This document shows, one piece after another, positions 1 to 63,223 of a stretch of DNA of 63,223 nt (positions are counted from its first letter, which is position 1; the number at the start of each line of letters is the position of its first letter). Source of the DNA: Candidatus Parcubacteria bacterium (GTDB taxonomy: Bacteria > Patescibacteriota > Minisyncoccia > Phycocordibacterales > JAKAEA01); contig JAIFWI010000006.1 of NCBI GenBank assembly GCA_019661945.1, forward strand, positions 1 to 63,223, in the 5' to 3' direction. The translations under genes and the position numbers were made by a program. The notes below the pieces were generated by a model. It ran no database searches and was not told the DNA's origin. It saw only the letters and a program-made list of their open reading frames with translations.

Positions 1-160
1 CTTGGGCTAAGAGGGCCACGGCTTCTTTAGTATTCTTGTCAGCCACAAATTTCTTGAGCTTTTTAACGACGTCATTCATGGTCGATTTTCGGCGTTGGTT
101 GAAAACGCGCTTCTTTTGCGATGAGCGGAGGGCTTTTTTAGCTGATGATGTGATGGGCAT
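1..160 (-). CDS. rpsT: 30S ribosomal protein S20; 3' end cut off by the window edge
   Basis: My reverse translation from the ATG at 160-158 reads MPITSSAKKALRSSQKKRVFNQRRKSTMNDVVKKLKKFVADKNTKEAVALLAQ. This matches the basic S20 N-terminal pattern. It is absent from the ORF track because it is truncated. Confidence 0.8.
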   Translation of the reverse strand, partial: MPITSSAKKALRSSQKKRVFNQRRKSTMNDVVKKLKKFVADKNTKEAVALLAQ

Positions 161-347
161 GGGACGATATTACATTAATTACCTAGAAAAGGCAATGGCA
201 CGGCCTTCAGAAGGATAGAATTTTTAGGTCCTCGGATCTCCTGTCCACGCCTGCTAAATTGCAGTCGAGGCAGGCCAGACCATAAAAATTCTATCATTCT
301 TTTGGCCTTGGCTAGCGCCTAATAGCTAGAAGCTATATACTATCCCT

Positions 348-917
348 ATGATTTCACGCCTCACCGGCACCATCGTGCATGCTGATACCCGCTTTCTGAT
401 TATTGATGTGGGCGGTATTGGTTATAAGGTTTATACCACTGCTGGTATATTAGAGAAAAACCTCTCTGACACCGTCACTTTTTGGACCCATCAGGCTGTG
501 CGCGAAGATGCTTTGGATTTGTATGGCTTCCCCACTAAAGATGAACTGGACTTTTTTGAACTCCTCATTACCATTTCCGGCATTGGTCCGAAATCTGCTT
601 TGAGTATTTTAAATGTGGCTAATCCTGCCACCATCCGCCGAGCTGTGGCCACAGAAGATCCGGCATATCTTTCAAAAACTTCGGGCATTAGCAAAAAGAA
701 TGCTGAAAAAATAGTTCTAGAATTAAAAAATAAATTAGTGGTTACGGGCGATGAAGTTGATGCGGCGCACTACTACGGCTCAGATAGTTTGGAAGCGCTC
801 GTCTCACTTGGCTACAATGAACGCGATGCCCGCGAAGCTTTGAAAAAAGTGCCGAAAGATGTCACCGACACCAGTGAATGTATCAAACACGCTCTTAAAA
901 TTTTGGCAAAAAAATAG
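348..917 (+). CDS. ruvA: Holliday junction branch migration protein RuvA
   Basis: 189 aa. RuvA-like start MISRLTGTIV..IIDVGGIGYKV, HhH segment ISGIGPKSALSIL, and C-terminal domain LGYNERDAREAL. Confidence 0.9.
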   Translation: MISRLTGTIVHADTRFLIIDVGGIGYKVYTTAGILEKNLSDTVTFWTHQAVREDALDLYGFPTKDELDFFELLITISGIGPKSALSILNVANPATIRRAVATEDPAYLSKTSGISKKNAEKIVLELKNKLVVTGDEVDAAHYYGSDSLEALVSLGYNERDAREALKKVPKDVTDTSECIKHALKILAKK

Positions 918-1224
918 ATAAGAAAAAACGCTACCCCTTTTTAGGTGGGCGGCGTTTGAGCTTTTGATTACTAGCGCTCCATGCTCCCGAAGGCCTAACA
1001 TTCGAGTGAGTTGATGGGCATGCTTGACCCCCACCATCTTTACGCAAACATTTTCCTGATGAACCGGCACACACGCCAAGGCAATCATTAGATCTAATGC
1101 ACCCCTGAGGTAGACCTTGCATACAGCACCTCCGCCTGAAAAGAAAAACTAACCACCTTAAGTGTAACTCTTCAATACGACGCGTCAACTCGATTTTATT
1201 TCGCTCTTCCTATATGATACGGAC

Positions 1225-2520
1225 ATGGACAGCATTCTGTACTACATCAAGAAAATCATTCCAAGAAAGATATTCAAGCGAGCCCAGCCGATGTATCACT
1301 ATCTTTTGGCATTCCTTGGAGCTCTCATATATCGCTTCCCTTCTCGACATATAAACGTTATTGCTATTACCGGCACGAAAGGCAAATCGAGCACGACTGA
1401 AATTCTTAACGCAATTCTTGAAGCTGCAGGTAAAAAGACTGCCGTAGCCGGCACAATTAGATTTAAAGTCGGTGACAAGACCTGGGCTAATAAATATAAG
1501 ATGACCATGCCCGGCCGATTTTTTGTCCAGAAATTTTTACGCCAGGCAGTTGATGCACAATGTGAATATGCCATTCTTGAAATGACTTCGGGCGCGGTCA
1601 TGCAATTTAGACACAAATTTATTAATTTCAATTCACTAATATTTCTCAATATTTCACCGGAACACATTGAGCAACACGGCAGTTTTGAAAATTACTTGGC
1701 CGCAAAATTAAAGCTAGCACGAGCACTTGAAAAATCATCCAAGCGTCCGCGAATTATTGTTTCAAATGCGGATGATAAACACGGTGCTCGTTTCTTAGGT
1801 ATTGATGTAGAAGAAAAATATGAATTTCGATTAAAACACGCTGAACCGTATATGTCGGATAGATTTGGATTATATTTTATTTATCGCGGCCGAAATATCC
1901 GAACGCATCTCCAAGGTACATTCAATGTCTACAATATTTTGGCCGCTCTAACTTATGCTTCAACCCAAGGTATTAGTCCTGAAGTGGCCCAAAAAGGCCT
2001 GCAGAAATTAGCAATGATTCCCGGCCGAGTCCAAAAAATTGTTTTGCACAAAGATAATCCTCTAGCTTCAAAACAAGATTTCACTGTAGTAGTTGATTAT
2101 GCCCACACGGTAGATTCTCTTGAAAAAGTGTACGGGGTATTTAAAGATTCTAAAAAGATTTGCGTCATTGGTAATACTGGTGGTGGGCGCGATACCTGGA
2201 AACGTCCAGAGATGGCAAAGATTGCCGATAAATATTGCTCACACATAATTCTAACCAATGAAGATCCGTATGATGAAGATCCTCAAAAGATTTTAAATGA
2301 AATGCTGCCGGGCATTACCGTCAACCGCCATGAAATAATTATGGATCGCCGCCATGCCATTAACCGGGCTATTCGTCTGGCAAAAAGAGATGATACCGTT
2401 CTCATCACCGGCAAAGGCACGGATCCTTATATCATGGGGCCTCGTAATACTAAAATTCCATGGAGTGATGCCAAAGTAGCTGAAGAAGAATTGGAGAAAG
2501 TGCTAGCTGCCAAAAAGTAA
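1225..2520 (+). CDS. Mur ligase family protein (MurE-like UDP-N-acetylmuramyl peptide synthetase)
   Basis: 431 aa. P-loop ITGTKGKSST plus NISPEHIEQHGSFENY and VVDYAHT motifs typical of Mur ligases. The added amino acid cannot be assigned by eye. Confidence 0.8.
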   Translation: MDSILYYIKKIIPRKIFKRAQPMYHYLLAFLGALIYRFPSRHINVIAITGTKGKSSTTEILNAILEAAGKKTAVAGTIRFKVGDKTWANKYKMTMPGRFFVQKFLRQAVDAQCEYAILEMTSGAVMQFRHKFINFNSLIFLNISPEHIEQHGSFENYLAAKLKLARALEKSSKRPRIIVSNADDKHGARFLGIDVEEKYEFRLKHAEPYMSDRFGLYFIYRGRNIRTHLQGTFNVYNILAALTYASTQGISPEVAQKGLQKLAMIPGRVQKIVLHKDNPLASKQDFTVVVDYAHTVDSLEKVYGVFKDSKKICVIGNTGGGRDTWKRPEMAKIADKYCSHIILTNEDPYDEDPQKILNEMLPGITVNRHEIIMDRRHAINRAIRLAKRDDTVLITGKGTDPYIMGPRNTKIPWSDAKVAEEELEKVLAAKK

Positions 2521-3660
2521 ATTGAGTTTGGCCCGCGTAAGAGGACCGACAACACCTGTCTGAGAAATACCATATTTCTTTTGGAATGCTTTCACTCCTC
2601 GCTCCGTGCATGGACCATAGAGACCTACCACACCACAATTATAAACTCCTGTAGTGGTCAATGCCTCCTGAAGGGCTGAGACATCTGTACTTTGCATTTG
2701 TTTTTCGAGATCTATTTTCCAAGTATGTGGTAAATATTTTCTAGCCGCAATCGAAGTAACAGTCCGGCCATATAATTGTCGGTCGCCAAAGAACCGATGC
2801 AGTCCAAGAAATGTTTGATAGGCTAAATCTTTTGTTACTGTTTCTTGAATGTTCAAGTTTCGAAATTGGGGTTCGTAAATATATCCATACTCAACAAGAA
2901 CCGTGGCGGCTTTGGTGACAGTATTACTTGCTCCAATTGCAATAAGATCTTGATCTTCAAGAAGACCTAGGGCCTCGGCTGGATAGGTGCTTTTTTGATT
3001 CTTTAGCAGTAATTCATTAAAGATAGCTTCACCCACAACGGCACTAGCCGGAGCATGATCAAATTGTTTTTCAGGAATATAGACCGAGATACCCGTATAT
3101 TGTCCAGGACCACCCCAGTACCGACCTCCCTCATCATTAACATGCAGGTGAAGAACAATGTCTATATCATTCTCGTTTGCCCATTTATTTATTCCATACA
3201 GACGAATGGCTACTTCAGCATTAGCAGCATTATGCGGCACACTTGATGTTGAGACTATTGCTCCTGATGAAACCTGTGCTCGAAACATCGATCGGCTTTG
3301 AGTAATGAAATCTTGGATTGCCTGCCTATTATTGGCAAAATAATTTTTAAATGTGTCGGTATAGCCCATCTGGGTCCGGGTAATCTCGACTTCAATTCGT
3401 GGATCATGCTTGAGACGATCATAGAGATACTGGCCAATAGCAACAACAACGTCAGACTCACGAATGTTTCCATACTGAGTACCCCAATATTCATCATCAT
3501 GCCCCGGAACGATGAGAACTTTGACCTTGTTTTCTGGTTCTTGAACGGCTGTTTTGTACTTATTTACAATTTCGACTGGAGTTACAGCATGAACAATTGA
3601 GGTTGGACCAATAAGTAGAGAGATGCCCAGCACTAGATATAGTCCACTTCTCTTTTTCAT
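2503..3660 (-). CDS. N-acetylmuramoyl-L-alanine amidase with C-terminal peptidoglycan-binding domain
   Basis: Amidase_3-like pattern (VLIVPGHDDEYWG, VLHLHVNDEGG, GISVYIPE) plus a PG_binding_1-like tail (GVKAFQKKYGISQTGVVGPLT). I moved the start to the MKKRSGLYLVLG signal peptide at 3660 so it no longer overlaps fpg. Confidence 0.75.
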   Translation of the reverse strand: MKKRSGLYLVLGISLLIGPTSIVHAVTPVEIVNKYKTAVQEPENKVKVLIVPGHDDEYWGTQYGNIRESDVVVAIGQYLYDRLKHDPRIEVEITRTQMGYTDTFKNYFANNRQAIQDFITQSRSMFRAQVSSGAIVSTSSVPHNAANAEVAIRLYGINKWANENDIDIVLHLHVNDEGGRYWGGPGQYTGISVYIPEKQFDHAPASAVVGEAIFNELLLKNQKSTYPAEALGLLEDQDLIAIGASNTVTKAATVLVEYGYIYEPQFRNLNIQETVTKDLAYQTFLGLHRFFGDRQLYGRTVTSIAARKYLPHTWKIDLEKQMQSTDVSALQEALTTTGVYNCGVVGLYGPCTERGVKAFQKKYGISQTGVVGPLTRAKLNLLFGS

Positions 3661-3682
3661 AGATATATATAGTATATGTATT

Positions 3683-4594
3683 ATGCCAGAATTACCAGAA
3701 GTCCAAACAACGGTTAATGGAATTAATGACGAGGTCAAGGGCCTTTCTATTACCGATGCCTGGACTGATTACAAAAGTCTCTTTCATGCCAATAAACAGA
3801 ACATTAAAAATCCTGAGTATTTTTCTCAATTTAAAAAAGATGTGGTTAAGGCAAAGATTACCGGCGCCAGCCGCAAAGGTAAGAATGTTCTGATTCATCT
3901 TTCAAATGGCAATACGATTTTAACTCATATGAAAATGACCGGGCATTTTATGTATGGTAAGTATGTATTCGCAAAAAAGAAATGGACGCCTGCGGATCCC
4001 ACCGGGCCACTTGGTGACCCATATAATAGGCATATTCATTTACTTTTTACATTATCTGACAAAAACCATTTGGCCTTTGCAGACCTCAGGAAATTTGCCA
4101 AAGTATTTGTGTTTAAAACAAAAGACGAGCATGAAGTCTTAGACCTGATGCATCTTGGACCCGATCCCCTCTCAAAAAATTTCAGCTATGAACTATTTAA
4201 AGAGAAGATTTTGAAACGCTCGAATGGCAGAATTAAACAAGTGCTTATGGATCAAACATTAATTTCGGGCATCGGTAATATTTATTCTGATGAAATTCTC
4301 TGGAGCGCTAGTGTCCATCCAGAATCAAAGCCAGGAAAGATCCCCGCCACAAATCTTAAAAAGATGTATGAAGCCTCAAAAGAGATCTTAAAGAAAGGCA
4401 TTAACTTCGGCGGCGATTCTGATTCAGATTATCGCAACATTTACGGCGAAAAAGGTAAATTTCAGTCAAAGCACAATGCCTACCGTCGAACCGGTGAAAA
4501 ATGCCCCAAACATGACGGCGGCATCATCGAACGCAAGATGATAGCCGGCCGTTCTGGCCACTTCTGCCCCAAGCACCAGAAGCTCTACAAATAG
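3683..4594 (+). CDS. mutM: Formamidopyrimidine-DNA glycosylase (Fpg/MutM)
   Basis: The internal start gives the canonical MPELPEVQT N-terminus with catalytic Pro2. H2TH region GIGNIYSDEILW and a C-terminal zinc-finger-like CPKH..FCPKH. Confidence 0.85.
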   Translation: MPELPEVQTTVNGINDEVKGLSITDAWTDYKSLFHANKQNIKNPEYFSQFKKDVVKAKITGASRKGKNVLIHLSNGNTILTHMKMTGHFMYGKYVFAKKKWTPADPTGPLGDPYNRHIHLLFTLSDKNHLAFADLRKFAKVFVFKTKDEHEVLDLMHLGPDPLSKNFSYELFKEKILKRSNGRIKQVLMDQTLISGIGNIYSDEILWSASVHPESKPGKIPATNLKKMYEASKEILKKGINFGGDSDSDYRNIYGEKGKFQSKHNAYRRTGEKCPKHDGGIIERKMIAGRSGHFCPKHQKLYK

Positions 4595-4620
4595 TCACAG
4601 ATTTGTACTATAATTAGGGT

Positions 4621-4866
4621 ATGGCAAATCTGGAAAACAACTTGGAGCATACTCCGAAAATAGACACCTCTGAATTAGAAGCAGAAGCTAATTTGAAGCC
4701 TGAAGAATTTGATGGGCTTACTGAAGAGGAAGTAGGTGACCTCTACCGTTTATACCACTCTATCCTTGACGCACATGAGGTCCACGTGAACTCAATTCCT
4801 CCACCTGAAGTCAGAAAAATACTTCGTGAAGAAATTCGTGAAAAAATTAAGTCATTTCGCAAATAA
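4621..4866 (+). CDS. Hypothetical small acidic protein
   Basis: 81-aa ORF in an otherwise empty interval. No recognisable motif. Confidence 0.45.
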   Translation: MANLENNLEHTPKIDTSELEAEANLKPEEFDGLTEEEVGDLYRLYHSILDAHEVHVNSIPPPEVRKILREEIREKIKSFRK

Positions 4867-4867
4867 A

Positions 4868-5353
4868 TTAAATATTCAGTATCCGGAATAAAGCAATCCC
4901 TAGAGAAACAGCAACGTTTAGGGATTCTTTTTTTCCCTTCATCGGAATCTCAGCAATAATGTCAACTTGTTTTAACAAAGATTCAGAAATACCGGTAACT
5001 TCATTGCCGACAATAAAGAGTACGGGAAACTTCGGTTTTACTTTTTTGTAATCAACTGATTTAGGGTCTTGCTCAAGAGCAATAACCTGCGTTACTTTTT
5101 TCTTAAGCTCACGTATTACTAGTAAAGGATTCTTCTTATATTCCCATGGCACAACACTGCCAAGGGAGGTCTTTGAGAACTCTTTGACTTCCCGGCCAAA
5201 GCGGTCAAGCGGTGTTGGAGTGTAGCCTGAGAGGTAGATCTTCGTAATACCAGCAGCATCAGCCGTTCGAAAGATCGAGCCGACATTATAAGTACTGCGG
5301 ATATTGTGAAGTAAAAGATAAGCTTCTTGGGGTTTTTGACGAGTCATGGCCAA
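4868..5353 (-). CDS. SpoU/TrmH family RNA 2'-O-methyltransferase
   Basis: 161 aa. SpoU motifs NVGSIFRTADAAG, GNEVTGIS, IPMKGKKESLNVAVSLGIALF. Confidence 0.8.
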   Translation of the reverse strand: MAMTRQKPQEAYLLLHNIRSTYNVGSIFRTADAAGITKIYLSGYTPTPLDRFGREVKEFSKTSLGSVVPWEYKKNPLLVIRELKKKVTQVIALEQDPKSVDYKKVKPKFPVLFIVGNEVTGISESLLKQVDIIAEIPMKGKKESLNVAVSLGIALFRILNI

Positions 5354-5402
5354 ATACTAGCCTAGAATAGGATTTTTTCAATTTTTTATATACAATCACC
5401 GT

Positions 5403-6767
5403 ATGGATAAAGACCGATATGATTTTGTTCACGCTGAAGTCCCGCTCTGGATGACCTTTGTCTTTTTTGTCATTTTTACTATTGCCGGCGTCGGCTTTTT
5501 TTCTTATTTCAATCGAACTGGTTATACCATCAAGGTTCCCGGCAGTTCATTGATCTCAAACCAGTTTCAATATGGCGCCAATGCGGCTTTGGCTAATGCT
5601 AACTATTTTGGACAGGTAAAAAGCAGCTTCATTTCTTCAAAAGCCGAGTTTATCGAGGCTGACCTCTCAAACATGATAGTGCGGGTCTACAAAGACGGTG
5701 CTATTGTCGAAGAAGTACCAATAAAAACTAAAGGCCGTGAAGGTTCCTGGTGGGAAACGCCGGCCGGTCTTTATAAAGTAGAGAGTAAAGAATCAAATCA
5801 CTTTTCTTCGATTGGAAAAGTCTACCAGCCCTACAGTATGGCTTTTCAGGGAAACTTTTTTATCCATGGCTGGCCATATCATTCTGATGGTACCGAAGTA
5901 GCCAGCACGTATTCCGGTGGTTGCATTCGCCTGACGACCGAAGATGCTAAAAAGATATATGCCCTTGTTTCGGTTGGTACGCCAGTTTTAGTATTTGAAA
6001 AAGATTTTGCTGAAGATTCATTTACCTATACTCATGGACCTGAGTTAACAGCCGACCGATATTTAGTAGCAGATTTGAAAAGCAATTCAGTTATCTTGGA
6101 AAAAGGCCTCGGTGAAAAAGCTTCAATCGCTTCTATTAGCAAACTCGTTACGGGACTTGTGGCTGCAGAATATATTGATTTAGAAAAAGGCGTCCGGATC
6201 ACTGAAAGTATGATTGCTTCAACATCAAAACCTCGACTTAAGCCTGGAGACGAGACAACCGTCTACAATTTGATGTTCCCGTTGCTTATGGAATCATCGA
6301 ATGAGGCGGCTGAGGCCATTGCCCGGCCGCTCGGACGGGACCGTTTTATAGGTCTCATGAATGATAAGGCTATGGCTATCGGTATGAAAAACACTACCTT
6401 TGCCGATCCATCAGGTGTCAGTGCTTATAATATTTCTACAGCAGAAGATCTCTTTGCCTTGGCCAAATATATTTACAACAACCGCAGCTTCTTATTTAAA
6501 ATTACTACCGGCAATCTAACAACCAGCGCCTACGGCAAAACTACGTATCAAAATCTCAGCAACTTCAATCTCATTCCAACAGTGGCTGATACATTTATCG
6601 GCGGCAAAATCGGCAAAGGCACCCAGGCTGGTGAAACATATTTAGGTGTGTTTGAGGTGACGATCAAAGGTGAGAAGCGCCAAATCGCTGTCATTATTCT
6701 CCACTCCGATGAACTCTACAGCGATATGAATATTATCTTCAATTATATCAATTCCGTTTATCCGTAA
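5403..6767 (+). CDS. Fusion protein: YkuD-type L,D-transpeptidase domain plus S11 D-alanyl-D-alanine carboxypeptidase domain
   Basis: N-terminal TM segment. YkuD signature HGWPYHSDG..YSGGCIRL. This is followed by SxxK (ASISKLV), SxN (SSNEAA) and a KTG-like GKIGKG, as in PBP5-type carboxypeptidases. Confidence 0.7.
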   Translation: MDKDRYDFVHAEVPLWMTFVFFVIFTIAGVGFFSYFNRTGYTIKVPGSSLISNQFQYGANAALANANYFGQVKSSFISSKAEFIEADLSNMIVRVYKDGAIVEEVPIKTKGREGSWWETPAGLYKVESKESNHFSSIGKVYQPYSMAFQGNFFIHGWPYHSDGTEVASTYSGGCIRLTTEDAKKIYALVSVGTPVLVFEKDFAEDSFTYTHGPELTADRYLVADLKSNSVILEKGLGEKASIASISKLVTGLVAAEYIDLEKGVRITESMIASTSKPRLKPGDETTVYNLMFPLLMESSNEAAEAIARPLGRDRFIGLMNDKAMAIGMKNTTFADPSGVSAYNISTAEDLFALAKYIYNNRSFLFKITTGNLTTSAYGKTTYQNLSNFNLIPTVADTFIGGKIGKGTQAGETYLGVFEVTIKGEKRQIAVIILHSDELYSDMNIIFNYINSVYP

Positions 6768-6771
6768 GAAT

Positions 6772-7347
6772 TTATTTAGGATCCCAACCGCAAATAATTC
6801 CTCCTGAATCCCAAGGTGTAATTGTCGTAGCCCCTGGCAATACACAACTGTTAGTCGGACCTTCGAGCGCATAGCGAAATAGTATGGTCGGATTGCTTGC
6901 TGACCCAGACACCTGATATTCTGCTCCCCAAAACGGAACATATGCGTTGATAAGAATAGCATTGGGGGTTGCCAGTGAAGGCAAATATTGTCCCAGCTGT
7001 TGATTGAGTGGTGAACCTTCTACACCATAGATTTGAGTAACCATGCCACATCGTCCTGTAACTGCTTGGCCAGAAACAGTGCCTACACTTGGAGATTTAC
7101 CAAGACAGTAGAGCCCAATACCACCGGAAGTATTGGCGACATCATATGGATAAGTACCATACTGGAGATAGTAGAGATTTATAACATTTCGATACTCTCG
7201 GACCGCTTGAATTGTAGCAATATTACGAGCTTTTTTTCGAGCAATATTAAGACTGCCGAATACTACTGAAGATAAAAGTCCGATAATAGAAATGACAACC
7301 AATAATTCAATGAGTGAGAAACCTTTTTTCGTACTGACAGGTATCAT
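6772..7347 (-). CDS. Type IV pilin-like protein (prepilin N-terminal methylation motif)
   Basis: The N-terminus KKGFSLIELLVVISIIGLLSS is the class III signal/pilin motif. Confidence 0.8.
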   Translation of the reverse strand: MIPVSTKKGFSLIELLVVISIIGLLSSVVFGSLNIARKKARNIATIQAVREYRNVINLYYLQYGTYPYDVANTSGGIGLYCLGKSPSVGTVSGQAVTGRCGMVTQIYGVEGSPLNQQLGQYLPSLATPNAILINAYVPFWGAEYQVSGSASNPTILFRYALEGPTNSCVLPGATTITPWDSGGIICGWDPK

Positions 7348-7464
7348 TATTCTTTTATAGTAGCATAAAAACAGAACATCTCGCCAAGAAAAAAGTTTGT
7401 CGTCACAAGTATTTTTCTACTGAAAAATCTCGCGACCCCGCCTCGGCCCGTCGGCCTCCGGCTC

Positions 7465-7507
7465 GGACACGTTTAAAACTTTGTGCCACAAACTTTTAAA
7501 CGTGTCC
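7465..7507 (-). terminator. Long AT-rich hairpin directly after tRNA-Lys (terminator or processing hairpin)
   Basis: Arms ggacacgtttaaaactttgtg (7465-7485) and cacaaacttttaaacgtgtcc (7487-7507) are complementary with one mismatch. The right arm overlaps the tRNA 3' end. Confidence 0.5.
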
Positions 7508-7577
7508 GCCCAGTAGGAATCGAACCTACGACCCTCTGCTTAAAAGGCAGGTGCTCTACCAACTGAGCTATGGGCGG
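7505..7577 (-). tRNA. tRNA-Lys (anticodon UUU)
   Basis: The reverse strand reads CCGCCCA UA GCUC AGUUGGUA GAGC A CCUGC CUUUUAA GCAGA GGGUC GUAGG UUCGAUU CCUAC UGGGCGG A. This is a full cloverleaf with a canonical T-loop; the anticodon loop is CU-UUU-AA. Confidence 0.85.
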
Positions 7578-7630
7578 AATGTACAACGTTTATATCACAA
7601 AAATCACAAAATTAAAAGCTCAGAAATATA

Positions 7631-7670
7631 CGTGCCCGCCCGAAGCTTTAGCGAAGGAGGGGCAGGAATT
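7631..7670 (-). repeat. Intergenic copy of the short GC-rich element family (AGCTTCGG-CGGGC core)
   Basis: The reverse strand cctgcccctccttcgctaaagcttcgggcgggcacg aligns by eye with the in-frame elements in pcrA, holA and polA. Confidence 0.5.
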
Positions 7671-7685
7671 TGGAGAAAAGTCTAA

Positions 7686-8207
7686 CTACTCTATTGTTTT
7701 TTGACACCAAGTTGCAGTCCCTAAATCAAGCGTTGTTTCTGCATTACCACACTTCTGCGCCCCTCCCTCCAAAATCCATATAATGAGAACGCTTTTACAT
7801 AGTTGTCCGGTACTATCATAGGTACAGGTATAGGTACCACCTGAATAGGTTGAACCAAATAGAGAGTACTTCTTGATACTCGGTGCTGGTAATGATGGCA
7901 TGTATCGTAAAAGGATAGTATTTAGAGTAGGACTAACTGGCACTCCACCGCTAAATTCATCCCAGCATCTATTACCACTAAATGTTGCCGCACCAAGACA
8001 AAATGTTCCTGAGCCTGGATCGGGATACTCACCATTATCACTATAGGCCAGAGCAAAAGCATTTTTGTACTGTTGAATTGTCTGAATAGTAACTGCATTT
8101 CTGGCTTTCATCCGAGCAGCATTAAGAGTGGCTAATGTAATCGATGACAAAAGTCCGATAATTGAGATGACTACCAAGAGTTCTATAAGCGTAAAACCTT
8201 TTTTCAC
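7686..8207 (-). CDS. Type IV pilin-like protein
   Basis: N-terminus MKKGFTLIELLVVISIIGLLSS. Confidence 0.8.
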   Translation of the reverse strand: MKKGFTLIELLVVISIIGLLSSITLATLNAARMKARNAVTIQTIQQYKNAFALAYSDNGEYPDPGSGTFCLGAATFSGNRCWDEFSGGVPVSPTLNTILLRYMPSLPAPSIKKYSLFGSTYSGGTYTCTYDSTGQLCKSVLIIWILEGGAQKCGNAETTLDLGTATWCQKTIE

Positions 8208-8212
8208 AGATA

Positions 8213-11200
8213 TTAGAGAGTATTATTACAATTACCGAAACCGGCTCGGACTTTATTGATGGCATCAATAGCGGTGTAGCCTGGTTTTTGGAGGCGTGCA
8301 TTAGCGATGAATGAATCAAATGATTGTTTGACGACATCTGGGTTTGGATGAGTGACCTTACACTCTCCCTCAACCTTGATGAGGTTTGTTGGAATTGAAG
8401 CTCCAGCTAAATCATTGTTTCTAAAGGTAACGTTACTCCAGGAATTTTTACCGGTTCTATCAGTACTGAGATTTTTGACAAGAAGCGGACGTGTCCAATC
8501 ATAGACAATGTTTCCGGAAACAATCATGTCATGAACACCAATAGCTTTTTCTTGGAATATGCCGTAGCCTGGTGCAAAGCTGAGCGCTGCTTGATCTTTA
8601 ATATCGACATTGTTGAAAGCAATAATGTTATTTGAGATTGTGGCGCTTAAAACATTGGCAATTTGTATGCCATATCCTCGCTGGCCATTTTCGGTCATAC
8701 TGCCGATATTTCTGGTGCCGATCATAACATTGCCTGATATTTTGCCAGTCACTCCACCAAGACTGATCGGGCCTTCACCATTGACCAAGCCGAAATCGAG
8801 ATGAATTGGATTGTTATAGAAGAAATTATTCTCGATCACTCCTCCAGAGCGCGCCTGAAGCCCATTATGCGCGGCATTAGCAAAAATATTATTTCGGACA
8901 ACGATATTTTTATTTTTGCCAGTGAGATAGACATTGTGGTCATGAACGGTGCCGCCTGAGCCATCAGCTTTTCGGCCGTTTTTGTCAAAAACGTTTCCCT
9001 CGATGAGGATACCATCAATGCCTGAAAAATATATACCATTCGGCGGATAGAGTTGTTTGTAATTTTCAACAATAACAGAATTGCGGACGGTTACATTTGG
9101 AATATAGCGCTGAAGTATTTCATCTGCATCTTCTTTTGTATGAATAGTAATGCCTTTTGAAAATTGTTCGATATAGCAGTCAATAACACTGATATATCCA
9201 GCATCGTTGCCAACGAGACCAACACCGGTTGAGCCGCTACCAAAAGGAGGTCGTTGAGTATCCTTAAGATGAACGCCAATAAGGGCAAAATATTTTGTGA
9301 CCTGATCAAGATAGACCGCGGTGCCGCCATTTATCTCTTCAATGATTGGCCGCTCACCCTCACCATATGCTCCAAGTACTAATGGTTTCTGAGCTGACTG
9401 ACCGCTTAACGGTTTATTATTTTCATCATAATTGTTAAAGGTAATCTTCCAGGTGTCGCCGCGCTTCAAGAGAATAAAGTTGTAGCCGCCCGTGTCAATT
9501 AATTTTTTAGCGGCCAGAAATGTTTTAACGGGCTCGGCTCGAGTGCCAGGATTGGTATCATCCCCTTCCGACCAAGAGACATGGATCACTTTACTAGTAC
9601 TGTCAGGAACATACGGAGAATTGCTGGTAGCTGGAGGATTATTTAGTGGAGGCAAAGGCTGAGATGGTGGCAGTGGAGTTGTAGTAATTGTTACTGACTT
9701 TACCTCACTTCCGCCTGCACCAGTACACGCTAAGGAATATGTTTGATTTGATGTTAACGGACCAACAGTTTGTGAACCTGATGTCGTCTTACTGCCTGAC
9801 CAGTTGCCACCTGCTGAACAACTAGTAGCGTTGGTGCTAGACCAGGTGATGCGAGCTGTTTGGCCTTTAGTAACACTTGCTGGAGCAGTCAGAGTTACTA
9901 CCGGTCGTGGAACTGTAACGGGCGGTTGAGTAACATTAGCATTTGTGACAGAGAAAGTAATAGTTGTCGGTGTACCGGCTATCATTCTGCCATTAACCTC
10001 TCTGCTTAATGTAGCAGTAAGTGTGTGTGTTCCATTGGTGAAAAATCCAGAAGGTAAGGAATTTAAATTTCCAGACGTATCACCTCCGAGAGAATAAGGG
10101 GCTGTTTCCTCTGTCCGATAATTGCTTTGGTTGTCATAGCCAAATTTAATATTAGAAAATCCAGATGAATTTGATACTTTTGCTTCAATATTTAGTTTTC
10201 GAGTCGTGAATTTTGAAAAATCAATAACTGCACCATTCCGTAATGGACTAAAGCCTGAAACTGCTGTATCAGTATCAGCATTCACTAAGATAAATGTAAT
10301 TGTGCCGGTAACTGGAGCCGGGGTAGGCGTAGCTGTAGGTCCGGGAGTAGCTATCGGTGGAGGAGTAGCTGTTGGTCTTGGAGTTGAGATTGGAGACTGA
10401 CTAGGTTGTGGTGATTGGGTTGAAATAGGAGCATTCTTGACTGAAAAGGTAATGACTTTAGGTGTTCCTGAGATCATCGAGCCATTAACATCTTTATGCG
10501 GTGTAACAGTCAGAGTATGTGTACCAGCAGTAAAAAATCCATCAGGCAATGGTACTAAATTGCCACTCACATCTCCGTACATTGAATATGGGTCAATAGC
10601 CTCGGTCCGATAATTATTCTGACCGTCATAGCCAAACTGAATATTTGATATACCATCCTGCGCATCAACAAAAGCTTGAATGGTAAGTTTCTTTGGTAAT
10701 GTCGCCAAATTTAATTCTGCTCCATCACGAAATGGATTAAATGTTGAAATCGGTGTATCAGTATCGGCATTGACCAAGGCAATATTTTCTACAGCAAAAC
10801 TATTGATAGTAAAGGCTGGACACTGAACCGTAATACTTTGGTTGCCTGATTGGACTTTAAGTGAGGCATTTTTTGAACCAGCGGTAATGTATTTCTTGGT
10901 GATTTGCCCTGATGAACCTGACAGCCCTTCTGAACCAGACCAGGTATATACCGGTGACTGAGTGGATCCAGCTGTTATCGTCGCTTTCCAGGTTACGGCA
11001 TCACCGACCTTTACTGGTGAAACAGGAGAAACGCTACAGCTTGCGGCAAGTGCAGTTTCATCAATGAGTTTAAGACGCAACGTCACTGTTGCACCAGCCG
11101 TACCCTTAAGACCTGTCAGCGGATATGGTTTTGCGGTAATAGTATGATCTCCAAGCGAAAGATTCCAGGCGTGAAAATCTGTGCCCGTATCTCCGGCGAA

Positions 11201-11575
11201 AGCAAAGGGCGCTGTGTTTTCGGTAATAAAACTTGGATTACCATCTAAACCGAAAATGACACTCTCTGTATTTAAAACATTAGCTCGAAGATTAAAATTC
11301 TTAGCTGGCAACAACGATCTGAGGTTGAGCGTAACGCTGCCTGTAAGATTTTCATAACCGACAATAGGAACATTGGTGTCGGCATTGATCAGCGCAAAAC
11401 TTGTTACAGATGCAGGGGAAGCTGTTGTAGACATAACCTGTGAAAGAAGTGAGGTCCGGCCGCCTGTCTCGGTATTAATAAACGGAATTGTAGATCCGAT
11501 AATTGCTATGCCGATAAGTGAAAGAACAGTTCCGATTATTTTTAAACGCATATATGAAAGTGTTATTAGGTACAC
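8213..11575 (-). CDS. Large secreted surface protein: three tandem ~150-aa beta-sandwich repeats, P/T-rich linkers, Ig-like modules and a C-terminal right-handed beta-helix
   Basis: 1120 aa with an N-terminal TM/signal. Three repeats start (F/I)(A/I)L(I/V)NADT(N/D)..; the last two then share motifs such as SNI(Q/K)FGYD..NYRTE and GTHTLT. PT-rich spacers. Tail carries NNIFANAAHNGLQARSGGVIENNFFYNN beta-helix-type repeats. Confidence 0.7.
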   Translation of the reverse strand: MYLITLSYMRLKIIGTVLSLIGIAIIGSTIPFINTETGGRTSLLSQVMSTTASPASVTSFALINADTNVPIVGYENLTGSVTLNLRSLLPAKNFNLRANVLNTESVIFGLDGNPSFITENTAPFAFAGDTGTDFHAWNLSLGDHTITAKPYPLTGLKGTAGATVTLRLKLIDETALAASCSVSPVSPVKVGDAVTWKATITAGSTQSPVYTWSGSEGLSGSSGQITKKYITAGSKNASLKVQSGNQSITVQCPAFTINSFAVENIALVNADTDTPISTFNPFRDGAELNLATLPKKLTIQAFVDAQDGISNIQFGYDGQNNYRTEAIDPYSMYGDVSGNLVPLPDGFFTAGTHTLTVTPHKDVNGSMISGTPKVITFSVKNAPISTQSPQPSQSPISTPRPTATPPPIATPGPTATPTPAPVTGTITFILVNADTDTAVSGFSPLRNGAVIDFSKFTTRKLNIEAKVSNSSGFSNIKFGYDNQSNYRTEETAPYSLGGDTSGNLNSLPSGFFTNGTHTLTATLSREVNGRMIAGTPTTITFSVTNANVTQPPVTVPRPVVTLTAPASVTKGQTARITWSSTNATSCSAGGNWSGSKTTSGSQTVGPLTSNQTYSLACTGAGGSEVKSVTITTTPLPPSQPLPPLNNPPATSNSPYVPDSTSKVIHVSWSEGDDTNPGTRAEPVKTFLAAKKLIDTGGYNFILLKRGDTWKITFNNYDENNKPLSGQSAQKPLVLGAYGEGERPIIEEINGGTAVYLDQVTKYFALIGVHLKDTQRPPFGSGSTGVGLVGNDAGYISVIDCYIEQFSKGITIHTKEDADEILQRYIPNVTVRNSVIVENYKQLYPPNGIYFSGIDGILIEGNVFDKNGRKADGSGGTVHDHNVYLTGKNKNIVVRNNIFANAAHNGLQARSGGVIENNFFYNNPIHLDFGLVNGEGPISLGGVTGKISGNVMIGTRNIGSMTENGQRGYGIQIANVLSATISNNIIAFNNVDIKDQAALSFAPGYGIFQEKAIGVHDMIVSGNIVYDWTRPLLVKNLSTDRTGKNSWSNVTFRNNDLAGASIPTNLIKVEGECKVTHPNPDVVKQSFDSFIANARLQKPGYTAIDAINKVRAGFGNCNNTL

Positions 11576-11633
11576 TCTATTATATATGGATATTGCCGGG
11601 CTTGCTATGAGGTGTTATTCACAGGCCTTTCCC

Positions 11634-12359
11634 TTATAAGGAAAGGATGAACATTTCTAAGCCACTGCCGAAGTCAATAATCCCTCGCCTAGCATCGTGA
11701 TAGAGAGATACAAGCTTTGAAGATGTGGTCTGAAGTTCAGTTTCCTGGAAATTCTTGAGAAATCCCTGGGATTTTTGGTATACAAAAGGATTGAGACCGG
11801 CATCTTTTGCATTTTTAGCTGATTTTGCTTGGAATAGTGCCTTAATCTGCCAAAAAAGGATACCATGGATCTCTTCATCAGAGATATTTTTGCGTTTAGC
11901 TTTGGTATAAAGGACCCATAATTGCTTTCTGTCACGCTTACCAAATGCGTCCGTGAGCGCAAAGATCTTGAAATCCCCGCCCCGCGAAGCCTCGGCGGAG
12001 TGGGGTTCGTCAAACTCCTGCACTTTCTCCGCATGCTTTTCAAACTTTTTTACTTCCCCTGCATTTAGTTCGCCCTCAAGTACAACAAAAATATTTTCTG
12101 ACTCGGCAATATCCTTAAGTCGCTCGAGTACAACAGGCTTGGCTTCTTTGTTTCTAAAAACATTATCAAGTTCAACAATTGTTTTCTGTGAAAATAATCC
12201 CATACCGCTTATATGTTCATCGAGACTCGATTCCGTAAATGTCTCATCAGTAATCCTGACATGTGATGCATCAGGCTTTTTCTTCACCAGGGAACCTACA
12301 AGTTCATGAAGCTTCGAGCGTGATTTTTCTGTATCCGAGCCGTAAAGAAGATAGATCAT
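11634..12359 (-). CDS. holA: DNA polymerase III delta subunit-like (HolA)
   Basis: 241 aa. MIYLLYGSDTEKSRSKLHELV is a typical delta-subunit start, and the gene sits directly downstream of polA. The assignment rests on pattern only. Confidence 0.55.
   Translation of the reverse strand: MIYLLYGSDTEKSRSKLHELVGSLVKKKPDASHVRITDETFTESSLDEHISGMGLFSQKTIVELDNVFRNKEAKPVVLERLKDIAESENIFVVLEGELNAGEVKKFEKHAEKVQEFDEPHSAEASRGGDFKIFALTDAFGKRDRKQLWVLYTKAKRKNISDEEIHGILFWQIKALFQAKSAKNAKDAGLNPFVYQKSQGFLKNFQETELQTTSSKLVSLYHDARRGIIDFGSGLEMFILSL
11975..12008 (-). repeat. GC-rich element inserted in frame in holA (encodes PHSAEASRGG)
   Basis: The reverse strand gaaccccactccgccgaggcttcgcggggcgggga matches the polA copy at 25/35 and the pcrA copy at 26/35 (hand alignment). 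Confidence 0.6.
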
Positions 12360-12362
12360 ATA

Positions 12363-14777
12363 TTATGAAGTTTCCATATCGCCCCAGGTTTGACCGACGG
12401 ATCTGTTTGAGACAATCGGCACGCCTTTCGCTTGCTCGGGAGTTAAGACGTCTTGCATAATGTTTTGAATTTCATCAAGAAGGCCGTCTACTAAACTGTC
12501 TTTGACTTCAAAGATGAGTTCGTCGTGAACCTGGAGAAGCATGTGCACATCTTTTTTTAGATTTTCCTTTTCGAGATAATCATTAATTCTAATCATGGCT
12601 ACTTTAATAACATCAGCCAATGTTCCTTGAATTGGCGCATTAATAGCCATGCGTTCTGCCTGGGCTTTAATGTGGGGCATATGAGATTTAATATCTTCAA
12701 AATATCTCTTGCGCCCAAAAATTGTTTCCGTGTATCCCCTTCTCTCAGTTTCAGCCTTAACATGATTGAGATAATCTGCGAGGCCGGTGAATGTAGAAAA
12801 ATATTCATTATAGAAAGTCTGAGCCTCTTCGCGCGTACCGCCCAAATTTTGTCTCAATGCATTCACTCCCATACCGTACAAAATACCGAAGTTAATAATT
12901 TTCGCTTTGCGACGCATTTCTTTATCAACTTTTTCGGCTGCCACTTTAAAAACCTGTGAAGCTACTTCGGTGTGAACATCGCGGCCGGATTTAAAAATCT
13001 CAACCAGCTTTTTGTCTTGAGACATAATAGCCGCTAAGCGTAATTCCATCTGAGAATAATCAAAGGCCACAAGCTTCGAACCTTTGTCTGCAATAAATGC
13101 TTTTCTAATTTTTCTACCCTGCTCGGTTTTAATCGGAATATTTTGAAGATTGGGATTGAGCGACGACATTCGGCCGGTGCTTGCCCCAACTTGAATAAAG
13201 GTTGTGTGCAGACGGCCATCTTTTTCAATAAGATTTGGAATGCTATCTATATATGTTGAGAGAAGCTTTTGCAATTCTCGATACTGTAAAATACAAGCGA
13301 TGATTGGGTGGAGATCACTCATCTTTTGTAATTCTGATTCGCGCGTTGACTGTGCGCCGCCCGCTGTCTTTTTCATTCCTTTGACCTTGAGACCCATTTT
13401 CACAAACAACACTTCTCCCAATTGTTTCGGCGAATTAATATTAAATTCCTCTCCTGCATGTTTCCAAATATCTTTTTGAATTTTTTCGAGCTTTTCATGA
13501 TATTCAGTACTCAATCGTTTTAGATGATCTGCATCAATTCTAATACCACGGGTATGCATTTCAGCCACAATCGGTATAAGCGGTCGTTCAATATCAAGAT
13601 AGACATGTTTTAGATTTCTTTTTTCGAGTTCAGCAAAAATAATTTCTTGGGCTCCAGAAAAAGAATCCGTCTTGGCAAAACGTAGAGCATCTTCAAGCTG
13701 TGGATTAGTAATACTTGAATCAACAACCGATAAGGCCACAAGAGTTTCCTGAAGTTTCACCGAATCTATAGATTCGGTGTCCCGAGGAGCTTCAGCGGAG
13801 TGGGACTCAGGATCATCGCCAAATGCATCGGTTAGTCCTAAAATTTCTTTAACTCTCACTTGAAGAGAACGGAAGCCAAGTTCTTGAAAAAGATTTTCAA
13901 CGTGTTTAATATCAATAGTATCTTTCCAATCTTTTTCTGGCAGTTTAAATTCAATTGGCGCATCTCGGCGAATAGTGGCCAGCATTTTTGAAAAGAGCGC
14001 TTCTTCCTCTCCTTCTTTCAAAAGACCAATAATACGCTCCGTTAAGCCGGCTTGTTGAAATTTTTTGGTACTCTTCTTTAATTCTTTATACATATTCTCA
14101 ATCGTACCGAATGTCTGAATGAGAATGGTGGCAGTTTTTTCGCCAATGCCTTTGATACCAATAATATTATCTGAAGGGTCACCGCGTAGTCCCTTAAAAT
14201 CTGGAATAAGTTCCGGTCCAAAGCCGTAGCGATCGATAACCGCTTTTTCATCATAAAGAATAGTGTCCTTAATTCCTTTCTTCAAAGTGTAAACCTGAAC
14301 TCTTTTATCATAAATGAGCTGCATCGTATCCATATCGCCTGAAGCAATAATCGTATCAACTGTTGTATCTTTCTTCATCATCTCAACAATGGTGCCGAGC
14401 ATATCATCAGCTTCAAAACCGGGTTTGTCATAGATCGGAATGGAAAAAGCTTCAAACACATCGCGAGAGCGAATCATTTGAGCAACTAAAGCTTCATCAG
14501 CTTTTTTTCGTCCTGCCTTATAGTCTTTATAAGCCTCGTGACGATAGGTGGCTTGTGGAAGATCATATGCCGCCACGACATAATTTGGTTTAAAATCCTC
14601 AATAATTTTCATGAGCATCGTCGCCAAGCCGTATAATCCTCCGGTCGGCTCACCTTTTGGTGACGCGAAATCAGGTAAAGCATGGTAGGCTCGATGCAAA
14701 ATAGCATGCGCGTCAAGAAGAATAAGTTTTTTATTCTTCTCTTTGCTTTTTGGAGTTTTTTCTTGTTTTTTTACCAT
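12363..14777 (-). CDS. polA: DNA polymerase I (5'-3' exonuclease plus polymerase domains)
   Basis: 804 aa. 5' nuclease start LILLDAHAILHRAYHALP. Polymerase motifs DYSQMELRLAA, RRKAKIINFGILYGM, QVHDELIFE. Confidence 0.95.
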   Translation of the reverse strand: MVKKQEKTPKSKEKNKKLILLDAHAILHRAYHALPDFASPKGEPTGGLYGLATMLMKIIEDFKPNYVVAAYDLPQATYRHEAYKDYKAGRKKADEALVAQMIRSRDVFEAFSIPIYDKPGFEADDMLGTIVEMMKKDTTVDTIIASGDMDTMQLIYDKRVQVYTLKKGIKDTILYDEKAVIDRYGFGPELIPDFKGLRGDPSDNIIGIKGIGEKTATILIQTFGTIENMYKELKKSTKKFQQAGLTERIIGLLKEGEEEALFSKMLATIRRDAPIEFKLPEKDWKDTIDIKHVENLFQELGFRSLQVRVKEILGLTDAFGDDPESHSAEAPRDTESIDSVKLQETLVALSVVDSSITNPQLEDALRFAKTDSFSGAQEIIFAELEKRNLKHVYLDIERPLIPIVAEMHTRGIRIDADHLKRLSTEYHEKLEKIQKDIWKHAGEEFNINSPKQLGEVLFVKMGLKVKGMKKTAGGAQSTRESELQKMSDLHPIIACILQYRELQKLLSTYIDSIPNLIEKDGRLHTTFIQVGASTGRMSSLNPNLQNIPIKTEQGRKIRKAFIADKGSKLVAFDYSQMELRLAAIMSQDKKLVEIFKSGRDVHTEVASQVFKVAAEKVDKEMRRKAKIINFGILYGMGVNALRQNLGGTREEAQTFYNEYFSTFTGLADYLNHVKAETERRGYTETIFGRKRYFEDIKSHMPHIKAQAERMAINAPIQGTLADVIKVAMIRINDYLEKENLKKDVHMLLQVHDELIFEVKDSLVDGLLDEIQNIMQDVLTPEQAKGVPIVSNRSVGQTWGDMETS
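13781..13808 (-). repeat. GC-rich element inserted in frame in the polA interdomain linker (encodes SHSAEAPRD)
   Basis: The reverse strand gagtcccactccgctgaagctcctcggga shares the CCCACTCCGC core with the holA copy. It is flanked by a perfect 22-nt palindrome, caccgaatctatagattcggtg, at 13758-13779. Confidence 0.6.
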
Positions 14778-15202
14778 TCAATTTCGCGAGTGTTCTCATC
14801 AACAAACGTAAAACTCACCTTCTTAATATCATGTGATAAAATTCCTGCAACTCTTTCAGGCCATTCAAGAAAAATAAGATTCTTGGTATTAAAGGTTGTG
14901 TCTTTCCAACCAAGTTTTAAAAGTTCATGACCATCCTTGAGACGATAGGCATCTATGTGAATAAACTGATCAAAGTTTTTATCTTTTAAGGGATATTTTT
15001 TTTCAATAACAAATGTTGGGCTAGTCACCGATCCTTCAATACCAAGTATCTTAGCAACAGCCTGAGTAAATGCCGTTTTTCCTGAGCCCAGTTCACCGAC
15101 AAGACCAACAATACATGCTCCATTTGATTTGGGCATAATTGTTTTCACAAAATTCTCTGCCAGCTCAGCTGTTTCAGCCAGACTTTTGGATATAAATTTC
15201 AT
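14771..15202 (-). CDS. tsaE: tRNA t6A37 biosynthesis protein TsaE
   Basis: 143 aa. P-loop GELGSGKTAFTQ and the HIDAYRL motif. Overlaps the polA start by 7 nt. Confidence 0.85.
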   Translation of the reverse strand: MKFISKSLAETAELAENFVKTIMPKSNGACIVGLVGELGSGKTAFTQAVAKILGIEGSVTSPTFVIEKKYPLKDKNFDQFIHIDAYRLKDGHELLKLGWKDTTFNTKNLIFLEWPERVAGILSHDIKKVSFTFVDENTREIEW

Positions 15203-15227
15203 AGGGGCATTCTACCATACATGGAAG

Positions 15228-15254
15228 GCCCCCCACGCGTTAGGCGTAGGGGGC
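15228..15254 (-). terminator. GC-rich hairpin downstream of the high-GC lipoprotein ORF
   Basis: Arms gccccccacgc / gcgtagggggc (11 bp, one mismatch) with a 5-nt loop. No clean U-tract follows, so terminator function is uncertain. Confidence 0.4.
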
Positions 15255-15271
15255 ACAATAGGTTGGAACAA

Positions 15272-15658
15272 TCACGGGTTCGGGCCGACAGATGGCATCA
15301 TGCCCCGGACCAGCTTGTTTTGGTACGGTGTCTGCATGAGCCCGAGCCCGGTCTGGCGCCTACTCGTCGAGTATGACCTGCTTTTGGCCAGCTGCGGTAC
15401 GGGCTGACGGTACGACCCAGCGTAGTCAGGGTACCGGTCATATGCCGGCAGTGGCCGCTCCTCGTAGCTTGAACGGTAGTAGCGCCTCCGGCGATACTGC
15501 GGCGGGTACGGATTGTCCGACCATCGGTAGAGGCTGCGCCGATCGGGGTCAAACCGCGGCGGACGGTCTTGGTAGTACGACGGATGCGGACAATAGCAGC
15601 CCGCCTGAACAAAGGCCAGAACGAGAAGTATGGGCACGAGACAAAACTTGGCGAACAT
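15272..15658 (-). CDS. Small R/Y/P-rich lipoprotein, compositionally foreign (high GC)
   Basis: The internal start gives MFAKFCLVPILLVLAFVQAGC with a lipobox-like AGC. RBS AGGAG lies 7 nt upstream. 36/60 G+C at 15421-15480, against flanks below 40%. Confidence 0.6.
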   Translation of the reverse strand: MFAKFCLVPILLVLAFVQAGCYCPHPSYYQDRPPRFDPDRRSLYRWSDNPYPPQYRRRRYYRSSYEERPLPAYDRYPDYAGSYRQPVPQLAKSRSYSTSRRQTGLGLMQTPYQNKLVRGMMPSVGPNP

Positions 15659-15702
15659 AGGGCATCTCCTACTCAAGAGTTTGTCGATCTTTTCCGGATC
15701 TA

Positions 15703-15731
15703 AATATATCATGCTTGTACACAAAAGTCAA
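15703..15731 (-). promoter_or_regulatory. Sigma70-like promoter for the high-GC lipoprotein ORF
   Basis: The reverse strand has TTGACT (15726-15731), a 17-nt spacer and TATATT (15703-15708). Confidence 0.45.
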
Positions 15732-15775
15732 TGGTCTGTTCCAGCTACAACATAAACCTGATACAATAACGGTAC

Positions 15776-17455
15776 ATGGTAGTCTTTAATGAAGAAAAAC
15801 AAGACGAAAAAGTTGAGGCCTTACATAAGGAAGAAGAAGAAAATCTAGCCCGGACACTCTCAAAAAAATACAACGTCAGTTATATTGACTTAACAACAGC
15901 TGCCATCAACAGCGATGGGTTGCGCTCAATAACTGAAGCTGAAGCTCGAGAAGCAAATCTGGCCGTCTTCGATATTGTTAATAAAAAACTTAAAGTTGCT
16001 GTCCTTGCTCCCAACAATGAGAAAACTATTAAGGCTCTCACCATTCTCAAAGATAAAGGCTACATTCCGACGGTGTATATGACATCGATTGAGAGCCTCA
16101 AAAAAGTTTGGGCCCGCTACAAAGATTTGTCATTTTCATTTGAAACCAGAAGCGGCGCTCTCGATGTCTCTAATGAAGAAATTACGGCATTTCTCAAGGA
16201 AGTTCATAGCTTAGAAGATATTAAGAAACTCATTGAAGTAATTCTCGTTCAAAAGAAGGGCTACAAAACTTCGCGCTTGCTCGAAATTGCTATTGCCGGA
16301 GCATTAGCCCTCAATGCTTCCGACGTCCACCTCGAGCCTCAGGAAAAAGATGTCCTGATGCGCTTTCGACTTGATGGAGTGTTAACCGAAATCGCTACAT
16401 TTGATAAAGAGACGTATAATCTTCTACTTTCGCGTATTAAACTTCTCTCTGGCATGAAATTAAATGTGAAGGGTGCACAGGACGGACGCTTCAGTATTGT
16501 GCTTGAATCTATGGAGATTGAAATCCGATCCTCTGCCCTGCCAAGTGCCTATGATGAATCTATCGTCATGCGTATTTTAAATCCCGATGCAATTTCTGTG
16601 CCGCTCGAAAGCATGGGTATTCATCCAAAACTATTAGATATATTGCTCCGGGAAATTAAAAAACCCGAAGGCATGATTTTAACAACTGGGCCAACGGGCT
16701 CTGGTAAGACTACAACGCTTTATGCATTTCTGAAAAAAGTATATTCAACGGAAACAAAAATTATTACCATTGAAAATCCAATTGAATATCACTTAAAAGG
16801 TATCGTTCAAACGCAGGTTAATGAAGATAAGCAATATACATTTCTTGAAGGATTGCGCTCAGCACTTCGACAAGATCCAGACATTATCATGGTTGGTGAA
16901 ATTCGTGACACAGAAACCGCTGAAACAGCTATCAACTCGGCTCTGACCGGTCACTTGGTATTCTCAACGCTTCACACCAATAATGCAGCAGGTACATTCC
17001 CTCGCCTCATTGATCTTGGTATTAATCCAAAAATTTTAACATCGGCCGTATCAGTATCGATGGCCCAGCGTTTGGTACGACAATTATGTCCGCATTGTCG
17101 AAATGAAATAGTTCTTGAAGGACACACCAAAGAGTTAGTGCACAAAATTCTTAACAGTATTAAAAATAAAGATGAGTACATTGATCATATGCCGACAAAA
17201 ATCTCTGAACCTAAGGGCTGTGATAAATGTAACTTTACTGGTTATAAAGGTCGCATTGGTATATTCGAAGCAATCTTACGAAGTGAAAGAATAGAAAAAG
17301 TTGTCCGAGAAAGCCCAAGTGACTATGAAATATGGAAAGCCGCGGAAGATCAAAATATTTTAAATATGCGTCAGGATGGCATTATCAAAGTTTTGAATAG
17401 TGTCACTTCCCTTTCTGAACTTGAGCGTGTGATTGATTTGGAAGCTGAGAGGTAA
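15776..17455 (+). CDS. pilB: Type IV pilus assembly ATPase PilB (GspE family)
   Basis: 559 aa. Walker A GPTGSGKTTTLYA, the Asp box, Walker B IIMVGEIRD, and a tetracysteine motif CPHC..CDKC. Confidence 0.9.
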   Translation: MVVFNEEKQDEKVEALHKEEEENLARTLSKKYNVSYIDLTTAAINSDGLRSITEAEAREANLAVFDIVNKKLKVAVLAPNNEKTIKALTILKDKGYIPTVYMTSIESLKKVWARYKDLSFSFETRSGALDVSNEEITAFLKEVHSLEDIKKLIEVILVQKKGYKTSRLLEIAIAGALALNASDVHLEPQEKDVLMRFRLDGVLTEIATFDKETYNLLLSRIKLLSGMKLNVKGAQDGRFSIVLESMEIEIRSSALPSAYDESIVMRILNPDAISVPLESMGIHPKLLDILLREIKKPEGMILTTGPTGSGKTTTLYAFLKKVYSTETKIITIENPIEYHLKGIVQTQVNEDKQYTFLEGLRSALRQDPDIIMVGEIRDTETAETAINSALTGHLVFSTLHTNNAAGTFPRLIDLGINPKILTSAVSVSMAQRLVRQLCPHCRNEIVLEGHTKELVHKILNSIKNKDEYIDHMPTKISEPKGCDKCNFTGYKGRIGIFEAILRSERIEKVVRESPSDYEIWKAAEDQNILNMRQDGIIKVLNSVTSLSELERVIDLEAER

Positions 17456-17560
17456 AAGCAATATAAAACAAAAGTCGGCCCTGTTGAAGTTGCCCTGTTT
17501 CAGAAAAGGCGTAGTATGAGCGACAGGCCGCCTTCGAAAACTTCGGCGAGCCAAAGAAAA

Positions 17561-17728
17561 ATCCACTACATAATTCTCTAGACAAGACTTTTAATATAAA
17601 AATTAAAAGCTAAACGTTTCCCTAAGGATAACCACAGTAACGTTTACCGAGGTAAAGAACCATAGTGTCCTCGAAAAAACGCTATGAAGCCTGGAAGGGC
17701 CTGTTGTCTAGAGAATTATTGAGTGGAT
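17561..17728. repeat. 168-bp unit bounded by 25-nt imperfect inverted repeats (MITE-like or long-stem RNA)
   Basis: atccactacataattctctagacaa (17561-17585) versus ttgtctagagaattattgagtggat (17704-17728), with 23/25 complementary. Lies in a 389-bp non-coding gap. Confidence 0.5.
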
Positions 17729-17844
17729 TCTCTTGCTGTTAAAAGCACTAGTATCTTATCACATATATTTTTATATGTCAATCTGAAGCATTGATCGCTG
17801 CTTCGATATGTGGCCTCATTTCGTCTCTGAAATTATGATAGAAT

Positions 17845-18855
17845 ATGACCATGGAAGAGACACCTATACCAGAAGAAGGAGTGTTTTTGGACTCAACCCT
17901 GCGGCCGGACCGTTGGGATGATTACATTGGCCAGAAAACTATTAAGGATAATCTTCATATACTCCTAACCGCTGCTCAAGAACGCAAAACTGTGCCTGAG
18001 CACATTCTCTTTTATGGACCTCCTGGACTTGGAAAAACGACCCTGGCCCATCTCATAGCCAAGGAAATGAATACTCAGATGAAAGTGACCTCGGGTCCGG
18101 CTATAGAAAAAGTTGGAGACTTGGCTTCGGTCCTGACAAACCTTTCTCCCGGCGATATTCTTTTTATAGATGAAATTCACCGTTTAAATAAGGCTATTGA
18201 AGAAGTGCTCTATCCAGCTATGGAATCGGGCAAACTTGATATCATTATCGGCAAAGGCCCATCGGCAAGAACGATTCAACTCGATCTACCACCATTTACA
18301 TTAATTGCAGCTACAACACGTATTGCTCTTCTCTCCTCGCCGCTTCGCTCACGATTTTCTGGAGGAGTATTCCGTTTGGAATTTTATTCTCATGATGAAA
18401 TAGAAGAAATTGTCCGCCGATCTGCAAAGATTTTAGGAATAACGTTATCAAAAAAAGCAGCTGAGGAAATTGCTAAGCGCTCACGCTTCACTCCGCGTAC
18501 CGCAAATTATTTTTTGAAACGTGTCCGTGATTATGCTCAGGTTCATAAGAAAGAATTGGATCACGCAGCTGTACACGAAGCCTTAGAGATGCTCGGTGTT
18601 GATCATAAAGGCTTAACTCAATCAGACCGGACAATTTTGGAAACTATTATTCAAAAATATAATGGTGGGCCGGTAGGATTGAATACCATTGCTGCTTCCC
18701 TTTCCGAAGAACAAGCCACCATTGAAGAATTCAATGAACCCTATCTTATTCAAATGGGACTGATTGAACGCACACCGCGTGGCCGAACTGCTACGACTGA
18801 TGCCTACTCACACTTAGGTATGAATCCACCGGAGGAGCAGAATAAACTTTTATAA
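17845..18855 (+). CDS. ruvB: Holliday junction DNA helicase RuvB
   Basis: 336 aa. Walker A GPPGLGKTTLA, Walker B LFIDEIHRL and a sensor region. This is the typical RuvB layout. Confidence 0.95.
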   Translation: MTMEETPIPEEGVFLDSTLRPDRWDDYIGQKTIKDNLHILLTAAQERKTVPEHILFYGPPGLGKTTLAHLIAKEMNTQMKVTSGPAIEKVGDLASVLTNLSPGDILFIDEIHRLNKAIEEVLYPAMESGKLDIIIGKGPSARTIQLDLPPFTLIAATTRIALLSSPLRSRFSGGVFRLEFYSHDEIEEIVRRSAKILGITLSKKAAEEIAKRSRFTPRTANYFLKRVRDYAQVHKKELDHAAVHEALEMLGVDHKGLTQSDRTILETIIQKYNGGPVGLNTIAASLSEEQATIEEFNEPYLIQMGLIERTPRGRTATTDAYSHLGMNPPEEQNKLL

Positions 18856-18863
18856 AAAACAGC

Positions 18864-18888
18864 GGGCACCCCTTTTGAAGGGGTGCCC
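18864..18888. terminator. Bidirectional intrinsic terminator between ruvB and the high-GC ORF
   Basis: gggcacccc ttttgaa ggggtgccc, a perfect 9-bp stem with A/T runs on both sides. Confidence 0.7.
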
Positions 18889-18948
18889 AGGTACGCACTT
18901 GGCGTAAGCGTTGGAACTCTTGGTGAATGAACATGGGCCGCGGGGAGA

Positions 18949-19326
18949 TCAGGCGGGGACGAGATGCTCGCACTCGACACGGGTCTTGGCGTCGATGGTG
19001 ACGTTCAGCTCGCCGTTCGAGTGGATGAGTGCGCCGCGGAGGGTGTAGAAACCCCGCGGCAGCCCCTCGAGCTGTTCGGCGCCGGCGATGGTGGCGGGAC
19101 AATCCGGGATGGGCCCGGTACCGTACTCGGCGACCTGTCGACCCTGGGGAATCTCCGAATTGCAGAACCGGACGTCGGGGCCGTCGGCCGATGGCACGAT
19201 CTGGACCCGACCGATGTCGACACGGCTCTTCTCCCCGTGTTGGACGCCGGCCTCCTGGGCGGCGTAGTGAAGGGCTTCGGGCTGTTCAGAAGTACGCAAT
19301 TCGCGACGTGTGGGCGTGGAGCTCAT
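18949..19326 (-). CDS. Hypothetical protein, compositionally foreign (high GC)
   Basis: 125-aa ORF with RBS AAAGGA upstream of the ATG. 43/60 G+C at 19081-19140. No motif recognised. A mirror ORF on the + strand is judged to be a GC artefact. Confidence 0.5.
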   Translation of the reverse strand: MSSTPTRRELRTSEQPEALHYAAQEAGVQHGEKSRVDIGRVQIVPSADGPDVRFCNSEIPQGRQVAEYGTGPIPDCPATIAGAEQLEGLPRGFYTLRGALIHSNGELNVTIDAKTRVECEHLVPA

Positions 19327-19415
19327 GAGCAGATCCTTTCTCCAAGAGCGTTACCTTACCAAAGATTATACCTCTACCATAAAATTGTAAAGCATTAAGA
19401 TATATCCAAAGAGAA

Positions 19416-19439
19416 AGGGCGACACCGGAGTGTCGCCCT
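19416..19439. terminator. Intrinsic terminator hairpin downstream of the RTX-like ORF
   Basis: agggcgacac cgga gtgtcgccct, a perfect 10-bp stem flanked by T/A runs on both sides. Confidence 0.65.
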
Positions 19440-19489
19440 TCTTTTTTTACATAAAACAGATGTACAGATTACAGATGGGCCGATGTCGA

Positions 19490-20464
19490 TCAGCCCTTGG
19501 TCGGGGGCGGCAGCGTCGGCTCCGACCGCTTGGTCAGGATGTCGACGCTGGTGATGACGATGTTGACGAGGTCGGAGTCCTGGTTGTACCAGAGCTCGTT
19601 CTCGCCATCGCCGCCGTCGATCGTGCCGCGGGGGGTCAGGGGGCGCTGGCCGTCGTAGGGCCGACGGATCTCGAAGAGGTCGTAGTCCTCGCCGCCGACG
19701 AGGGTGTCGGTGCCAGCGCTGAGGTAGAAGTGGTTGTAGCCGTTTCCGCCCCGGACGATGTCGTCACCATCCTCGCCGCCCATGACGTCGCCGCCGTCGC
19801 CACCCTCGATGAGATCGTTGCCGGTCCCGCCGAAGATGAAGTCGTTGCCGGAGGCGCCGTAGAGCTTGTCGTTCCCGGAGCCGCCGTAGAGGTTTGCGTC
19901 GCCGGCGTCGTAGTCCGCGGGTTCGACCGCCCGAAGGATGTCGTTGCCGCTGCCACCGTCGGCGTAGGACCAGACGTCGGGTTCGACGTACTCGCCCCGC
20001 GGGATGTAGACCTGCGGGGCGTCCATGTAGATGGTGTCGCTGCCCGAGCCGCCGTTGACGGACACAGACATCGAACCCTGGACGCTCCGCGGGTCGGTGA
20101 TGAGCACCGCCCCCGCCACCTTCTTGAAGGTGATGGTGTCGTTGCCGCCCTGCCCGGTGATGTAGACCGAGTTGTAGCTCCCGGTCAGGCGCGTGTTGTC
20201 CACCAGCACTTTGTTCACCTCGCGCTTCAGCGCGAGCTGGGGGCCCTTGCGGCCCATGCTCAGGGTGAGCGTGATCTTCTCGGCCGCGGACGTGCCGACG
20301 ATCGAGAGATTGGTCCAGAGCTTGTGGTCGTCCATGACCTGGACGTTGGTGTCGATGCTCAAGGGCGCCGGCGGTGCCGCTGCCATGAGCTGCCTCGACT
20401 CGAGGCCCTCGATGAGGGCGCGCTGGATACAGGCGGTACGACGGGAAAAGATGCTACGCAGCAT
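19490..20464 (-). CDS. Secreted RTX/hemolysin-type calcium-binding repeat protein, compositionally foreign (high GC)
   Basis: 324 aa. Tandem GGxGxD nonapeptides (GGSGNDKLYGASGNDFIFGGTGNDLIEGGDGGDVMGGEDGDD). The N-terminal IEGLESRQLMAA leader is of the LExRxLL type common in planctomycete secreted proteins. 41/60 G+C at 19501-19560. Confidence 0.75.
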   Translation of the reverse strand: MLRSIFSRRTACIQRALIEGLESRQLMAAAPPAPLSIDTNVQVMDDHKLWTNLSIVGTSAAEKITLTLSMGRKGPQLALKREVNKVLVDNTRLTGSYNSVYITGQGGNDTITFKKVAGAVLITDPRSVQGSMSVSVNGGSGSDTIYMDAPQVYIPRGEYVEPDVWSYADGGSGNDILRAVEPADYDAGDANLYGGSGNDKLYGASGNDFIFGGTGNDLIEGGDGGDVMGGEDGDDIVRGGNGYNHFYLSAGTDTLVGGEDYDLFEIRRPYDGQRPLTPRGTIDGGDGENELWYNQDSDLVNIVITSVDILTKRSEPTLPPPTKG

Positions 20465-20564
20465 GGGATGCTCCTTCTCTGTATGGCTACATAGGCGTAG
20501 CCGAGCCAGATTCAGTTCTAAGGCAACCTTCCAAGGCAGCCCTATACCAAATCTTCTGATGGGT

Positions 20565-20593
20565 ATATTATCATATTACTTTACTTTTGTCAA
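20565..20593 (-). promoter_or_regulatory. Sigma70-like promoter upstream of the RTX-like ORF
   Basis: The reverse strand has TTGACA (20588-20593), a 17-nt spacer and TAATAT (20565-20570). RBS GAAGGAG precedes the ATG at 20464. Confidence 0.5.
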
Positions 20594-20815
20594 TATATGT
20601 TTAGTGGTAATCCTGCTTGTGGTTTTTTATGAGTTCAGCTTGTTCAATAGCCTCCTTGGGAGTGTATTCACCTGTTCGCAGGCGCCGACGAATATCATGA
20701 AGTGCCTCTACTTACCCATCATTTGCACCCATGGTCTGGACAACATTTATAGTGTTTAAAACAAAGTTCTCCGGATCTCCAACATTTAGTCCTCCTTCAA
20801 AAGTATTGAGTTTCA

Positions 20816-21193
20816 TTAGATGAGACCAGTGAAATAACTACGGGTAAAAAATGCTATAACAAATCCAATGGCTACAGCCAGTACAAATATTCCAAATGTT
20901 TTAAGACTTTTTATGCGAGAGAGTTCTCGGACAACCAGTCCGCCAATCGGAGCGAGGATAACATATGGCAAGGCCGTAGTGGCAAATCCAAAGCCGCTAA
21001 ATTGTTTGCCGTAGCTGGTGAGGCCCATGAGATCACCGGCAAGTTTTGTGCCGTAATCAATGACATCTTTCGGACCAAAGAAAACCATCAATCCGATGAC
21101 AAAACCAAATGCCAGATTAGTAATAATATTTAAAAGATTTGTGCCCTGATTCATTCCTGGCATTCCGCCCATACCATTTTGAAAAGGATTCAT
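20816..21193 (-). CDS. Hypothetical multi-pass membrane protein
   Basis: 125 aa. G/M/N-rich N-terminus followed by 3-4 hydrophobic helices. Confidence 0.55.
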   Translation of the reverse strand: MNPFQNGMGGMPGMNQGTNLLNIITNLAFGFVIGLMVFFGPKDVIDYGTKLAGDLMGLTSYGKQFSGFGFATTALPYVILAPIGGLVVRELSRIKSLKTFGIFVLAVAIGFVIAFFTRSYFTGLI

Positions 21194-21234
21194 ATGCGCT
21201 CAATAATACACCTGATTAATACTTATGGACAGGC

Positions 21235-21648
21235 TTAGAACTTGTTTCTTCTCTTCTGTCCTCTTTTGATCTGGAAATGATAGTAGAAAAATATAATTAC
21301 TGAAAAACAGAATGTTAAAAGATATACCAAATTCATTGAAAAAGAAATTGCATACCGTAGTAAATTCATTCCCACAAAGAAAACAATCGTAAATCCAATA
21401 ATTTTGTTGAGCGGGTATAATAATCCAATTGGAGATGAATCTAAGGCCCTCTTTGCATTCCGTATCTGTATATATCTTCCAACTAAAATTGCAGAAAAAA
21501 ATATAATGTATATTAATAAGAGTGGGGCCCATGAAAACCTTCCCCACACATCAGTAAGTGTGGCAGAAATAACCAACATGATTACTAATGCAGCGCCGAG
21601 AATAGATACTAACAAAAGAAAAATAATCCTTAACAATGATTTGATCAC
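21235..21648 (-). CDS. Hypothetical multi-pass membrane protein
   Basis: 137 aa with four hydrophobic segments. The overlapping 115-aa ORF (21200..21547) is judged spurious. Confidence 0.55.
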   Translation of the reverse strand: MIKSLLRIIFLLLVSILGAALVIMLVISATLTDVWGRFSWAPLLLIYIIFFSAILVGRYIQIRNAKRALDSSPIGLLYPLNKIIGFTIVFFVGMNLLRYAISFSMNLVYLLTFCFSVIIFFYYHFQIKRGQKRRNKF

Positions 21649-21690
21649 GTTAATACAATTATACTATACCTCAACTATATAGGTAACTAT

Positions 21691-21720
21691 GGTTGGGTCG
21701 GCAGGTGTTAGGGGTCAGGT
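21691..21720 (-). repeat. Array element E1 (divergent copy)
   Basis: The + strand ggttgggtcggcaggtgttaggggtcaggt shares the TTGGGTCGGCAGGTG half with E2-E6. Confidence 0.5.
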
Positions 21721-21741
21721 ATGCTCTATAGAATAAATATC

Positions 21742-22080
21742 TTAAACTTTTGGATGTTTTGCTAAATCATCTAAATAGGCATTGTTTGCCTCAAGTTTAG
21801 ATCGGGCAGATTCTACTTCTGTTGTTTTATTGTGAAGTTCTTCTTTCAGTGCAATAGTCTTTTTCTGAATACGTGAAATGAGAAAGCTTCTGCGTATTGC
21901 ACTTGGAATTGAAACCAGTACCCCAATCAAAATTCCGGTGACTACTGCCGCTATAAGTATTATCGCCAACGATCCGTCAATCTGCCAAGCCAAAAATGTC
22001 ACCGTTATAACCGTGATATTTTGTAAAGCAAAGATTACTGCAAACCCTCCAAGCACCAAACCAATTAAAAGAAATATCAT
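21742..22080 (-). CDS. LapA-domain (DUF1049-like) membrane protein with coiled-coil tail
   Basis: 112 aa. GGFAVIFALQNITVITVTFLAWQIDGSLAIILIAAVVTGILIG matches the two-helix LapA-domain pattern. Confidence 0.55.
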   Translation of the reverse strand: MIFLLIGLVLGGFAVIFALQNITVITVTFLAWQIDGSLAIILIAAVVTGILIGVLVSIPSAIRRSFLISRIQKKTIALKEELHNKTTEVESARSKLEANNAYLDDLAKHPKV

Positions 22081-22120
22081 AACTCATTGTATCACATAGT
22101 AGTTCGAATTCCTTTAGATA

Positions 22121-22154
22121 TGTCGGCAGGTAGATAGTGTTAGAACCTATTTTG
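22121..22154 (-). repeat. Array element E2
   Basis: The + strand is tgtcggcaggtagatagtgttagaacctattttg. It begins directly after the stop of the upstream cassette gene. Confidence 0.6.
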
Positions 22155-23063
22155 CTATTTTCTGATTTTAAAAGACTTACTAAATGCCTGAACAATTGGT
22201 GTTCTATCCTCACTTAGTCCATCCGCTTCATCAATACGAATTTGGTATTGGTCAAATAATTTGCTTGAATCTAAATTAAAATTACTTGTACCGTCACGGA
22301 GTGGTATTTCTCTTGGGTCAAGATACCATGAGAAACGTCCATCACTTGCCTTAACTGATTTTCCACCATTCAACACTATTAGGTTGGTGTAACCATTAGA
22401 ATCTGTGCCCACAATATATATTTGGACCTCCTTCATCCCCTTTGATTGCCACTCGATACTATTCGCTGAATCTACCCGCCATACTTGCCCGGCTTGAGGT
22501 GAAGTAATAGAAATAGAAATTAAATCAGATCTATACCTCAAGGTAAAAACAGCATCGGAGTTACTACAAATATATTGTCCTGTATTTTGTATATCGCCAC
22601 AAACATAAGCAATGTATTTAATATCGGCCATTAATAAAGGACTGTTTTTTACAATATCAGAATGAGTTAAGATGACAGCTCCCCTGTCAACACCGCCATC
22701 CGAAAGAGATTTTGAGATATACGTTGGGGCTTCTTCAAAATTATATCTTTGTACAAAATCATATTGCTTTACAACGATTTGTGGATTTACGAGTGTAACG
22801 TTTGAAAACCATTCAAATTGCATGTGAAAGAAACCATCATCATTTATCGTATAGCTTTCTTCGCCATCTGGTAAACTGACTTTTATTGATGGCAAGGTAG
22901 TAGCAGTCGGAGTATTTGTAGCATTTTTATTAACTGCCTCAGTCTGCAATAATTGATCTGATTTTGTCTTTGCGCCCAGGTAATAGATACTTCCACCTAT
23001 AGTTAGAACTGCAATTAGTAAAAAAACAAGCAGAGGAGTAAAACCTCTTTGTGAGTTTTTCAT
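22155..23063 (-). CDS. Hypothetical secreted/anchored protein
   Basis: Start moved to MKNSQRGFTPLLVFLLIAVLTIGG. This is a pilin-like GFxP(L/I)L anchor without the Glu5 of true pilins. The rest looks beta-rich. Confidence 0.6.
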   Translation of the reverse strand: MKNSQRGFTPLLVFLLIAVLTIGGSIYYLGAKTKSDQLLQTEAVNKNATNTPTATTLPSIKVSLPDGEESYTINDDGFFHMQFEWFSNVTLVNPQIVVKQYDFVQRYNFEEAPTYISKSLSDGGVDRGAVILTHSDIVKNSPLLMADIKYIAYVCGDIQNTGQYICSNSDAVFTLRYRSDLISISITSPQAGQVWRVDSANSIEWQSKGMKEVQIYIVGTDSNGYTNLIVLNGGKSVKASDGRFSWYLDPREIPLRDGTSNFNLDSSKLFDQYQIRIDEADGLSEDRTPIVQAFSKSFKIRK

Positions 23064-23102
23064 ATTGAGATAATTATACCCCATAATTAAATGAGTATAT
23101 AG

Positions 23103-23144
23103 ATGGGCTTGGTTGGGAGCTGGACGGGCTTAGAACCTGTTTTG
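23103..23144 (-). repeat. Array element E3
   Basis: The + strand is atgggcttggttgggagctggacgggcttagaacctgttttg, nearly identical to E6. Confidence 0.7.
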
Positions 23145-23147
23145 TAT

Positions 23148-23577
23148 AAAAAAATAGGCCCCGCTCGTTATTACAAGCGGGGCACCTGGTCAAGCCAGGA
23201 TTTTCGAAAGAACCTTCAGAAAGAGCTGCCGAACTTGTGAGGCGAAGATCCAAGACCTCACCAAGTTCAAAGGGTTGTCCAGAGGGACTGCGTGTCCCTT
23301 GTCGTGTCTATGATTTATTCGGAAGCTAACCCTTCCTAATACCGCCGATAAATCACAGAAACCTAGGCCTGATTGAGAAATAGACAGGCTTTTGCAGATA
23401 ATCAACCAAACTCTGCAGAAGCAATGGATAACCACGATCTTCGCACTTACTTATATCCTCTTCACTGATTAATCATCCATTACAATTCACCAGTGACACA
23501 AATGAGGGGCGAAGAGTCAGACTAGAACCGAACCGGTGCCAGGACCCGCTGACCGAGGGATACCTGCACTGAGCTGT
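23148..23577 (-). ncRNA. Candidate ~430-nt structured non-coding RNA of unknown class
   Basis: Bounded by a consensus promoter and an intrinsic terminator (GCCCCGCUUG UAAUAA CGAGCGGGGC followed by a 7-U run at 23148-23154). The only ORF (81 aa, 23190..23435) is Cys/Leu/Ser-rich and looks like junk. Many local and long-range complementary segments are visible by eye. Confidence 0.6.
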
Positions 23578-23582
23578 GATAG

Positions 23583-23610
23583 ATTATAGCACAGTCATAA
23601 TATTTGTCAA
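23583..23610 (-). promoter_or_regulatory. Consensus sigma70 promoter driving the candidate ncRNA
   Basis: The reverse strand has TTGACA (23605-23610), a 16-nt spacer and TATAAT (23583-23588). Confidence 0.65.
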
Positions 23611-23658
23611 CCTTTTTAGTGTAGTATTAAGAAATACGGCTCAATAGAGCCTTCCATT

Positions 23659-23696
23659 CGCTGGGTCGGGAGATGAACAGAATTAGAACCTACCAG
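23659..23696 (-). repeat. Array element E4
   Basis: The + strand is cgctgggtcgggagatgaacagaattagaacctaccagg. Confidence 0.6.
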
Positions 23697-23746
23697 GTAT
23701 AAATAAAAAAACTTTCGCCTGTTGAGCAAAAGTCTTTGTTTCGTGG

Positions 23747-24280
23747 TTACCTCCGAATCCTACCGTGGTTGAGCATGAAGTCAGGTGGAAAACGGAAAAT
23801 GTCGAGGTCCAACTTCGTTGTTATGCGCTTCCCCTGTTCGTCCACCGTAACTTCAGTCTCCTTGACAACGGCATCGATGATCACACGCCGCATCACTCCA
23901 AAAAATGATTCGATGACCCCATTGATCGTCTCTGATTCTGGCTCTGTATCACTTTCAATAAAGCCCGTAACAAACTCATAATCAGAAAAGGGTTCTTCCT
24001 GACCATCAATGTGATACCAGATCGTGTGCACGATCTCAGATTCAGCACTAGAACCACCTGTAGTGATCTTCCTGCGGCTTGAAGTTGCATTGAAGTCTAG
24101 TGTCACAAAGGGTCGGAAGGCAATGTATCCCACAGCTGCCACACGATCATGGATGTCGAACACGAGCTCCTCTACCCTGCCCTTCTTCTTATTGAGAGAT
24201 TCGAGCAGATGATGCAGCCTAACCGCTCTAGCAAGCCAAGGATCCTTACGGACAAGAGCAATGAACTTGTTCCAGTTCAT
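23747..24280 (-). CDS. Orphan cytosolic protein (177 aa from ATG 24280; 197 aa if the duplicated ATG at 24340 is used)
   Basis: Clean ORF with RBS GAAAGGAA 4 nt upstream of the ATG, and its own promoter (TTGACT..TATAAA at about 24408-24435). A hairpin plus T-run follows at about 23705-23740. No TM segments or known motifs. Confidence 0.65.
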   Translation of the reverse strand: MNWNKFIALVRKDPWLARAVRLHHLLESLNKKKGRVEELVFDIHDRVAAVGYIAFRPFVTLDFNATSSRRKITTGGSSAESEIVHTIWYHIDGQEEPFSDYEFVTGFIESDTEPESETINGVIESFFGVMRRVIIDAVVKETEVTVDEQGKRITTKLDLDIFRFPPDFMLNHGRIRR

Positions 24281-24390
24281 ATCATTCCTTTCTACCCTAT
24301 AGGTAGATGCGGGAATTGGATCTATCAGAGTCCAGTTCATATCATTCCTTTCTACCCTATAGGTAGATGCGGGAATTGGATCTATCAGAG
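24271..24390. repeat. Perfect 2 x 60-bp tandem duplication covering the 5' UTR, RBS and start codon
   Basis: 24271-24330 and 24331-24390 are identical (tccagttcatatcattcctttctaccctataggtagatgcgggaattggatctatcagag). Confidence 0.95.
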
Positions 24391-24443
24391 TCTGACTCTG
24401 ATTTCTGAAGTGTTTATACCATTATCTGCACAATAGTCAATGT

Positions 24444-24480
24444 CTTGGTCGGCACGTGGACACCGTTAGAACCTGTTTTT
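24444..24480 (-). repeat. Array element E5
   Basis: The + strand is cttggtcggcacgtggacaccgttagaacctgttttt. Confidence 0.65.
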
Positions 24481-24496
24481 AAGATTCCAAGCAGAT

Positions 24497-25045
24497 TTAT
24501 TCTGAAACAAATGAAGACTTTCTTAGTATTAGCTGTACCTCCTTTTGATTGGCATTAACAAATTGAATTTGCCAAATTATATCTGGTCTATAGTAATATC
24601 TACCAATTTTAACTAAGGTTGGTTCTGGGTCTACAGCTTCAGGGAATCGATTAGTTATCTCGCCTCTACCTATAAGTGTTTGTTCACAATGAGCATTTCC
24701 GCAATATCCAGCTTTATAAGCCATAATAAGTTTTCTACAATTGGACTGATTAGTAATTTTCCACCCAAGATTCAATCCCTCAACCGCAAAATTTCCATCT
24801 TTGTCTGTAATTGTTTTGATATTATCACCGTATTGAACCTTTCTAATATCCCCTCCAAAACCTGGCGTTGTACATGAATATTCAATTTCAACTGTTACAT
24901 CTTGTATTCCATTACCACTAATATCAACTATACGACCAGATGTTTCTGAAAAAGAAATATATTTTGGAATACCTAAAAAGACATAGAGACTAATACCTGC
25001 AACTATTACAATAATAATACTAATTATTAAAGAAAATACTTTCAT
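24497..25045 (-). CDS. Membrane-anchored protein with a carboxypeptidase-regulatory-like beta-sandwich
   Basis: Start moved to MKVFSLIISIIIVIV. GRIVDISGNGIQDVTVEI...TDKDGNFAVEGL resembles the CarboxypepD_reg fold signature. Confidence 0.55.
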   Translation of the reverse strand: MKVFSLIISIIIVIVAGISLYVFLGIPKYISFSETSGRIVDISGNGIQDVTVEIEYSCTTPGFGGDIRKVQYGDNIKTITDKDGNFAVEGLNLGWKITNQSNCRKLIMAYKAGYCGNAHCEQTLIGRGEITNRFPEAVDPEPTLVKIGRYYYRPDIIWQIQFVNANQKEVQLILRKSSFVSE

Positions 25046-25068
25046 ATTGCATCCATTGTACCACAAAG

Positions 25069-25108
25069 GATGGGCTTGGGTCGGGAGCTGGACAGGCTTA
25101 GAACCTAT
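25069..25108 (-). repeat. Array element E6
   Basis: The + strand is gatgggcttgggtcgggagctggacaggcttagaacctat. The reverse strand forms the T-arm-like hairpin AUAGG UUCUAAG CCUGU. Confidence 0.7.
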
Positions 25109-25112
25109 ATAT

Positions 25113-26273
25113 CTATTCAGTAACAGTGAAATCTACCGCCTTGCTCTCAACCGCATGTCTGATTAGGTATATCTTATATTTTCCTGGCACTACCGTAAAA
25201 TTAGATTTGCAATACCAATCGATATTGTATATACAGAGACTCGATTTTATATTTACCTTGGCAAGCGAAGCTGTACTTCTTGGTTCAGGAAATAACATAC
25301 CCTTTTCACCCTTAACATTTTCAATGATAATAATGAAATCACTTACATCTCCACCGAAATTCTTACCCCTAAGCTCTATGTATGTACCAATCTTTCCGTG
25401 ATCTGGAGAAACACTGTTTATGACAGGATCATTAGCTTTACCAGGGAAAGTCTGAGGATATTCATCAAGCGCATTCAAATTAAATGTCTTCTCGGTAGTT
25501 TCTGGCTTTGGAGTGGTCAGTTTTAAAGTAACCTCATTTTCATTTTTCCAACCAATGACATCAACCCCTCCGCCATATTGGAATGTAAGTGGAATAAACT
25601 TTAATGTTTTAAAATCATAAACCCAACCAAAATCATGAGCGGCATTTCGTACAGAGAAAGCAACTTTTGAACCATTAGGTGAAAACTGTACATCTTTAAA
25701 TTCTGCATCTCTACCTGCTTCAAATACAGTATCTTTTTGAACAACCATCGCTGGAATGTTCTGAGTCGATATTACTTTATTATCAATTGATATTTGTTTT
25801 TTATTCCAAGAGACTCCGGTATGCTTAAACGTTGAGAAAATTTTATTAATTATTATTGTATCCTCTGAAGTGCGCGCTACCATATCAAATCCAATATTGT
25901 AAGAAGGATCATATGCTGACTTTAAAAAAATAAACATATCTTCTTTCCATTCAGTATTTTCTTTATTATGTGGATTAGTATTTATACTAATACCGTTATA
26001 TGGGGAATCCGACTCTTTAACTGGGAAATTAATGTCTTCTATAGTTACATACGATTCATCACTATATACAGCTCTCCAATTCGGTGGAGCCTTAATACTG
26101 TAACCATACTTATCATTTCTGTATATCTTCCAACTTGCAGTTTCATCAAGTGCTTCCTGTGGTGCATTGATCTGACTTTGTAAAAAATAGTACCCGCCAC
26201 CGACAAGTACAACTACTAATAAAATAAGCAGGATGGGAGCAAAACCCTTTTTAGCATTTTTCATATTATTCAT
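25113..26273 (-). CDS. Hypothetical secreted/anchored protein with a C-terminal IPT/TIG-like domain
   Basis: 386 aa. KKGFAPILLILLVVVLVGGG anchor, and a C-terminal PVINSVSPDHGKIGTYIELRGKNFGG. Confidence 0.6.
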   Translation of the reverse strand: MNNMKNAKKGFAPILLILLVVVLVGGGYYFLQSQINAPQEALDETASWKIYRNDKYGYSIKAPPNWRAVYSDESYVTIEDINFPVKESDSPYNGISINTNPHNKENTEWKEDMFIFLKSAYDPSYNIGFDMVARTSEDTIIINKIFSTFKHTGVSWNKKQISIDNKVISTQNIPAMVVQKDTVFEAGRDAEFKDVQFSPNGSKVAFSVRNAAHDFGWVYDFKTLKFIPLTFQYGGGVDVIGWKNENEVTLKLTTPKPETTEKTFNLNALDEYPQTFPGKANDPVINSVSPDHGKIGTYIELRGKNFGGDVSDFIIIIENVKGEKGMLFPEPRSTASLAKVNIKSSLCIYNIDWYCKSNFTVVPGKYKIYLIRHAVESKAVDFTVTE

Positions 26274-26424
26274 ATTGTCTCACTAAAATCTAAACACAGC
26301 CATTCGGCTGTGCACAGGTTCGAGTCCCGCAATGGGGTGCCTACTGGGATTCGAACCGATGGAAAGATTAGACAAAAAGGATACTGTTGGTAGGATAAAG
26401 GCAACTCATTTAATATATACGAGC

Positions 26425-26955
26425 ATGTCAGGACATAACAAATGGTCAAAGATTAAAAGGAAAAAGGGCGCGTCGGATGCTCAGAGGAGTAAGCTGTTTG
26501 GGAAATTGGTGCGCTATATTACGGTTGAGGCAAAAAAGTCTGGCGGAAATCTGGCTTCGCCGGGACTGAAGACTGCTATTGAAAAAGCTAAGGAAGCCAA
26601 TATGCCTAATGACACTATCGATCGGGCAGTCAAAAAAGCCGCCACTGACAATTCGGCTCAGATGGAAAATATTACCTATGAAGCGTATGGTCCGGGAGGA
26701 TGCGCGCTTGTCATTGAAGCCCTGACTGATAATCGAAACAAAGCGGCGCAGGAAGTGAAACACATTCTTTCAAATCATGGTTTTTCATTAGCCGCTATGG
26801 GTGCGGCGACGTGGGCGTTTAAAAAAGAAGGCGGCGAATGGATTCCGCAGACGCCTGTTCAGATTAATGAAGAGGATAGTAAAATTTTAGAAGCCCTGAT
26901 TGAGGAGCTTGAAGAAAATGATGAGGTGCAGGATGTGTATACGAATGCAGAATGA
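26425..26955 (+). CDS. yebC: YebC/PmpR family DNA-binding regulator
   Basis: Start at MSGHNKWSKIKRKKG, which is the family signature. The track ORF begins upstream in non-coding sequence. Confidence 0.85.
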   Translation: MSGHNKWSKIKRKKGASDAQRSKLFGKLVRYITVEAKKSGGNLASPGLKTAIEKAKEANMPNDTIDRAVKKAATDNSAQMENITYEAYGPGGCALVIEALTDNRNKAAQEVKHILSNHGFSLAAMGAATWAFKKEGGEWIPQTPVQINEEDSKILEALIEELEENDEVQDVYTNAE

Positions 26956-27455
26956 AAATTATTGCCATAGATCCTGGATATGAAAGACTCGGTATCGCCG
27001 TCATGGAAAAAATTGATGGTAAAGAGGTTTTGTTGTACTCAAGTTGTTTTATAACTTCGAAAGATTTAGCACATCACGAACGCCTGACATTAGTTGGCAA
27101 CGAAGTTGAGCGGATTATTAAAGAATATAAACCTCAAGCCTTGGCTATAGAAAAATTATTTTTCAGTAAGAATCAAAAAACGGCCCTTATGGTCGCCGAA
27201 ACCCGCGGCGTAATTCTCTATACCGCCTCACGTCTAGGCTTGAGCGTGAGCGAATACTTGCCAGTGGATATTAAGATTGCCGTTACCGGCTATGGCAAGA
27301 GCGACAAGAATCATATCATTGCCATGGTCCCCAAACTCGTAAAAATCACCAAGAAAATTCAGTACGATGATGAATATGATGCCATTGCCTGTGGCATTAC
27401 CTATTTTGCCCACGGTTTACCACGTGGCGAAGTTACTAGGTTATCCACAGCTTAA
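26952..27455 (+). CDS. ruvC: Crossover junction endodeoxyribonuclease RuvC
   Basis: 167 aa. MKIIAIDPGYERLGIAV contains the catalytic Asp, with E/D residues further on. ATGA overlap with yebC. Confidence 0.85.
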   Translation: MKIIAIDPGYERLGIAVMEKIDGKEVLLYSSCFITSKDLAHHERLTLVGNEVERIIKEYKPQALAIEKLFFSKNQKTALMVAETRGVILYTASRLGLSVSEYLPVDIKIAVTGYGKSDKNHIIAMVPKLVKITKKIQYDDEYDAIACGITYFAHGLPRGEVTRLSTA

Positions 27456-27545
27456 AACCTCAAATATTGCAAAAAAAGTAGAATCTGATACAACTAAAAA
27501 GCATCAGAAAGAATATTAATTAAAAAGACCAATTATTTGTATTTT

Positions 27546-27764
27546 ATGGGAAACGACGAACTTTTTGAAGAAAAGGATTTAGAAGACCGAGACCTAGCAA
27601 CTTCTAGCTCAGATGATGACGACGATGAAAAAGAGGAAGATGAGGATGCGGGAAAGCTACACCCGGATGAGGAAGAATTTGATAATACCGAAGACGAAGA
27701 CTTTGATGAAGATGATGATGACGACGTCGATGATGATTACGGCGACGGTAAAGGAGAATTTTAA
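27546..27764 (+). CDS. Hypothetical extremely acidic (D/E-rich) small protein
   Basis: 72 aa from the ATG. Mostly Asp/Glu runs, and low complexity, so coding status is uncertain. Confidence 0.35.
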   Translation: MGNDELFEEKDLEDRDLATSSSDDDDDEKEEDEDAGKLHPDEEEFDNTEDEDFDEDDDDDVDDDYGDGKGEF

Positions 27765-28963
27765 TCTATCTCAATTTTAATAAACCGGCGACTGCCAATC
27801 TTGTAAACCCCAGGTTCTTCTATTTTTTCAAACTGGTCTTCTATTTTTTTTCCTGTTCCCATTATTGACGCTGAATGTCCTTCAACGAGACGTCTCCACT
27901 CAGATTTAGAAGGGACAATATTCTTTTGAATAAGAATATCCGCAAGCAATGTTCCCTTTTTTACTTTGACTATTTCTACATTATCAGGCACTCCTCCTTT
28001 CGCAAACGTATTAATGAAATTTTCCTGAGCTTTATCTGCGGCATCTTTGTCATGATAGAGCGTTACAATCTCTCGAGCTAGGCGCATTTTCAAGTCACGA
28101 GGATTTGCATCTCCAGCTAATTCTTTTTCAATAGTTTTTATTTCTTCTTGTTTAACATCAGTACAGAGTAAGAAATATTTAATAATTAAATTGTCATTGA
28201 GTGACATGACTTTGCCGTACATATCATTTGGCTCGTCAGTAATATTAATGACGTTGCCCCATGAGGTAGACATTTTCCGGCCATCGGTGCCTTCAAGCAT
28301 TGCTGTAGCAACAATATCCTGCTCTGGCTGGCCAAAATGTTTTTGAATGACACGGCCGGCTTTTAAATTAAAGAGCTGATCAAAACCGCCAAGTTCAACA
28401 TCGGCTTCTACAGCTACAGAATCATACCCTTGCATCAGGGGATATAAAAATTCCCGCAGAGAGATTTCTTGGCCTTTATCAATTCGCTCTTTGAAATTTC
28501 GTCGAGCAATCATTTGTTGAACAGAAAAACTTTCGGCTAGTTCTGAAATTTCCTGAAAACCCAGTTTCTTAAGCCATTCGCTGTTATATACAAACTCAGC
28601 TTTATCTACATCGATAATCTTGCCAATAATTTTTTTGTAGTTCTTTAAATTCTCATCGATACTTTCACGCGTAATCATTGGCCGTTTTTCAAGTTTGTCG
28701 GATGGGTCACCAATTTGGGCAGTAAAATCACCAACGATAAGAATAATATGGTGTCCAAGATCCTGAAAAGCCTTGAGTTTCCGTAAAACAACGGCCCGGC
28801 CAATGTGAATAGTGTTGCCGGTTGGATCTATGCCTAATTTCACCCGTAATTTTTCACCAGACGTAAGCCTTGACTCTACGTGTTCTTTGACTACAATGTC
28901 CTCAACACCTCTCGTTAGGATGTTACGAATGTTTTCTTCTGACGTATCTATAGATGAATTCAT
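27761..28963 (-). CDS. tyrS: Tyrosyl-tRNA synthetase
   Basis: 400 aa. HIGH-like TIHIGR, KMSKS-like KMSTS, and a C-terminal S4-like domain. Confidence 0.85.
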   Translation of the reverse strand: MNSSIDTSEENIRNILTRGVEDIVVKEHVESRLTSGEKLRVKLGIDPTGNTIHIGRAVVLRKLKAFQDLGHHIILIVGDFTAQIGDPSDKLEKRPMITRESIDENLKNYKKIIGKIIDVDKAEFVYNSEWLKKLGFQEISELAESFSVQQMIARRNFKERIDKGQEISLREFLYPLMQGYDSVAVEADVELGGFDQLFNLKAGRVIQKHFGQPEQDIVATAMLEGTDGRKMSTSWGNVINITDEPNDMYGKVMSLNDNLIIKYFLLCTDVKQEEIKTIEKELAGDANPRDLKMRLAREIVTLYHDKDAADKAQENFINTFAKGGVPDNVEIVKVKKGTLLADILIQKNIVPSKSEWRRLVEGHSASIMGTGKKIEDQFEKIEEPGVYKIGSRRFIKIEID

Positions 28964-28997
28964 AGCGACACTTTAGCACATATGATACGATTTATAA

Positions 28998-31565
28998 ATG
29001 CCGAAAAATTCTAGATATAAAGGGGCTTGGAAGTCCTTCATGACTTGGTTCAAGAGTAAAGATCTGCGAAAACAGATCATTTTGGTCGTTCTTATAGCCT
29101 TTATGTTCATCTCTGGCCTTGTGGCTCTCTGGGTAGCAACATTGCGCATTCCTGACCTTCAATCATTTGAAGACAAAATCCTGTCCGGTTCAACCAAAAT
29201 ATATGATAGAACGGGCGAAGTTTTGCTCTATGATCTGAACCAAGACGTCAAACAGCAAGTCGTACCCTTTGAAAAGATTTCGCCCAATATTAAAGAAGCA
29301 ACAATTGCCATCGAAGATGAGCAATTTTATGCCCATAAAGGAATTCAATTTAACTCAATCATTCGAGCCGTTCTTGTAAACTTGAAAAGCCTTGAGTTCA
29401 GCCAGGGTGGTTCAACTATTACTCAGCAGGTTATAAAAAACGCACTGCTCACGACCGACAAAAAGATTTCTCGCAAAATTAAAGAATGGGTTTTGGCCTT
29501 GAAGCTCGAGCGAGTCATGGCTAAAGATGAAATTTTAAATCTCTATCTGAACGGTACATCATATGGCGGTACATATTATGGTGTCGAAGAAGCCAGCCAA
29601 AACTTTTTTGGTAAATCATCAGAGGAAGTCACCCTGGCCGAGGCAGCCTATCTAGCGGCTATTCCCCAAGCTCCAAGTCGCTACTCGCCTTTTGGCAATA
29701 ACAAGCCTCTCTTGGAAGCCCGCAAAAATTTGGTCCTCGACCGGATGCTCAAAAATAATTTCATTACCAAAGAGGAATATACAGCGGCAAAGGCCGAGAA
29801 GGTGAGCTTTTTACCGCAGCAAAGAAATAATATTAAAGCACCGCACTTTGTAATGTATGTTCGAGAATATTTAATTGAAAAATATGGTGAGGATGTGGTT
29901 CAAAATGGAGGTCTCCATGTTATCTCTACAATTGATTACAAACTCCAGGCCAAAGCAGAAGAGCTGACCAAAAAGCATGCTTTGCAAAACCAAAAGAATT
30001 TTAATGCTTCGAATGCTGCCCTTGTTGCTGTTGATCCAACAACCGGACAAATTTTAGTTATGGTCGGCTCGCGCGATTATTTCGATAAAGAAATTGAAGG
30101 GAACTTTAATGTTGCTCTAGCTAATCGCCAGCCCGGTTCGGCCTTTAAACCATTTGCCTACGCCACAGCTTTTAAAAAAGGGTATACCACCGAGACAGTG
30201 CTTTTTGACTTACCGACTGAATTTAATACAAATTGTGATCCTCAGGGCAATCCGCGCAATTCCACCGCAAAGTGCTACATGCCCCAAAACTATGACTTAC
30301 AGTATCGCGGACCAATGAATTTGCGTAATGCCTTAGCTCAGTCAATTAACATTCCGGCTATTAAAGTTCTCTACCTTGCCGGATTACGTGATACCCTGCA
30401 GACAGCTCAAGACATGGGCATTACCAGTTTAAAAAGTGCTGATACATACGGTCTGACTCTGGTTCTTGGAGGTGGTGAAGTTTCTCCTCTTGAAATGACC
30501 AGTGCTTATGGAATCTTTGCCAATGGCGGTATTCGTAATGCTCACACTCCAATTCTCAAAGTGACTGATAAGCAGGGTAAGGTTCTTGAAGAGTTTACTC
30601 CGGATCCAAAGGAAGTTATTTCTGAGCAGGTGGCCTTAACGGTTACTGATGTCCTCAGTGATAATAATGCTCGGGCTCCTCTTTTCAGCACCAACTCACC
30701 AGCAATGTTCTATGACCGTGAGGTTGCTCTGAAAACCGGTACAACGAACGACTATAAAGATGTTTGGATTTTAGGTTATACACCACAGATTGCCGTTGGA
30801 GCCTGGGCCGGAAATAATAATTACACTTCGATGGAAAAAAGAACATCAGGTACAATTATTGTGCCTCTATGGCGGGCATTTATGGACGAGGCCTTGAAAG
30901 AATTACCCAATGAACCCTTTAAGAAACCGGATCCTATTGATCCAAATACCAGGCCAATATTACGCGGTGTTTGGGGCGGTGCTCAGACGGTGGTGATTGA
31001 TAGAACAACCGGACAATTGGCAACTGATCAGACACTGCCTGAGAATCGAGAAGAACGCGCTATGGGCGGCGGCGAAGTTCATAGTATTTTGTACTGGGTC
31101 AATCGCAATGATCCAACTGGTGCGCCGCCTTCAAATCCTCAGGCTGATTCACAGTTTGAAAATTGGGAGACACCAGTCCGAGCTTGGGCCGCAGCCCATG
31201 GTGGTAGTTTACCTCCAGGCGCCCTTATCTCAAATCCAAGTGGACAGAATCCAGGACAAAACATTAATCCAAATGGTCCAGAGATCCCTGTAGTAACAAT
31301 TCAACATCCATCCCCTAACCAAACATTCGCTCGACCAGACAGGATTCAAATTACTACGTCATATCAAAACAAAAATCCGCTTAAAAAAGCTGAGTTCTAT
31401 ATTAATAACACTCTTATTGGCACCGTCATCAATCCGCCATTTAATCTCTCATTTACCCCGCAAGAAGTGCCTGGCATTAAAGATTCAAATTCCCTCAAAG
31501 CCATTTTGTATGACGTTTTCGACAACAAAGGCGAAACCCAAGTGCAGTTTAACGTCCGACGATAA
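28998..31565 (+). CDS. Bifunctional penicillin-binding protein 1A (glycosyltransferase + transpeptidase)
   Basis: 855 aa. GT51 motifs EDEQFYAHKGI and GGSTITQQ. Transpeptidase motifs SAFKP (SxxK) and KTGTT. Confidence 0.9.
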   Translation: MPKNSRYKGAWKSFMTWFKSKDLRKQIILVVLIAFMFISGLVALWVATLRIPDLQSFEDKILSGSTKIYDRTGEVLLYDLNQDVKQQVVPFEKISPNIKEATIAIEDEQFYAHKGIQFNSIIRAVLVNLKSLEFSQGGSTITQQVIKNALLTTDKKISRKIKEWVLALKLERVMAKDEILNLYLNGTSYGGTYYGVEEASQNFFGKSSEEVTLAEAAYLAAIPQAPSRYSPFGNNKPLLEARKNLVLDRMLKNNFITKEEYTAAKAEKVSFLPQQRNNIKAPHFVMYVREYLIEKYGEDVVQNGGLHVISTIDYKLQAKAEELTKKHALQNQKNFNASNAALVAVDPTTGQILVMVGSRDYFDKEIEGNFNVALANRQPGSAFKPFAYATAFKKGYTTETVLFDLPTEFNTNCDPQGNPRNSTAKCYMPQNYDLQYRGPMNLRNALAQSINIPAIKVLYLAGLRDTLQTAQDMGITSLKSADTYGLTLVLGGGEVSPLEMTSAYGIFANGGIRNAHTPILKVTDKQGKVLEEFTPDPKEVISEQVALTVTDVLSDNNARAPLFSTNSPAMFYDREVALKTGTTNDYKDVWILGYTPQIAVGAWAGNNNYTSMEKRTSGTIIVPLWRAFMDEALKELPNEPFKKPDPIDPNTRPILRGVWGGAQTVVIDRTTGQLATDQTLPENREERAMGGGEVHSILYWVNRNDPTGAPPSNPQADSQFENWETPVRAWAAAHGGSLPPGALISNPSGQNPGQNINPNGPEIPVVTIQHPSPNQTFARPDRIQITTSYQNKNPLKKAEFYINNTLIGTVINPPFNLSFTPQEVPGIKDSNSLKAILYDVFDNKGETQVQFNVRR

Positions 31566-31823
31566 CTAGCGTATATCTCGTGGGGATTTTTTATCTAACA
31601 AAGTTTTGAGATCAGCCAAAATTTCCCCTTTTCGCATAAAGACTTCATTTTTGATTGATGGATGAGAGTATAAATATAAAATACCATCACGAATATCAAT
31701 ATCTTTTTCTTGAAATTCTATTCCTAGATGTTTATGGAGGTTATCTAAAATAGTTTTCTTCGTATCCCGCGAAGAATTCAAAAGCGTTTGAAATTTCGCA
31801 AGAAGACCTTCAAGAGGATTCAT
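31566..31823 (-). CDS. Small DUF721/DciA-like protein (tentative)
   Basis: 85 aa. The pattern DIDIRDGILYLYSHPSIKNEVFMRKGEILADL resembles DUF721. Weak call. Confidence 0.35.
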   Translation of the reverse strand: MNPLEGLLAKFQTLLNSSRDTKKTILDNLHKHLGIEFQEKDIDIRDGILYLYSHPSIKNEVFMRKGEILADLKTLLDKKSPRDIR

Positions 31824-31860
31824 AGGCCTATTCTATCATTATTCAAAAAATAATTTGTAC

Positions 31861-32694
31861 TTATGTATTTTTTATAGCCAGCCATGGAGTGAAGAACTTT
31901 TCTTCTGACATCTCAGGTTTTACGACAGAAAAACCAACCTCATGTAGCATCTCTTCCAATTCTTCTTCTTTAAGATCATAGGTAACATTTGGTAATCCGT
32001 CTTCAACTCCTGTCTCTACATCTTTTATAATCATTTTGGCACGACGTATTCCAGCTTCTTTATCTCTGTTGGTCCAAAAGATAAGCTCTTTCTTCTTTCC
32101 ATCTACTTCAAACACACCAACAGTATCCTTGTGATCAACCTCACTGTCCTTAAATTTATCCAGATAGAGTACACCCCCTTTCGCTAATAAAGAATAAAAG
32201 GCTGATAAGGTGTCTCTGAGTGCTTTTAGGGTGGACTCCTTTGTGATCTCGACATCTTTATTCCAGCCACCACCTGCATACCAGATAGAACTTTTACAGA
32301 TAAGTGCTTTAAATTGTTCTGGATCAAAATGAGCTGGTAAATCTTCCCATAAGCATTTTTCACTACGTACATCTAATCCCTTTGCTTCAGCCTTAGCATT
32401 GAATAATTCTATCTGATCTTCAGAAGCGTCTACGCAAGTGATATTTTTATAACCAATTGCATACATATCAAGAGCAGGAAATCCTGAACCAGCACAGGTA
32501 TCTAATATCTGTGATTCCTTAGTGATGTTATATTCAGCGAATGCTGCGCATAACTCATCAACATACTTAGGAACATTGTAATGCATCTCATAAACACATC
32601 TATCCCATAGGTATGCGAATTTGGGTTCAACTTCAAATTTTCCTAAATCTTTTAATACTGACTGTTCCATATTTTGTATATTTTCATTTTTCAT
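31861..32694 (-). CDS. Class I SAM-dependent methyltransferase (glycine/sarcosine N-methyltransferase-like)
   Basis: Motif I LDTCAGSGFPALDM followed by VDASEDQI, a layout like GNMT/GSMT. Start moved to MKNENIQ (32694), because the longer ORF would overlap the tRNA-like gene. Confidence 0.7.
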   Translation of the reverse strand: MKNENIQNMEQSVLKDLGKFEVEPKFAYLWDRCVYEMHYNVPKYVDELCAAFAEYNITKESQILDTCAGSGFPALDMYAIGYKNITCVDASEDQIELFNAKAEAKGLDVRSEKCLWEDLPAHFDPEQFKALICKSSIWYAGGGWNKDVEITKESTLKALRDTLSAFYSLLAKGGVLYLDKFKDSEVDHKDTVGVFEVDGKKKELIFWTNRDKEAGIRRAKMIIKDVETGVEDGLPNVTYDLKEEELEEMLHEVGFSVVKPEMSEEKFFTPWLAIKNT

Positions 32695-32696
32695 AG

Positions 32697-32770
32697 TAGG
32701 AGGGGTGGGATTTGAACGCCACAACCTCTGGCTAATGTAACCAGTGCTCCGCCAATTGAGCTACCCTCCC
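32697..32770 (-). tRNA. Atypical tRNA-like gene, anticodon CAU (Met/Ile2 type)
   Basis: The reverse strand reads GGGAGGG UA GCUC AAUUGGCG GAGC A CUGGU UACAUUA GCCAG AGGUU GUGG(C)G UUCAAAU CCCAC CCCUCCU A. It forms a cloverleaf, but position 33 is A, position 37 is U, the T-stem has a bulged C and the first pair is G1-U72. Confidence 0.55.
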
Positions 32771-32786
32771 ATTCTGAAATCATTGG

Positions 32787-35018
32787 TTATGTACCAATAA
32801 TTTCAGTAGCGAGGGTACCTTCTTTAAGTGACTGTTCTGAATGTGGACCAAATGGAGTATTCAAGAACATAAATCCCTTACCGAACTCACGCTGGAATAG
32901 CTTTGTATAGAGTTCTGCACCATTTGTAACAGCGTCATCACACATAGCAGGGCTAAGCATGACTAATGCTTTATGGGTAGAAGTAACCTTTGGACTAAGT
33001 ACCTTTTGATTCAGATATTTAAATTCCACATTATCATCTTTACCAAAGAGTTCTGCCATTAACTCAGCTACTTCAACTACACAGAAAGTACCACCTGTTT
33101 TTGAATGAAATGTATCGAATGTACAGGTTTTTACATCATTGTTATCAAGAACTTTAATTGATACATCGATACTCTCATTATCAGCTCTATAATCAATAAG
33201 ACCGTTGAAGAATTTTTTATTCTTTGAGACAAAAGATTTAAAGTCTTTTCTTAGAATCGTTTCCCGAATGTAGTGATTCTCTCCGAATTTCATGACATCA
33301 TCTAATGAGAGATTGTGTTTCTTTAGTGTTTCCCAATATGTATCTGGAATACCAATCTCTCCACTAAATTTTGCCAGTAATTCTTTTCGATATTGATCAG
33401 CAGTTTTCTTTTCTTTATTCACAGGAGAAAGTCGAAGTTCGTTAATACCAGTAGTATCATTTGCAATAATAAACAATTTGGCTTTAATACCATCAGCTTT
33501 CAGGTTTGAGACAATTTGTGCAGCTGCTTCAAAAGTCACTAATGGAAATGTTGTCATTCCAAACTCTTCAAGTAAACCTGTAAGCCGTTTAGGGATTAAT
33601 GGAGCTATACTTGGGAAGAAAGTATTGGTTTCTGTATCAGGAATTCCAAGGAAGTGACCTCCCATGATGAGAATCTCTGTTTCATTATGCTTAGCAAATT
33701 TACGAACATTGTTTTCAATATCTTGGATACTTTTAATTAAAATTTCTTTCTTTTCAATTGGAATATTCCTAATAAGAGCAAGATGGTTGTTTTTAGATTC
33801 TCCATATTTTCGTGCTAAGAAGTTTTCAATTTCTTCAACAGCAAGATTAATATCTGCTTCAGTATTATAAACTCCAACACTTAAGCGGACTGTCTCATGT
33901 CCTAACTCATTAGTTAAAGGGAAAGCGCAATGTGAACCATAACGAACACAGATATCATTACCAGCAAGATATGTACCTAATTCTTTTGGTGATACCCCAT
34001 CTACTGCGAATGACACAAGACCTACACGATTTCGCGCATCCTTAGGACCATGAATTATTAAATTGTTTATCTTATCCAACCGATTAATAAGTTCGTGAGT
34101 GAGTTTTATTTCATGTTCCCGAATTTCATTCATTCCGATATTAGTTAAGAATTTAACAGCCTCTGCTAATCCTACTGCACCTGAAACATTTGGAGTACCA
34201 CCTTCAAGCATAGAAAGGCTGCCATCATAGTCAGGTGATATAAGATCATGTGAAATACCATGGGTAATAGCAACATTATTAACACTACCGCCGCCAGCTC
34301 GAACAGGAGCAAGCAAATGCTGAATTGCTCTTTTTACGTAGAGGACACCGATTCCATCTGGTCCATACATCTTATGCCCAGAAAAGGCATACATATCACA
34401 ACCAATATCTTCTACATTCACAGGTATATGGGCAACTGCTTGTGCACCATCAATAATGTAGATAATATCCTTATTGTATTGTTTAATAGCTTTTCCAATT
34501 GCTGTAACATCATTAATTGTTCCAAGAACATTAGAACAGTGCGTAATTGCTACAATTTTTGTTTGTGGAGTAAGAGCTTTTACTACATCATCCGGCTTTA
34601 TACATCGTTCCTTCGTAGGAACAAACTTTGTGTGAACACCTCTTCGTCGAAGTTTGAGATACGGCAACATATTTGAATGATGCTCCATCGTAGACAGAAC
34701 AATAACGTCGCCTTCTTCAAAGAGGTGGGCTAAAGCCTCAATAGCTAAGTTAATGCTATCAGTAGTATTTCTTGTAAAAACAATCTCTTCACTTTGTGCA
34801 CCTATAAAATCCGCAACAGTCTTTCGGGCATCATCAAGAAGTTTCCCACTGCGTTGTGCTAATGGATGTGCACTTCGATTTGGATTACCTCGAAAATCCA
34901 TTGCATGTTGAACAGCACTAACCACCTGTGTTGGGGTAGGAGTCATTGCAGCCGAGTCCAAATAAAGATAATTAGACTGGCGAAACACCTTAAATTTTTT
35001 GCGGACTATGTCATTCAT
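32787..35018 (-). CDS. Fusion protein: SufS/CsdA-like class V PLP cysteine desulfurase (N-terminal ~410 aa) plus an unknown ~330-aa C-terminal domain
   Basis: PLP-lysine motif SGHKMYGPDGIGVLY and active-site Cys region VRYGSHCAFPL. Nothing in the C-terminal half is recognisable. Confidence 0.7.
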   Translation of the reverse strand: MNDIVRKKFKVFRQSNYLYLDSAAMTPTPTQVVSAVQHAMDFRGNPNRSAHPLAQRSGKLLDDARKTVADFIGAQSEEIVFTRNTTDSINLAIEALAHLFEEGDVIVLSTMEHHSNMLPYLKLRRRGVHTKFVPTKERCIKPDDVVKALTPQTKIVAITHCSNVLGTINDVTAIGKAIKQYNKDIIYIIDGAQAVAHIPVNVEDIGCDMYAFSGHKMYGPDGIGVLYVKRAIQHLLAPVRAGGGSVNNVAITHGISHDLISPDYDGSLSMLEGGTPNVSGAVGLAEAVKFLTNIGMNEIREHEIKLTHELINRLDKINNLIIHGPKDARNRVGLVSFAVDGVSPKELGTYLAGNDICVRYGSHCAFPLTNELGHETVRLSVGVYNTEADINLAVEEIENFLARKYGESKNNHLALIRNIPIEKKEILIKSIQDIENNVRKFAKHNETEILIMGGHFLGIPDTETNTFFPSIAPLIPKRLTGLLEEFGMTTFPLVTFEAAAQIVSNLKADGIKAKLFIIANDTTGINELRLSPVNKEKKTADQYRKELLAKFSGEIGIPDTYWETLKKHNLSLDDVMKFGENHYIRETILRKDFKSFVSKNKKFFNGLIDYRADNESIDVSIKVLDNNDVKTCTFDTFHSKTGGTFCVVEVAELMAELFGKDDNVEFKYLNQKVLSPKVTSTHKALVMLSPAMCDDAVTNGAELYTKLFQREFGKGFMFLNTPFGPHSEQSLKEGTLATEIIGT

Positions 35019-35172
35019 AATTACCCCATATATTACAGTATATGTAAATATTGTAGTAATATAAATAACATTAAATGTACCTAGAATGGCTATAAATAAA
35101 GATATACACCGTTATCGTGGTATTTTGTTAGTTTAAATTGACAATATTTGTGCTATCTGCTATCATATTCTA

Positions 35173-35964
35173 ATGTACAATACATCATTAAACCAAAAGC
35201 TCGAGCGAGTTGGTTTATCCCCCAAGGAGGCCCTTATTTATGGCTATTTATTAGAAAAAGGGGGTGCCTATCCTTCGAAAATTGCTGAGGATGTAAAACT
35301 CAATAGAAGCACCGTTTACGCCGTTTTGTTAGATTTAAATGTAAAAGGACTCGTCAATGAGATAGAAAAGAAGAATAAACTCTTCTATACTGTTGAACGT
35401 CCAGACCGTTTAGTTCGTCATGCTAAATCCCGTATAACGATGGCAAATGACCAGTATGAGCGTACAGAGCAACTTTTGCCTGACTTGGATGGAATCTATA
35501 ATATGGTCGCTAATAAAGCACGTGTACGTTATTTCGAAGGTATAGATGGCGCTCTTACTATTCTCGAAGATCAGATTTCTATCGATAAACCTTATGAAAT
35601 GTTAGCTATATCAAATGCTAATTACCTTGAAACATTCTTGCCAAAAGAATTCTTTGAGAAATATCGACGTACAAAAGAGCGAAAAGGGATAACTACCCGT
35701 GGTATCGTACCTGATACTGCCGAGAATAGAACTTTTAATTCTCGTGTATATGCAGGATTTAAGAAAAAAGTAATTCCTCTCATTCGGCATGTTTCAGCAG
35801 ATCAGTTTCCATATAAAGGTGAAATTACGATCTATGGTGACAATAAGGTTTCGATAGTAAATATGACTGCGGAAAACGTGACTGGTCTTATTATTGAAGA
35901 TCCTCTCATTCACAACATGATGAGAATGATATTCGAGCTTGCCTGGAAGAGCAGTAAGGAATAA
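35173..35964 (+). CDS. TrmB family transcriptional regulator
   Basis: 263 aa. N-terminal wHTH LGLSPKEALIYGYLLEKGGAYPSKIAEDVKLNRSTVYAVLLDL is typical of TrmB. Confidence 0.7.
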   Translation: MYNTSLNQKLERVGLSPKEALIYGYLLEKGGAYPSKIAEDVKLNRSTVYAVLLDLNVKGLVNEIEKKNKLFYTVERPDRLVRHAKSRITMANDQYERTEQLLPDLDGIYNMVANKARVRYFEGIDGALTILEDQISIDKPYEMLAISNANYLETFLPKEFFEKYRRTKERKGITTRGIVPDTAENRTFNSRVYAGFKKKVIPLIRHVSADQFPYKGEITIYGDNKVSIVNMTAENVTGLIIEDPLIHNMMRMIFELAWKSSKE

Positions 35965-37062
35965 CTACTTATTAATTGGCATCACAAGATACATGAATGA
36001 TTTGTCGTTCACTCCCCGAGCGATAAGGGGTTTAGTTACACCGTTAAATTCTAAGGTGACACTATCGGCATCAACTGATTGGAAACAATCAGTAATATAT
36101 TTGTAGTTAAAATTAATTTCAATCGGATCGCCTTCGATGACTGCCTCAAGGGAAGTGCTGTTTTCACCAACATCGGCATTTCGAGTTGAGAGTTCAAATT
36201 TTTTCTCTTTAGGATTTATCTTAACTGAGAGCTTATTGAATTTATCTGAAAAAATGGTTGCAACCCTAAAAGCGCTTATAAGGTCCTGTTTCAAGGTAGT
36301 AACGTGGGTTGTGTAGGACTTGGGTATAATCTGTCGGTAATCGGGGAAAACACCGTCTACAACACGTGATGTCAGGTAGACTCCACTGTACGTAAACGAA
36401 ATTTGATTTTTTGTGAAAGAAACCTCAACCTCACCTGGACATGATTCCAATATACGCAAAATATCGGGTACGTTTTTAACCGGAATGAGCAAAGAGCCAA
36501 TATCGCGGGCATTTTTCATCTTCACCTTCTTCTCAGCTAGTCTGAATGAGTCTGTGGCGACGAAAATTGCTGTGTCTTCGTCAGCGTAAATGTAAATACT
36601 TGAGAGTTCCGGCTTCATACTTGAAGTAGCTGAGCTATACCAGACTGATTTTATGCCTTTGATAACATCTCGAGCACTCAAGGTAAGAGTCTTATCACCC
36701 TTAAGCTGAGGAATAGTTGGAAAGTCTTCATGGTTAAGAGACTTTATAACTGTCGTATTGGTTTCAGTTGTGACCTTAAGATTTCCTTCAGATCCTTCCA
36801 AGGTAACAGTCTTATTTCGGAGTGTCCCTAAGAAGTTATTGAGGATAGTGCCGGGAACTGCTATCGTACCCTCTTTGGTAATCTTCGCTGGAATAGTAAT
36901 TTCTATACCTAGATCAAGGTTTGTAGCCCTTAAAGTAAGGATTTTTCCCTTAGCTTCAAGCAGAATACAGCTTAAAACGGGTAATGTTAAATTTTTACCA
37001 GTTATCTTTTCTGATTTACCTACAGCTTCAACCAATATATCTGTCGTGCATTCGATCTTCAT
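35965..37062 (-). CDS. dnaN: DNA polymerase III beta sliding clamp
   Basis: 365 aa. MKIECTTDILVEAVGKSEKI..LSCILLEAKG..LRATNLDLGIE is the typical clamp N-terminus, and the gene lies downstream of dnaA. Confidence 0.9.
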   Translation of the reverse strand: MKIECTTDILVEAVGKSEKITGKNLTLPVLSCILLEAKGKILTLRATNLDLGIEITIPAKITKEGTIAVPGTILNNFLGTLRNKTVTLEGSEGNLKVTTETNTTVIKSLNHEDFPTIPQLKGDKTLTLSARDVIKGIKSVWYSSATSSMKPELSSIYIYADEDTAIFVATDSFRLAEKKVKMKNARDIGSLLIPVKNVPDILRILESCPGEVEVSFTKNQISFTYSGVYLTSRVVDGVFPDYRQIIPKSYTTHVTTLKQDLISAFRVATIFSDKFNKLSVKINPKEKKFELSTRNADVGENSTSLEAVIEGDPIEINFNYKYITDCFQSVDADSVTLEFNGVTKPLIARGVNDKSFMYLVMPINK

Positions 37063-37317
37063 AATCTTTAATTATTCTATATATAAAATCCTATTACTAC
37101 TATTAGCCCTGTTGATATGTGTATATCTCATAAATATGGCTTATTTTAGGCATTTTGTCACCTATTCCAAAAGGAGACCTTGTGTATATATTTATTAACA
37201 CTGGGATATGTTCTTAAAATTCTCATTTTATACACATTCTTTCCTTTTTCCATACACATCTTATTCTCAGTTTATATCCCCATTATCCCCGAGCTTATCC
37301 ACAGTTTTATCCACATT
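37063..37317. promoter_or_regulatory. Candidate oriC segment: DnaA-box cluster in the dnaA-dnaN spacer
   Basis: Two perfect TTATCCACA boxes (37295-37303 and 37307-37315), TTATACACA at 37228-37236, further 7/9 matches, and AT-rich tracts. Confidence 0.65.
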
Positions 37318-38658
37318 TTAGAACATTGAACGTATCTGTTTAAGTTCCTGGGCTAAGATATGGTTGGTTTTAAGCTCATTTTTGATCTTCTCACATGAGT
37401 GTATGACGGTGGTATGGTCTCTTCCCCCTAGTTTTTGGCCTATTGAGGGGTAAGAAACGTCAAATTCCTCTCTGAGAACATACATTATAAGCTGGCGGGG
37501 TCGAACTACCTCTTTTCGACGGGTTTTCTCATAAATACTGGCTTCTTCGATGTTATAAAAGTCAGCAATAGTCTTAATAACGTCCTTAACGGACACAGCT
37601 TTCTTTGGTTTTGAATTGTCCTTTATGAGATTTTTGATCTCGTTTACATTCAATTCCCTGCCCTTAAGCTGAGAATGCATAATAACAGAGTTTAGGGCAC
37701 CCTCAAGCTCACGAATGTTGCCGTCTATAGTAGAAGCCAAATATTCGATATTATCAGTCGAAAGCTCAAAATTCTGCATTTTTGACTTAGCTCGCAGTAT
37801 TGCTGCTCGTGATTCCTGGTCAGGATGAGGAATATCCACTATCATACCGGCCGCAAAGCGTGATTTTAAGCGCTCTTCGAGGTGTGGAATGTAGTTGGGG
37901 TGCTTATCTGATGAAAATATGATTTGTTTATTATCATCATAGAGATTATTGAACAAATGGAATAATTCCTCCTGCATTTTCTCCTTAGTAGAGAAAAATT
38001 GGATGTCATCCATGACCAAAACATCATATCGGCGGTATTTTTCTTTAAAAACATTCACTTTATTGTTTTGAAGCGAGTTAATATAGTCTTGGCCGAATTT
38101 TTCTGAGGTTACGTAGAAGACTTTCTTAGCTGTATTACCTTTAAGGTAGTTACCTACAGCCTGAATGAGGTGGGTTTTACCACGGCCAGTATCACCGTAA
38201 ATAAAGAGTGGATTATAGGTAATACCGGGCTTTTTAATGACTGCCTGAGATGCGGCGTGGGCAAGCTCATTAAATGGCCCTACTACGAAGGATTCAAAGG
38301 TATATCGAGGGTTTAGGTTGTCCTCCTTGTTTATATAATAGTCATTAAGAGGCATTTCACTGGTGGAATTGACCGGAATACGGCGCTCTGTCTCATTTTC
38401 CTGGCGTTTTTGATCATCTTTTGAGACAACATACTCTATTCCCCGGACATCGGCGCCGGCCCGGAGACATTTCAAGACAAATTTGTGGAACTTATTATAG
38501 AGCCAATCTTTGACAAAGACATTGGGGACGGAGAGGAAAATGATACCGTCTTCAAAGCGTACAATCCGGGTATCCTTAAACCACATGTTGAAATTAGCTT
38601 TCGATACCGTTAGTTCAATTTCTGCCAGTGCATTTTCCCAGAGTTTTTTTGTATCCAT
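37318..38658 (-). CDS. dnaA: Chromosomal replication initiator DnaA
   Basis: Start moved to MDTKKLWENALAEIE. Walker A GDTGRGKTHL, Walker B VLVMDDIQF, and C-terminal domain IV (LGGRDHTTVIHSCEKI). Confidence 0.95.
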   Translation of the reverse strand: MDTKKLWENALAEIELTVSKANFNMWFKDTRIVRFEDGIIFLSVPNVFVKDWLYNKFHKFVLKCLRAGADVRGIEYVVSKDDQKRQENETERRIPVNSTSEMPLNDYYINKEDNLNPRYTFESFVVGPFNELAHAASQAVIKKPGITYNPLFIYGDTGRGKTHLIQAVGNYLKGNTAKKVFYVTSEKFGQDYINSLQNNKVNVFKEKYRRYDVLVMDDIQFFSTKEKMQEELFHLFNNLYDDNKQIIFSSDKHPNYIPHLEERLKSRFAAGMIVDIPHPDQESRAAILRAKSKMQNFELSTDNIEYLASTIDGNIRELEGALNSVIMHSQLKGRELNVNEIKNLIKDNSKPKKAVSVKDVIKTIADFYNIEEASIYEKTRRKEVVRPRQLIMYVLREEFDVSYPSIGQKLGGRDHTTVIHSCEKIKNELKTNHILAQELKQIRSMF

Positions 38659-38770
38659 AGATCCTTGGACAGTAATTATATACTTTATACACTGCTCCGA
38701 AACTTGTGCACACCCCATAATTATGTTGATAAGTTGTGTATAAAGTGGGAATAGTGTATACTCACCAATC

Positions 38771-38905
38771 ATGTCTAGAACATATCAACCAAAGAAGAGA
38801 AAGCGCAGCCGTTCTCACGGCTTTCTTACCCGCCAAAGCACTAAAGGCGGAAAAAATACTATTAAACGACGCCGAGCGAAGGGACGAGCCAAGCTTTCAG
38901 TCTAA
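38771..38905 (+). CDS. rpmH: 50S ribosomal protein L34
   Basis: My translation reads [44 protein letters not shown] (44 aa). It is too short for the ORF track. Confidence 0.9.
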
Positions 38906-38908
38906 TCT

Positions 38909-39250
38909 ATGCTGAGAGAGCCGTGGAGGGTCTCAAAAGTACTCTTTAAAGATATTTTAACCCGGGGCAAAACAATCCATGCTCCGCATCTTTCTTTGCG
39001 TTTAGCTGTTATTCCGGCCTCATCAACAAAGATGGCCGTAGTCGTACCAAAAAAAGTTCAGGCTAAAGCTCATGATAGAAATCTGCTTCGCAGAAGAATA
39101 TATGCAATTGTCCGTCAGTATAGGGATAATTTACCACAAGGATTTGGCGGATTGATATTTGCAAAGCCTCAAGCGTCACATTTAAACCACAGTGACTTAC
39201 AAGCGGAGGTTCGTGGACTTCTTTCAAATAGTTTCGGTATAGACTTATAA
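38909..39250 (+). CDS. rnpA: RNase P protein component
   Basis: 113 aa and basic, with VVPKKV..AHDRNLLRRRI. Sits in the conserved rpmH-rnpA-yidC order. Confidence 0.8.
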   Translation: MLREPWRVSKVLFKDILTRGKTIHAPHLSLRLAVIPASSTKMAVVVPKKVQAKAHDRNLLRRRIYAIVRQYRDNLPQGFGGLIFAKPQASHLNHSDLQAEVRGLLSNSFGIDL

Positions 39251-39272
39251 AAATATCTGATACAATAATCCC

Positions 39273-39992
39273 ATGCGCGCATTTTTAAAAACAATTATTT
39301 ATATTCCACTCTACAACGCTCTAGTCGCTCTTATTGTTCTTATGCCCGGACATAGTGCGGGACTAGCTGTTATTTTGCTGACACTGCTTATTAGAATCAT
39401 TCTCTTTCCTCTCTCTCGCAAGGCTATAAAGACTCAAATTGAAATGCGTCGGATTGAACCAGAGGTGAAGCGTATTCGTGAGACAGTCAAAGATCGACAA
39501 GAACAAGCTCAGGCTTTAATGCAGTTGTATAAAGACAGAGATATAAATCCTTTTGCCAGTTTAGTGCTCATTATCATTCAGCTGCCGATCTTGATTGGGC
39601 TCTATAGTGTCTTTCGTAGCGGCTTGCCGATGATTAAACCGGAACTCCTGTATTCATTCATTCACGTGCCGGAATTTGTTTCGATGATTTTCGTCGGTAT
39701 TGATTTAGCTGGAAAAAGTTTGGTACTGGCTTTAGCTGCAGTCATTACTCAATTTATTCAGATAAATCTAGCCTTGCCGAAGTCAGTTAAAAAAGAAAAA
39801 GGTACATTTCAAGAAGATCTGGCCCATAATCTTAATATGCAGATGCGTTACATCATGCCGCTCGTTCTCTTCCCTATTGCCTACTTCTCGGCCGTTATTG
39901 CCCTCTATTTTACAACAAGTAATATTCTCATGACTTTGCAGGAGATTTTTATCAAGCGAAGATTAGAACGAAAACTCGAACCTAAGGTGTAA
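39273..39992 (+). CDS. yidC: Membrane protein insertase YidC (short form)
   Basis: 239 aa, five TM segments, LLIRIILFPLSRKAIKTQIEMRRIEPE motif. Confidence 0.85.
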   Translation: MRAFLKTIIYIPLYNALVALIVLMPGHSAGLAVILLTLLIRIILFPLSRKAIKTQIEMRRIEPEVKRIRETVKDRQEQAQALMQLYKDRDINPFASLVLIIIQLPILIGLYSVFRSGLPMIKPELLYSFIHVPEFVSMIFVGIDLAGKSLVLALAAVITQFIQINLALPKSVKKEKGTFQEDLAHNLNMQMRYIMPLVLFPIAYFSAVIALYFTTSNILMTLQEIFIKRRLERKLEPKV

Positions 39993-41208
39993 GACGAATA
40001 CTCCATGGTGTAGAATCTTTTTTGTTTGTGACAAAAAGATATTCTTCAGTTGGACTTAAGGTAATATGTGAGATGTCTAAATTCTTTGTGGTAATATTTT
40101 TTTCGTCAGTAAGTGGTTCATTTACCCCAGTATCAATTCTGATTGTGTACAGTTTGTCTGTAAAAGAAACTTGGCCTTGATACCATAGGTCTGGAAATTT
40201 ACCGGTACCGATAATTTTAGGAACAGCACAGTAGAGTGTGGAGCTTTGCTTTTTTGACCAAACACATTTATCAACGATTGTTCCAACCTTTGCCTGGGTG
40301 ATTGCGCCGGTTTTAACATTATAGAGTTGTAACAATGTGCTGGCATCAGTGAAAGCGACAAATGTGGCTGATGGATTAGTTAGGGTCGCTAAGGCGTTTA
40401 CTGGACCGAGAACTTTTTTAAGGCTGCCACTTGTAGGATTTAAGAAATAGGCGTATCCAGAAATACCGCTTGAGGGTTTGGTGGTAAGCGTAATAGTGTT
40501 TGTTTCCGGCCATGAAATGTTCCACTCAGTCAGAGCAGAGTTGAAAATAGTGCGTCGGTTGCTGCCATCACTTGCAGCAACGATGCCCTGTATTCCCCCG
40601 GATATTCTCTCAAGAAAAAATATCTTCTTTAAATCGGGCGAGGCCACAACTGCCTCAATGCCTTCAGACAAAAATGTGCCCTTTACTTCCCGAAGCGTTG
40701 TATCGACAGCCTTGCTTTTAACAAGGGCGGCATTATACGTTCGGATACTGTCTGTTTCAGAAAGGTAGCGATAGATAACAGTGTTGCCGCCATTAAGCCA
40801 CAGTGTCTCTTGAATTTTAGGCAGGGTTGTATTTGAGATCCGGGTCTGTTCTCCGGTAGACATGTTCACTTCAAAAATATGACCTTGAGCACGCTCTGCA
40901 AAGCGTACAAATGTTGTTGGTCCAGATGTATAGGCAAAAGTGCTGGCGGAAGGATCTGCTGAAAGTTGGGTGACGGTAGCTACAGGGATACTGACTGTTT
41001 CGTTATTGTCTGTAGGTTTTGTACTTGTTCCTATTTCGATTGGCCGATTTTCTGAATCCGGACCGAAAGGAGTAAACTCTTCATTGGAATTTTCTTCCTC
41101 AGCCGACGGGGTTGGAGCTGTATCATTTTTGAAAAAAACAATATAGCCGGCAAAGCCGAGAGCAATAATAAAGAAGAGAATTGATGTAATAAAAACTTTC
41201 TTAAGCAT
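39982..41208 (-). CDS. Membrane-anchored periplasm/surface protein, beta-propeller-like; last gene of the T4SS-like operon
   Basis: 408 aa. N-terminal TM segment and an acidic linker, then repeated beta-strand-rich blocks. No specific motif. Confidence 0.5.
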   Translation of the reverse strand: MLKKVFITSILFFIIALGFAGYIVFFKNDTAPTPSAEEENSNEEFTPFGPDSENRPIEIGTSTKPTDNNETVSIPVATVTQLSADPSASTFAYTSGPTTFVRFAERAQGHIFEVNMSTGEQTRISNTTLPKIQETLWLNGGNTVIYRYLSETDSIRTYNAALVKSKAVDTTLREVKGTFLSEGIEAVVASPDLKKIFFLERISGGIQGIVAASDGSNRRTIFNSALTEWNISWPETNTITLTTKPSSGISGYAYFLNPTSGSLKKVLGPVNALATLTNPSATFVAFTDASTLLQLYNVKTGAITQAKVGTIVDKCVWSKKQSSTLYCAVPKIIGTGKFPDLWYQGQVSFTDKLYTIRIDTGVNEPLTDEKNITTKNLDISHITLSPTEEYLFVTNKKDSTPWSIRLTP

Positions 41209-41224
41209 TTTCTTGTATTATATA

Positions 41225-41629
41225 CTATTTTGCTCTGTTCAAACTGTCGTAAATTCGATTAAGGTTCAGTAATTCTGGATTAATCGTCTGTAAAATAAGA
41301 GCGGAACCAAGGATAAGGACTAATCCCCACAAAGAACGTAAAATGATAGCTTTAGCATTGGTTTTTTTACCAAATGATTCGGCGCTAATATACATAAAAC
41401 CACCAACGACAAGAGATAGTACCGCTAAAACTCCTGAGAGACCGACAATGATTTTATACATAGCGCCAATATATTTTGGCAGCTCATTTGATTTAACCGA
41501 CGGTCCAATTTCTTTACTGATAGGTGCAAGCAGGACATAATCCTCTACGGCAATAACTCGGGCCGTAGGAAGGAAAAGTGTAGATATGATGAGACAGAGG
41601 GATATAATAAATAAAAATAAACGTTCCAT
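41225..41629 (-). CDS. VirB2/TrbC-like small two-helix membrane protein (putative pilin subunit)
   Basis: Signal peptide followed by two hydrophobic helices separated by a short charged loop (MYKIIVGLSGVLAVLSLVVGGFMYISAESFGKK..LWGLVLILGSALIL). The call rests on architecture only. Confidence 0.4.
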   Translation of the reverse strand: MERLFLFIISLCLIISTLFLPTARVIAVEDYVLLAPISKEIGPSVKSNELPKYIGAMYKIIVGLSGVLAVLSLVVGGFMYISAESFGKKTNAKAIILRSLWGLVLILGSALILQTINPELLNLNRIYDSLNRAK

Positions 41630-41633
41630 GAAA

Positions 41634-42617
41634 TTACTCCTCGGCATTGAAGGTAATAGTTACCTGTCGATTACTATATTGTAAAAGTTTTGCTGGGTTT
41701 GTGGCTTTTGCTCCAATCAGTGATCTACCTGTCTCAGTACCCGTATGGCGTAAGATAATCGAGCTGTCCTGCTCGGATGCCGCTGTATTATTGACGCGCC
41801 AATCAAAGGTAAGAGTAGAAAGATCGTGAGGAACGGCCGTGCTGAAGAAATAAGGTGCTGCTTTTAGCCATATTTCTTCATTTAGTAGGTTAATAGTCTG
41901 ACCTAAGGCTCGATGATAGAGTGGTCCGTAAAGTGGAGCCTCTTCGTATAAAACAATTTCAGGTGATTGCGGTGTTAAGACCACCCGGCCAGTACCTAAA
42001 GTCTTACCACTCTGTGAACTAACAGTGACTATCACTTCTATGGCTCTCAATACTACCCCACTTGTTACGGTCATTGAATCTTTGCCAAAGCCTGAAGCTT
42101 CTCGCACATTTTGGCCATTGACTTTCCAAGCATAGATTAGATTTTTTGGGCTTAGGCGAGTACCGTTTTCATAAAAATTTGACATAGCTACGACAGTAGC
42201 TTCTCCTTGAAATGGATACAGGGCCTTACCTCGGTAAAACGGCGGGGTATATGACTTTGCCTCCCAAATGAGATCAACTGTTCCCGGATTAATAACCTGG
42301 CTTACTTCATAGTCTTTACCATCAGCAGTAACAGCCACTACTCGAATGGATGTTTGTGAACCCTCCCGAGCAGCTGTGGTCTTAAAGCTTGTCTTGCCCT
42401 TACCGCTTGAGACTTCCGAACCATTAACAAGCCAGGTAATATCTGAGCGATTGAGATCAATAGCACCGCTCAAGACCGTAAAGCTTACACTTTGCCCTGG
42501 CTGAGGGTATTGAGGACTGAAGCGAAGAGATAATGTTGTATCAGGAAGCTGGGCAAAGACAGCCATGGGAAGATATAGTCCAAGCCCACATACTATATAA
42601 TAGAGAACCTTCTTCAT
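41634..42617 (-). CDS. Secreted Ig-like repeat protein
   Basis: 327 aa with a signal peptide ending AVFAQ. Beta-sandwich-like repeats. Confidence 0.5.
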   Translation of the reverse strand: MKKVLYYIVCGLGLYLPMAVFAQLPDTTLSLRFSPQYPQPGQSVSFTVLSGAIDLNRSDITWLVNGSEVSSGKGKTSFKTTAAREGSQTSIRVVAVTADGKDYEVSQVINPGTVDLIWEAKSYTPPFYRGKALYPFQGEATVVAMSNFYENGTRLSPKNLIYAWKVNGQNVREASGFGKDSMTVTSGVVLRAIEVIVTVSSQSGKTLGTGRVVLTPQSPEIVLYEEAPLYGPLYHRALGQTINLLNEEIWLKAAPYFFSTAVPHDLSTLTFDWRVNNTAASEQDSSIILRHTGTETGRSLIGAKATNPAKLLQYSNRQVTITFNAEE

Positions 42618-42641
42618 GGTATTAGTATACTATATGTTGAG

Positions 42642-43085
42642 TTAGGCTGCCTGTCGGTATTCTGACTCCTCTTCAGCATATTCCTCTTCTTCCTGCTGCT
42701 CTTGTTCTCGCATCTGGCGCATCCATAATGCTCTTTGGATTCGTTGTTCTTCCTCCTGTGAGGCAGCTTCGGCAGTTTCTTTTCCCTGAATTTTCATCTG
42801 GCGTTTTTTTTCGGAGCGAAAAATAAGTTCACTTGATATAAATTGCCAAGGAATGAAACTCAATGGCCAAATCCATGACAAAATAGTTGCAATGGCAGTA
42901 AGAACAATAACCTTCCAATCTTTAAGAAGGTGTAGGTAGCGCTTAATGCCGAGGTAGGCTTGATAGATCCAAAATATACCACTAAATAAAATTCCAGCCA
43001 CAGGTATCCAGCTCAAGACCCAAGCTAACCCAGATGCTATCCTTGAGTTTCGTCGATCACGTTTCAATGTATCTAGCTTATCCAT
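42642..43085 (-). CDS. Small 3-TM protein with an E/Q-rich tail
   Basis: 147 aa. Its start overlaps the VirB4-like stop by 1 nt (TAATG). Confidence 0.5.
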   Translation of the reverse strand: MDKLDTLKRDRRNSRIASGLAWVLSWIPVAGILFSGIFWIYQAYLGIKRYLHLLKDWKVIVLTAIATILSWIWPLSFIPWQFISSELIFRSEKKRQMKIQGKETAEAASQEEEQRIQRALWMRQMREQEQQEEEEYAEEESEYRQAA

Positions 43086-44896
43086 TAGGTTTGCCTACGT
43101 AGGTCCTCCTTTGCTTTTTTAATGGCTAGAATCTGCGAAGGATCTGACGTAATGATTTGATCTTCAGTATACGAAGCAATAACTTTAATAGCAACGTGTT
43201 TCACTCCGGCAAAGAAGATGCCCTCCCCTACATCGGACTCAAGGAGCAAATATTTTTCTTCATCAGTTAAGTTAAATGTTTGTTGAAGTTTATCAATTGA
43301 CGAGGGTGATTGTTTTAAGAGGACTTGAATTGAGGAGTTGGTAATAATCGGTAGGCCGTAGGGCGATTTCAAAAAGTCTTCAACGTCTTGAGTAATAGTA
43401 GATAATCCCAAGTAATATTTTCGTCCACGCTTTGCTAAGCCAAGCAAGAATGAGGCAGTATCTTCCGATTTCATCATCCACCAAGCTTCATCGATCACCA
43501 ACAGACGTTTCTTGATATTTTTACGAACAACATTCCAGATATAGTGAGTAACAATGTACATTGCAATTGGCTTCAATTCATCTTCCATATCACGAACAGA
43601 AAAGACAACAAACTTTTTATTCATGTCGACGTTTGTCGGCCGATTGATAAAACCGGCCCAGGTGCCTTTGGTATATTTGGTCAATCGTTGTGCCAATGAT
43701 TCCCCACCCTCCATACCTGCCAGTACCAATTCAAAATCAGAAAGGAGGGGTGGTTCAATGTTTGAGAAATCATTTTCAGGCGTAATATCTTTAAGAGCAT
43801 ATGTCTCTGTAATAGCTCGATCGATGATAGCATCTTCTTCTGGAGTAATTCCTCCAAGCATAATCCGAAAGAGACCGACTAGGTTAATAATATTTGAGCG
43901 TAAGACACTTGCCGGTGATTCATCTTCCTGAATGGGCGGCAAATCGAAAGGATTAATATGGTGTTCGGAATTAAGAGAAATATTAAAGTACCGGCCGCCG
44001 GTGGCTTCGGCCAGATATTCATACTCGCGTTCCGGATCAATGACAATGACTTCAGTATCAAACATAAGCGTTCTTAAAATCTCGAGCTTTGTTGTATATG
44101 ATTTTCCTGAGCCGGATTTTGCCAATGTTACTGAATTGTAGTTTTCAAGTGAGAAACGATCAAAAAGCACAAGACTTGAATTGTGGCGATTGATACCATA
44201 CAAAATTCCTTTATCAGAGGTTAAATCGAAAGAAATAAAGGGAAAAATACTTGAAAGTGGTGTCGAGTTTATTTTTGAATTCACCGACAACTCGTCATTT
44301 CCAAGAGGAATAACACTCTTAAAGCCTTGTTCTTGCTGGAAAAGTGCCGGCTTTACGTAGACCAGTTTTGATTCAAGAATCGATTTAATTTCTGATTCAA
44401 CCTTATCGAGTTCAGCATCAGTCTCACCATAAATTGAAATATAGAGGCCGACGTCAAATAATTTTTCCTGAGCTTGCTGAAGATTGTCGCGAAGGGTTTC
44501 TAGATCTTGGTAGGCAGTATCGAGAACTGGATCACGCACAAGACCCTTATCTTCCCTGATGCTGATCTGGCTTTGAATTTCAGCTACTTTCTTTTGAAAA
44601 TGACGGAGAATTGTTGCTGTATCAATTGGGTGAATGAAAATAGAAATATCAAAAATCTTGTCGAGATTGATGATTGGTGAGAACCAATTTTCGGACAAAA
44701 AACGTGGATACGAAATGACAAAGAAGGTCCTGACAATCTTATCACCCAAGTTCAGTGAACGTGGAGTGACTTTCAAAGCTGACGGAGCAATGATATCTTT
44801 AAGTTCAAGTGTAGCGGCTTGATAGACATCCTGAGGCAAGACTGTTGTATTCTCATCCTCTTTCTTATTCTTTTGTAGAAAACTAAATAATCCCAT
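43085..44896 (-). CDS. virB4: VirB4/TrbE/TrsE-family type IV secretion ATPase
   Basis: 603 aa. Walker A LAKSGSGKSYTTK and Walker B RLLVIDEAWWMM. The N-terminal domain pattern is typical of Gram-positive-type VirB4. Confidence 0.85.
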   Translation of the reverse strand: MGLFSFLQKNKKEDENTTVLPQDVYQAATLELKDIIAPSALKVTPRSLNLGDKIVRTFFVISYPRFLSENWFSPIINLDKIFDISIFIHPIDTATILRHFQKKVAEIQSQISIREDKGLVRDPVLDTAYQDLETLRDNLQQAQEKLFDVGLYISIYGETDAELDKVESEIKSILESKLVYVKPALFQQEQGFKSVIPLGNDELSVNSKINSTPLSSIFPFISFDLTSDKGILYGINRHNSSLVLFDRFSLENYNSVTLAKSGSGKSYTTKLEILRTLMFDTEVIVIDPEREYEYLAEATGGRYFNISLNSEHHINPFDLPPIQEDESPASVLRSNIINLVGLFRIMLGGITPEEDAIIDRAITETYALKDITPENDFSNIEPPLLSDFELVLAGMEGGESLAQRLTKYTKGTWAGFINRPTNVDMNKKFVVFSVRDMEDELKPIAMYIVTHYIWNVVRKNIKKRLLVIDEAWWMMKSEDTASFLLGLAKRGRKYYLGLSTITQDVEDFLKSPYGLPIITNSSIQVLLKQSPSSIDKLQQTFNLTDEEKYLLLESDVGEGIFFAGVKHVAIKVIASYTEDQIITSDPSQILAIKKAKEDLRRQT

Positions 44897-44905
44897 ACAA
44901 TATTA

Positions 44906-45541
44906 TTAGCCTAACTTAATTGGTTTTTCTGTCTCGCCTGGATTGAACAGTTTGTAAAATAATTCAACAATTTCTTCAGTGCCCAAACGAGCAACACGAA
45001 TGCCGCAGCGAATAAGACCCTGCTCGACAACGGAAACTCTTTCTTCAAGCTGTGCCCGATTTTCCTCATACATTTCAGTAGCTTCCTTCTTTACTTCCTC
45101 CTGTGGATGTTTTTTAAGGAGCGAGAGCGGATTCTTTTTGGTCAAAATTGCCGGGCTGTAGGGAATAATGACGAAGAAACTCTTGGTCATAATACTCGTT
45201 GTCTCGGTGAAATTTTTGACGAAGCCAATATATTCCTGAATTTGAATTTTTAACAAATCACTCATTTGTTCCTTTTCCCGCTGTTCAAGCAAAGCAAGAT
45301 ACGGCCTGATATCGAGTTTTCGTGATTCGATAAAAATTTGGATGGAGAAATCGAGGGAATTTAAGAAATCTTGGAACTGAAACAGGATAGCATTCTGCTC
45401 ATCAGCCGATTTCAGGGCAAAATTAAGAGAGGAACTCATAATAAGAGCACGCATTGAGTCATCTTTTAAGATAGCATAGCCATCCCGCACTTCTTTTATA
45501 GGCACAAATGCCTGTGTTGCCTTTCCCGGTTGCGAAGCCAT
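44906..45541 (-). CDS. Stand-alone protein resembling the VirB4 N-terminal domain
   Basis: 211 aa. FVPIKEVRDGYAILKDDSMRALIMSSSLNFALKSADEQNAILFQFQDFLNSLDFSIQIFIESRKLD parallels the N-terminal ~180 aa of the adjacent ATPase. No P-loop. Confidence 0.5.
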   Translation of the reverse strand: MASQPGKATQAFVPIKEVRDGYAILKDDSMRALIMSSSLNFALKSADEQNAILFQFQDFLNSLDFSIQIFIESRKLDIRPYLALLEQREKEQMSDLLKIQIQEYIGFVKNFTETTSIMTKSFFVIIPYSPAILTKKNPLSLLKKHPQEEVKKEATEMYEENRAQLEERVSVVEQGLIRCGIRVARLGTEEIVELFYKLFNPGETEKPIKLG

Positions 45542-45545
45542 ATGA

Positions 45546-45977
45546 TTATTGTATCACATCGTCCCTAGTCACTGGATTTAGGGACTCTCGGGTATCTAAA
45601 TTCCAGGTTAATTCCTTTAATTTACTGTTTGAGAGTTTTGGTATGAAGGCTGATGAGGCAGCACTTGGTTCCTCTTTCTTTATTTGTACGGCAGGCTTTG
45701 TTTCATGCTTCCAAATATAGAGCTTAGGATTGATGATATACATCACTGCATTTTCGAGAACGACGATGAATGGCCGATTATTGACCTTATAAAATGCCAA
45801 GGCAGACACAAAAGCAATAATAGGCATGATGAAAAACATCGATATGTACCAGGGAAATAAAAGATAGAAGACAACTGAAAGCCCTCCTCCACCGGCAAGG
45901 TACACAAACTGTTTTAAGGTAAGTGGGCCAAAGATTTTATCTTCTATTTCAATAAATTGTGGAATTTGAAACTTCAT
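45546..45977 (-). CDS. PrgI/VirB3-like small membrane protein
   Basis: 143 aa. MKFQIPQFIEIEDKIFGPLTLKQFVYLAGGGGLSVVFYLLF matches the PrgI-family start followed by two TM helices. Confidence 0.6.
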   Translation of the reverse strand: MKFQIPQFIEIEDKIFGPLTLKQFVYLAGGGGLSVVFYLLFPWYISMFFIMPIIAFVSALAFYKVNNRPFIVVLENAVMYIINPKLYIWKHETKPAVQIKKEEPSAASSAFIPKLSNSKLKELTWNLDTRESLNPVTRDDVIQ

Positions 45978-45982
45978 AACCT

Positions 45983-46753
45983 CTACAGACTCCTATGTTG
46001 CTTAACAATGAGTGGCATTAAATCCTCATGATGATCAGGCAAATTTGGCTGCATATCCAAATTATGGACTGTTTCTACCTGCTGTCGTAGAATCCCCTGA
46101 TTTTGCATAGGTGGAATAACCCGAGCTGTTGGCAAGTTTTGGGCCACAACAGGCTCTGGCACAGGTGCTACAAACTGGAGACGTGATGACGCTACATTAT
46201 GTGTATTTGATATAAAAGACTGAGGAATAAGCGCTGGTACGGCTGGCTTACTACGTAATCCTACTGGCGGAGCATAGGAGGATCGAGGAGAGCTTGTCAT
46301 CGGACTTGGTGTTGGATGTTCTATTTCATCAAGGATATGTCGCTGAATTGATGATTCGTTATCATGAGTGCCATCGTTTCCCCGAAGTGGCGGTAAGGGT
46401 GATTGTGGTTCCTTAGGATGTATACCTGTGTCCTCTTCCCCGGCATCAGGATCAATAGCATATGTTGAAGGATCGAGAATTAATTCATCAATATCAATGA
46501 GCACTTGTCGGGCAACGTCCTCAGGAAAATTGTATTCTCGGGAAATTTCTTGAATAAATTCATCAACGTAATACGTACCGGTAAGCAAAGCAAAAATTTT
46601 GAGAGCGAAATCATCTTCTTTACTTTCAGGCACGAGGTACTCATCAGAAATAAGGTGAACTGATTCAGCTACTTCTTGAGACATGATGTAATCCTGAAGT
46701 GCTTCGGGCAATTCATTATATGTGTCGTCTAATTGTTGCATTGAATATGGCAT
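45983..46753 (-). CDS. Hypothetical Pro-rich protein in the T4SS-like operon
   Basis: 256 aa. Acidic N-terminal half and Pro/Ser-rich C-terminal half. Confidence 0.5.
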   Translation of the reverse strand: MPYSMQQLDDTYNELPEALQDYIMSQEVAESVHLISDEYLVPESKEDDFALKIFALLTGTYYVDEFIQEISREYNFPEDVARQVLIDIDELILDPSTYAIDPDAGEEDTGIHPKEPQSPLPPLRGNDGTHDNESSIQRHILDEIEHPTPSPMTSSPRSSYAPPVGLRSKPAVPALIPQSFISNTHNVASSRLQFVAPVPEPVVAQNLPTARVIPPMQNQGILRQQVETVHNLDMQPNLPDHHEDLMPLIVKQHRSL

Positions 46754-46758
46754 ATATT

Positions 46759-49443
46759 TTAAATTTCATCTGATCTCCTATCTCCGCGTTCTACTCGGTC
46801 GGCAGCTGCATCTATTTCAGTTTGACGTTCGGCCTCCGTTCTTGCCGCTATCTGGCGTCGTTCTTCTCGGTGTGTCTGAGCGGCTTCTTGTTTGCCTTTT
46901 ACGTACCAATAATTATCTCGAGAATCTGCTTTTGCTTTAATAACATATTCATATGCCGGATTGTTTTCATCTTTAAGAATTTCTTCGACAACTTTCTCAA
47001 CCTGATCTTCATTAAGGGTCTTTTCTCGGGCAATAGTCTCAAGAGCTTTCTGTGAAAGGTTCTTAGCCACTCGTTTATCACTGAGTATTGTCGGCCTAAG
47101 TTTTGCCACCTGAGTATGAGGCATGTTTTTAATCGTTTTTGCCACAATTTCTTCTTGTTGTGCTGGATTAAGCTGGAAGTTATTAAAGGTATCAGTAATT
47201 TTATCCTGATTCTCGTCAATCTGTTCTTCTTGTGACTTTTTAGCAGACCGATGGACGGCAAGATATTCTTGAGCAGCCTTAACTCGAGCTCGGGCTTTGA
47301 CACTCTTACCACCTTTGGCCACAATTTTTGCGGCTCGTTCTGCCTGAGCATTTCGAGCTGAAGTAACTGCTGCTCTTTGGGTCCGGCCGAGGTTATCTTG
47401 GGCAGTTCTAAGATCTGTCTTTGCTTTAGTGATTCGTGCTTCTTTAGCTGCCTTTTCTGCTTCAGTATCTTCACGCATTAAGCTAGCCTCACTTATTTCT
47501 CGATCATGATGTGCCTCAGCAGCTTTCAATGTATCCTGAGCAGCATATACTTCCTTCCAACTCTCCTGTGCCACTGTCTCACCTTTCTTTCCCGCCTTTG
47601 TTGCATTCTTTTCTTTTTGAGCTTCAACACGTCCCTTATATCCTCCGCTCTTACGTGCTGGACCTAAGACTTTGCTAAAGCCTGCAACATTTCGAAGATC
47701 CCATTCTTTTGAAGCCTTTTTCTCAAGTCGCTCGAGTTCTTTCTTGGCACTTGGATCAGTCTTAGCAAGCTGAGTGAGGGTATCACGTCTTCGTTCAAGT
47801 TCATTGTATGCTTTCTTGCCACCAAAGAGTCTTTGGGCTGAATTTGAAATCCTATTGGCTGCAAAATTACCCGTCGTTCTACCGGCAAGTTTAGCCGTAC
47901 CGACTGCACTTCGTCGAGCCAATCGGCCCGAGCTTGAAAGGAAATTTTTACTTCGGCCGATGATGCTTGCGGCAAATCCACCGGAGCTTGTGGCTACCGA
48001 TGTGGCTACAAGTGTTGCAGCATTAATAAAGGCAATAAGCAGTACAAAGTTAATGATAGGTCCGAGAGAACTTTCAGTTGCGCCAGCGCCTCCGCCGCCT
48101 GGAGGCGGCGCTTTAGAACCTGTTCCCAGAGCACTAGCTAGGCCCTCAGTTGCGGCATCATAACTAAACCCTATACCGCCTGCCCCAGCTGGTTTATTTA
48201 AATTAGCAGCCATTAAAAGGACCAAAGTAATAAGCAACATGTAGAGCGGAGCAAAGGTCAATTGAGCCATGAGCGTATTCCACCATTTTCTTGCCCAGCC
48301 CATCGTTTGCGGCAAAATATATCCAAAATATCCAAGCGGTGACAAAATCAAAAGGCCAATAAGAATGACAAAACGCAGGAAAAATAGCATTCCTGCCCAG
48401 AAAAATGTCAGAGCAACAAACAAGAAGAATATTGAACCACCAATACCTATAGTCAGCATTCCTATCCACTGTTTTGAAATCAAGAACTCCTGAGCTTTTT
48501 CTGGATTATAAATATCAACAATACCAAGATCTTTAACAAGCTGTTCAGACATACTGCGGATATTTACACTGCCGCTGCCTGGTGCTGGTGGAGGTGTACC
48601 GGGGGGTGTTGCGGCCTGAGTCTGAGTAAATCGATCATAAAATGCCAGTGATACGACATTCGAAGCATCAATCAGAACCTTAGTAAAAAAGAGACTAAAG
48701 TTAACAAGCAATGCCACCAGAATTAAATTTCGAATAAGCTTTGTGGTATTTGTGCTCGCTAATCCAAGAATGGTAGTGATGGCAACGTACAGGAGGACAA
48801 AAATAAAGAAAAGATTGCCAATATCACGAATGATTGTCCAGCCAACATTAATGATAGAGATACCATTGATCTTGGTTGACATGGTCACGACACTAAATTT
48901 AATTGCCTCATCTAGAAAAAGTCCAGCCATTCCTGCCAGCCATGCTGTTACAAAAAGGAAGATGTAAGCAATCCAAGACGCAAGATCCTTGATACAGTTT
49001 TCGATAACCGGTGTTAGTCCGTCCCAGCATGCATTTGGATCAGTCCCGCCCTTTCCCGCCAACACTTTTTCGGTGTTACCAGCATTCTTTTGAGCTGCGT
49101 TAGCTAATACATCACTATCTTCGCCTTCAGGGTTATTCTGAATATTTGTAATAAAAGTGTTTATGGTATTGATTGTGCCCTGGGCACTTTTTACTTTACC
49201 CTTCGCTGCATCAAGATTTATTGCACTACCTGGACACAACGATTTGACCCCACAAAATGCTTCTTCGGCACGATTTTGCTCTTGCTGAGCTGCAGCAAGA
49301 GCAGCCTGAGCTCTCTGAAGAGCCGCTTGAGCTTTAGCCAAGTTTTCTGCCTTCGTGGCAGCATAAACCTGGATATTTTGATATGGAAAAAGAGAAACAG
49401 CGATGAGAAGGATGAGGATACATGTGCAGAGAATTCTTTTCAT
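46759..49443 (-). CDS. VirB6/TrbL-like polytopic membrane protein with a long charged coiled-coil C-terminus
   Basis: 894 aa. Signal peptide, about 8 TM helices between residues ~150 and 480, then a K/E/A/R-rich tail of about 400 aa. Confidence 0.5.
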   Translation of the reverse strand: MKRILCTCILILLIAVSLFPYQNIQVYAATKAENLAKAQAALQRAQAALAAAQQEQNRAEEAFCGVKSLCPGSAINLDAAKGKVKSAQGTINTINTFITNIQNNPEGEDSDVLANAAQKNAGNTEKVLAGKGGTDPNACWDGLTPVIENCIKDLASWIAYIFLFVTAWLAGMAGLFLDEAIKFSVVTMSTKINGISIINVGWTIIRDIGNLFFIFVLLYVAITTILGLASTNTTKLIRNLILVALLVNFSLFFTKVLIDASNVVSLAFYDRFTQTQAATPPGTPPPAPGSGSVNIRSMSEQLVKDLGIVDIYNPEKAQEFLISKQWIGMLTIGIGGSIFFLFVALTFFWAGMLFFLRFVILIGLLILSPLGYFGYILPQTMGWARKWWNTLMAQLTFAPLYMLLITLVLLMAANLNKPAGAGGIGFSYDAATEGLASALGTGSKAPPPGGGGAGATESSLGPIINFVLLIAFINAATLVATSVATSSGGFAASIIGRSKNFLSSSGRLARRSAVGTAKLAGRTTGNFAANRISNSAQRLFGGKKAYNELERRRDTLTQLAKTDPSAKKELERLEKKASKEWDLRNVAGFSKVLGPARKSGGYKGRVEAQKEKNATKAGKKGETVAQESWKEVYAAQDTLKAAEAHHDREISEASLMREDTEAEKAAKEARITKAKTDLRTAQDNLGRTQRAAVTSARNAQAERAAKIVAKGGKSVKARARVKAAQEYLAVHRSAKKSQEEQIDENQDKITDTFNNFQLNPAQQEEIVAKTIKNMPHTQVAKLRPTILSDKRVAKNLSQKALETIAREKTLNEDQVEKVVEEILKDENNPAYEYVIKAKADSRDNYWYVKGKQEAAQTHREERRQIAARTEAERQTEIDAAADRVERGDRRSDEI
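48079..48127 (-). repeat. GC-rich palindromic element in frame in the VirB6-like gene, carrying the array-element core
   Basis: The reverse strand ACAGGTTCTAAAGCGCCGCCTCCAGGCGGCGGAGGCGCTGGCGC encodes GTGSKAPPPGGGGAGA. TTAGAACCTGTT is a 12/12 match to E3/E5. Confidence 0.55.
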
Positions 49444-49444
49444 A

Positions 49445-51223
49445 TCAGTTTACGGTTACATCTCTAGTAGCAGTGCCGATTGCCCCATTTTGATCTGCCA
49501 CAGTATACGTTAGGGTATAGGTACCAGGAGTATCAATATTGACTGTACCGGTTGGAAGCGGAACGGTTAATGGTCTGCCTTGACCATCGACAGCATCTGC
49601 TCCTGCGTCTATGTATGAATTCCCTCGTGGTAGAAATACTGTGGATGGTCCGCGTAAGGTAATTGCCGGCAATATATATGTTTCAACCTCTACTTCGGCC
49701 AAGGCTAAACGTCCAGGCGCATTCGTTGTTGCCGTACTTTGAATTCGAACATATCGACCAGCTTTTACTCCTTGTCCGATGGTGCCCGGTACGTAGATGG
49801 TAATTTCATCATCTAAATCATGGGGATAGGTAGTGCTTTCCCAAACAAGATTTCTATTTTCATCAAAAATCTGGGCTCTCAGTACAAGATTGTTGATTCG
49901 ACCTTCATCAGGATTTGTTCTTTGGAAAATTCGGATCCGGCCAATGTCATATGTTCTTTCAAGATCTATTTCAACCCAAGGACTCGTTGCATCGGTTGTG
50001 CCTGTGCTTGGTGTTGATGAGTAGCCAGTATAGAGTTCATCAAAACCATTATCTCTATCGCTATCAACGATTTTTCGGGCAGGATTTCCAGTACGACTGC
50101 CTGAAGAATCAACTGGTTTACCCTGAGCAACGTTTTGGGCAGGCGTCACTCCTCCCGGAAGGCCGCCATTGTCTCCTGATGTAGCGCCGTCTATGTCATC
50201 AAGATAGTCACTAATATCCCCTGCTCGGTCGATTCGATCTCGAAAATTGTTTGAATTCTGATCACCACTAATGCCGCTGCTGCCAAGCAATCCTCCGGCA
50301 CTGGTGAGGAGCGTACTAAAAAGTTGATCAGCCAAGGCATTGAAAATTTTATCAAAGCTGTCTGCCAGGCCTATTTGATTTGCGGCGCCAAAAAATTGAG
50401 CATCAAGAGCAGCGCCGATAGTATGTCCCGGTGTGACAATGTCACAATTTCCGTATTCATCACATTCTTCTTGTGAAAAGAAACCGCTTCCCCAATCAAG
50501 TTTTGCTAATTCGATTGACTGACTCTGACCTATACGAGCATGAAGTGCAGCTTTTGATTCAAGGTATGCGCCGTAAGGATTGTTATACGGATTTTGAGTC
50601 ATACTAAACCAGCCATTCCAGCCGCCTTGAGAAAAATCCTTGAAGAATCCTTCAATGTTGCCGACAACATCTTCGAGGGTACATTGGGCTTGTCTGCCCA
50701 AATCATTTCCGTATGAATAATTTATGGCAAGAGCAATTTGAACTTGAGCTTTAAATGGACTACACAAAAATGCCAAATCTGAACTTAAAATAATATCGCT
50801 CAGTAATCCATCACCAATGTTAAGCAAGAAGCCGCCTGGATCAGTTAAAAATTTAGGGCTGCCATCGAAGCCGCCATTGATCCATGCCACTAAAGAATTT
50901 GTTATTTCTGCAATGACAAGTCGGGCAAAAGCAATTGCTAGTGGTTTTTGTAAACAATCCTGCCAAAATTGAGTGTAGGTTGCTCCTGTTTGAGCGCCGT
51001 CTGTATAAATCGAGCCAGCATTTGTTACCGGTACAACTGGTTTAAGTTTTTCTCCTGAACTTTGGAGAAAAGATGGAAGAAATATTCCAAGACACGCTCC
51101 TACTCCCGTAGCCTGAGCTTCTGCTTTTTGAGGAAGGGTTAATAATGTTGCGGGAACGATGAGCGACAGTATCAAGATACCGCTCAGAATTTTTTTAGAA
51201 TATGTTCGTATAATTCTTTTCAC
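49445..51223 (-). CDS. Secreted protein with a discoidin (F5/8 type C)-like domain and a C-terminal Ig-like (DUF5011-like) domain
   Basis: 592 aa. Signal peptide ending KAEAQ. NVAQGKP..WVEIDLERTYDIGRIRIF is a discoidin-like pattern. The C-terminal end reads TPGTYTLTYTVADQNGAIGTATRDVTV. Confidence 0.55.
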   Translation of the reverse strand: MKRIIRTYSKKILSGILILSLIVPATLLTLPQKAEAQATGVGACLGIFLPSFLQSSGEKLKPVVPVTNAGSIYTDGAQTGATYTQFWQDCLQKPLAIAFARLVIAEITNSLVAWINGGFDGSPKFLTDPGGFLLNIGDGLLSDIILSSDLAFLCSPFKAQVQIALAINYSYGNDLGRQAQCTLEDVVGNIEGFFKDFSQGGWNGWFSMTQNPYNNPYGAYLESKAALHARIGQSQSIELAKLDWGSGFFSQEECDEYGNCDIVTPGHTIGAALDAQFFGAANQIGLADSFDKIFNALADQLFSTLLTSAGGLLGSSGISGDQNSNNFRDRIDRAGDISDYLDDIDGATSGDNGGLPGGVTPAQNVAQGKPVDSSGSRTGNPARKIVDSDRDNGFDELYTGYSSTPSTGTTDATSPWVEIDLERTYDIGRIRIFQRTNPDEGRINNLVLRAQIFDENRNLVWESTTYPHDLDDEITIYVPGTIGQGVKAGRYVRIQSTATTNAPGRLALAEVEVETYILPAITLRGPSTVFLPRGNSYIDAGADAVDGQGRPLTVPLPTGTVNIDTPGTYTLTYTVADQNGAIGTATRDVTVN

Positions 51224-51227
51224 GCTT

Positions 51228-52235
51228 TTAACTATTCATTAAAATGTACCCTGAATCTGTCTGACTAAATTGTATTCCGGTCTTTTTTAAATATGCCGCT
51301 ACCTCACGTATTGCTTTTGATGAACCGACGGCTGCTTCTTGATATAAGGTCAAAGATACAATTGACTGGGCTGAGTCTTCAAAAACTTTTAATAAGCCCT
51401 CATCGGCTTTAATTGCAAACTGTAAATTATTAATAAAATCCAGATGAGATGTGGCTACATTTTGTGGTACGGGTAGAGCAAGTAATCCGGCTATGATTTT
51501 TCTATATGCCGTGATCATTGCTTCTATTTTTTTAAGTTCAGCAGGATTATTTTTTTCAACGGCTACATTAGCGATGACAAGTTCGTTGATCAGAAGTCCT
51601 TCTTTATCAAATTGAGCAAATGAATTGCTAAGGATAATTTTTCCAAATGCATTTCCATAATTTCTTAATGCCTCGGGAGTATTAGTCGTTAATTTAAGAT
51701 GTCCCAGGTTATATGTAGGTTTGGTATCTGTTGTTGTTTTACTTGCATCGATGAAATTTTGGACTAATTGTTGTTCAATGCCGGGTGTAATCTCTTTACC
51801 GGTTTGTTTTAGAGTCATATATTGAGTAAAGAGATCGCGAGCGAGTTTTTCGGTTGTAGTAAGTGGAGCTGAAGCAGTACTTGAAGTCGTTTCTTTTTTG
51901 GTTTCAAGTTTATCGTTTGGTCCTTTTACAGCGGGATTTCTGTTTTGATTAATTTCAGTATTGTCCGATGTGCCGTCTCCATCAGTATCTTTATTGTTAG
52001 GACTCGTACCCCAGAGTGATTCTTCCCAATCTTTAAGACCATCACCGTCAGCATCACGCTCGGTTAACCTATTTTGAATGCTGACTTCGGCAGTGACTGC
52101 CGCAAATTGCGATTCAGTAGCGGCGCTTATGTTTTTTGGGCTTGAGGTGGGATAAAGAGCAGCAAAACTAATGCTTATAACTGCAATAAGACAAGCGATA
52201 ATGAGCGGTATAATCTTTTTTGATGGTAACTTCAA
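51228..52235 (-). CDS. Anchored protein with thrombospondin type-3-like Ca-binding repeats; first gene of the operon
   Basis: 335 aa. Repeats DADGDGLKDWEE..DTDGDGTSDNTE. Confidence 0.5.
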   Translation of the reverse strand: MKLPSKKIIPLIIACLIAVISISFAALYPTSSPKNISAATESQFAAVTAEVSIQNRLTERDADGDGLKDWEESLWGTSPNNKDTDGDGTSDNTEINQNRNPAVKGPNDKLETKKETTSSTASAPLTTTEKLARDLFTQYMTLKQTGKEITPGIEQQLVQNFIDASKTTTDTKPTYNLGHLKLTTNTPEALRNYGNAFGKIILSNSFAQFDKEGLLINELVIANVAVEKNNPAELKKIEAMITAYRKIIAGLLALPVPQNVATSHLDFINNLQFAIKADEGLLKVFEDSAQSIVSLTLYQEAAVGSSKAIREVAAYLKKTGIQFSQTDSGYILMNS

Positions 52236-52326
52236 GGTAGTACAGTAATTACTCCTTTATTATAGCAGGCTTAGCCGTTAAATATTCATATATTATGGGG
52301 ATAAACAGCCGTGTTATAATGTCCCT

Positions 52327-53436
52327 ATGTATCGGTTTGGAATTTTGATGATTATTGCCTCAATTCTCGCTTTTGGATATCCAGAAAATGTTGAAGCGTA
52401 TACATTTTTGCGAAGTTTGCGATTAGGTGACAGTGGTGGAGATGTCAAAGAGCTTCAGAAGGCCCTTAATGCTGATCCCGTCACAAGAATTACGGCAGCA
52501 GGAAGCGGCGCCCCTGGTCAAGAAACCAACTATTTTGGCAGTTTGACTCAGAAAGCGGTTATTAAATTTCAAGAAAAGTATAAAACCGATATTCTCAATC
52601 CAGCAAGACTTTCATTAGGAAATGGCTATGTAGGGCCATTAACAGTAAAAAAGCTCAATACTATTCAAATTCAAGGACCTTTAGTCTTAAATCCCAATAA
52701 TACGGCTGTAAATAATGATATTCTGGCTGAATTTAGGGTAAATGACAGTGAAAAGATCGATATATATGCTACTGATAAGAAAATTCAAGGAATCCATGAT
52801 TCCTGGATCCAGAAAATAAATAATGTTTTAGCCACAAAAAATGGTGCAGCGGCTATTAATACCAATGAATTACTGCCGCAAAACTTGAGCCCTGTTCTCT
52901 TGACTCAAATTTCCCAGCAATCTGCATCTCCAGGTACCATAATTACGCTGTCAGGTATAGGCTTTAATAGTGAAAATACTCTTTATTTTGGATCACAATA
53001 TGTGTTGAGAGGGATAAAAGGTCAAAATGGGGTGTTAAGTATATCAGTTCCCTCACTGCCATATGGAAAATATGATCTAGTTATTAAAAATAGCCAGGGT
53101 ACAAGCAATAGTCTCGTTTTCATCATTACATCGAAATCGCCTACGCCAGTCATTGTCTCAAGTGTTTCTCCTCAGAGAATTTCGTATGGTCAAACAATAA
53201 CTTTGAATGGTTCAGGTTTTAGCCCAACAGGCAATGATATATATACAACATTTGGTACAATAAAGGGTGTGAGCTCAGCTGACGGAAAAAGTCTTACTGT
53301 TACATTTCAGCCCGAATATTTGCGCGAGATAATAAAAACGGCACCTGGCGGTACTCAGTATGGTGTTCTTGTTACAGTAGTGAACGATAATGGTTATACA
53401 GCATCACCTGCGCTTTTCAATTTAACGACACCTTAA
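52327..53436 (+). CDS. Secreted protein: peptidoglycan-binding domain plus two IPT/TIG-like domains
   Basis: 369 aa. PG_binding_1 pattern GDSGGDVKELQKALN..GSLTQKAVIKFQEKY, then two repeats of the ISQQSASPGTIITLSGIGF type. Confidence 0.6.
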   Translation: MYRFGILMIIASILAFGYPENVEAYTFLRSLRLGDSGGDVKELQKALNADPVTRITAAGSGAPGQETNYFGSLTQKAVIKFQEKYKTDILNPARLSLGNGYVGPLTVKKLNTIQIQGPLVLNPNNTAVNNDILAEFRVNDSEKIDIYATDKKIQGIHDSWIQKINNVLATKNGAAAINTNELLPQNLSPVLLTQISQQSASPGTIITLSGIGFNSENTLYFGSQYVLRGIKGQNGVLSISVPSLPYGKYDLVIKNSQGTSNSLVFIITSKSPTPVIVSSVSPQRISYGQTITLNGSGFSPTGNDIYTTFGTIKGVSSADGKSLTVTFQPEYLREIIKTAPGGTQYGVLVTVVNDNGYTASPALFNLTTP

Positions 53437-53439
53437 GCT

Positions 53440-53856
53440 ATGCATAAGATAAAACATTTAAAACTTTTTGTAACGATACTGCTCTTCTTTTGTTGGTTTT
53501 TTTCGGCAACAATTGTTAATGCGCAAGTGCCTTTTGGAGGGCTAAGTACTGGAATAATACTTCCGTGTACATGTCCTGGACTTATTGGCCCTCCTCCCAT
53601 TCCAGGATCAACCTGGCAGGCATTTACTCCGCTCTATTTCACACCTGTGCCATTGGCTGGGGCTATGGTTGTTCCTCCAGTAATTACCTTTCCATCCTAT
53701 ACAATTCGGCCGGCATCATGGGGATTGGGATTTTATGTTCCTGGAGCAGGGGTTGGATGCGGAATATTTGTTCCTAATCCGATACTTCCATTTTGTATTC
53801 CCCTACCTAATCTAGGATTGATTACTCCTTTTGCTGGCAGTTCACTTATTCCCTAA
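53440..53856 (+). CDS. Small secreted Pro/Gly/Cys-rich protein
   Basis: 138 aa. Signal peptide ending VNAQ. Confidence 0.45.
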   Translation: MHKIKHLKLFVTILLFFCWFFSATIVNAQVPFGGLSTGIILPCTCPGLIGPPPIPGSTWQAFTPLYFTPVPLAGAMVVPPVITFPSYTIRPASWGLGFYVPGAGVGCGIFVPNPILPFCIPLPNLGLITPFAGSSLIP

Positions 53857-54688
53857 TCACTCGAGAAAGTTTTTTCCAATCCTCCAGTGTAATATCTTCG
53901 GCTCGAGTTTTTTTATCAATACCGCTCTGCGCAAAAAGTTCTTCGAAGTTTCTATTTTCAAATACATTCTTTAAATTTCCAATGAGCATTTTGCGTTTAT
54001 GAGCGAAACCGGCTTTCATGACATCGAAAAAGAATTTCTCATCGATGTCTTTAAAAAAGTCACGAGAAATATTCTCGACAAGTAAAATTCCTGAATCAAC
54101 TTTGGGTGGAGGTGAAAAATATTTTGCTTTGACCGTGCCAATGTATTTCGGTGTACCGTATGCCTTAACACCGATGGAAAGAATACTTTCTTTTTTATCA
54201 CGGGCAACAATTCTCTGGGCGACTTCTTTTTGCAAAAGCAATACCATAAGCTCTGGTTGATATTCTGCAGTCAAAAACTTTTGAATAATCGCTCCGGTAA
54301 TATTGTACGGAATATTGGCAATAATTTTGTAACCTCCCTCCTGCTTCGCAGTGCTCCCCCCTAGGGGAGATTCTCCCTTTGAAGGGAGTGGCCTTGTGCC
54401 GAGGGATGTTGGATCAAATTCTAGAATGTCGCCTTGTTTAATATCCAATCTGCCCGATCCGATTTCTGTTTTAAATTTTTCTTGCAAAAGTGAAACAAGT
54501 TCGGCATCTTTTTCGATGGCCATAATTTTTCCAGCGACTGTAAGAAGCATTTCAGTTAAAGCCCCCTTGCCTGGTCCAATTTCTAAAATAACATCGTCAG
54601 TTTTAATCTGTCCTGCTGTAACAATGTCCCGAAGTGCTTCTTTTGATTTTAGAAAATTTTGCCCGAGTGATTTTTTAGGGTGGTGCAT
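53846..54688 (-). CDS. rsmA: 16S rRNA (adenine1518/1519-N6)-dimethyltransferase RsmA/KsgA
   Basis: 280 aa. KSLGQNFL, EIGPGKGALT and NIPYNIT motifs. Confidence 0.9.
   Translation of the reverse strand: MHHPKKSLGQNFLKSKEALRDIVTAGQIKTDDVILEIGPGKGALTEMLLTVAGKIMAIEKDAELVSLLQEKFKTEIGSGRLDIKQGDILEFDPTSLGTRPLPSKGESPLGGSTAKQEGGYKIIANIPYNITGAIIQKFLTAEYQPELMVLLLQKEVAQRIVARDKKESILSIGVKAYGTPKYIGTVKAKYFSPPPKVDSGILLVENISRDFFKDIDEKFFFDVMKAGFAHKRKMLIGNLKNVFENRNFEELFAQSGIDKKTRAEDITLEDWKKLSRVIRE
54333..54406 (-). repeat. GC-rich double-palindrome element in frame in rsmA (encodes ~LGTRPLPSKGESPLGGSTAKQEGG)
   Basis: Sub-palindromes ctcccc..ggggag (54354-54369) and ctccct..agggag (54373-54388). It lengthens the loop between the GD(I/A)L box and NIPYNI by roughly 18 aa. 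Confidence 0.55.
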
Positions 54689-54710
54689 GAGGGCACTCTA
54701 GCATATTGCA

Positions 54711-54760
54711 GCCTCACCCCCAACCCCTCTCCTGTTAAGGAGAAGGGCTAGGGATGAGGC
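54711..54760. repeat. 50-nt GC-rich imperfect palindrome in the rsmA-pcrA spacer
   Basis: gcctcacccccaacccctctcc tgttaa ggagaagggctagggatgaggc. Arms are 18/22 complementary, and the four mismatches are C/T, giving G-U pairs on one strand. Confidence 0.7.
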
Positions 54761-54766
54761 TGATTA

Positions 54767-56737
54767 TTAATCAAAATAAATTGTTTTGATTGCAGACTTG
54801 CGAGAGCCGGTTCTGTCCTCTGACTGAATCAATTCCTCATCCATTTCAATCATAAATTCAGAGGGAATATTGACTTGTTTCGAGCCGAAAATGGTGCGCA
54901 TACCGGCATAGGTCAAGAACAATTTTTTGCGGGCTCGAGTAACAGCAACATAAAATAAGCGGCGTTCTTCTTCAAGATCAACATCCTCATTACTCGTGCC
55001 CATTCTTTTGTGCGGAAATAAATTTTCTTCAAGACCGGTAATGAACACGTAATCAAATTCCAAACCTTTTGAGGCATGGATGGTCATGAGTTTCACAGCA
55101 TTTTGGTCTTTAATCATATCATCTTGATCTGAGGCAAGTGCTGCGTCTGCCAAGAGCGATTCAATCCCTCCCTCGCCCGCCGAAGCTCCTGCGGAGGCGG
55201 GTTCGTTATCATATCTTGTGGCGAGCGTCACTAATTCTTTTATATTTTCCAATCGCTCTAAATCTTCATCGAGCTTGCTGGCTTTCAGTGTTTGCTCGAT
55301 ACCAGAAACTTTTAAAATATATTTTATAGTATCACTCGGTTTTGATGTTGAAGCCGTTTGTTTAATGGCACCTAAAATATTGAAGAAGGTATTTATTTTT
55401 TCGCGTGTTGCTGCTGGTAGTGTATCCTTTTGCCCGGCAAATAATTTAAGTAGGGTGACTTTGCCAATGCCTCGAGCAGGGACATTGATAATTCTTTTTA
55501 TATCAGTTAATGAATCTTCATTAAGAGCGGCGCGCAAGTATGACAAGATATCTTTGACCTCTTTTCGTTCAAAAAATCGTACGCCCAAAACTTGATACGG
55601 TAAAGAATTACTGAGAAATGCTTCTTCCAAAACACGTGACTGAAAGTTTGCTCGATACAAAACCGCAATGTCTCGAGGTGCGACTCCTTTTTTTATAAGT
55701 TCCTGGGTTTTCTCAGAAATAAATTCGGCTTCATCGGCTTCATCATATCCACCAAAAACACCGATGCGGTCCCCCTCTGCTTGTTTAGTGAATAATTTTT
55801 TCTCTCGGCGGTTTTTGTTTTTTTCAATAGCCCGATTCGCTGCGGTTAAAATAGTCTGGGTTGAGCGATAATTTTCTTCAAGTACTACTACTTTTGCTTC
55901 AGGGTAATCTTCCTCAAAATTCAGAATATTTTGAATGTCTGCGCCACGCCACGAATAGATCATTTGATCGATATCACCAACCACACAAATATTTCTTGTC
56001 TTTTCTCCAAGAAGTTTTGAAATAGTATATTGGACCTTGTTTGTATCCTGGTATTCATCAATGTGAATATATTTCCAAATATTTTGATATCGTTCCAAGA
56101 CTTCTTTATTTCGGCGTAAAAGCAGAACAGTCTTTAAGAGTAAATCATCAAAGTCTAGGGCTTTTTCTTTCTTGAGAATCTTTTCATATCGCTGCCAAAC
56201 ATCGGCTACAATCCGTGGAAAATACTGATTACCGGCACTTTGGCTGAATGTCTCAACCGTATTTAGGTTGCCTTTCTCCCGAGATATGGCATTCATGATC
56301 TTGCCCGGCTCAAATTGCTTGGGATCGAGCCCTGATTCCTCAAGCGCTTCCTTAACAGCTCGCTTTGAATCGTTTTTATCAAAAATGCCAAAATGGCGCG
56401 GCAAGTCTATTAAGCGGGAATTTTCTTTGAGAATATGAACTCCTAATGAGTGAAAGGTGCTCATGAAGGGCTTGTCTTTAAATGAAACAGGCAGATTGAG
56501 CTCCTTGTCCTCTGCCAAAAGCTTTTCAATCCGCTCACGCATTTCCTTAGCGGCCTTATTGGTAAAGGTAATAGCTAAAATGTCTTGAGGAGCTACCCCT
56601 TGCTTTATGAGATGCAAAATTCGATAGGTTATGGTCTTGGTCTTGCCTGCTCCGGCCCCAGCCAATATAAGTAAAGGCCCGTCTTTGTGTAAAACGGCAT
56701 CTCGCTGAGGAATATTAAGACCATCAAGGTAGTTCAT
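54767..56737 (-). CDS. pcrA: ATP-dependent DNA helicase PcrA/UvrD
   Basis: 656 aa. AGAGAGKTKT (motif I), IHIDEYQDTN (motif II), and TIHASKGLEFDYVFI with VAVTRARKKL (motifs V/VI). Confidence 0.9.
   Translation of the reverse strand: MNYLDGLNIPQRDAVLHKDGPLLILAGAGAGKTKTITYRILHLIKQGVAPQDILAITFTNKAAKEMRERIEKLLAEDKELNLPVSFKDKPFMSTFHSLGVHILKENSRLIDLPRHFGIFDKNDSKRAVKEALEESGLDPKQFEPGKIMNAISREKGNLNTVETFSQSAGNQYFPRIVADVWQRYEKILKKEKALDFDDLLLKTVLLLRRNKEVLERYQNIWKYIHIDEYQDTNKVQYTISKLLGEKTRNICVVGDIDQMIYSWRGADIQNILNFEEDYPEAKVVVLEENYRSTQTILTAANRAIEKNKNRREKKLFTKQAEGDRIGVFGGYDEADEAEFISEKTQELIKKGVAPRDIAVLYRANFQSRVLEEAFLSNSLPYQVLGVRFFERKEVKDILSYLRAALNEDSLTDIKRIINVPARGIGKVTLLKLFAGQKDTLPAATREKINTFFNILGAIKQTASTSKPSDTIKYILKVSGIEQTLKASKLDEDLERLENIKELVTLATRYDNEPASAGASAGEGGIESLLADAALASDQDDMIKDQNAVKLMTIHASKGLEFDYVFITGLEENLFPHKRMGTSNEDVDLEEERRLFYVAVTRARKKLFLTYAGMRTIFGSKQVNIPSEFMIEMDEELIQSEDRTGSRKSAIKTIYFD
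55166..55205 (-). repeat. GC-rich element in frame in pcrA (encodes EPASAGASAGEGG)
   Basis: The reverse strand cgaacccgcctccgcaggagcttcggcgggcgagggaggg matches the holA copy at 26/35. Confidence 0.6.
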
Positions 56738-56746
56738 AGAGAACTA

Positions 56747-57316
56747 CTATAACATGTTCCGGTTTTTCGAGTGGAGAGGGTTAGGTTTGGCGAAACTCGT
56801 GAATATTGAAATAAAGCCACGGAACATTCTCTTTAAAATATGGACCTTTTTAAGAGGTGCTGGATTAACGACTGGAGTAGCAGCAGCAATGGGCTCAAGA
56901 TCAGTAAAAATTGTTTCAATTGGTTCAGTATAATGACTTACTTCTTCTTTAATTGGTTGGGGCTCAATTGCAGCGATCTCAACCCGTTCTAAAACAGCTG
57001 TTTGAGTTGATTCGGCTGGAGCATGTTCCATAGTTGGTGTGGGCATTGGTCCAGATAAAAGAACCTCAGGAACTGTTTCATAGAAGTGAGAGGCAAAAAT
57101 TGGCGAAGGTATTGGAGCTATTTCTGTTGGAGCATCCCCGACAATTAATTCAGGAATAAGCCCAGTTGTAATCAGAGGCTTCTTTTCTCGGATCTTTTTT
57201 TTAGGAGTTTTAGAAGAAACTTTTTTAATTGCACCTTTTTTCTGAGCAGAAAACTTCCTAGTGGGTGCTTTTTTTTTGAGTTTTGGTGTCGTTTTTTTAG
57301 CCGGAACTTTCTTCAT
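56747..57316 (-). CDS. Hypothetical protein with a Lys-rich (histone H1-like) N-terminus
   Basis: 189 aa. The first ~50 residues are K/P/T/A-rich, and the rest is P/E/I-rich. Confidence 0.45.
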   Translation of the reverse strand: MKKVPAKKTTPKLKKKAPTRKFSAQKKGAIKKVSSKTPKKKIREKKPLITTGLIPELIVGDAPTEIAPIPSPIFASHFYETVPEVLLSGPMPTPTMEHAPAESTQTAVLERVEIAAIEPQPIKEEVSHYTEPIETIFTDLEPIAAATPVVNPAPLKKVHILKRMFRGFISIFTSFAKPNPLHSKNRNML

Positions 57317-57545
57317 GAGTATATTTTACCATGCACAGGCTTTATGGTGGGCTGTGGATATCTGTTTGACATAGTTAACCCATGGTCTATGATTACTAAG
57401 TCGGCAGTATTACCTGTCGGCATACCTGATACGATTGAACGCCTGATGGCTTAACCAAGCCAAAATTTACTGAAATTCTGAACGACTCTCTAAATTAAGG
57501 CTTATTCTACACATTCCACAGGATCCTTCTCGATCTCAGTCACGA

Positions 57546-58691
57546 TTGATCGGAAAGGTGACAAAATATATAGCGGTCGGGGTCATTACCTTACAGCTCA
57601 TTCTGCCCCTACCACTATCCCCTTTTACGTATACCGCTCATGCAGGCTTCCTGTCTGTGGTGTCTTCTTTCTTGGGTATTGAAGTCAAGGCTGCTCAGGA
57701 TGTAATCATGACAAACTCTCAGAAGATGCCTCTCTTAGAAGCACCTTTGAACCCTTTAGCAACAGCTCCACAGGCTGAAGTTAAGAAATATCTGGCAATG
57801 GCTTCAGCTGCCCAGGCTTTAATCTCAGCTAAGTCTGCTTTTGAACTTGAGGATACTCGCGATCATGGGCCGATACCTGAGGACAAAGACCAAGAGAATA
57901 ACGATGGTGAAAATCATACCATTACTAATTATAAGGTAGTTGCCGGTGATACTGTTACAAGTATTGCAGAAAAGTATGGAATTTCAGTCAACACTGTTCT
58001 TTGGGCCAATGATTTGCGACGTGACAGTAAGCTCATTGTTGGTAAAAACCTAACCATTTTGCCTATAACAGGCGTGAAATATGAAGTAGAACCCGGCGAT
58101 ACCCTAAGCAGTATCGCCCTTAAATTTAAAAGTGATTCCAAAGAAATTTTTGCCTACAATGAGCTCGGGACTGATAAACTCAGAATTGGTGATGTTATTG
58201 TTATTCCCGATGGTGAAATAGCCCCTACTGCTACCTTGGCTAAAGCCCAAACGAGCTCTGGGAATATAGCTCAAAAGGCAGTTACTACTGCACTTGGAGT
58301 AAATATTGCTAAAGCTGATGTTCCCGAGGGCAGCGGTTACTATATGCGACCGATACTTGCCGGAACAAAGACCCAGGGAATTCATGGTTCAAATGGTGTT
58401 GATTTAGCAGATTCTTGCGGAACACCTATCTATGCAGCGGCCAGTGGTGAAGTGACTTTGAGTAAAGGAGGTGGCGCTTGGAACGGCGGTTATGGAAACT
58501 ATGTTGTTATCAGCCATCCAAATGGTTCTCAGACTCTCTATGCTCACATGCAATCCGTGGCTCTTGATGAAGGTGTTCAGGTAGAAAAAGGCCAAGCTAT
58601 TGGCACCATTGGCGCTACCGGTAAGGTACACGGCACAACCGGCTGTCACGTTCACTTCGAAGTCCGAGGCGGCGGCCGAAATCCTTTCTAG
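57546..58691 (+). CDS. LysM-domain M23 family metallopeptidase
   Basis: 381 aa (TTG start in the track). Two LysM repeats (YKVVAGDTVTSIAEKYG and YEVEPGDTLSSIALKF). M23 motifs HGSNGVDL and HVHFEV. Confidence 0.85.
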   Translation: MIGKVTKYIAVGVITLQLILPLPLSPFTYTAHAGFLSVVSSFLGIEVKAAQDVIMTNSQKMPLLEAPLNPLATAPQAEVKKYLAMASAAQALISAKSAFELEDTRDHGPIPEDKDQENNDGENHTITNYKVVAGDTVTSIAEKYGISVNTVLWANDLRRDSKLIVGKNLTILPITGVKYEVEPGDTLSSIALKFKSDSKEIFAYNELGTDKLRIGDVIVIPDGEIAPTATLAKAQTSSGNIAQKAVTTALGVNIAKADVPEGSGYYMRPILAGTKTQGIHGSNGVDLADSCGTPIYAAASGEVTLSKGGGAWNGGYGNYVVISHPNGSQTLYAHMQSVALDEGVQVEKGQAIGTIGATGKVHGTTGCHVHFEVRGGGRNPF

Positions 58692-58721
58692 ATTTCCTTA
58701 ATTTAAATATTGAAAATGAAA

Positions 58722-58746
58722 AAGCCGCAAGAAAACCTTGCGGCTT
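58722..58746. terminator. Bidirectional intrinsic terminator
   Basis: aagccgcaag aaaac cttgcggctt, a perfect 10-bp stem with T runs on both strands. Confidence 0.7.
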
Positions 58747-58776
58747 TTCTCGCGGCTCTGTTTGCCGACGAAAGAC

Positions 58777-59100
58777 TTACAGCACGTCGACCGACTCGAG
58801 GCCGTCGCGCAGGCGCTGCTTGAACCAGTCTTGGTCGAACTTCTCCGGGACGATCACGGTGAAGAACCTGTTTTGTGGGTTCTCCCAGAGCCCGGACAAG
58901 ATCACGGCATTGATGGTCGCCTGGTCTGCCTGGTTTTCCAGACGCAAGTTGCTGCCGAGCATCCCCTTGAAGTACAGCACGGCGGTCCGGGTCCCCCCGT
59001 CGAGCGTCTGGTTTTGCCCTTGTCCCAGGTTGAACGCTAGACGGAGCTTTGTCCCAGCTCGGACGTCGCGCAGGATTTCACTGAGCTTTGCCCTGTCCAT
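58777..59100 (-). CDS. Hypothetical protein, compositionally foreign (high GC)
   Basis: 107 aa from MDRAKLSEILRDV, with RBS AAAGGA 6 nt upstream. 33/60 G+C at 58861-58920. No motif recognised. Confidence 0.5.
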   Translation of the reverse strand: MDRAKLSEILRDVRAGTKLRLAFNLGQGQNQTLDGGTRTAVLYFKGMLGSNLRLENQADQATINAVILSGLWENPQNRFFTVIVPEKFDQDWFKQRLRDGLESVDVL

Positions 59101-59172
59101 GGCGGATCCTTTCAAAAGAGGGCCATTTGTTCGTGTTGGAGGCACATTGCCTGCCAAAGACTGCTGTCCGGC

Positions 59173-59200
59173 ATAATAGCATAAAATTTAAATAAGTCAA
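59173..59200 (-). promoter_or_regulatory. Sigma70-like promoter for the high-GC ORF
   Basis: The reverse strand has TTGACT (59195-59200), a 16-nt spacer and TATTAT (59173-59178). It starts 6 nt past the comM stop. Confidence 0.45.
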
Positions 59201-59205
59201 TGACA

Positions 59206-60756
59206 TTAAGCTCTTTTAGGCCGGTATTGCAGGGCTTCGAGGATGCATTCTTTGTTTATTTTCTGCATACCGCCCAAGTCAGCGATAGTTTGAGCTAATT
59301 TCATCATCCGGTGATGGGCTCTACCCGATAAGCCGAGCCTTTCTGAGGTGGTATTCAGGATTTCTTTAGCATATGAATCGAGTTCAATATAGGTATGAAG
59401 ATCTCGGGCGCTCATTTCGCTGTTTGTAAGAATGCCGCGACTATGACCTTTGAAACGTTTAGCTTGAATATCCCGGGCTTTTTGAATGCGTTCTTGAACT
59501 TCTTTAGTAGATTCTCCACCTGATTGCCGCTCGGTTAGAGCTCGGTGGTTAATGGCTGAAACTTCAGTCCAAATATCAATCCGATCAATAATAGGGCCAG
59601 AGATTTTGCGCTGATAACGGGTGACAATGTTTGCCGTACAGGTGCATTCTTTGCCGGCAATGCCGTAATTGCCGCAGGGGCATGGGTTCATAGCCACAAT
59701 CAGGATGACATGGGCCGGAAACGTGCTTGTACCACGGGCTCGGGCAATAGTAACGGTTCGCTCTTCGAGTGGCTGACGTAGAGCATCAATAACTTTGCGG
59801 TCAAATTCAGGAAACTCATCCATGAAAAGCACTCCTCGATGAGCTAAGGTAATTTCGCCGGGCTTGGGGAAAGTGCCACCCCCGACGATGGAAATATACG
59901 ATGACGTATGATGCGGCGCTCGAAAGGGCGGATGAATAATTAAATCTCCGGCTAAAGTGCCGGCCACAGAGTGAATTGAAGACACTTCAAGCATTTCTTC
60001 GAATGAAAGTGTTGGTAATAAATGCCGGAAAGCCCGGGCAAGCATAGTTTTCCCTGTTCCTGGTGGTCCATACATAGCCAGATTGTGTCCGCCAGCAGCA
60101 GCAATTTCCATTCCCCGCTTTGCACCCTCTTGGCCATTTACATCAGACATATCAACATCATAAGTTTCATCTTTAGTAGGTTTCTCCGTTGGCGGCTGAG
60201 GTATGATTTTCGGCCGCGGCTGGCCATCGTCAGTCTTTTTATTATTTATATGCTCGATAATTTCTTTGAGATTGAGGCTTGGGTAGACCGTAATACCAGA
60301 AATTAAGGCTGCTTCGCGGGCATTTTCGGTTGGAACGAATATTTCTTCAAATCCGCGAGATTTTGCTTCACGAGTGAGCGGTAAAACACCTGAGACTGGT
60401 CGTAGTCCTCCATCAAGCGACAATTCACCCAGGAAGAGCTTTTTTTCTGGATTAAAACGAATATCTTGGGCTGAAAGTAAGTAAGCTAAAGCCATCGGCA
60501 CATCAAAACTTGGTCCTTCTTTCTTTAAATCAGCTGGAGCAAGGGACACGACTACTTTTTGATTCTTACTTTTAGGCGAAGTGAAGCCGGAATTCTTAAT
60601 CGCGGCTGAAATTCTATCCCGCGACTCTTTCACTGCTTCATCAGGCAGGCCGACAATGGAAAAAGAGTGTAATCCCTTGGATAAATCAACTTCAATTGAA
60701 ATTATGGTAGCTTTGGTTAAATTCGCTTGAGCGCTATATACTTTGGCAAAACTCAT
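59206..60756 (-). CDS. comM: Mg-chelatase-like ATPase YifB/ComM
   Basis: 516 aa. Lon-like N-terminal domain. Walker A GPPGTGKTMLA and Walker B VLFMDEFPEF. Confidence 0.9.
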   Translation of the reverse strand: MSFAKVYSAQANLTKATIISIEVDLSKGLHSFSIVGLPDEAVKESRDRISAAIKNSGFTSPKSKNQKVVVSLAPADLKKEGPSFDVPMALAYLLSAQDIRFNPEKKLFLGELSLDGGLRPVSGVLPLTREAKSRGFEEIFVPTENAREAALISGITVYPSLNLKEIIEHINNKKTDDGQPRPKIIPQPPTEKPTKDETYDVDMSDVNGQEGAKRGMEIAAAGGHNLAMYGPPGTGKTMLARAFRHLLPTLSFEEMLEVSSIHSVAGTLAGDLIIHPPFRAPHHTSSYISIVGGGTFPKPGEITLAHRGVLFMDEFPEFDRKVIDALRQPLEERTVTIARARGTSTFPAHVILIVAMNPCPCGNYGIAGKECTCTANIVTRYQRKISGPIIDRIDIWTEVSAINHRALTERQSGGESTKEVQERIQKARDIQAKRFKGHSRGILTNSEMSARDLHTYIELDSYAKEILNTTSERLGLSGRAHHRMMKLAQTIADLGGMQKINKECILEALQYRPKRA

Positions 60757-60816
60757 GCCTTAAGCATACATAGTCGAGATAAAGGAAAAATAAAAACCGC
60801 CAGAGGGCGGTTTGGT

Positions 60817-61188
60817 TTAGGCATTCATATGCGCCTTGCAGGTTTTGGCGGCGGGATTGGCGCTTAAGCGATCTTCTTCAATTGGTTTGCCGCAGACTTC
60901 GCAGATACCGAACTTGCCTTCTTCCATTTTTTTCAAAGCGGCATCAATTTCCATTAAGCGAGTCTCAAGTTCATTAGTTAGAGCCGTGTTATTTTCATAT
61001 GATTCAATTCGATCGGCAGTTTCATTTGAGTCTGATCCAAGGATATCCATATCTGCAGGCTTACCTTGCCAATCATCAGGGCTTTTCATATTTTTAACTA
61101 CACCAATTTCTCCAAGCTCGCGTACTAAGAGCTCTTTTTCTTCAGTCAGCTTTTTCTTAAGTCCGTCATGGTTTTCGTGATGTGTCAT
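60817..61188 (-). CDS. DksA/TraR family C4-type zinc-finger protein
   Basis: 123 aa. Coiled-coil N-terminus and CEVCGKPIEEDRLSANPAAKTCKAH. Confidence 0.75.
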   Translation of the reverse strand: MTHHENHDGLKKKLTEEKELLVRELGEIGVVKNMKSPDDWQGKPADMDILGSDSNETADRIESYENNTALTNELETRLMEIDAALKKMEEGKFGICEVCGKPIEEDRLSANPAAKTCKAHMNA

Positions 61189-61222
61189 ATGAATATGATA
61201 GCAAGTACAGCTTCTAATGCAA

Positions 61223-62080
61223 TTACTGTACGAATTGAGACGTTGCCAGCCGACCGATTATTTCAGCAAAGGTTTCTTCATTGGTTGTCATGACGATTGT
61301 CTCTTTATCAGTCAGAGCATAATAGAGCACTGGCTGACCAGCTGCATTCTTGGCAATACGGACGTCTTTGTTTCGAATAATTGCGTCGCTAAAGGTGTAT
61401 GTTGAAGTTGGATTTTCAGCAAAGTGCACTGATGAGACAAAAAGAGGCTGGACATCTTCAACCATGGTCTTTTCCCAGGCAATCATGCCCGAAAAAGCAG
61501 TTTCATATGAACTTGTTTTAAAAATAATAAAGGGTTCATTAAATTCTGTACCGGTGTGATAGCCTAAGACATAATCTGGTTGAAGAGCCCGAACAAAGTA
61601 CGAAGGAATGCTACCAAAGGCTCCAGCAATACTTTCAACAGGAATTGGAATCTGAACTGCCGTTGTGGTAGCTAAAATAAATGAAAAACGTACTAACGAT
61701 CCGGGTGCGGTATTAAGAAGAATGGTGCCATCATTGATTGCCTCTTCTAAATACTGGCCAGGAGCAATAGGGATAATCAATTTACCCTCAGTAGCAATGA
61801 TATCAGCTTTAGTGATAGACGGTGGAGCAGTCTGACTCAGTCGGCGTTGAATGCCAAAAATAATAAGCGCGGCCAGGACACAGCCGAAAAGTAAAATGAG
61901 ACTAATCGGTAACAGCCAAATATTTTTTTTAACTTCAATAATCGGTTCAGATTGTTTTTTTTGATTCTGCGATACAGCGATATCGAGCATTGAGAGTTCT
62001 TTTCCTTTCAATGTATCAGCAAGATCACTGCTGTAGGTGTGAATAGGAGGCAGTGGAGACTTCTTTTTTTCATCTTCCAT
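61223..62080 (-). CDS. Hypothetical single-pass membrane protein
   Basis: 285 aa with one TM segment (WLLPISLILLFGCVLAALIIFGI). No known motif. Confidence 0.55.
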   Translation of the reverse strand: MEDEKKKSPLPPIHTYSSDLADTLKGKELSMLDIAVSQNQKKQSEPIIEVKKNIWLLPISLILLFGCVLAALIIFGIQRRLSQTAPPSITKADIIATEGKLIIPIAPGQYLEEAINDGTILLNTAPGSLVRFSFILATTTAVQIPIPVESIAGAFGSIPSYFVRALQPDYVLGYHTGTEFNEPFIIFKTSSYETAFSGMIAWEKTMVEDVQPLFVSSVHFAENPTSTYTFSDAIIRNKDVRIAKNAAGQPVLYYALTDKETIVMTTNEETFAEIIGRLATSQFVQ

Positions 62081-62103
62081 GTCTCTAGTATATCACTCTT
62101 GAG

Positions 62104-62132
62104 TTGACTCATGAAGCAGTCTCATCTACACT
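62104..62132 (+). promoter_or_regulatory. Sigma70-like promoter for the small high-GC ORF
   Basis: TTGACT (62104-62109), a 17-nt spacer and TACACT (62127-62132). Confidence 0.4.
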
Positions 62133-62179
62133 AAAAAAAGCGTCGCACATTTTTGTTTCTTTTTTGCATGGAGGCCCAT

Positions 62180-62347
62180 ATGAAAGCCACTTTGCCGGAC
62201 AGCGATTCTGTTCGCCTGAACTGTGCGGAGTCGACTGAACAGGACCCACACAAGCCTCAGCCGCCCGCCCCACGTCAACCCGAGCAGTCAACGTCGCCGC
62301 GCCAGCTACACGTCAACGACGCCTGGCTCCCGCAAGTCGAGAACTGA
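62180..62347 (+). CDS. Small hypothetical Pro/Gln-rich protein, compositionally foreign (high GC)
   Basis: 55 aa from MKATLPDSDS. RBS GGAGG (62170-62174) lies 5 nt upstream. 40/60 G+C at 62221-62280. Its short length makes coding status uncertain. Confidence 0.4.
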   Translation: MKATLPDSDSVRLNCAESTEQDPHKPQPPAPRQPEQSTSPRQLHVNDAWLPQVEN

Positions 62348-62370
62348 TTCGCCGCCGGACGAAACAAAAA

Positions 62371-62398
62371 AGCCCCGCCTCTCTGAGAGGTCGGGGCT
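62371..62398. terminator. Bidirectional intrinsic terminator
   Basis: agccccg..cggggct stem with A/T runs on both sides. Lies between the small high-GC ORF and the NYN gene. Confidence 0.65.
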
Positions 62399-62417
62399 TT
62401 TTCTTTACTGTTTTGAA

Positions 62418-63032
62418 TTACTCAGCTTCTTTTTCTTCTCTTGGCTCGAGGACAGGCATTTCTACCTTATCCATTTTGTCCATCTTAGGTCGGAAACCTT
62501 TGAGACGTTTATCATTGCGCGGATTGTAGCCGAGCAAGTATTTTCGAGGATTAGCTGAAAGATCGATGAATTCATCGGCTGCTTCCTTAAGGCGCTGGGA
62601 AGATGAGGCTCCAAACGAAGCTACTTCTACCTGACAGCCTTGATTTGTTTGTAAATATTCAACGAGGGGAATAAAATCGCCGTCGCCGGAGATAATAATA
62701 ACGGTATCGAGCTTTGGAGCCATTTTAATAGCATCCACAGCAATACCGACATCCCAATCGGCTTTCTTGGCACCGCCCATGAAGATTTGAAGATCTTTGG
62801 TCTTAGCTTCAATGCCCATTTTACCGAGAGCATCGAAAAAGTTTCGCTCGTCACCTGCCTCAGTCGTAATGACATAAGCAATGGCTCGAATGAGGGCTCG
62901 TCCGGCCAATACGTCTTTAACGACTTGACCGAAGTTTACCCGAGACTGATAGAGATTCTTTGCAGTATGATAAAGATTTTGCGCATCTATGAAAATTCCG
63001 ACGCGCTGCTCCTTGTGTTTAATAACTGACAT
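62418..63032 (-). CDS. NYN-domain (LabA/DUF88-like) protein
   Basis: 204 aa. VGIFIDAQNLYHTAKNLY and IIISGDGDFIPLVEYLQ are the conserved acidic motifs of NYN/LabA nucleases. Confidence 0.75.
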   Translation of the reverse strand: MSVIKHKEQRVGIFIDAQNLYHTAKNLYQSRVNFGQVVKDVLAGRALIRAIAYVITTEAGDERNFFDALGKMGIEAKTKDLQIFMGGAKKADWDVGIAVDAIKMAPKLDTVIIISGDGDFIPLVEYLQTNQGCQVEVASFGASSSQRLKEAADEFIDLSANPRKYLLGYNPRNDKRLKGFRPKMDKMDKVEMPVLEPREEKEAE

Positions 63033-63121
63033 AAAAATGATTACAGATTAAAAAATAAATGTACATGCCTCCAAAAGTATAAAAAGAACAATAAAAGCGT
63101 GATTGCTCACGCCTTATTGTA

Positions 63122-63223
63122 TTATGATTTCTTCTTTAAGTTAAGCTTTTTCACTAAAGCGCTGTATCGCTTGGTGTCTTTCTTCTGAAGATAATTCAGG
63201 TGAGTCTGGCGGCTGGCAACCAT
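63122..63223 (-). CDS. rpsO: 30S ribosomal protein S15; 5' end cut off by the window edge
   Basis: The reverse translation ..VASRQTHLNYLQKKDTKRYSALVKKLNLKKKS* matches the S15 C-terminus pattern (RRKLLDYLKRKD..RY..L...LGLR). Confidence 0.7.
   Translation of the reverse strand: MVASRQTHLNYLQKKDTKRYSALVKKLNLKKKS

Follow-up and report, generated by a model that had tools for sequence, protein, structure and literature searches.

The window analysed here is a complete, publicly deposited Patescibacteria (CPR) contig of 63,223 bp with 41.6% GC, in which five ORFs, designated A, B1, B2, C and D, stand apart from their surroundings in composition. These ORFs and their adjoining features are listed below; the promoters and terminators are predictions from consensus match and folding energy.

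15227-15255, minus strand: hairpin 3' of A, lacking a U-tract (-25 kcal/mol for the folded segment 15215-15270)
15272-15658, minus strand: ORF A, 128 aa, GC 0.615, GC3 0.74
15703-15731, minus strand: promoter of A from the consensus scan, TTGACT-17-TATATT with TG before the -10 element
18856-26331, minus strand: ruvB/yebC island, 7.5 kb, all genes on this strand, no Pfam match
18863-18889, minus strand: terminator of B1, a 12-bp stem followed by CTGTTTTTTA (-22.9 kcal/mol)
18949-19326, minus strand: ORF B1, 125 aa, GC 0.664, GC3 0.79
19365-19391, minus strand: promoter-like site read from the sequence for B1, TTTACA-15-TATAAT, not as canonical as the other four
19415-19440, no strand assigned: hairpin between the B2 stop codon and the B1 promoter (-26.5 kcal/mol)
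19490-20464, minus strand: ORF B2, 324 aa, GC 0.663, GC3 0.92
20565-20593, minus strand: promoter of B2, TTGACA-17-TAATAT with TG
58719-58749, no strand assigned: bidirectional terminator common to C and the convergent M23 peptidase gene
58777-59100, minus strand: ORF C, 107 aa, GC 0.599, GC3 0.82
59173-59200, minus strand: promoter of C, TTGACT-16-TATTAT with TG, starting 6 nt past the comM stop codon
62104-62132, plus strand: promoter of D, TTGACT-17-TACACT
62180-62347, plus strand: ORF D, 55 aa, GC 0.619, GC3 0.70
62367-62402, no strand assigned: bidirectional terminator common to D and the convergent NYN-domain gene, an inverted repeat with perfect arms of 11 nt

Composition and signals of the five ORFs

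The 56 native ORFs of the window have a GC content of 0.404 ± 0.033 (maximum 0.47) and a GC3 of 0.344 ± 0.060 (maximum 0.52). The five ORFs have a GC content of 60-66%, which is +0.20 to +0.26 relative to the host, and a GC3 of 0.70-0.92; given the native GC3, they are outliers by 5.9-9.6 standard deviations. The first-pass annotation, which had described five foreign-composition ORFs of 55-324 aa, was thus correct, and no further ORF passed the outlier test across all ORFs of the window. Codon choice in the inserts is inverted with respect to the host (GAC 89% vs 23%, ATC 94% vs 20%, AAG 86% vs 30%), and all five share the same preferences, with CTC used at least as often as CTG and with GTC, GCC, ACC and GGC favoured. 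The GC shifts at the insert edges span tens of bases. The density of GC outliers is 7.9 per 100 kb in the window against about 1 in the same regions of related genomes (about 8-fold; Poisson p = 7e-4), and this excess stays unaccounted for if the genes are read as acquisitions.

In the consensus scan, TTGAC(A/T)-N16-17-TAnnnT was found 5' of A, B2, C and D; at B1, a loose scan gives TTTACA-17-TAATCT. This agrees with the earlier description of a -35/-10 pair before each ORF, with TTGAC(A/T) in four of the five. The strict pattern stands before 4 of the 5 inserts; of the 31 native genes whose upstream gap reaches 45 nt, only 2 show it (Fisher p = 0.0012). The sigma-70-type insert promoters are therefore nearer to consensus than typical host promoters, which the earlier label of host-type understates. 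A Shine-Dalgarno site is present at each ORF, and each has a 3' hairpin with a predicted folding energy of -23 to -29 kcal/mol, carrying a U-tract at B1, B2, C and D. The claim of a strong, often bidirectional GC hairpin at every unit was therefore confirmed. Native genes of the window also end in similar GC hairpin terminators.

Pfam scans of nearly all window ORFs of at least 180 aa gave no integrase, transposase or phage gene, and no recombinase other than RuvABC in the 63 kb. The junction searches within the window gave no repeat above chance level, no target-site duplication and no k-mer of 11 or more common to different junctions. There was likewise no att- or attC-like sequence common to the units, no conserved sequence at junctions or hairpins, and no motif shared by the insertion sites. 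These results bear out the reported lack of integrase, IS and repeat scars, and the suggested look for short direct repeats at the junctions turned up none beyond chance.

The units and their sites in related genomes

Unit A occupies the gap between tsaE and pilB, where its hairpin is followed downstream by a TGGTAGAAT -10 element and then by the tsaE start codon (15202). Protein A has a signal peptide up to a lipobox-like VQAGC, in which Gln at position -3 is atypical under the PROSITE PS51257 rule, and the mature part is a low-complexity region rich in R, Y and P; no Pfam, NCBIfam or PADLOC match was obtained. The earlier lipoprotein assignment is qualified accordingly. In six related genomes the same slot is occupied by a same-strand small lipoprotein gene, unalignable with A, with its own TTGACw promoter and terminator; in L002, L006, L007, L012 and L014 the gene in this slot is headed by TTGACw-N17-TGnTAnnnT, as in A. 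In all six genomes the occupant is raised in GC, by +0.03 to +0.21, irrespective of background, and no similarity was detectable among the slot occupants. LVP...Q-G-C features are common to the signal peptides of A and the L014 occupant. In L001, L003 and L016 the site is empty, with a tsaE/pilB gap of 62-185 bp. ORF A is a positional analogue of these lipoprotein genes in a conserved slot, and the GC elevation across the six genomes could mean that composition is maintained, not that the genes came in recently.

B1 and B2 form the left end of the ruvB/yebC island, whose remaining genes are native-like in their low GC and in several cases carry N-terminal membrane anchors; yebC and ruvC follow at 26332-27455. 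In related genomes, ruvB is followed by yebC-ruvC-tyrS-PBP, directly or after one or two ORFs, which makes this a variable junction. No homologue of the island genes was found in 2.1 Mb of related loci, and the island is lineage-specific. The placement of every insert between housekeeping genes, as first described, needs a qualification for B1/B2, which have ruvB on the left only, with 5.8 kb of lineage-specific genes on the right.

The proteins B1, B2 and C are present in NCBI nr, B1 as a singleton. A word-seeded search among 5.8 billion clusters gave no homologue of B1, nor did viral contigs, plasmids or the 2.1 Mb of related loci, and its single-sequence AlphaFold model is poor; B1 is an ORFan. 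The U-tract of its terminator adjoins the ruvB stop codon (18853-18855), and the hairpin at 19415-19440 is terminator-like both ways because an A-tract and a T-tract flank it. B2 has a 5'UTR of about 100 nt with raised GC and a GC change-point at about 20542. Its protein comprises an N-terminal motif (IEGLESRQLMAA), a beta-rich domain and RTX nonapeptide repeats, and the match to Pfam HemolysinCabind (PF00353; 3.6e-17) upholds the RTX identity given on first reading. The best homologues are 30-50% identical, chiefly across the repeats; the alignment with P0126 begins at the N-terminus, and the full-length-like matches include the Planctomycetes MAG proteins P0045 and P0123. With 21.6 bits against Planc_extracel, below the cutoff of 25.5, the N-terminus resembles those of secreted Planctomycete proteins at a sub-threshold level.

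ORF C belongs to an uncharacterised family of about 107 aa, for which exhaustive phmmer found 37 relatives, the best 41% identical. The AlphaFold model (pLDDT 97.1, pTM 0.88) indicates that C is a real folded small alpha/beta protein, matching no known structure; searches of Pfam, PHROG, PDB sequences, PDB folds and BFVD folds gave no match. The relatives occur in 7 further contexts of low or middle GC, among differing neighbours, and are GC-raised and self-promoted there; the family is thus GC-raised in all eight contexts examined, and no member was seen in a uniformly high-GC genome. Because the neighbours are unrelated in every contig, these genes appear to move, and a GC raised everywhere does not sit easily with simple transfer from a high-GC donor and later amelioration. 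The gene content of the contigs holding C relatives is compatible with Patescibacteria. Site C is empty in over 10 loci, among them the closest (L084), where 17-150 bp and one hairpin separate comM from M23. In L087, L088, L103, L108, L117 and L126 the gap is taken up by a comparable single hairpin; the hairpin at 58719-58749 is probably the site's resident terminator, and the C promoter is not ancestral, since the related empty sites hold the terminator hairpin only. Other inserts were found here in L093 (a pilin-like ORF with a TTGACT promoter) and L089.

ORF D is antisense to the gene string from NYN to comM and its product is predicted to be disordered, with no family match in Pfam, NCBIfam or PADLOC. 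It has GGAGG 5 nt ahead of the ATG, and its terminator region folds at -28.9 kcal/mol (62350-62415). As D has only 55 aa, we regard it as putatively coding from its Shine-Dalgarno site, promoter, terminator and GC3. The gap from NYN to the next gene is 0-90 bp, and thus empty, in L114, L115 and L119. In the suggested comparison for empty sites, C and D are thus empty in related genomes, A is a conserved slot with unalignable occupants and ruvB/yebC a variable junction. The databases contain no close sister genome, since at 90% identity the housekeeping proteins beside the inserts cluster with no others; an empty site here therefore rests on genomes only 57-76% identical in RuvB or ComM.

Origin of the units

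A horizontal origin as such is well supported: in related genomes nothing occupies sites C and D. The explanation we lean towards is that the five ORFs are separate single-gene acquisitions from several sources, comparable to phage morons, in reusable slots at operon boundaries. Each would be self-sufficient: a sigma-70 promoter close to consensus (TTGACw, 16-17 nt, often TGn, TAnnnT) and a Shine-Dalgarno site precede a single ORF with high-GC codon usage, and an intrinsic terminator follows, which for B1, C and D is common to the unit and a convergent resident gene. The slots would be operon ends, of which tsaE/pilB is a divergent gap and comM/M23 a convergent one, the other two being the ruvB/yebC junction and the gap from NYN to the next gene; insertion there would harm no gene, and related genomes hold other unrelated small genes or nothing at these places. 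Isolated high-GC ORFs with promoter and terminator also occur in the independent assemblies L014, L115, L122, L095 and L016. The earlier argument that such a pattern is not to be expected of ordinary horizontal transfer is weakened, since in related genomes the gaps recurrently hold unrelated self-promoted small genes; the outlier density of the window is, however, about 8 times that of those genomes in the same regions.

The sources would be plural: C may come from the family circulating among low-GC contigs, B2 has what looks like the N-terminal architecture of Planctomycete secreted RTX proteins, and A would sit in an old slot. None of the five units could be traced to a donor, the searches of the large protein databases having covered B1, B2 and C. 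The DNA probably entered by natural transformation, and the window encodes PilB, type IV pilins, ComM and RuvABC. Fixation may have proceeded by recombination without a site-specific recombinase, through illegitimate recombination or through homologous exchange in which conserved flanks paired with those of a higher-GC Patescibacteria donor. As to the products, A would be exported or lipid-anchored, B2 a Ca-binding beta-roll and C a small folded alpha/beta protein, with B1 and D of no assigned type; probably they serve envelope or host-interaction roles.

It is doubtful that these are native, fast-evolving accessory genes, whose slots and occupants would be vertical, the occupants having diverged past recognition. 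In that case an active process would keep their GC high, such as GC-biased gene conversion in slots prone to recombination, or selection acting on mRNA or protein. The occupants of slot A, with the same strand, promoter grammar, terminator and raised GC in six genomes, are what this explanation would predict, as are the LVP...Q-G-C features and the 8 of 8 GC-raised contexts of the C family. A GC3 of 0.74-0.92 against 0.34 is, however, beyond any reported bacterial biased gene conversion, the effect of which, as reportedly described by Lassalle et al. 2015, is far smaller; the nearest related genomes lack inserts at C and D, the neighbours of C relatives never correspond, and the slot-A occupants are mutually dissimilar. 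Very recent transfers from a single high-GC host cell of the epibiont, for example a Planctomycete, are improbable. The horizontal part of this earlier proposal is well supported and a single donor is not demonstrated: the common codon preferences and the Planctomycete-type motif of B2, with P0045 and P0123, would suit it, but the motif is below threshold, the best B2 relative is distant, B1 has no homologue, C relatives lie in low-GC contigs and GC3 varies from 0.70 to 0.92 across the inserts. Moreover, insert codon usage correlates as well with the high-GC Patescibacteria locus L002 (r = 0.87) as with the Actinomycetes locus L040 (r = 0.88), and to our knowledge TTGACw/extended -10 promoters are not expected of Planctomycete or actinobacterial genes.

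That an assembler or binning step spliced short high-GC pieces into a CPR contig is very unlikely, and with it the suggestion of a chimeric or constructed sequence. The contig is metagenome-assembled, rich in outliers and abrupt in its GC changes; against this, all ten junctions are intergenic with every flanking gene full-length, each foreign piece is a whole unit, the junctions have no k-mers in common, and the same architecture recurs at the same slots in independent assemblies of other studies and in other contigs carrying the C family. The stereotyped architecture, the tandem of B1 and B2 and the repeated use of slots across related genomes would suit dedicated capture machinery, whether resembling an integron or novel, that places promoter-bearing cassettes at defined sites. 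This found no support and is hardly plausible at all, given dispersed units with their own promoters, RuvABC as the sole recombinase in the Pfam scans of the window, and junctions, hairpins and insertion sites with nothing in common.

Relation to known systems

Phage and prophage morons are said to have been described by Juhala et al. 2000 and Hendrix et al. 2000. Like a moron, each unit is one ORF, equipped with its own promoter and a factor-independent terminator, between genes that adjoin in related genomes; its composition is unlike the neighbours, and it spreads horizontally without bringing a recombinase. A moron is an independent transcription unit spread by horizontal transfer (PMC3594210). 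The five units differ in lying in a cellular chromosome between housekeeping genes (tsaE/pilB, ruvB, comM/M23, NYN), in a window without a phage gene, and in their extreme GC offset; by analogy, they may be regarded as a cellular counterpart of morons.

In groundwater Patescibacteria, genes transferred one by one and genomic islands have been described in the hundreds, with most exchange taking place inside the phylum and competence proposed as one transfer route (PMC12455944). Single-gene transfers are common in that account of the same phylum, and the parts of it available to us do not mention promoter-to-terminator units, recurrent operon-boundary slots or un-ameliorated ORFans with GC3 to 0.92; its method, as given there, needs a donor in the data set, and the five units here have none. 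Integron cassettes are similar in that they too are small, carry one ORF of foreign composition and have an element 3' of it that forms a hairpin, and B1 and B2 are in tandem; unlike cassettes, the units have their own promoters, are dispersed over 47 kb and come with no intI, attI, attC or conserved hairpin sequence.

The units also recall the ORFans or recently acquired bacterial genes reportedly treated by Daubin and Ochman 2004, being short, lineage-restricted, with few or no homologues, and located in variable regions. Typical bacterial ORFans are AT-richer than their genome, whereas the five units are far GC-richer. Finally, B2 is like RTX calcium-binding proteins in its GGxGxD nonapeptide repeats, and unlike them in that type I secretion genes are absent next to it and no catalytic or toxin domain can be recognised; its N-terminus is nearer to extracellular Planctomycete proteins than to RTX toxins.

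Composition and density of the high-GC units

Patescibacteria live on other cells, and their genomes are tiny. We know of no host for most of their classes, and, to our knowledge, the gain of surface and interaction genes by these organisms is poorly understood. The window, with an overall GC of 41.6%, shows unusually cleanly how such a genome grows, that is, by complete one-gene units placed at operon ends, in a small number of reusable gaps, without mobile-element machinery and with several products predicted to be exported. Single-gene horizontal transfer into Patescibacteria is already documented, and it is against this background that the clean and unusually dense pattern is set. The five units (A, B1, B2, C and D) each consist of a high-GC ORF with its promoter-like site and hairpin.

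High-GC ORFs of the window
15272-15658, minus strand: ORF A, 128 aa, GC 0.615, GC3 0.74
18949-19326, minus strand: ORF B1, 125 aa, GC 0.664, GC3 0.79
19490-20464, minus strand: ORF B2, 324 aa, GC 0.663, GC3 0.92
58777-59100, minus strand: ORF C, 107 aa, GC 0.599, GC3 0.82
62180-62347, plus strand: ORF D, 55 aa, GC 0.619, GC3 0.70

The 56 native ORFs have a GC of 0.404 +/- 0.033 and a GC3 of 0.344 +/- 0.060, with maxima of 0.47 and 0.52. Against them the five units are outliers by 5.9-9.6 sd in GC and GC3, and no other ORF of the window qualifies; the foreign composition claimed in the first-pass annotation was thus borne out. The reading frames of the five ORFs were confirmed by the order GC3 > GC1 > GC2, by the RTX match of B2 and by the confident predicted fold of C. 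Synonymous codon choice is inverted between the units and the host (GAC 89% versus 23%, TAC 91% versus 27%, ATC 94% versus 20%, AAG 86% versus 30%). Codon usage was not discriminating as a guide to the donor, as that of the units correlates as well with L002, a Minisyncoccia locus of 58% GC (r = 0.87), as with a locus from Actinomycetes (r = 0.88). The high-GC units contradict the rule that ORFans are AT-rich.

The density of such genes was compared by counting ORFs that exceed the median of their locus by 0.12 or more in GC and by 0.20 or more in GC3, in the window and in both sets of syntenic loci. There are 7.9 outlier ORFs per 100 kb in the window, compared with 0.87 in the ruvB loci and 1.20 in the comM loci of relatives, and at the rate of the relatives a 63-kb stretch would hold five or more with a probability of 7e-4. 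The window's genome is unusually rich in high-GC units. Within the relatives' loci, the comM gene of L113 (6001-7596) is itself a GC outlier (0.49, GC3 0.51, against a locus median of 0.37 and 0.30), suggesting that this housekeeping gene underwent allelic replacement through recombination with a relative of higher GC.

Pfam scans showed ordinary CPR housekeeping content in the window. The genes include ruvA, a murein ligase, an amidase, fpg, PolA, holA-like, tsaE, pilB and ruvB; yebC, ruvC, tyrS and PBP, dnaN and dnaA, yidC, rnpA and a VirB4/TraG-like ATPase; and ksgA, uvrD, an M23/LysM peptidase, comM, a DksA-like protein and an NYN protein. Identities of RuvB reach no more than 75-76%, with proteins of MAGs that carry the labels Minisyncoccia, Ca. 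Zambryskibacteria, Nomurabacteria, Ryanbacteria, Kaiserbacteria or 'Saccharibacteria'; the valid name of Patescibacteria/CPR is Minisyncoccota. Because the flanking housekeeping proteins had no relative of at least 90% identity among about 15 billion proteins, no sister genome was at hand. The window is one whole public contig of 63,223 bp, and its proteins, B1, B2 and C among them, are present in NCBI nr, each as a singleton cluster.

Insertion sites, signals and junctions

The first-pass annotation had proposed a comparison with sister genomes for empty sites, and it was carried out here on related genomes. In these, the M23 peptidase gene converges with the neighbouring comM at a distance of 17-150 bp, typically with one bidirectional hairpin between the two. 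The site is empty in L084 (the closest, ComM 71%), L087, L088, L103, L108, L117, L119, L126, L115, L099 and L111. In the window this gap is 514 bp, and the promoter of C is not ancestral to the site, because it begins 6 nt past the comM stop. Other inserts occupy the same gap in L093, where a pilin-like ORF of raised GC has TTGACT-17-TATAGT and a hairpin, and in L089, where the insert is another small ORF. The distance from the NYN gene to the next gene is 0-90 bp in L114, L115 and L119 versus 337 bp in the window, where D lies antisense to the NYN gene string.

The divergent tsaE/pilB gap, which holds A, measures 62-185 bp in L001, L003 and L016. In L002, L006, L007, L012, L014 and L015 it is occupied by a gene for a small lipoprotein (84-187 aa), encoded on the same strand as tsaE, and four further genomes carry larger exported proteins there. 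Promoters and terminators were read in the flanks of five of the six relatives (L015 excepted), and the lipoprotein genes of L002, L006, L007, L012 and L014 are each preceded by a TTGACw-N17-(TG)TAnnnT promoter of their own and followed by a hairpin terminator, with a separate -10 for tsaE. A and the six lipoproteins have no detectable mutual similarity. The lipoprotein genes are raised in GC over their own genomes by +0.03 to +0.21.

At the fourth site, the string yebC-ruvC-(acidic ORF)-tyrS-PBP comes after ruvB in relatives, either at once or with one or two variable ORFs in between; ruvB and yebC are adjacent in L006, L010, L014, L016 and L018. As the yebC string, normally near ruvB, starts at 26332 in the window, the DNA before it was read as a 7.5-kb island.

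18856-26331, all genes on the minus strand: island from ruvB to yebC, with B1 and B2 as its high-GC left end

Beyond B1 and B2 the island has a native-like GC of 0.32-0.47. Its genes had no Pfam match and no homologue in 2.1 Mb of related loci; most of them encode membrane-anchored or exported proteins, several with predicted N-terminal membrane anchors. The earlier description of units dropped between housekeeping genes therefore holds for A, C and D and only in part for B1 and B2, which have housekeeping DNA on the left only.

By consensus prediction, a strict TTGAC(A/T)-N16-17-TAnnnT site lies upstream of A, B2, C and D, in most cases extended by TG, in agreement with the earlier claim of a TTGAC(A/T) -35 at four of the five units; the promoter-like site of B1, TTTACA-15-TATAAT, is weak. 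The strict pattern was found at 2 of 31 native genes with an upstream gap versus 4 of 5 units (Fisher p = 0.0012). A Shine-Dalgarno site precedes all five. The strong hairpin claimed at each unit was also recovered: the 3' hairpins fold at -23 to -29 kcal/mol, compared with -12 to -23 for the native terminators measured, and that of A has no U-tract. The hairpins adjoining B1, C and D are predicted to terminate the convergent resident genes ruvB, M23 and NYN as well, and the hairpin of C resembles the lone hairpin of empty comM/M23 sites. From this sharing and this likeness, the incoming piece was probably a promoter, UTR and ORF, set beside a resident terminator.

Change-points of GC were located at 15226/15672, 18859/19350, 19490/20542, ~58750/59172 and 62185/62379. 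The repeat search found no direct repeats at the junctions beyond chance, no k-mers of 11 nt or longer are common to the junctions, and Pfam scans found no integrase, transposase or recombinase domain in the scanned ORFs of the window; the reported absence of integrase, IS and repeat scars was accordingly upheld. Candidate target-site duplications (a 10-nt match of 9/10 around A, 16-nt of 13/16 around the C coding sequence and 13-nt of 11/13 around D) were rejected, since we estimate that chance alone yields about 1-2 matches of this kind per region. Inserts of mRNA shape, as in retro-transfer, were considered and set aside; the raised GC reaches the -10 of C and comes within ~20 nt of that of B2, which is not seen at A, B1 and D. 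An engineered or cloned sequence had been suspected from BamHI/NcoI sites close to where C starts and from an NdeI site where D starts; the suspicion was dismissed because GGATCC, CCATGG and CATATG occur 11, 15 and 25 times in the window, and the contig and its proteins are a public NCBI record.

Proteins encoded by the units

A word-seeded search found no match for C. By exhaustive phmmer, 37 relatives of about 100-125 aa were obtained at E <=1e-3, 10 of them at <=1e-10, the best being 41% identical. The family aligns end to end with the conserved motifs KLRLTFK ... SG.W..D.NRT ... FD..WF..RL..GLE; in the protein alignment F88 is invariant and G16, F23, W72, R78 and F93 are at least 90% conserved. 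The AlphaFold model of C made from the family alignment has a pLDDT of 97.1 and a pTM of 0.88. No match to C was found in Pfam, PHROGs, PDB sequences, PDB folds or BFVD folds, and a function could not be taken from structure, as no PDB or BFVD match had E <0.1 or TM >0.46. The C family is a new conserved protein family with a confidently predicted fold that lacks a known structural match.

Relatives of C were read at seven other places (L081/L082, which are the same gene, L083, L164, L165, L166, L167 and L168). They are GC-raised at 7/7 places (0.44-0.59 versus flanks of 0.33-0.49, with the left flank of L168 at 0.57), and their neighbouring genes are unrelated between contigs. Most have a TTGACw promoter, and a terminator hairpin is present in L167 and L168. 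A conserved 5'UTR or leader was sought and rejected, because the alignment of upstream regions shows only the promoter hexamers. In L168 (241-1299) the C-family gene (GC 0.59, GC3 0.82) follows another high-GC ORF (0.59 and 0.76), and past the hairpin the contig falls to 36% GC, so that in an unrelated sample a two-gene high-GC block abuts low-GC DNA.

B2 carries RTX nonapeptide repeats (GGxGxD; PF00353, E = 3.6e-17, 62 bits versus a cutoff of 23), as had been claimed, and a 27-nt periodic DNA repeat family lies within it at 19589-20058. The N-terminal motif of Planctomycete extracellular proteins (PF07595, LExRxLL(A/S) form) scores below threshold in B2 (21.6 bits, E = 1.6e-4, gathering score 25.5). 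Database matches of B2 are 30-50% identical, mostly across the RTX repeats; in a few, namely P0126, P0114 and the Planctomycetes MAG protein P0045, the match starts at the N-terminus and the architecture is shared, and the sub-threshold PF07595-type motif also occurs with this architecture in P0126 and P0045. Another match, P0123, is from Planctomycetaceae by source naming. Pfam scans found no ABC, MFP or TolC gene beside B2. On the minus strand at 20600-20815, an ORF of about 70 codons is broken by an in-frame TAA (…TMGANDG*VEALHDIRRRL…) and ends at the -35 of B2; it is probably a pseudogene.

The putative signal-peptide region of A, MFAKFCLVPILLVLAFVQAGC, ends in VQAGC. Under the lipobox rule [LVI][ASTVI][GAS]C, positions -1 (G) and -2 (A) fit and the Gln at -3 is atypical. 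A may be the lipoprotein of the first-pass annotation, and cleavage by signal peptidase I after VQA would be an alternative to lipoprotein processing. A and D had no Pfam, NCBIfam or PADLOC match, and a PADLOC match to defence genes was found for 0/5 units. For B1, no homologue was found among 5.8 billion clusters by word-seeded search, nor in IMG/VR, plasmids or related loci, and its single-sequence structure model (pLDDT 42) is uninformative.

Likeness to known systems, origin and accompanying features

Among known concepts, the phage moron (PMC3594210), a single-ORF transcription unit, comes nearest. Like morons, the units have a predicted promoter of their own and their own or an adjacent intrinsic terminator around one ORF, differ in composition from the flanking genes (z = 5.9-9.6) and lie, at sites A, B, C and D, between genes adjacent in relatives. 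The fourth defining feature, a phage or prophage carrier, is absent: Pfam scans found no capsid, terminase, portal or other phage gene among the window ORFs, and the C family has no meaningful PHROG match (1/26 members, E = 0.003). The units, with three of the four features, thus work like morons but are not morons. A phage or plasmid origin was rejected, as A, B1 and C have no relatives among IMG/VR viral contigs, B1 and C have none among PLSDB plasmids, and the PHROG match is not meaningful.

The units are neither integron cassettes nor a classical genomic island. An integron has an adjacent intI tyrosine recombinase with attI, and no integrase or recombinase domain was found in the scanned ORFs; attC has conserved inverted core sites, whereas the unit hairpins appear from their sequences to be terminator stems of 11-14 bp with no common sequence; and cassettes form a promoterless tandem array read from Pc, whereas the units have their own promoter-like sites and occupy four loci over 47 kb. 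A classical genomic island is tRNA-adjacent, with direct repeats and an integrase. In the window, the repeats are at chance level, no integrase was found and the only two tRNAs are distant from all five units.

7504-7577: tRNA
32696-32770: tRNA

We lean towards reading the five units as moron-like single genes that were acquired horizontally and independently, from more than one source, and that sit in operon-boundary slots which the lineage reuses. Entry would have been by natural transformation, followed by homologous exchange through the flanks or by illegitimate recombination. We infer this route because the window encodes PilB, pilins, ComM and RuvABC, and also a T4SS-like ATPase, and because PMC12455944 describes individual gene transfers as numerous in Patescibacteria, for the most part within the phylum, and proposes competence as a route. 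That one high-GC host donated all five genes is distinctly improbable. If donors are found, the unit genes could indicate the host lineage, and the Planctomycete-like B2 is one lead. A dedicated capture device is hardly credible.

Alternatively, the units may be native, fast-evolving genes that maintain a high GC; the occupants of slot A and the raised GC of the C family everywhere it was seen speak for this explanation, which we nevertheless regard as unlikely. An assembly chimera is very improbable, and the pattern is not peculiar to the assembly of the window, because outlier ORFs with their own promoter-like sites and terminator hairpins occur in the related genomes L014, L115, L122, L095 and L016 too. 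A bolder reading, which we hold to be rather doubtful, is that Patescibacteria carry a pool of 'cellular morons', single-gene units running from promoter to terminator, which keep their own GC of ~50-66% whatever the GC of the genome around them and move between operon-boundary slots without a recombinase of their own. If units do hold to a composition of their own, as suggested by the C family, they would represent mobile genes of a new kind; under the bolder reading they would form a distinct self-maintaining class and not merely un-ameliorated high-GC arrivals, and the window's organism would either be unusually rich in them or take them from its host.

Besides the units, dnaN (35965-37062) and dnaA (37318-38772) coincide with the cumulative GC-skew minimum (~35 kb) and have AT-rich gaps near them (37001-37400 is 31.5% GC); 35000-38800 is likely the replication origin region. 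The minus-strand cluster at 39982-51223 includes the VirB4/TraG-like P-loop ATPase (43085-44896) and large proteins with no Pfam match or with Ig-like and discoidin domains (46759-49443, 49445-51223), and it resembles the Patescibacteria type IV secretion system as far as the available text of PMC12102498 describes it. Two pilin-like genes with an N-terminal methylation motif (6772-7347 and 7686-8207) adjoin a 1120-aa ORF with no Pfam match (8213-11575), and together (6772-11575) they may be parts of a type IV pilus/competence apparatus.

Two candidate non-coding RNAs were seen as well.

23150-23610, minus strand, inside the ruvB-yebC island: perfect-consensus promoter TTGACA-16-TATAAT with TG, and a strong terminator ~420 nt past it
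17553-17781, minus strand, pilB to ruvB: strong promoter TTGACA-17-TAAGAT, not followed by an ORF

The stretch within the island contains no convincing ORF between promoter and terminator and has an MFE z-score of -2.9. It had no homologue in the fetched loci, and its only Rfam match is sub-threshold (rpsB sRNA, E = 0.033); it may be an ncRNA or a decayed gene. The stretch between pilB and ruvB had no Rfam match at E <=1. The ~180 nt downstream of its promoter are conserved at the same place in L001, L005, L006, L007, L012 and L014, with a consensus structure of 58 pairs, 37 of which show compensatory double changes, and it is a candidate for a new structured ncRNA of this Patescibacteria lineage.

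Follow-up and report, generated by a model that had tools for sequence, protein, structure and literature searches.

Studholme et al. are said to have described, in 2004, planctomycete proteins with an N-terminal RRLxxExLExRxLLA motif. The consensus RRLxxExLExRxLLA has been published for planctomycete cell-surface proteins in a proteome study of Tuwongella, in which the Pfam family PF07595 (Planc_extracel) is described as a cell-surface signal specific to planctomycetes (PMC8567305). Phage morons are self-contained units, each with its own promoter, gene and terminator and a deviant composition, and they spread horizontally (PMC3594210). For the Patescibacteria, a survey of groundwater MAGs found horizontal transfer to run mostly from Patescibacteria to Patescibacteria, with a divergence of 4-35% and no Planctomycetota donor listed; recent transfers from other phyla were rare, and their donors were often not recovered (PMC12455944).

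Here we analyze a high-GC gene, B2, that shows likenesses to each of these systems. It lies in a contig of a Candidatus Parcubacteria bacterium, within a stretch of 63,223 nt that we refer to as the window. The original prediction, made from the sequence of the region, held that B2 encodes an RTX calcium-binding repeat protein with a planctomycete-style leader and that it is a very recent acquisition from another phylum. We find that B2 is almost certainly a horizontal acquisition, and we describe below its setting, its product, its control signals and its occurrence in soil.

Results

By its flanking genes and their synteny, the host is a soil Patescibacterium of the class Paceibacteria: its RuvB is 75% identical to those of Minisyncoccia/Paceibacteria MAGs, and the gene order PolA-TsaE-PilB-RuvB-(YebC)-RuvC-TyrRS-PBP1 is kept in at least 17 relatives. 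In those relatives ruvB is followed by yebC/ruvC across a gap of mostly 0-1 kb, as against 7.5 kb here, and none of them has a homologue of B1 or B2. The segment between ruvB and yebC is thus a lineage-specific island (Table 1), the ruvB-proximal end of which is a high-GC block of about 1.75 kb made up of B2 and a second gene, B1, with an AT-rich spacer holding a terminator and a promoter between the two GC-rich ORFs; the remainder of the island has host-like GC. Both flanks are collinear with relatives. No integrase, transposase, tRNA target or flanking direct repeat was found at either island boundary, no PHROG match was returned for nine island proteins, and no part of 18856-20600 has a second copy within the window. 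A small ORF just upstream of B2 (20601-20816) is interrupted by an in-frame TAA, indicating that decay happens in the island. Several kinds of mobile or variable element were considered for the locus and rejected: an integron cassette, as there are only terminator-like hairpins in place of attC and no integrase; a prophage or strict moron, as there are no PHROG matches, no phage record matching the DNA and no IMG/VR relatives; and the target of a diversity-generating retroelement, as there is no template repeat, no RT domain in the Pfam survey and no adenine specificity.

Table 1. Features of B2, B1 and the island, in window coordinates.
Feature	Position	Strand	Details	Basis
Sigma-70-type promoter-like site of B2	20565..20593	-	TTGACA (20593-20588), 17 nt, TAATAT (20570-20565)	consensus match
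B2 5' leader	20465..20558	-	about 93 nt, GC 0.51, two predicted hairpins	folding, composition
B2 ORF	19490..20464	-	324 aa, GC 0.66, GC3 0.92, TGA stop	ORF list, composition
Planctomycete cell-surface/export-type motif	20372..20422	-	RALIEGLESRQLMAAAP, residues 15-31	PF07595 match below the cut-off
All-beta N-terminal domain	20111..20359	-	residues ~36-118	homology search, P0120 alignment, model
RTX nonapeptide repeats	19667..20053	-	residues ~138-266, tandem at 194-247	Pfam, DNA periodicity, model
C-terminal beta-strand region and Pro-rich tail	19493..19666	-	residues 267-324; the 92% X2 variant read diverges here	model
Hairpin terminator	19415..19440		11-bp perfect stem, 4-nt loop; ends B2, precedes B1 promoter	folding
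B1 promoter and leader	19327..19391	-	TTTACA (19391-19386), 15 nt, TATAAT (19370-19365), GGAGA (19343-19339)	sequence; soil read
B1, high-GC orphan ORF	18949..19326	-	125 aa, GC3 0.79, TGA stop	ORF list, composition, homology search
B1 intrinsic terminator	18863..18889	-	12 pairs, T-run; tail abuts ruvB stop codon 18853-18855
Lineage-specific island, ruvB to yebC	18856..26331	-	7.5 kb, all genes on the minus strand	synteny with relatives

The contrast in composition between B2 and its surroundings is sharp. The original prediction gave 41 G+C of 60 for 19501-19560, which is what we count, and across 19450-20450 the GC of 100-nt windows is 0.59-0.73, as against 0.416 for the whole window; the change falls no more than 55 nt from the ends of the ORF, which is intact from its ATG start to its stop. 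Codon usage likewise marks B2 as compositionally foreign: its GC3 lies 9.7 SD above that of 53 host genes (0.346, sd 0.060; z = 9.7), GAC makes up 90% of its Asp codons and only 23% of those of the host, an inverted preference, and ATC makes up 100% of its Ile codons as against 20% in host genes. Both B2 and B1 end in TGA, a stop codon used by two of the 53 host genes (39 have TAA and 12 TAG). A plus-strand ORF of 354 aa lying over B2 is an antisense shadow, its GC1 of 0.88 mirroring the GC3 of the minus strand.

B2 is not the only GC-rich gene in this DNA, the 63 kb of which hold five GC-rich monocistronic cassettes. An anatomy of TTGAC(A/T) promoter, Shine-Dalgarno sequence, GC-rich ORF and hairpin is found in at least four other places (15272-15658, 18949-19326, 58777-59100 and 62180-62347). 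The ORF at 58777-59100 is a complete orphan, like B1, for which no homologue was found among 5.8e9 proteins; structured RNA was rejected as the cause of the other GC islands, there being no Rfam match. In addition, the slot between tsaE and pilB holds a GC-rich lipoprotein gene, with a GC3 of 0.74 here (flanking genes ~0.3-0.35) and of 0.49-0.73 in five relatives (at least 0.57 in four of the five), and homology of these lipoproteins to one another is not detectable. The presence of such a gene in a conserved slot means that high GC alone is no proof of foreignness in this lineage.

The RTX repeats named in the original prediction are amply supported. B2 matches the Pfam family HemolysinCabind (PF00353) with E = 3.6e-17 and 62.4 bits (cut-off 23), and it has five strict GGxGxD motifs (residues 138, 170, 194, 212 and 221) and about 12 relaxed ones, which include those at residues 104, 203, 230, 239, 257 and 284; at the DNA level the region consists of 27-nt periodic repeats. 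Searched against solved structures, the sequence matches the RTX domain of CyaA (4.6e-20), and lipase and serralysin structures match as well. An AlphaFold2 model made with an alignment has a pLDDT of 84-92 over most of the repeat region, with short strands of nine-residue period at residues 167-266 (a single-sequence model was poor), and its top PDB match in Foldseek is again the CyaA RTX domain, at a probability of 0.98 and with low TM-scores (0.2-0.3). The repeat region is predicted to be a Ca2+-binding parallel beta-roll that would fold once Ca2+ is bound outside the cell.

On either side of the repeats the picture is less uniform. The leader motif, RALIEGLESRQLMAA, matches PF07595 at residues 15-31, the N-terminal position expected of it, with E = 1.6e-4, but its 21.6 bits fall below the gathering cut-off of 25.5 bits. 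Compared by eye with RRLxxExLExRxLLA, it agrees at seven of the nine specified positions, and the pattern E.[LIVM]E.R.[LIVM][LIVMF] occurs near the N-terminus in B2 alone among 3428 ORFs (those of the window and of 80 loci). The domain that follows is modelled with seven strands at a pLDDT of 73-90 and has no specific fold match in the PDB; it carries a pattern, 'xLxIxGTxxxxIxL ... GGNDTI', that is common to planctomycete-type relatives. The ~58 residues after the repeats are modelled at a pLDDT of 31-78.

A search for the donor or a close homologue of B2 returned none from 5.8e9 proteins, 1.84e9 representatives, JGI metagenome contigs, IMG/VR, plasmids and phages. The word-indexed search of the 5.8e9 proteins gave only RTX-repeat matches, at 40% identity or less over 39% of the query, and an exhaustive HMMER search of the 1.84e9 representative proteins with residues 1-175 retrieved nothing but the query; neither the B2 N-terminus nor B1 had a match in JGI metagenome contigs or IMG/VR, plasmid matches were confined to the repeat region (67-69%), and phage records gave no match. 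The named matches belong to the Alphaproteobacteria and Planctomycetota, all from high-GC phyla, and no Patescibacteria protein is among them. In nine of the top 120 matches an N-terminal LExRxLL motif stands together with a 'GxLxIxGTxxxDxIxV' segment and RTX repeats; the best full-architecture relatives are 27-34% identical to it, with P0120 aligning to residues 5-265 at 32% identity. Two contigs of such motif-plus-RTX relatives were read, with GC of 0.58 and 0.65, and the two named relatives of this kind are both Planctomycetota; the gene neighbourhoods of two others held no taxonomic signal. Since no donor or close homologue was found, the planctomycete origin rests on a motif match below the cut-off and on an architecture shared at ~30% identity. 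That the gene is foreign, as originally proposed, is borne out by its composition, by named matches outside the Patescibacteria, by the motif-plus-RTX architecture in high-GC contigs and by the absence of the 7.5-kb island from relatives.

The control signals of B2 are largely as the original prediction described them. The TTGACA-17-TAATAT promoter-like site is present and matches the consensus at 10 of 12 positions, with a TG upstream of the -10 (extended), but such matches are no commoner than chance (three in the region, 2.2 expected in shuffled sequence), so the site is plausible and not statistically exceptional. The measured leader is within about 2 nt of the ~95 nt claimed; it folds with an MFE of -34.6 kcal/mol (z = -2.2) and carries a Shine-Dalgarno GGAG (20474-20471) 6 nt ahead of the ATG. 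No Rfam family matches the leader, and the idea of a riboswitch or of a small RNA, whether in the leader or in the block, was rejected, the only Rfam matches being sub-threshold and overlapping the terminator (CC3552, 32 bits vs 50). The perfect terminator hairpin is there too, its stem slightly longer than the 10 bp claimed; it has z = -3.3, and none of 200 shuffles folds as well. A long T-run on its plus-strand side and, on the B2 strand, the tail TTTCTCTTT after an A-tract give it the look of a bidirectional terminator.

Sequencing reads from soil provide a view of the block outside this assembly. Three soil metagenomes (runs X1, X2 and X3), which carry an ascertainment bias in having been chosen for containing words of the B block, hold 151-nt fragments that are 100% identical to B1 and B2, and the sequence that is 100% identical in independent soil metagenomes amounts to 273 nt for B2 and 300 nt for B1. 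Variants are present as well: a read from X2 carries a form of B2 that is 92% identical, with eight of the nine listed differences at codon positions 1 or 2, and, in a read from X3, B1 codons 18-34 and a 37-nt part of the AT-rich leader (19333-19369), up to the -10 box, are the same as in the window, and the 57 nt between these two parts are strongly diverged and contain a 6-nt in-frame insertion. These two variants indicate that the block has already diversified within a carrier population, and the AT-rich leader traveling with B1 in the X3 read suggests that promoter and gene may move together; the wiring of the gene to a local promoter, as the original prediction had it, finds no support here. 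A recent acquisition from another phylum is plausible, but the "very recent" of the original prediction is supported only indirectly, by the un-ameliorated GC3 and the 100% identity in soil, and has to be read against the 92% form of B2 and the mosaic form of B1.

Fragments at 90-100% identity to other window genes occur in X2 and X3 as well; 9220-9994, part of a surface-protein gene of ordinary GC, has them at 100%, and those of polA and of a ComM-like gene are 83-95% identical. Both runs therefore contain a relative of the host, and the idea that B1 and B2 occur in them without a host genome was ruled out; X1 has a B2 fragment, and nothing near-identical from the rest of the window. No read among the soil runs searched spans the outer junctions (~18856 and 20560-20620), B2's own included, and a search of sequencing runs listed none that holds one of the 10-kb flanks or the 5' junction of B2. 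The soundness of the assembly, on which the original prediction had made its claim depend, is supported by the identical soil fragments, one of which joins B1 to its AT-rich leader, and less so at the unspanned junctions of B2. Together, the soil fragments and the host-gene relatives in two runs are evidence against an assembly chimera.

The product of B2 would be a protein of ~34 kDa composed of a candidate export/cell-surface motif, an all-beta domain of ~80 residues, an RTX beta-roll and a short C-terminal region. No catalytic or toxin domain was found in it, which makes a role at the surface or in adhesion, dependent on Ca2+, the most likely one. A Patescibacterium cell has no outer membrane, and export of B2 by such a cell is uncertain. 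Inspection of the N-terminus reveals no classical Sec or Tat signal, and the type I secretion system that the original prediction suggested looking for left no trace in the 63 kb of the window: a Pfam survey that took in the ORFs of 150 aa and more, with some shorter ones, turned up no ABC exporter, HlyD or TolC/OEP, several of the large ORFs having no Pfam match of any kind.

Discussion

We consider it probable that an intact monocistronic B2 was acquired by an ultra-small soil member of the Paceibacteria from a high-GC bacterium, most probably one of the Planctomycetota or a bacterium that shares their secreted-protein architecture. The cell would have taken up foreign DNA and integrated it by illegitimate recombination, the likely route given that there is no integrase, transposase or flanking repeat. 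That the donor was a host organism of this Patescibacterium is speculation.

Two other readings would remove the need for an acquired gene. The 1.75-kb high-GC block could be an assembly chimera, spliced into the contig from another soil organism, in line with outer junctions that no read spans, source reads that were not located, and a run, X1, in which a B2 fragment is found with nothing near-identical from elsewhere in the window. We regard this as very improbable: to place the block inside the contig, the assembler would have had to make two false joins in the correct order; the changes of composition follow gene boundaries, with an AT-rich spacer separating the GC-rich ORFs; the junction of a GC-rich ORF with its AT-rich leader recurs in independent data; the contig has three further cassettes of like anatomy, each with a single GC-rich gene; and X2 and X3 hold relatives of host genes as well. 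Alternatively, B2 could be a native, fast-evolving surface gene of a Paceibacteria clade that keeps small secreted-protein genes at high GC, as the GC-rich and mutually non-homologous lipoprotein genes of the tsaE-pilB slot, and the complete orphans B1 and ORF 58777-59100, might suggest. This too is improbable, if a little less so, in view of a GC3 far above that of the slot genes, RTX repeats and an LExRxLL motif that are confined to B2 among the ORFs of the window and the Patescibacteria loci, named matches that all come from high-GC phyla, and the absence of the whole ruvB-yebC island from relatives.

The remaining readings accept the acquisition and differ in what was acquired and to what effect. 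The mobile unit may have been the whole cassette of promoter, leader, ORF and terminator, exchanged among related soil Patescibacteria in the manner of phage morons, in which case B1 and B2 would have brought their AT-rich control regions with them and not been joined to promoters already in place: the X3 read carries B1 codons together with an identical AT-rich leader, fragments of B1 and B2 reach 100% where housekeeping fragments reach only 83-94%, and the same anatomy recurs elsewhere in the window. We hold this reading only tentatively, as it draws on a handful of single DNA fragments from runs selected by B-block words; moreover, 9220-9994 is also 100% identical, so that patchy identity may reflect recombination between strains, and no mobility gene, terminal repeat or PHROG match was found. 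A comparable, limited likelihood attaches to B2 being passenger DNA, integrated but without function, unexported or poorly translated owing to its codon usage, and bound to decay. The extreme mismatch in codons between B2 and its host speaks for this, as do the N-terminus devoid of a Sec/Tat signal on inspection, the window devoid of type I secretion genes, and the TAA-interrupted ORF upstream. Against it, B2 is intact over all 324 codons with a good Shine-Dalgarno sequence, a promoter-like site and a hairpin terminator, and related alleles persist in other soils with differences that fall mainly at codon positions 1 or 2, which is not like neutral decay, though the high GC3 limits synonymous change.

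Returning to the acquisition of an intact gene from a high-GC bacterium, which we prefer, B2, in its Paceibacteria chromosome, gives a concrete pointer to a physical partner, donor or host, and a test case for the working of a foreign export signal and extreme codon usage in a CPR cell. To our knowledge, the hosts of soil Patescibacteria are almost wholly unidentified, and recent cross-phylum transfers have rarely been caught. A wider proposal is that this Paceibacteria lineage repeatedly captures single ORFs from high-GC neighbours, possibly from a planctomycete host, and expresses them from compact promoter-leader-terminator slots, the cassettes then being passed between related populations of soil Patescibacteria. 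The five GC-rich cassettes, the variable tsaE-pilB slot and the 100% identical B1 and B2 fragments in soils are hints of such repeated capture, which we nevertheless consider rather unlikely. If the pattern of several GC-rich single-gene cassettes is general, it would describe a way in which reduced genomes try out surface proteins new to them; and if the proposal is true, the hosts of uncultured CPR bacteria could be inferred from the genes that these have captured.

Comparison with known systems

With RTX beta-roll proteins, such as serralysin-family proteases and lipases in their C-terminal domains and Bordetella CyaA in its RTX blocks, B2 shares tandem GGxGxDxUx nonapeptides and a predicted beta-roll. 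It differs from them in being only 324 aa long and in having no catalytic, pore-forming or acylation domain, and also in its candidate planctomycete-type N-terminal motif, in the absence of ABC/MFP/TolC genes nearby and in a recipient that has no outer membrane. Its resemblance to the planctomycete PF07595 proteins lies in the order of its parts, which is that of P0120, P0083, P0081, P0031, P0039 and P0117 (a candidate motif at residues 15-31, then a 'GxLxIxGT...' segment, then the RTX repeats), and in a coding GC that is high like that of those relatives; set against this are a family score below the cut-off, identity of at most 34% and the location of the gene in a Patescibacteria chromosome.

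Like a phage moron, B2 appears from its sequence to be an autonomous unit with a promoter-like site and a terminator and a composition unlike that of its neighbours, but it is not in a prophage, and no island gene has a PHROG match and no phage DNA matches. An integrase-mediated genomic island would likewise be absent from relatives at the same site, as this one is, but here there is no integrase, tRNA target or repeats. The transfers of the groundwater survey and that of B2 have in common that a streamlined genome acquired a single gene within a genomic island; what sets B2 apart is that it is a wholly un-ameliorated RTX gene of planctomycete type. The acquisition of B2 is an event of an ordinary kind in an interesting setting.

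A GC-rich, almost certainly foreign gene in a Patescibacteria chromosome

The G+C content of the whole window is 41.6%, rising to 0.59-0.73 across 19450-20450; the original prediction's count of 41/60 G+C at 19501-19560 is exact. The rise matches a single minus-strand ORF, B2 (324 aa, ATG to TGA). A plus-strand 354-aa ORF lying over B2 is rejected as an antisense shadow, its GC1 of 0.88 mirroring the B2 GC3 of 0.92. That GC3 is 9.7 SD above the mean of 53 host genes (0.346 ± 0.060, range 0.18-0.52), and a comparison of codon usage, suggested at the outset as a check, reveals that host preferences are reversed in B2: GAC makes up 90% of Asp codons (23% in the host), AAC 94% of Asn (24%), ATC 100% of Ile (20%) and AAG 90% of Lys (31%). 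B2 ends in TGA, a stop used by 2 of the 53 host genes. The initial observation on B2 is borne out in all material points, and B2 has almost certainly been horizontally acquired by this Patescibacterium.

The window encodes dnaA, dnaN, ruvA, ruvB, ruvC, polA, tsaE, type IV pilus genes and peptidoglycan enzymes, and is therefore an ordinary Patescibacteria chromosome. RuvB, encoded just upstream of the block formed by B2 and its GC-rich neighbor B1, is 75% identical to proteins of Minisyncoccia/Paceibacteria MAGs. The order PolA-TsaE-PilB-RuvB-(YebC)-RuvC-TyrRS-PBP1 recurs in at least 17 related loci, in most of which YebC or RuvC follows RuvB within 0-1 kb; here the interval from the RuvB end (18855) to the start of the YebC ORF (26332) measures 7.5 kb and is lineage-specific. 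All genes of the island are on the minus strand. B1 and B2 fill its ruvB-proximal 1.75 kb; the rest resembles the host in GC, and its products are small proteins of the membrane or secreted type. At the island boundaries, integrases, transposases, tRNAs and flanking repeats are all absent. None of the island's proteins falls in a phage family, and B1 and B2 have no homologues among 80 related loci.

A ~30-nt motif (AGGTTCTAAGCCTGTCCAGCTCCCGACCCA, minus-strand reading) occurs in six copies, only within the island; the copies examined lie 3' of a terminator and ~20-30 nt 5' of the -10-like box of a minus-strand gene, and could serve as a common promoter or operator element, perhaps ECF-like (GGTTC-N16-CGAC). 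The motif is absent from B1 and B2. The island also contains a perfect 60-nt tandem duplication (24271-24390) over the start of a 197-aa ORF (23747-24340). Elsewhere, a minus-strand gene run at 41634-51223 surrounds a VirB4/TraG-like ATPase (43085-44896) and includes large proteins of 894, 327, 256 and 211 aa without a Pfam match and a surface Ig-like / F5-F8 type C protein; the run may encode an apparatus for DNA transfer or one resembling type IV secretion, a point relevant to the route by which foreign DNA enters.

GC-rich single-gene units and B2 expression signals

Five GC-rich single-gene units occur in the 63 kb, each with a -35 element (TTGAC(A/T) or TTTACA), an SD, an ORF and a hairpin; four of the five stop at TGA. 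B1 is monocistronic, directly downstream of B2, and a complete orphan, with no Pfam, PHROG or database homologue. The unit C protein is likewise a complete orphan with no homologue found; units C and D share a promoter-like site with TTGACT, an SD and a terminator in the form of a perfect hairpin, and neither has a match in Rfam or Pfam. Unit A occupies a conserved tsaE-pilB slot and encodes a small lipoprotein with a signal peptide and lipobox Cys; five relatives have a GC-raised gene of this kind there as well (GC3 0.49-0.73, at least 0.57 in four). The six slot proteins have no detectable homology to one another, so the slot contains either a hyper-divergent gene or repeated gene replacements. 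These lipoprotein genes show that high GC alone is not automatically foreign within the host clade, and suggest that slots exist where small surface-protein genes get replaced.

Features of the GC-rich units, B2 control region and island (window positions unless a relative's locus is named)
Feature	Position	Strand	Details
B2 promoter-like site, upstream of B2	20593-20565		TTGACA, 17 nt, TAATAT; TG extension
B2 leader			~93 nt; two predicted hairpins, z = -2.2
B2 ribosome-binding site			GGAG, 6 nt 5' of ATG
Hairpin downstream of B2	19415-19440		11-bp perfect; z = -3.3
Unit A	15272-15658	-	GC3 0.74
Unit B1	18949-19326	-	GC3 0.79; GC 0.66; 125 aa
B1 promoter/leader	19327-19391		
B1 terminator	18863-18889		
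Unit B2	19490-20464	-	GC3 0.92
Unit C	58777-59100	-	GC3 0.82; 107 aa
Unit D	62180-62347	+	GC3 0.70; 55 aa
tsaE-pilB slot gene, relative L014	7250-7690		
tsaE-pilB slot gene, relative L006	5671-6081		
tsaE-pilB slot gene, relative L002	7419-7847		
tsaE-pilB slot gene, relative L012	7237-7800		
tsaE-pilB slot gene, relative L007	7103-7507		
Island ~30-nt motif, six copies	21214-21244, 22119-22149, 23109-23139, 23662-23692, 24445-24475, 25077-25107		

The promoter-like site claimed for B2 is present and TG-extended, its consensus match being of chance frequency: three promoter-like matches were observed and 2.2 are expected in shuffled sequence, i.e. no enrichment. The predicted leader agrees with the ~95 nt proposed. 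For the terminator, said to have a 10-bp stem, a perfect hairpin does lie 3' of B2, with one base pair more; its long T-run is on the strand opposite B2, however, the B2-strand tail being TTTCTCTTT. Promoter and leader are AT-rich (G+C 0.42 over 20465-20600), and this control region comes directly after a small host-GC ORF. The ORF just upstream of the promoter (20601-20816, minus strand) has 70 codons in one frame with an in-frame TAA at codon 35, which makes it a pseudogene or else a pair of mini-ORFs. The proposal that B2 was wired to a local promoter is not supported as worded: its control region may be local or may have arrived with the cassette, and at the sole junction recovered from another data set, that of B1, leader and gene travel together.

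Soil fragments and probable integration of the block

Words of the block were found in three soil metagenomes (runs X1, X2 and X3) from two studies, each match being a 151-nt unitig at depth 2, in effect one DNA fragment. B1 is matched at 100% identity at 18954-19104 (X3) and 19127-19275 (X2), and B2 at 19682-19832 and 19804-19954 (X1), these last two probably mates of one fragment. An X2 fragment (19462-19612, 92% identical) carries an identical 3' UTR and last 16 B2 codons and then diverges, with 12 mismatches. Of the 9 that are listed, 8 are at codon positions 1 or 2 (residues ~298-309), which may reflect diversifying selection at the B2 C-terminus, although near-saturated GC3 leaves little room for synonymous change. 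In an X3 fragment (19227-19369), B1 codons 18-34 and 37 nt of the AT-rich B1 leader, up to the -10 box, are identical, and the 57 nt between them are strongly diverged, with a 6-nt in-frame insertion; this independent data set shows that a GC-rich ORF does genuinely adjoin an AT-rich leader. Overall, B1 appears in the soil runs as 100% fragments and one mosaic allele, its N-terminus variable.

Host-gene fragments in X2 and X3 speak against absence of the host genome from these soils: polA at 83-91%, a ComM-like gene at 90-94%, and a gene for a 1120-aa surface protein at 100% (9220-9370, 9436-9586, 9844-9994) and 95% (9352-9499); the remaining window has matches of only 80-86%, to conserved genes. 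The simplest reading is that those soils harbor a relative of this Patescibacterium with the block in its genome too, which supports true integration and places the acquisition before some strain divergence. That patches reach 100% where the background is 90-94% hints that the block and the surface-protein segment were exchanged recently. An assembly chimera is unlikely: no read found spans the junctions at 18856 and 20560-20620, but a chimera would require two false joins, made in order and both falling by chance at gene boundaries, and the soil relative appears to carry the block as well.

The large secreted surface protein (8213-11575, minus strand) has repeated ~150-aa modules, Pro/Thr linkers and a beta-helix-like C-terminus, with no Pfam match. 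Its middle part (9220-9994) is matched at 100% by three X2/X3 fragments, housekeeping fragments from these runs reaching only 83-94%; this suggests that surface-protein segments were recently exchanged between related strains.

Architecture and likely role of the B2 protein

The tandem GGxGxD repeats originally described are confirmed, with 5 strict and ~12 relaxed units, tandem over residues 194-247, and a PF00353 (RTX calcium-binding repeats) match at 3.6e-17. A sequence search of solved structures returned the CyaA RTX domain as best (4.6e-20), then lipases and serralysins. The AlphaFold2 model (mean pLDDT 70.7), for which eleven architecture relatives were aligned, has a disordered N-terminus, motif included. 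In this model residues ~36-118 form a beta domain of seven strands (pLDDT 73-90) for which a fold search gave no specific PDB match, and residues ~167-266 form a beta-roll (pLDDT 84-92) that again matches the CyaA RTX domain best. With no enzymatic or pore-forming domain in B2, we infer a small protein that is secreted or surface-located; its beta-roll would fold upon binding extracellular Ca2+, and its likely role is in adhesion or surface structure.

Export is the weak link of this proposed function. By inspection, the N-terminus has neither a classical hydrophobic Sec core nor a Tat h-region; the type I secretion system sought as a check is absent from the 63-kb window, which encodes no ABC exporter, HlyD or TolC; and Patescibacteria are not known to have an outer membrane. 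For these reasons B2 may be a passenger gene of little use to its present carrier, although its ORF is intact and related alleles persist.

Origin of B2

Named database matches to B2 come from Alphaproteobacteria and Planctomycetota, with none from Patescibacteria, as a cross-phylum acquisition had predicted. No ORF from the 80 Patescibacteria loci scanned has two or more RTX units, and B2 alone among 3428 ORFs (window plus 80 loci) carries E.[LIVM]E.R.[LIVM][LIVMF] near its N-terminus. The top match spans the repeats only (40% identity, 39% of the query); a search of 1.84 billion representative proteins with residues 1-175 gave no homologue at E ≤ 0.001, and no donor was found in JGI metagenome contigs, IMG/VR, plasmids or phages.

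PF07595 is regarded in the literature as a planctomycetes-specific cell-surface or export signal with the consensus RRLxxExLExRxLLA (PMC8567305). In the planctomycete-style leader attributed to B2, 7/9 specified positions agree with this consensus, and the PF07595 'Planctomycete extracellular' match at residues 15-31 (E=1.6e-4) scores 21.6 bits, under the 25.5-bit gathering score. Nine of the best 120 matches combine the LExRxLL N-terminal motif, a 'GxLxIxGTxxxDxIxV' segment and RTX repeats; one of this architecture, P0120, aligns over residues 5 to 265 at 32% identity. The contigs of two architecture relatives have 58% and 65% G+C, and both relatives that carry names (n=2) are Planctomycetota. 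Because of this shared architecture, the relatives' G+C and names, and the PF07595-type motif, our best guess from sequence would be a planctomycete-like donor. B2 is a real gene whose product, an RTX beta-roll protein bearing a planctomycete-type leader, is of a kind already known.

Follow-up and report, generated by a model that had tools for sequence, protein, structure and literature searches.

Eight unrelated accessory units are stacked between two housekeeping genes, ruvB and yebC, in a small-genome, Paceibacteria-like member of the Patescibacteria, and each of their junctions carries a conserved sequence element of about 45 bp. The window analysed is a stretch of 63,223 nucleotides (contig JAIFWI010000006.1 of Candidatus Parcubacteria bacterium, assembly GCA_019661945.1). 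Five full copies of the element, two complementary half copies and a tRNA-His 3' fragment occupy the eight junctions of this minus-strand array, which lies about 10 kb from dnaA. The elements are best read as att-like DNA recombination sites that bound serially accreted gene cassettes, although mobility and the enzyme responsible are inferred from sequence alone.

The array and its junction elements

The components of the locus, from the yebC-proximal end, are as follows.

26425..26955 (+): yebC (176 aa), the conserved right flank of the hotspot.
26335..26361 (-): 'head' copy, just upstream of yebC; the 3' end (T-loop to CCA) of a tRNA-His gene, marking the yebC-proximal boundary of the variable region.
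25113..26273 (-): unit 1, a 386-aa secreted protein with a weak TIG domain; 35% GC.
25070..25110 (-): E6, full element, ATATAGGTTCTAAGCCTGTCCAGCTCCCGACCCAAGCCCAT; its GGTTC starts 8 nt after the upstream stop codon.
24497..25066 (-): unit 2, a 182/189-aa membrane-anchored ORFan; 32% GC.
24440..24478 (-): E5, full element; its right half, CACGTGCCGACC, is like the copies of the metagenome-assembled genome (MAG) MDV bin76.
23747..24340 (-): unit 3, a 197-aa cytosolic orphan; 48% GC; followed by an intrinsic terminator (23737-23707).
23657..23695 (-): E4, full element, downstream of the unit 3 terminator and followed by a short hairpin (23651-23638).
23148..23610 (-): unit 4, a non-coding RNA unit of about 430 nt with a consensus promoter (TTGACA-16-TATAAT, preceded by TG) and a terminator (23183-23158).
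23103..23142 (-): E3, full element (CCAACC variant), downstream of the ncRNA terminator.
22155..23084 (-): unit 5, a 309-aa secreted protein with a weak Kre9/KNH Ig-like domain.
22118..22152 (-): E2, full element; its GGTTC starts 7 nt after the upstream stop codon.
21742..22080 (-): unit 6, a 112-aa LapA-domain protein.
21685..21707 (-): E1, right half only, CACCTGCCGACCCAACCATAGTT, joined to unrelated sequence at the central CA.
21235..21648 (-): unit 7, a 137-aa membrane protein; 32% GC; bounded by E1 and E0 in circularly permuted order.
21226..21247 (-): E0, left half only, AAACAAGTTCTAAGCCTGTCCA; its TAA is the stop codon of unit 7, and it breaks at the same central CA as E1.
20816..21193 (-): unit 8, a 125-aa membrane protein, probably once contiguous with unit 6.
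17845..18855 (+): ruvB, the conserved left flank of the hotspot.

The repeat reported in the initial annotation is real. The minus-strand motif GGTTCTAA-N13-CCGAC occurs with 0-1 mismatch at five places: E2 (22122-22147), E3 (23112-23137), E4 (23665-23690), E5 (24448-24473) and E6 (25080-25105). Shuffled sequence gives 0.88 hits at 2 mismatches or fewer, and 0 of 100 shuffles reach 6. AGGTTCTAA alone gives 6 hits against 0.52 expected. The only hits outside the array (44660 and 48113) lie inside long ORFs and lack the rest of the motif. No copy occurs in the other ~59 kb of the window. All copies share one orientation.

Several details of the initial description required correction. E1, listed there as one of six copies, is only the right half of the element, and both the left half E0 and the head copy had been missed. 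The elements were described as far more GC-rich than the genes they separate. They are 49-55% GC (E2 is 37%), which exceeds the 32-37% GC genes, but two of the units are themselves 48% GC. The proposed T-arm-like hairpin, a 5-bp stem with a 7-nt loop, exists in E6, E4, E3 and E2, but is broken in E5 and in most homologous copies from other genomes. Other statements hold: the array genes share no similarity with each other, they are mostly membrane or secreted proteins, and the ncRNA is real as a promoter-to-terminator unit. Rfam searches in gathering and E-value modes, with no hit to the elements at an E-value of 10 or below, also found nothing for the ncRNA or the head region.

The head copy lies in the same orientation as the elements. 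Its 27 nt match E. coli tRNA-His at 92.6% in 5423 of 5426 genomes, and the same fragment sits at the same place in relative L017 (L numbers denote sequences from other genomes). ARAGORN finds no intact tRNA here. ARAGORN and Rfam find only tRNA-Lys (7504) and tRNA-Met (32696) in the window.

Evidence for serial assembly

The ruvB-yebC gap is a hypervariable insertion hotspot, either empty or holding different genes in every relative examined. It is empty in four relatives (L018/L019, L021 and L022); it holds one gene in L020, three in L016 and in L029, two different genes in the P0003 contig and ten in L017. A solitary TGGACAGCC just upstream of yebC in L022 looked like an empty site, but it aligns with the conserved yebC leader instead. 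Other occupants of the same hotspot, in L016, L020 and L029, have no such element. In the present array GC content is mosaic: the units run at 35, 32, 48, 48, 36, 37, 32 and 42%, with the breaks at the elements.

Relatives of the element exist in a few other Patescibacteria contigs. A 23-nt exact pattern found nothing in GTDB genomes. A degenerate pattern found one related MAG plus chance singletons, four true metagenome contigs, and nothing in IMG/VR. Hits in Bathyarchaeota (L004, L006, L013 and L014) lie inside a beta-CASP/MBL gene; the peptide similarity is largely forced by the DNA pattern and was judged to be chance. In the MDV bin76 contig (L026/L027/L028), seven same-orientation elements bound units of 1-5 genes on either strand, including a histidine kinase unit and a five-gene ergothioneine/reductase unit on the opposite strand. 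One element there has no downstream co-oriented gene. Orientation is uniform in 7 of 7, 7 of 7 and 6 of 6 copies in three arrays. Elements within the window's array differ from each other, and individual copies are closest to copies in other genomes: E1 to L001, E4 to L011, and E5 to L002/L012.

A split pair of half sites lies around unit 7. The order is right half (E1), gene, left half (E0). Joined at the shared central CA, the two halves rebuild a full element that matches the MDV bin76 copy at 47 of 51 nt, which is read as the signature of site-specific recombination. Only one such pair exists in the data.

The orthologue of the LapA-domain protein (56% aa identity) in L023/L024 also carries GGTTCTAAC motifs on both flanks and has different neighbours, but these flanks are degenerate, and no case was found of one cassette with full elements in two different arrays. 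Unit 5 is 40% identical to an ORF in relative L021 that lies in a different context. The ice-binding genes of MDV and L017 are only 37% identical and their upstream DNA is unrelated. The equal-length 137-aa and 125-aa ORFs in L023 are unrelated to those of the window, and the 182-aa ORF of unit 2 has no homologue in 5.8 billion proteins.

Interpretation and alternatives

The initial reading, which offered a cassette array or repeated integration at a tRNA-like att site, with a tRNA-like mRNA punctuation or processing signal as the alternative, is partly supported: the evidence favours the former and does not support the latter. In the view preferred here, each cassette would be a self-contained unit laid out as the right half of a site, its own promoter, the gene, and the left half of a site, which starts at or within a few bases of the stop codon. 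A full element at a joint would then be a composite of the left half from one cassette and the right half from the next. Strand exchange would happen at or next to the central CA of GTC-CA-CCTG. The array starts at a displaced tRNA-His 3' end, and the site may descend from a tRNA-end or gene-end attachment site. The putative recombinase is not encoded beside the array and would act in trans or have been lost. What the analysis establishes is the repeat itself, its exclusive position at junctions, its uniform orientation and lack of structure, the variability of the hotspot, the split-site pair and the tRNA-His fragment; that cassettes move, where crossover occurs, and that an enzyme of any given type exists are inferences. 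This explanation is considered somewhat more likely than not. Pfam scans of 30 window ORFs, including all those flanking the array but omitting some small ones, found no recombinase, in agreement with the initial annotation, and none was found among the genes called in about 60 kb around related arrays. By inspection, the site has no dyad symmetry of the kind usual for tyrosine or serine recombinase core sites.

The origin of the site was sought in coding sequence. Conserved positions show a 3-nt periodicity, and in relatives the longer junction repeats read as C-terminal protein fragments with stop codons on the opposite strand. Searches of Pfam, NCBIfam, PHROGs, PDB, IMG/VR and plasmids for a parent protein were all negative, and weak similarity to PolA was judged spurious. 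The ruvB C-terminus and yebC do not match the element, nor do the C-termini of genes next to the arrays, and no intact parent gene lies at either end in four arrays.

Three other explanations are each considered unlikely. The repeats might be fossil scars only, decayed copies of a target-gene or tRNA end left by conventional integrase-carrying islands since eroded to single genes, with nothing now mobile. The tRNA-His fragment, the coding-like repeats of relatives, the degenerate state of E1, E0 and E2, and the lack of a nearby recombinase are consistent with this view. However, the site is conserved at 85-92% between distinct genomes that carry different cargo, whereas neutral scars would not stay this similar, the units are 0.4-1.3 kb with tight boundaries, every one lacking integrase remnants, and no intact target gene lies at either end in four arrays. 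Somewhat less likely is a selfish miniature repeat (REP- or MITE-like) that spread into intergenic DNA, its orientation biased by transcription or replication, without any role in assembling the array. The element is short, richer in GC than most flanking genes, intergenic and often just after stop codons, no recombinase is linked, and related longer variants (types B and C) exist in other genomes, some between convergent or divergent genes. Against this stand its absence from about 59 kb of core genome in the window, its uniform orientation, the lack of a palindrome or terminal inverted repeats, folding no better than shuffles, and the complementary half sites around one gene, which are not what insertion of a repeat would produce.

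A regulatory signal, such as a promoter-upstream operator, an alternative-sigma promoter or a 3'-UTR/processing motif coordinating a surface-protein regulon, is the least likely. In nine copies the element ends 18-33 nt before a TGnTAtAAT -10 box, in L015, L011 and L007 it lies between the stop codon and the terminator and is hence transcribed there, and its layout has two conserved blocks. Yet the distance to the -10 box varies, reaching about 80 nt at E4 and L002-3133, and the spacings do not fit an ECF sigma (GGAAC-N17-CGTC), sigma-28 or sigma-54 promoter. Copies lie before or after intrinsic terminators without pattern, with E3, E4 and L012 sitting after strong ones. Copies also bound opposite-strand units and occur between convergent genes, and the element is absent from all other promoters and 3' ends in the window. 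The T-arm helix is not conserved: only 67% of stem cells pair across 14 copies, no better than shuffles, the three inner pairs are broken in 6-7 of the 14, and the covariation score is reached by 174 of 500 shuffles. Inspection for parS, DnaA box, DNA-uptake sequence, DGR IMH and CRISPR repeat led to the rejection of each.

A bolder proposal, possible but doubtful on present evidence, is that Patescibacteria carry a previously undescribed gene-capture system functionally analogous to integrons. It would use a linear, asymmetric site of about 45 bp (AAAYAGGTTCTAAS-N2-YGTC-CA-SSTSCCGACCCARC) with exchange at the central CA, be served by an unlinked recombinase, and assemble promoter-bearing surface-protein cassettes at chromosomal hotspots near the replication origin. 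Patescibacteria (CPR) have tiny genomes and live attached to host cells, how they vary their surface and secreted proteins is largely unknown, and no integron-like system has been described for them as far as we could find. A junction site that is sequence-defined, unstructured and shared by several lineages would point to a new recombinase-site pair and provide a simple marker for accessory-gene arrays in metagenomes. The predicted excision junction, AGAAACAAGTTCTAAGCCTGTCCACCTGCCGACCCAACCATAG, makes the exchange of cassettes between strains a directly testable question.

Comparison with known systems

Xer/dif modules have a 28-bp site with two inverted 11-bp arms around a 6-bp spacer. The conserved core here is also 28 nt, but by inspection the arms match in only 5 of 11 positions, and only at the outer bases. 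REP/BIME and other intergenic miniature repeats are likewise short, relatively GC-rich and extragenic, often just 3' of genes. The present element is not palindromic, not dispersed over the genome segment examined (zero copies outside the 4-kb array in the window), and strictly one per junction in one orientation.

Genomic-island hotspots at tRNA genes, with tandem islands, share with this locus direct repeats in one orientation and a real tRNA-His 3' fragment at the head of the array. The elements have the GGTTC.AA T-loop-like core and the 5+7+5+7 layout of a tRNA 3' end. They are not tRNA fragments, however: the T-loop is TTCTAA(S), the 'acceptor' part is variable, CCGACC replaces CCA, and identity to the tRNA-His fragment is about 60%. 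No intact tRNA gene lies at the array and no integrase was found.

SCC/SCCmec composite islands, with Ccr serine recombinases and direct repeats from the rlmH 3' end, also show tandem accretion of unrelated modules at one conserved chromosomal site near oriC, bounded by same-orientation direct repeats. Many SCC modules lack a recombinase and depend on one supplied in trans, and the 2-nt overlap observed here is compatible with a 2-bp crossover. The target (the ruvB-yebC gap rather than rlmH) and the repeat sequence differ, modules are 0.4-1.3 kb rather than 3-60 kb, no ccr homologue was seen, and the repeat is not the end of an adjacent intact gene.

Integron gene-cassette arrays (IntI/attC) differ in several respects. 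Neither intI nor attI was found next to the present array, most cassettes carry their own promoter, and cassettes may hold up to five genes on either strand. As the initial annotation stated, the site is not attC-like: it has no imperfect palindrome and no R''/L''/L'/R' boxes, candidate stems pair in 67% and 84% of cells, no better than shuffles, related longer repeats likewise fold no better than shuffles, and the site is conserved as linear sequence. The resemblance lies in the layout: an array of unrelated small ORFs with one site per junction in one orientation, a site that begins at or over the stop codon, a cassette that is the circular permutation of site plus gene, and half sites of the kind left by insertion at a secondary site.

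The repeat and its array between ruvB and yebC

A 7.5-kb block of minus-strand units lies between ruvB (17845-18855, +) and yebC (26425-26955, +). From yebC leftwards, the block holds the following units and neighbouring features:

a 386-aa secreted protein (-)
a 182/189-aa membrane ORFan (-)
a 197-aa cytosolic orphan (-)
23148-23610 (-), a ~430-nt non-coding unit
a 309-aa secreted protein (-)
a 112-aa LapA-domain protein (-)
a 137-aa membrane protein (-)
a 125-aa membrane protein (-)
20600-20818 (-), further left, a short disrupted ORF
18949-20464 (-), two genes of 63% GC, one of them an RTX/Planctomycete-type protein

The motif GGTTCTAA-N13-CCGAC occurs five times on the minus strand, at 22122, 23112, 23665, 24448 and 25080, compared with 0.88 hits expected at 2 mismatches or fewer. 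The shorter AGGTTCTAA occurs six times against 0.52 expected. The remaining hits, at 44660 and 48113, are inside long ORFs and lack the rest of the motif. An nhmmer profile built from 13 copies finds nothing else in the window apart from two half copies. The junction repeat described in the initial annotation is therefore real, although its account needs correction: E1, listed there as one of six copies, is only the right half of the element (21685-21707), and a left half that had not been reported, E0 (21226-21247), overlaps the stop codon of the 137-aa ORF. Together with a 'head' copy at 26335-26361 (see below), all eight junctions carry a copy or half copy, all in one orientation.

The non-coding unit sits as a 'cassette' between elements E4 and E3, next to the 197-aa orphan. 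It has a perfect sigma-70 promoter (TTGACA-16-TATAAT, preceded by TG) and a strong terminator, and its predicted fold is more stable than shuffles (z = -2.68). It matches no Rfam family and contains no plausible ORF. A perfect 60-nt tandem duplication (24271-24390) covers the start codon and upstream region of the 197-aa ORF, and is either a real duplication or an assembly artefact. Array genes have extended -10 boxes (TGnTAtAAT) only 5-9 nt before the start codon and no Shine-Dalgarno sequence (21650-21665, 22081-22095, 23064-23085 and 25046-25062; also in L001, L002 and L017, sequences from other genomes), so these mRNAs are probably leaderless or nearly so. The ATG of the disrupted ORF overlaps the stop codon of the 125-aa gene, and the frame is interrupted by an in-frame TAA (MKLNTFEGG...ANDG*VEALHDIRRR...), which could indicate a pseudogene, a sequencing error or a recoding event. 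The two ORFs at 63% GC stand out in a 41% GC genome. One is an RTX calcium-binding protein with a Planctomycete extracellular motif. Each is set between AT-rich, native-looking promoters and terminators, which suggests foreign ORFs acquired into the same hotspot, and two relatives, L016 and L029, carry distantly related RTX-type sequences at the same locus. An inverted partial look-alike of the left half (CAGTTCTAAGGCAACCTTCCA) lies in the leader of the RTX gene, at the far end of the array (20505-20545, +), but may be chance.

The closest YebC proteins belong to Patescibacteria/Paceibacteria MAGs. In relatives the gene order is polA-tsaE-pilB-ruvB-[gap]-yebC-ruvC-tRNA synthetase (tRNA-synt_1b)-PBP-dnaN-dnaA. 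By synteny, the array therefore lies about 10 kb from dnaA, and DnaA-box-like repeats are visible at about 37.3 kb. Elsewhere in the window, a minus-strand cluster at 41225-52235 with a TraG/VirB4-like P-loop ATPase (43085-44896), an 894-aa multi-pass protein and large surface proteins looks like a type IV secretion or conjugation-like apparatus. The contents of the ruvB-yebC gap differ in every relative examined, and the gap is a hypervariable insertion hotspot. Between-strain variation of this kind had been named beforehand as support for a cassette reading. The occupants in L016, L020 and L029 do not carry the element.

Table. Contents of the ruvB-yebC gap in relatives (L and P handles denote contigs of relatives).
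L018/L019, L021, L022: empty (30-100 nt)
L020: one gene
L016: three genes
L029: three genes
P0003 contig: a C39 peptidase and a 148-aa ORF
L017: ten minus-strand genes

Related elements and the absence of a conserved structure

Clear homologues of the element are carried by one GTDB representative genome, the MAG 'bacterium MDV bin76' (contig JALYQZ010000002.1), and by four JGI metagenome contigs (L007, L011, L012 and L015). None was found in IMG/VR. The consensus is AAAYAGGTTCTAAS-NN-YGTCCASSTSCCGACCCARC. The 11-kb MDV contig and its strain variants L027/L028 hold four copies of this element (type A) and three copies of a longer variant (type B), all in one orientation, which delimit units of one to five genes. 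In L027, the outermost copy lies between the ice-binding unit and a divergently transcribed 261-aa gene. Because the units can be on either strand and hold one to five genes, the element cannot be a promoter or a 3'-UTR signal for its neighbours. It is a DNA-level landmark of unit boundaries. Contig L027 belongs to the same NCBI assembly as L016 (GCA_030154745.1): L016 carries the yebC closest to that of the window (90% identity), whereas L027 carries the MDV-type array, with TspO 100% identical to that of MDV bin76. Either close relatives of this organism carry type A arrays elsewhere in the genome, or the bin is mixed.

Table. Units delimited by the elements in the MDV contig and its strain variants, with gene strand in coordinates of L026.
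FMN reductase-EgtD-EgtB-disulfide reductase-105 aa: -
DUF3224 + GNAT: +
DUF305: +
histidine kinase: -
TspO: +
ice-binding protein: +

The initial annotation had described a tRNA T-arm-like hairpin within the element. Across 14 copies this stem pairs in 67% of cells, a value reached or exceeded in 418 of 500 shuffles, and the three inner pairs fail in 6-7 copies. An alternative xAGGT/ACCTx helix pairs in 84% of cells but is not above shuffles either. Rfam searches found nothing. Copies lie downstream of strong terminators at E3, E4 and L012, but upstream of terminators in L015, L011 and L007. Position relative to transcription signals is therefore inconsistent.

Evidence for recombination and the possible origin of the site

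Five observations bear on recombination. (i) E1 and E0 flank the 137-aa gene in the order right half, gene, left half. E0 matches the consensus up to ...GTCCA, and E1 matches it from CACCTG... onwards, so that the two overlap by the dinucleotide CA. Joined there, they give AGAAACAAGTTCTAAGCCTGTCCACCTGCCGACCCAACCATAGTTACCTAT, which matches the MDV copy at 47 of 51 positions. This is the attL/attR pattern expected when a circular cassette carrying a full site recombines with a non-cognate site. If it instead reflects two separate events, it still shows two recombinations that both broke at the same central point. No other split pair exists in the data. In this view, an excision junction joining the left half of E0 to the right half of E1 would contain AGAAACAAGTTCTAAGCCTGTCCACCTGCCGACCCAACCATAG, and an empty site would contain ...ACCTGACCCCTAACATAAGTATTAATC.... 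(ii) Unit GC values change at the elements: 35, 32, 48, 48, 36, 37, 32 and 42%. (iii) Elements in one array differ from each other, and individual copies are closest to copies in other genomes, as expected if each cassette brought its own half sites. (iv) The LapA unit has an orthologue (56% aa identity) in the related contigs L023/L024, with AGGTTCTAACA 60-67 nt upstream of the start codon and a GTTCTAAC-containing remnant just after the stop codon. Its neighbours there are different. (v) The 'head' sequence at 26335-26361, on the same strand as the elements and exactly at the edge of the conserved yebC leader, is the 3' end of a tRNA-His gene. It matches E. coli tRNA-His over 27 nt at 92.6%, in 5423 of 5426 genomes, and the same fragment sits at the same place in L017. 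A second T-arm-like fragment, on the + strand (ACAGGTTCGAGTCCCGCAATGGGG, preceded by a 7-bp hairpin), abuts it, so that two tRNA-like 3' fragments meet tail to tail between the first cassette and yebC (26296-26361). The elements share the GGTTC.AA core and the length layout of a tRNA 3' end, but they are not tRNA fragments. This is read as a hint about where the site came from, not as a function.

A further layer remains unexplained. The conserved positions of the element have a 3-nt periodicity. In L023/L024 and L017 the junctions carry a ~90-nt 'type C' repeat (L023 959-4788, L024 301-838, L017 9328-9413), found at six consecutive gene junctions with all copies in one orientation, including between convergent and divergent genes. 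Its opposite strand is an open frame in all copies, [LV]GPLQSDILSIFSDRVYLDVLREKLEYI, followed by a stop codon a few codons later, and reads as a conserved protein fragment. Third codon positions vary most, and amino-acid replacements are conservative (mean BLOSUM62 score +0.38). No other frame behaves this way, and the repeat has no secondary structure. In two copies, a type A-like segment is contiguous and in frame with type C. Type A itself reads LGR[EQH][VLM]D.[VLI]RT[CY][FL] on the opposite strand, but its sense frame, GSN[PS]VHLPTQ, is equally open and equally codon-like, so the coding strand is ambiguous. The MDV type B differs from type A by a 12-nt insertion, which keeps the reading frame. 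These features suggest that the junction sites descend from the end of a protein-coding gene, although the searches made did not identify the parent protein and no intact candidate lies next to any of the four arrays. Parallels are the rlmH-derived repeats of SCC elements and the icd' fragment left by phage e14.

Proposed mechanism and comparison with known systems

The explanation favoured here, with moderate confidence, is serial site-specific recombination of small promoter-bearing cassettes at att-like junction sites, with exchange at the central CA. The repeats, their junction positions and common orientation, the lack of conserved structure, the variability of the gap, the split-site pair and the tRNA-His fragment were observed directly, whereas the mobility of the cassettes, the point of exchange and the existence and class of a recombinase are inferred. 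Direct evidence of recombination rests on a single split-site pair. The 2-nt overlap would suit a serine recombinase. However, the site has no dyad symmetry, and no linked recombinase was found among the genes scanned in the window or in about 60 kb around related arrays, leaving the enzyme class open. The interpretation offered in the initial annotation is supported in part, for the cassette array but not for the T-arm-like hairpin or its alternative reading as tRNA-like mRNA punctuation. Among the rival explanations, fossil scars of ordinary islands are considered unlikely, a selfish miniature repeat slightly more so, and a regulatory motif the least likely of the three.

A literature search returned no description of such arrays in Patescibacteria. 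The proposed system would work like an integron or an SCC composite island, but falls short of the definition of both: it has no attC structure and no rlmH-type target, and neither intI nor ccr was found among the genes scanned in the window. It also differs from tDNA islands, in having no intact tRNA gene and no linked integrase among the genes scanned, and within the window it does not satisfy the criteria for REP elements or for dif modules.
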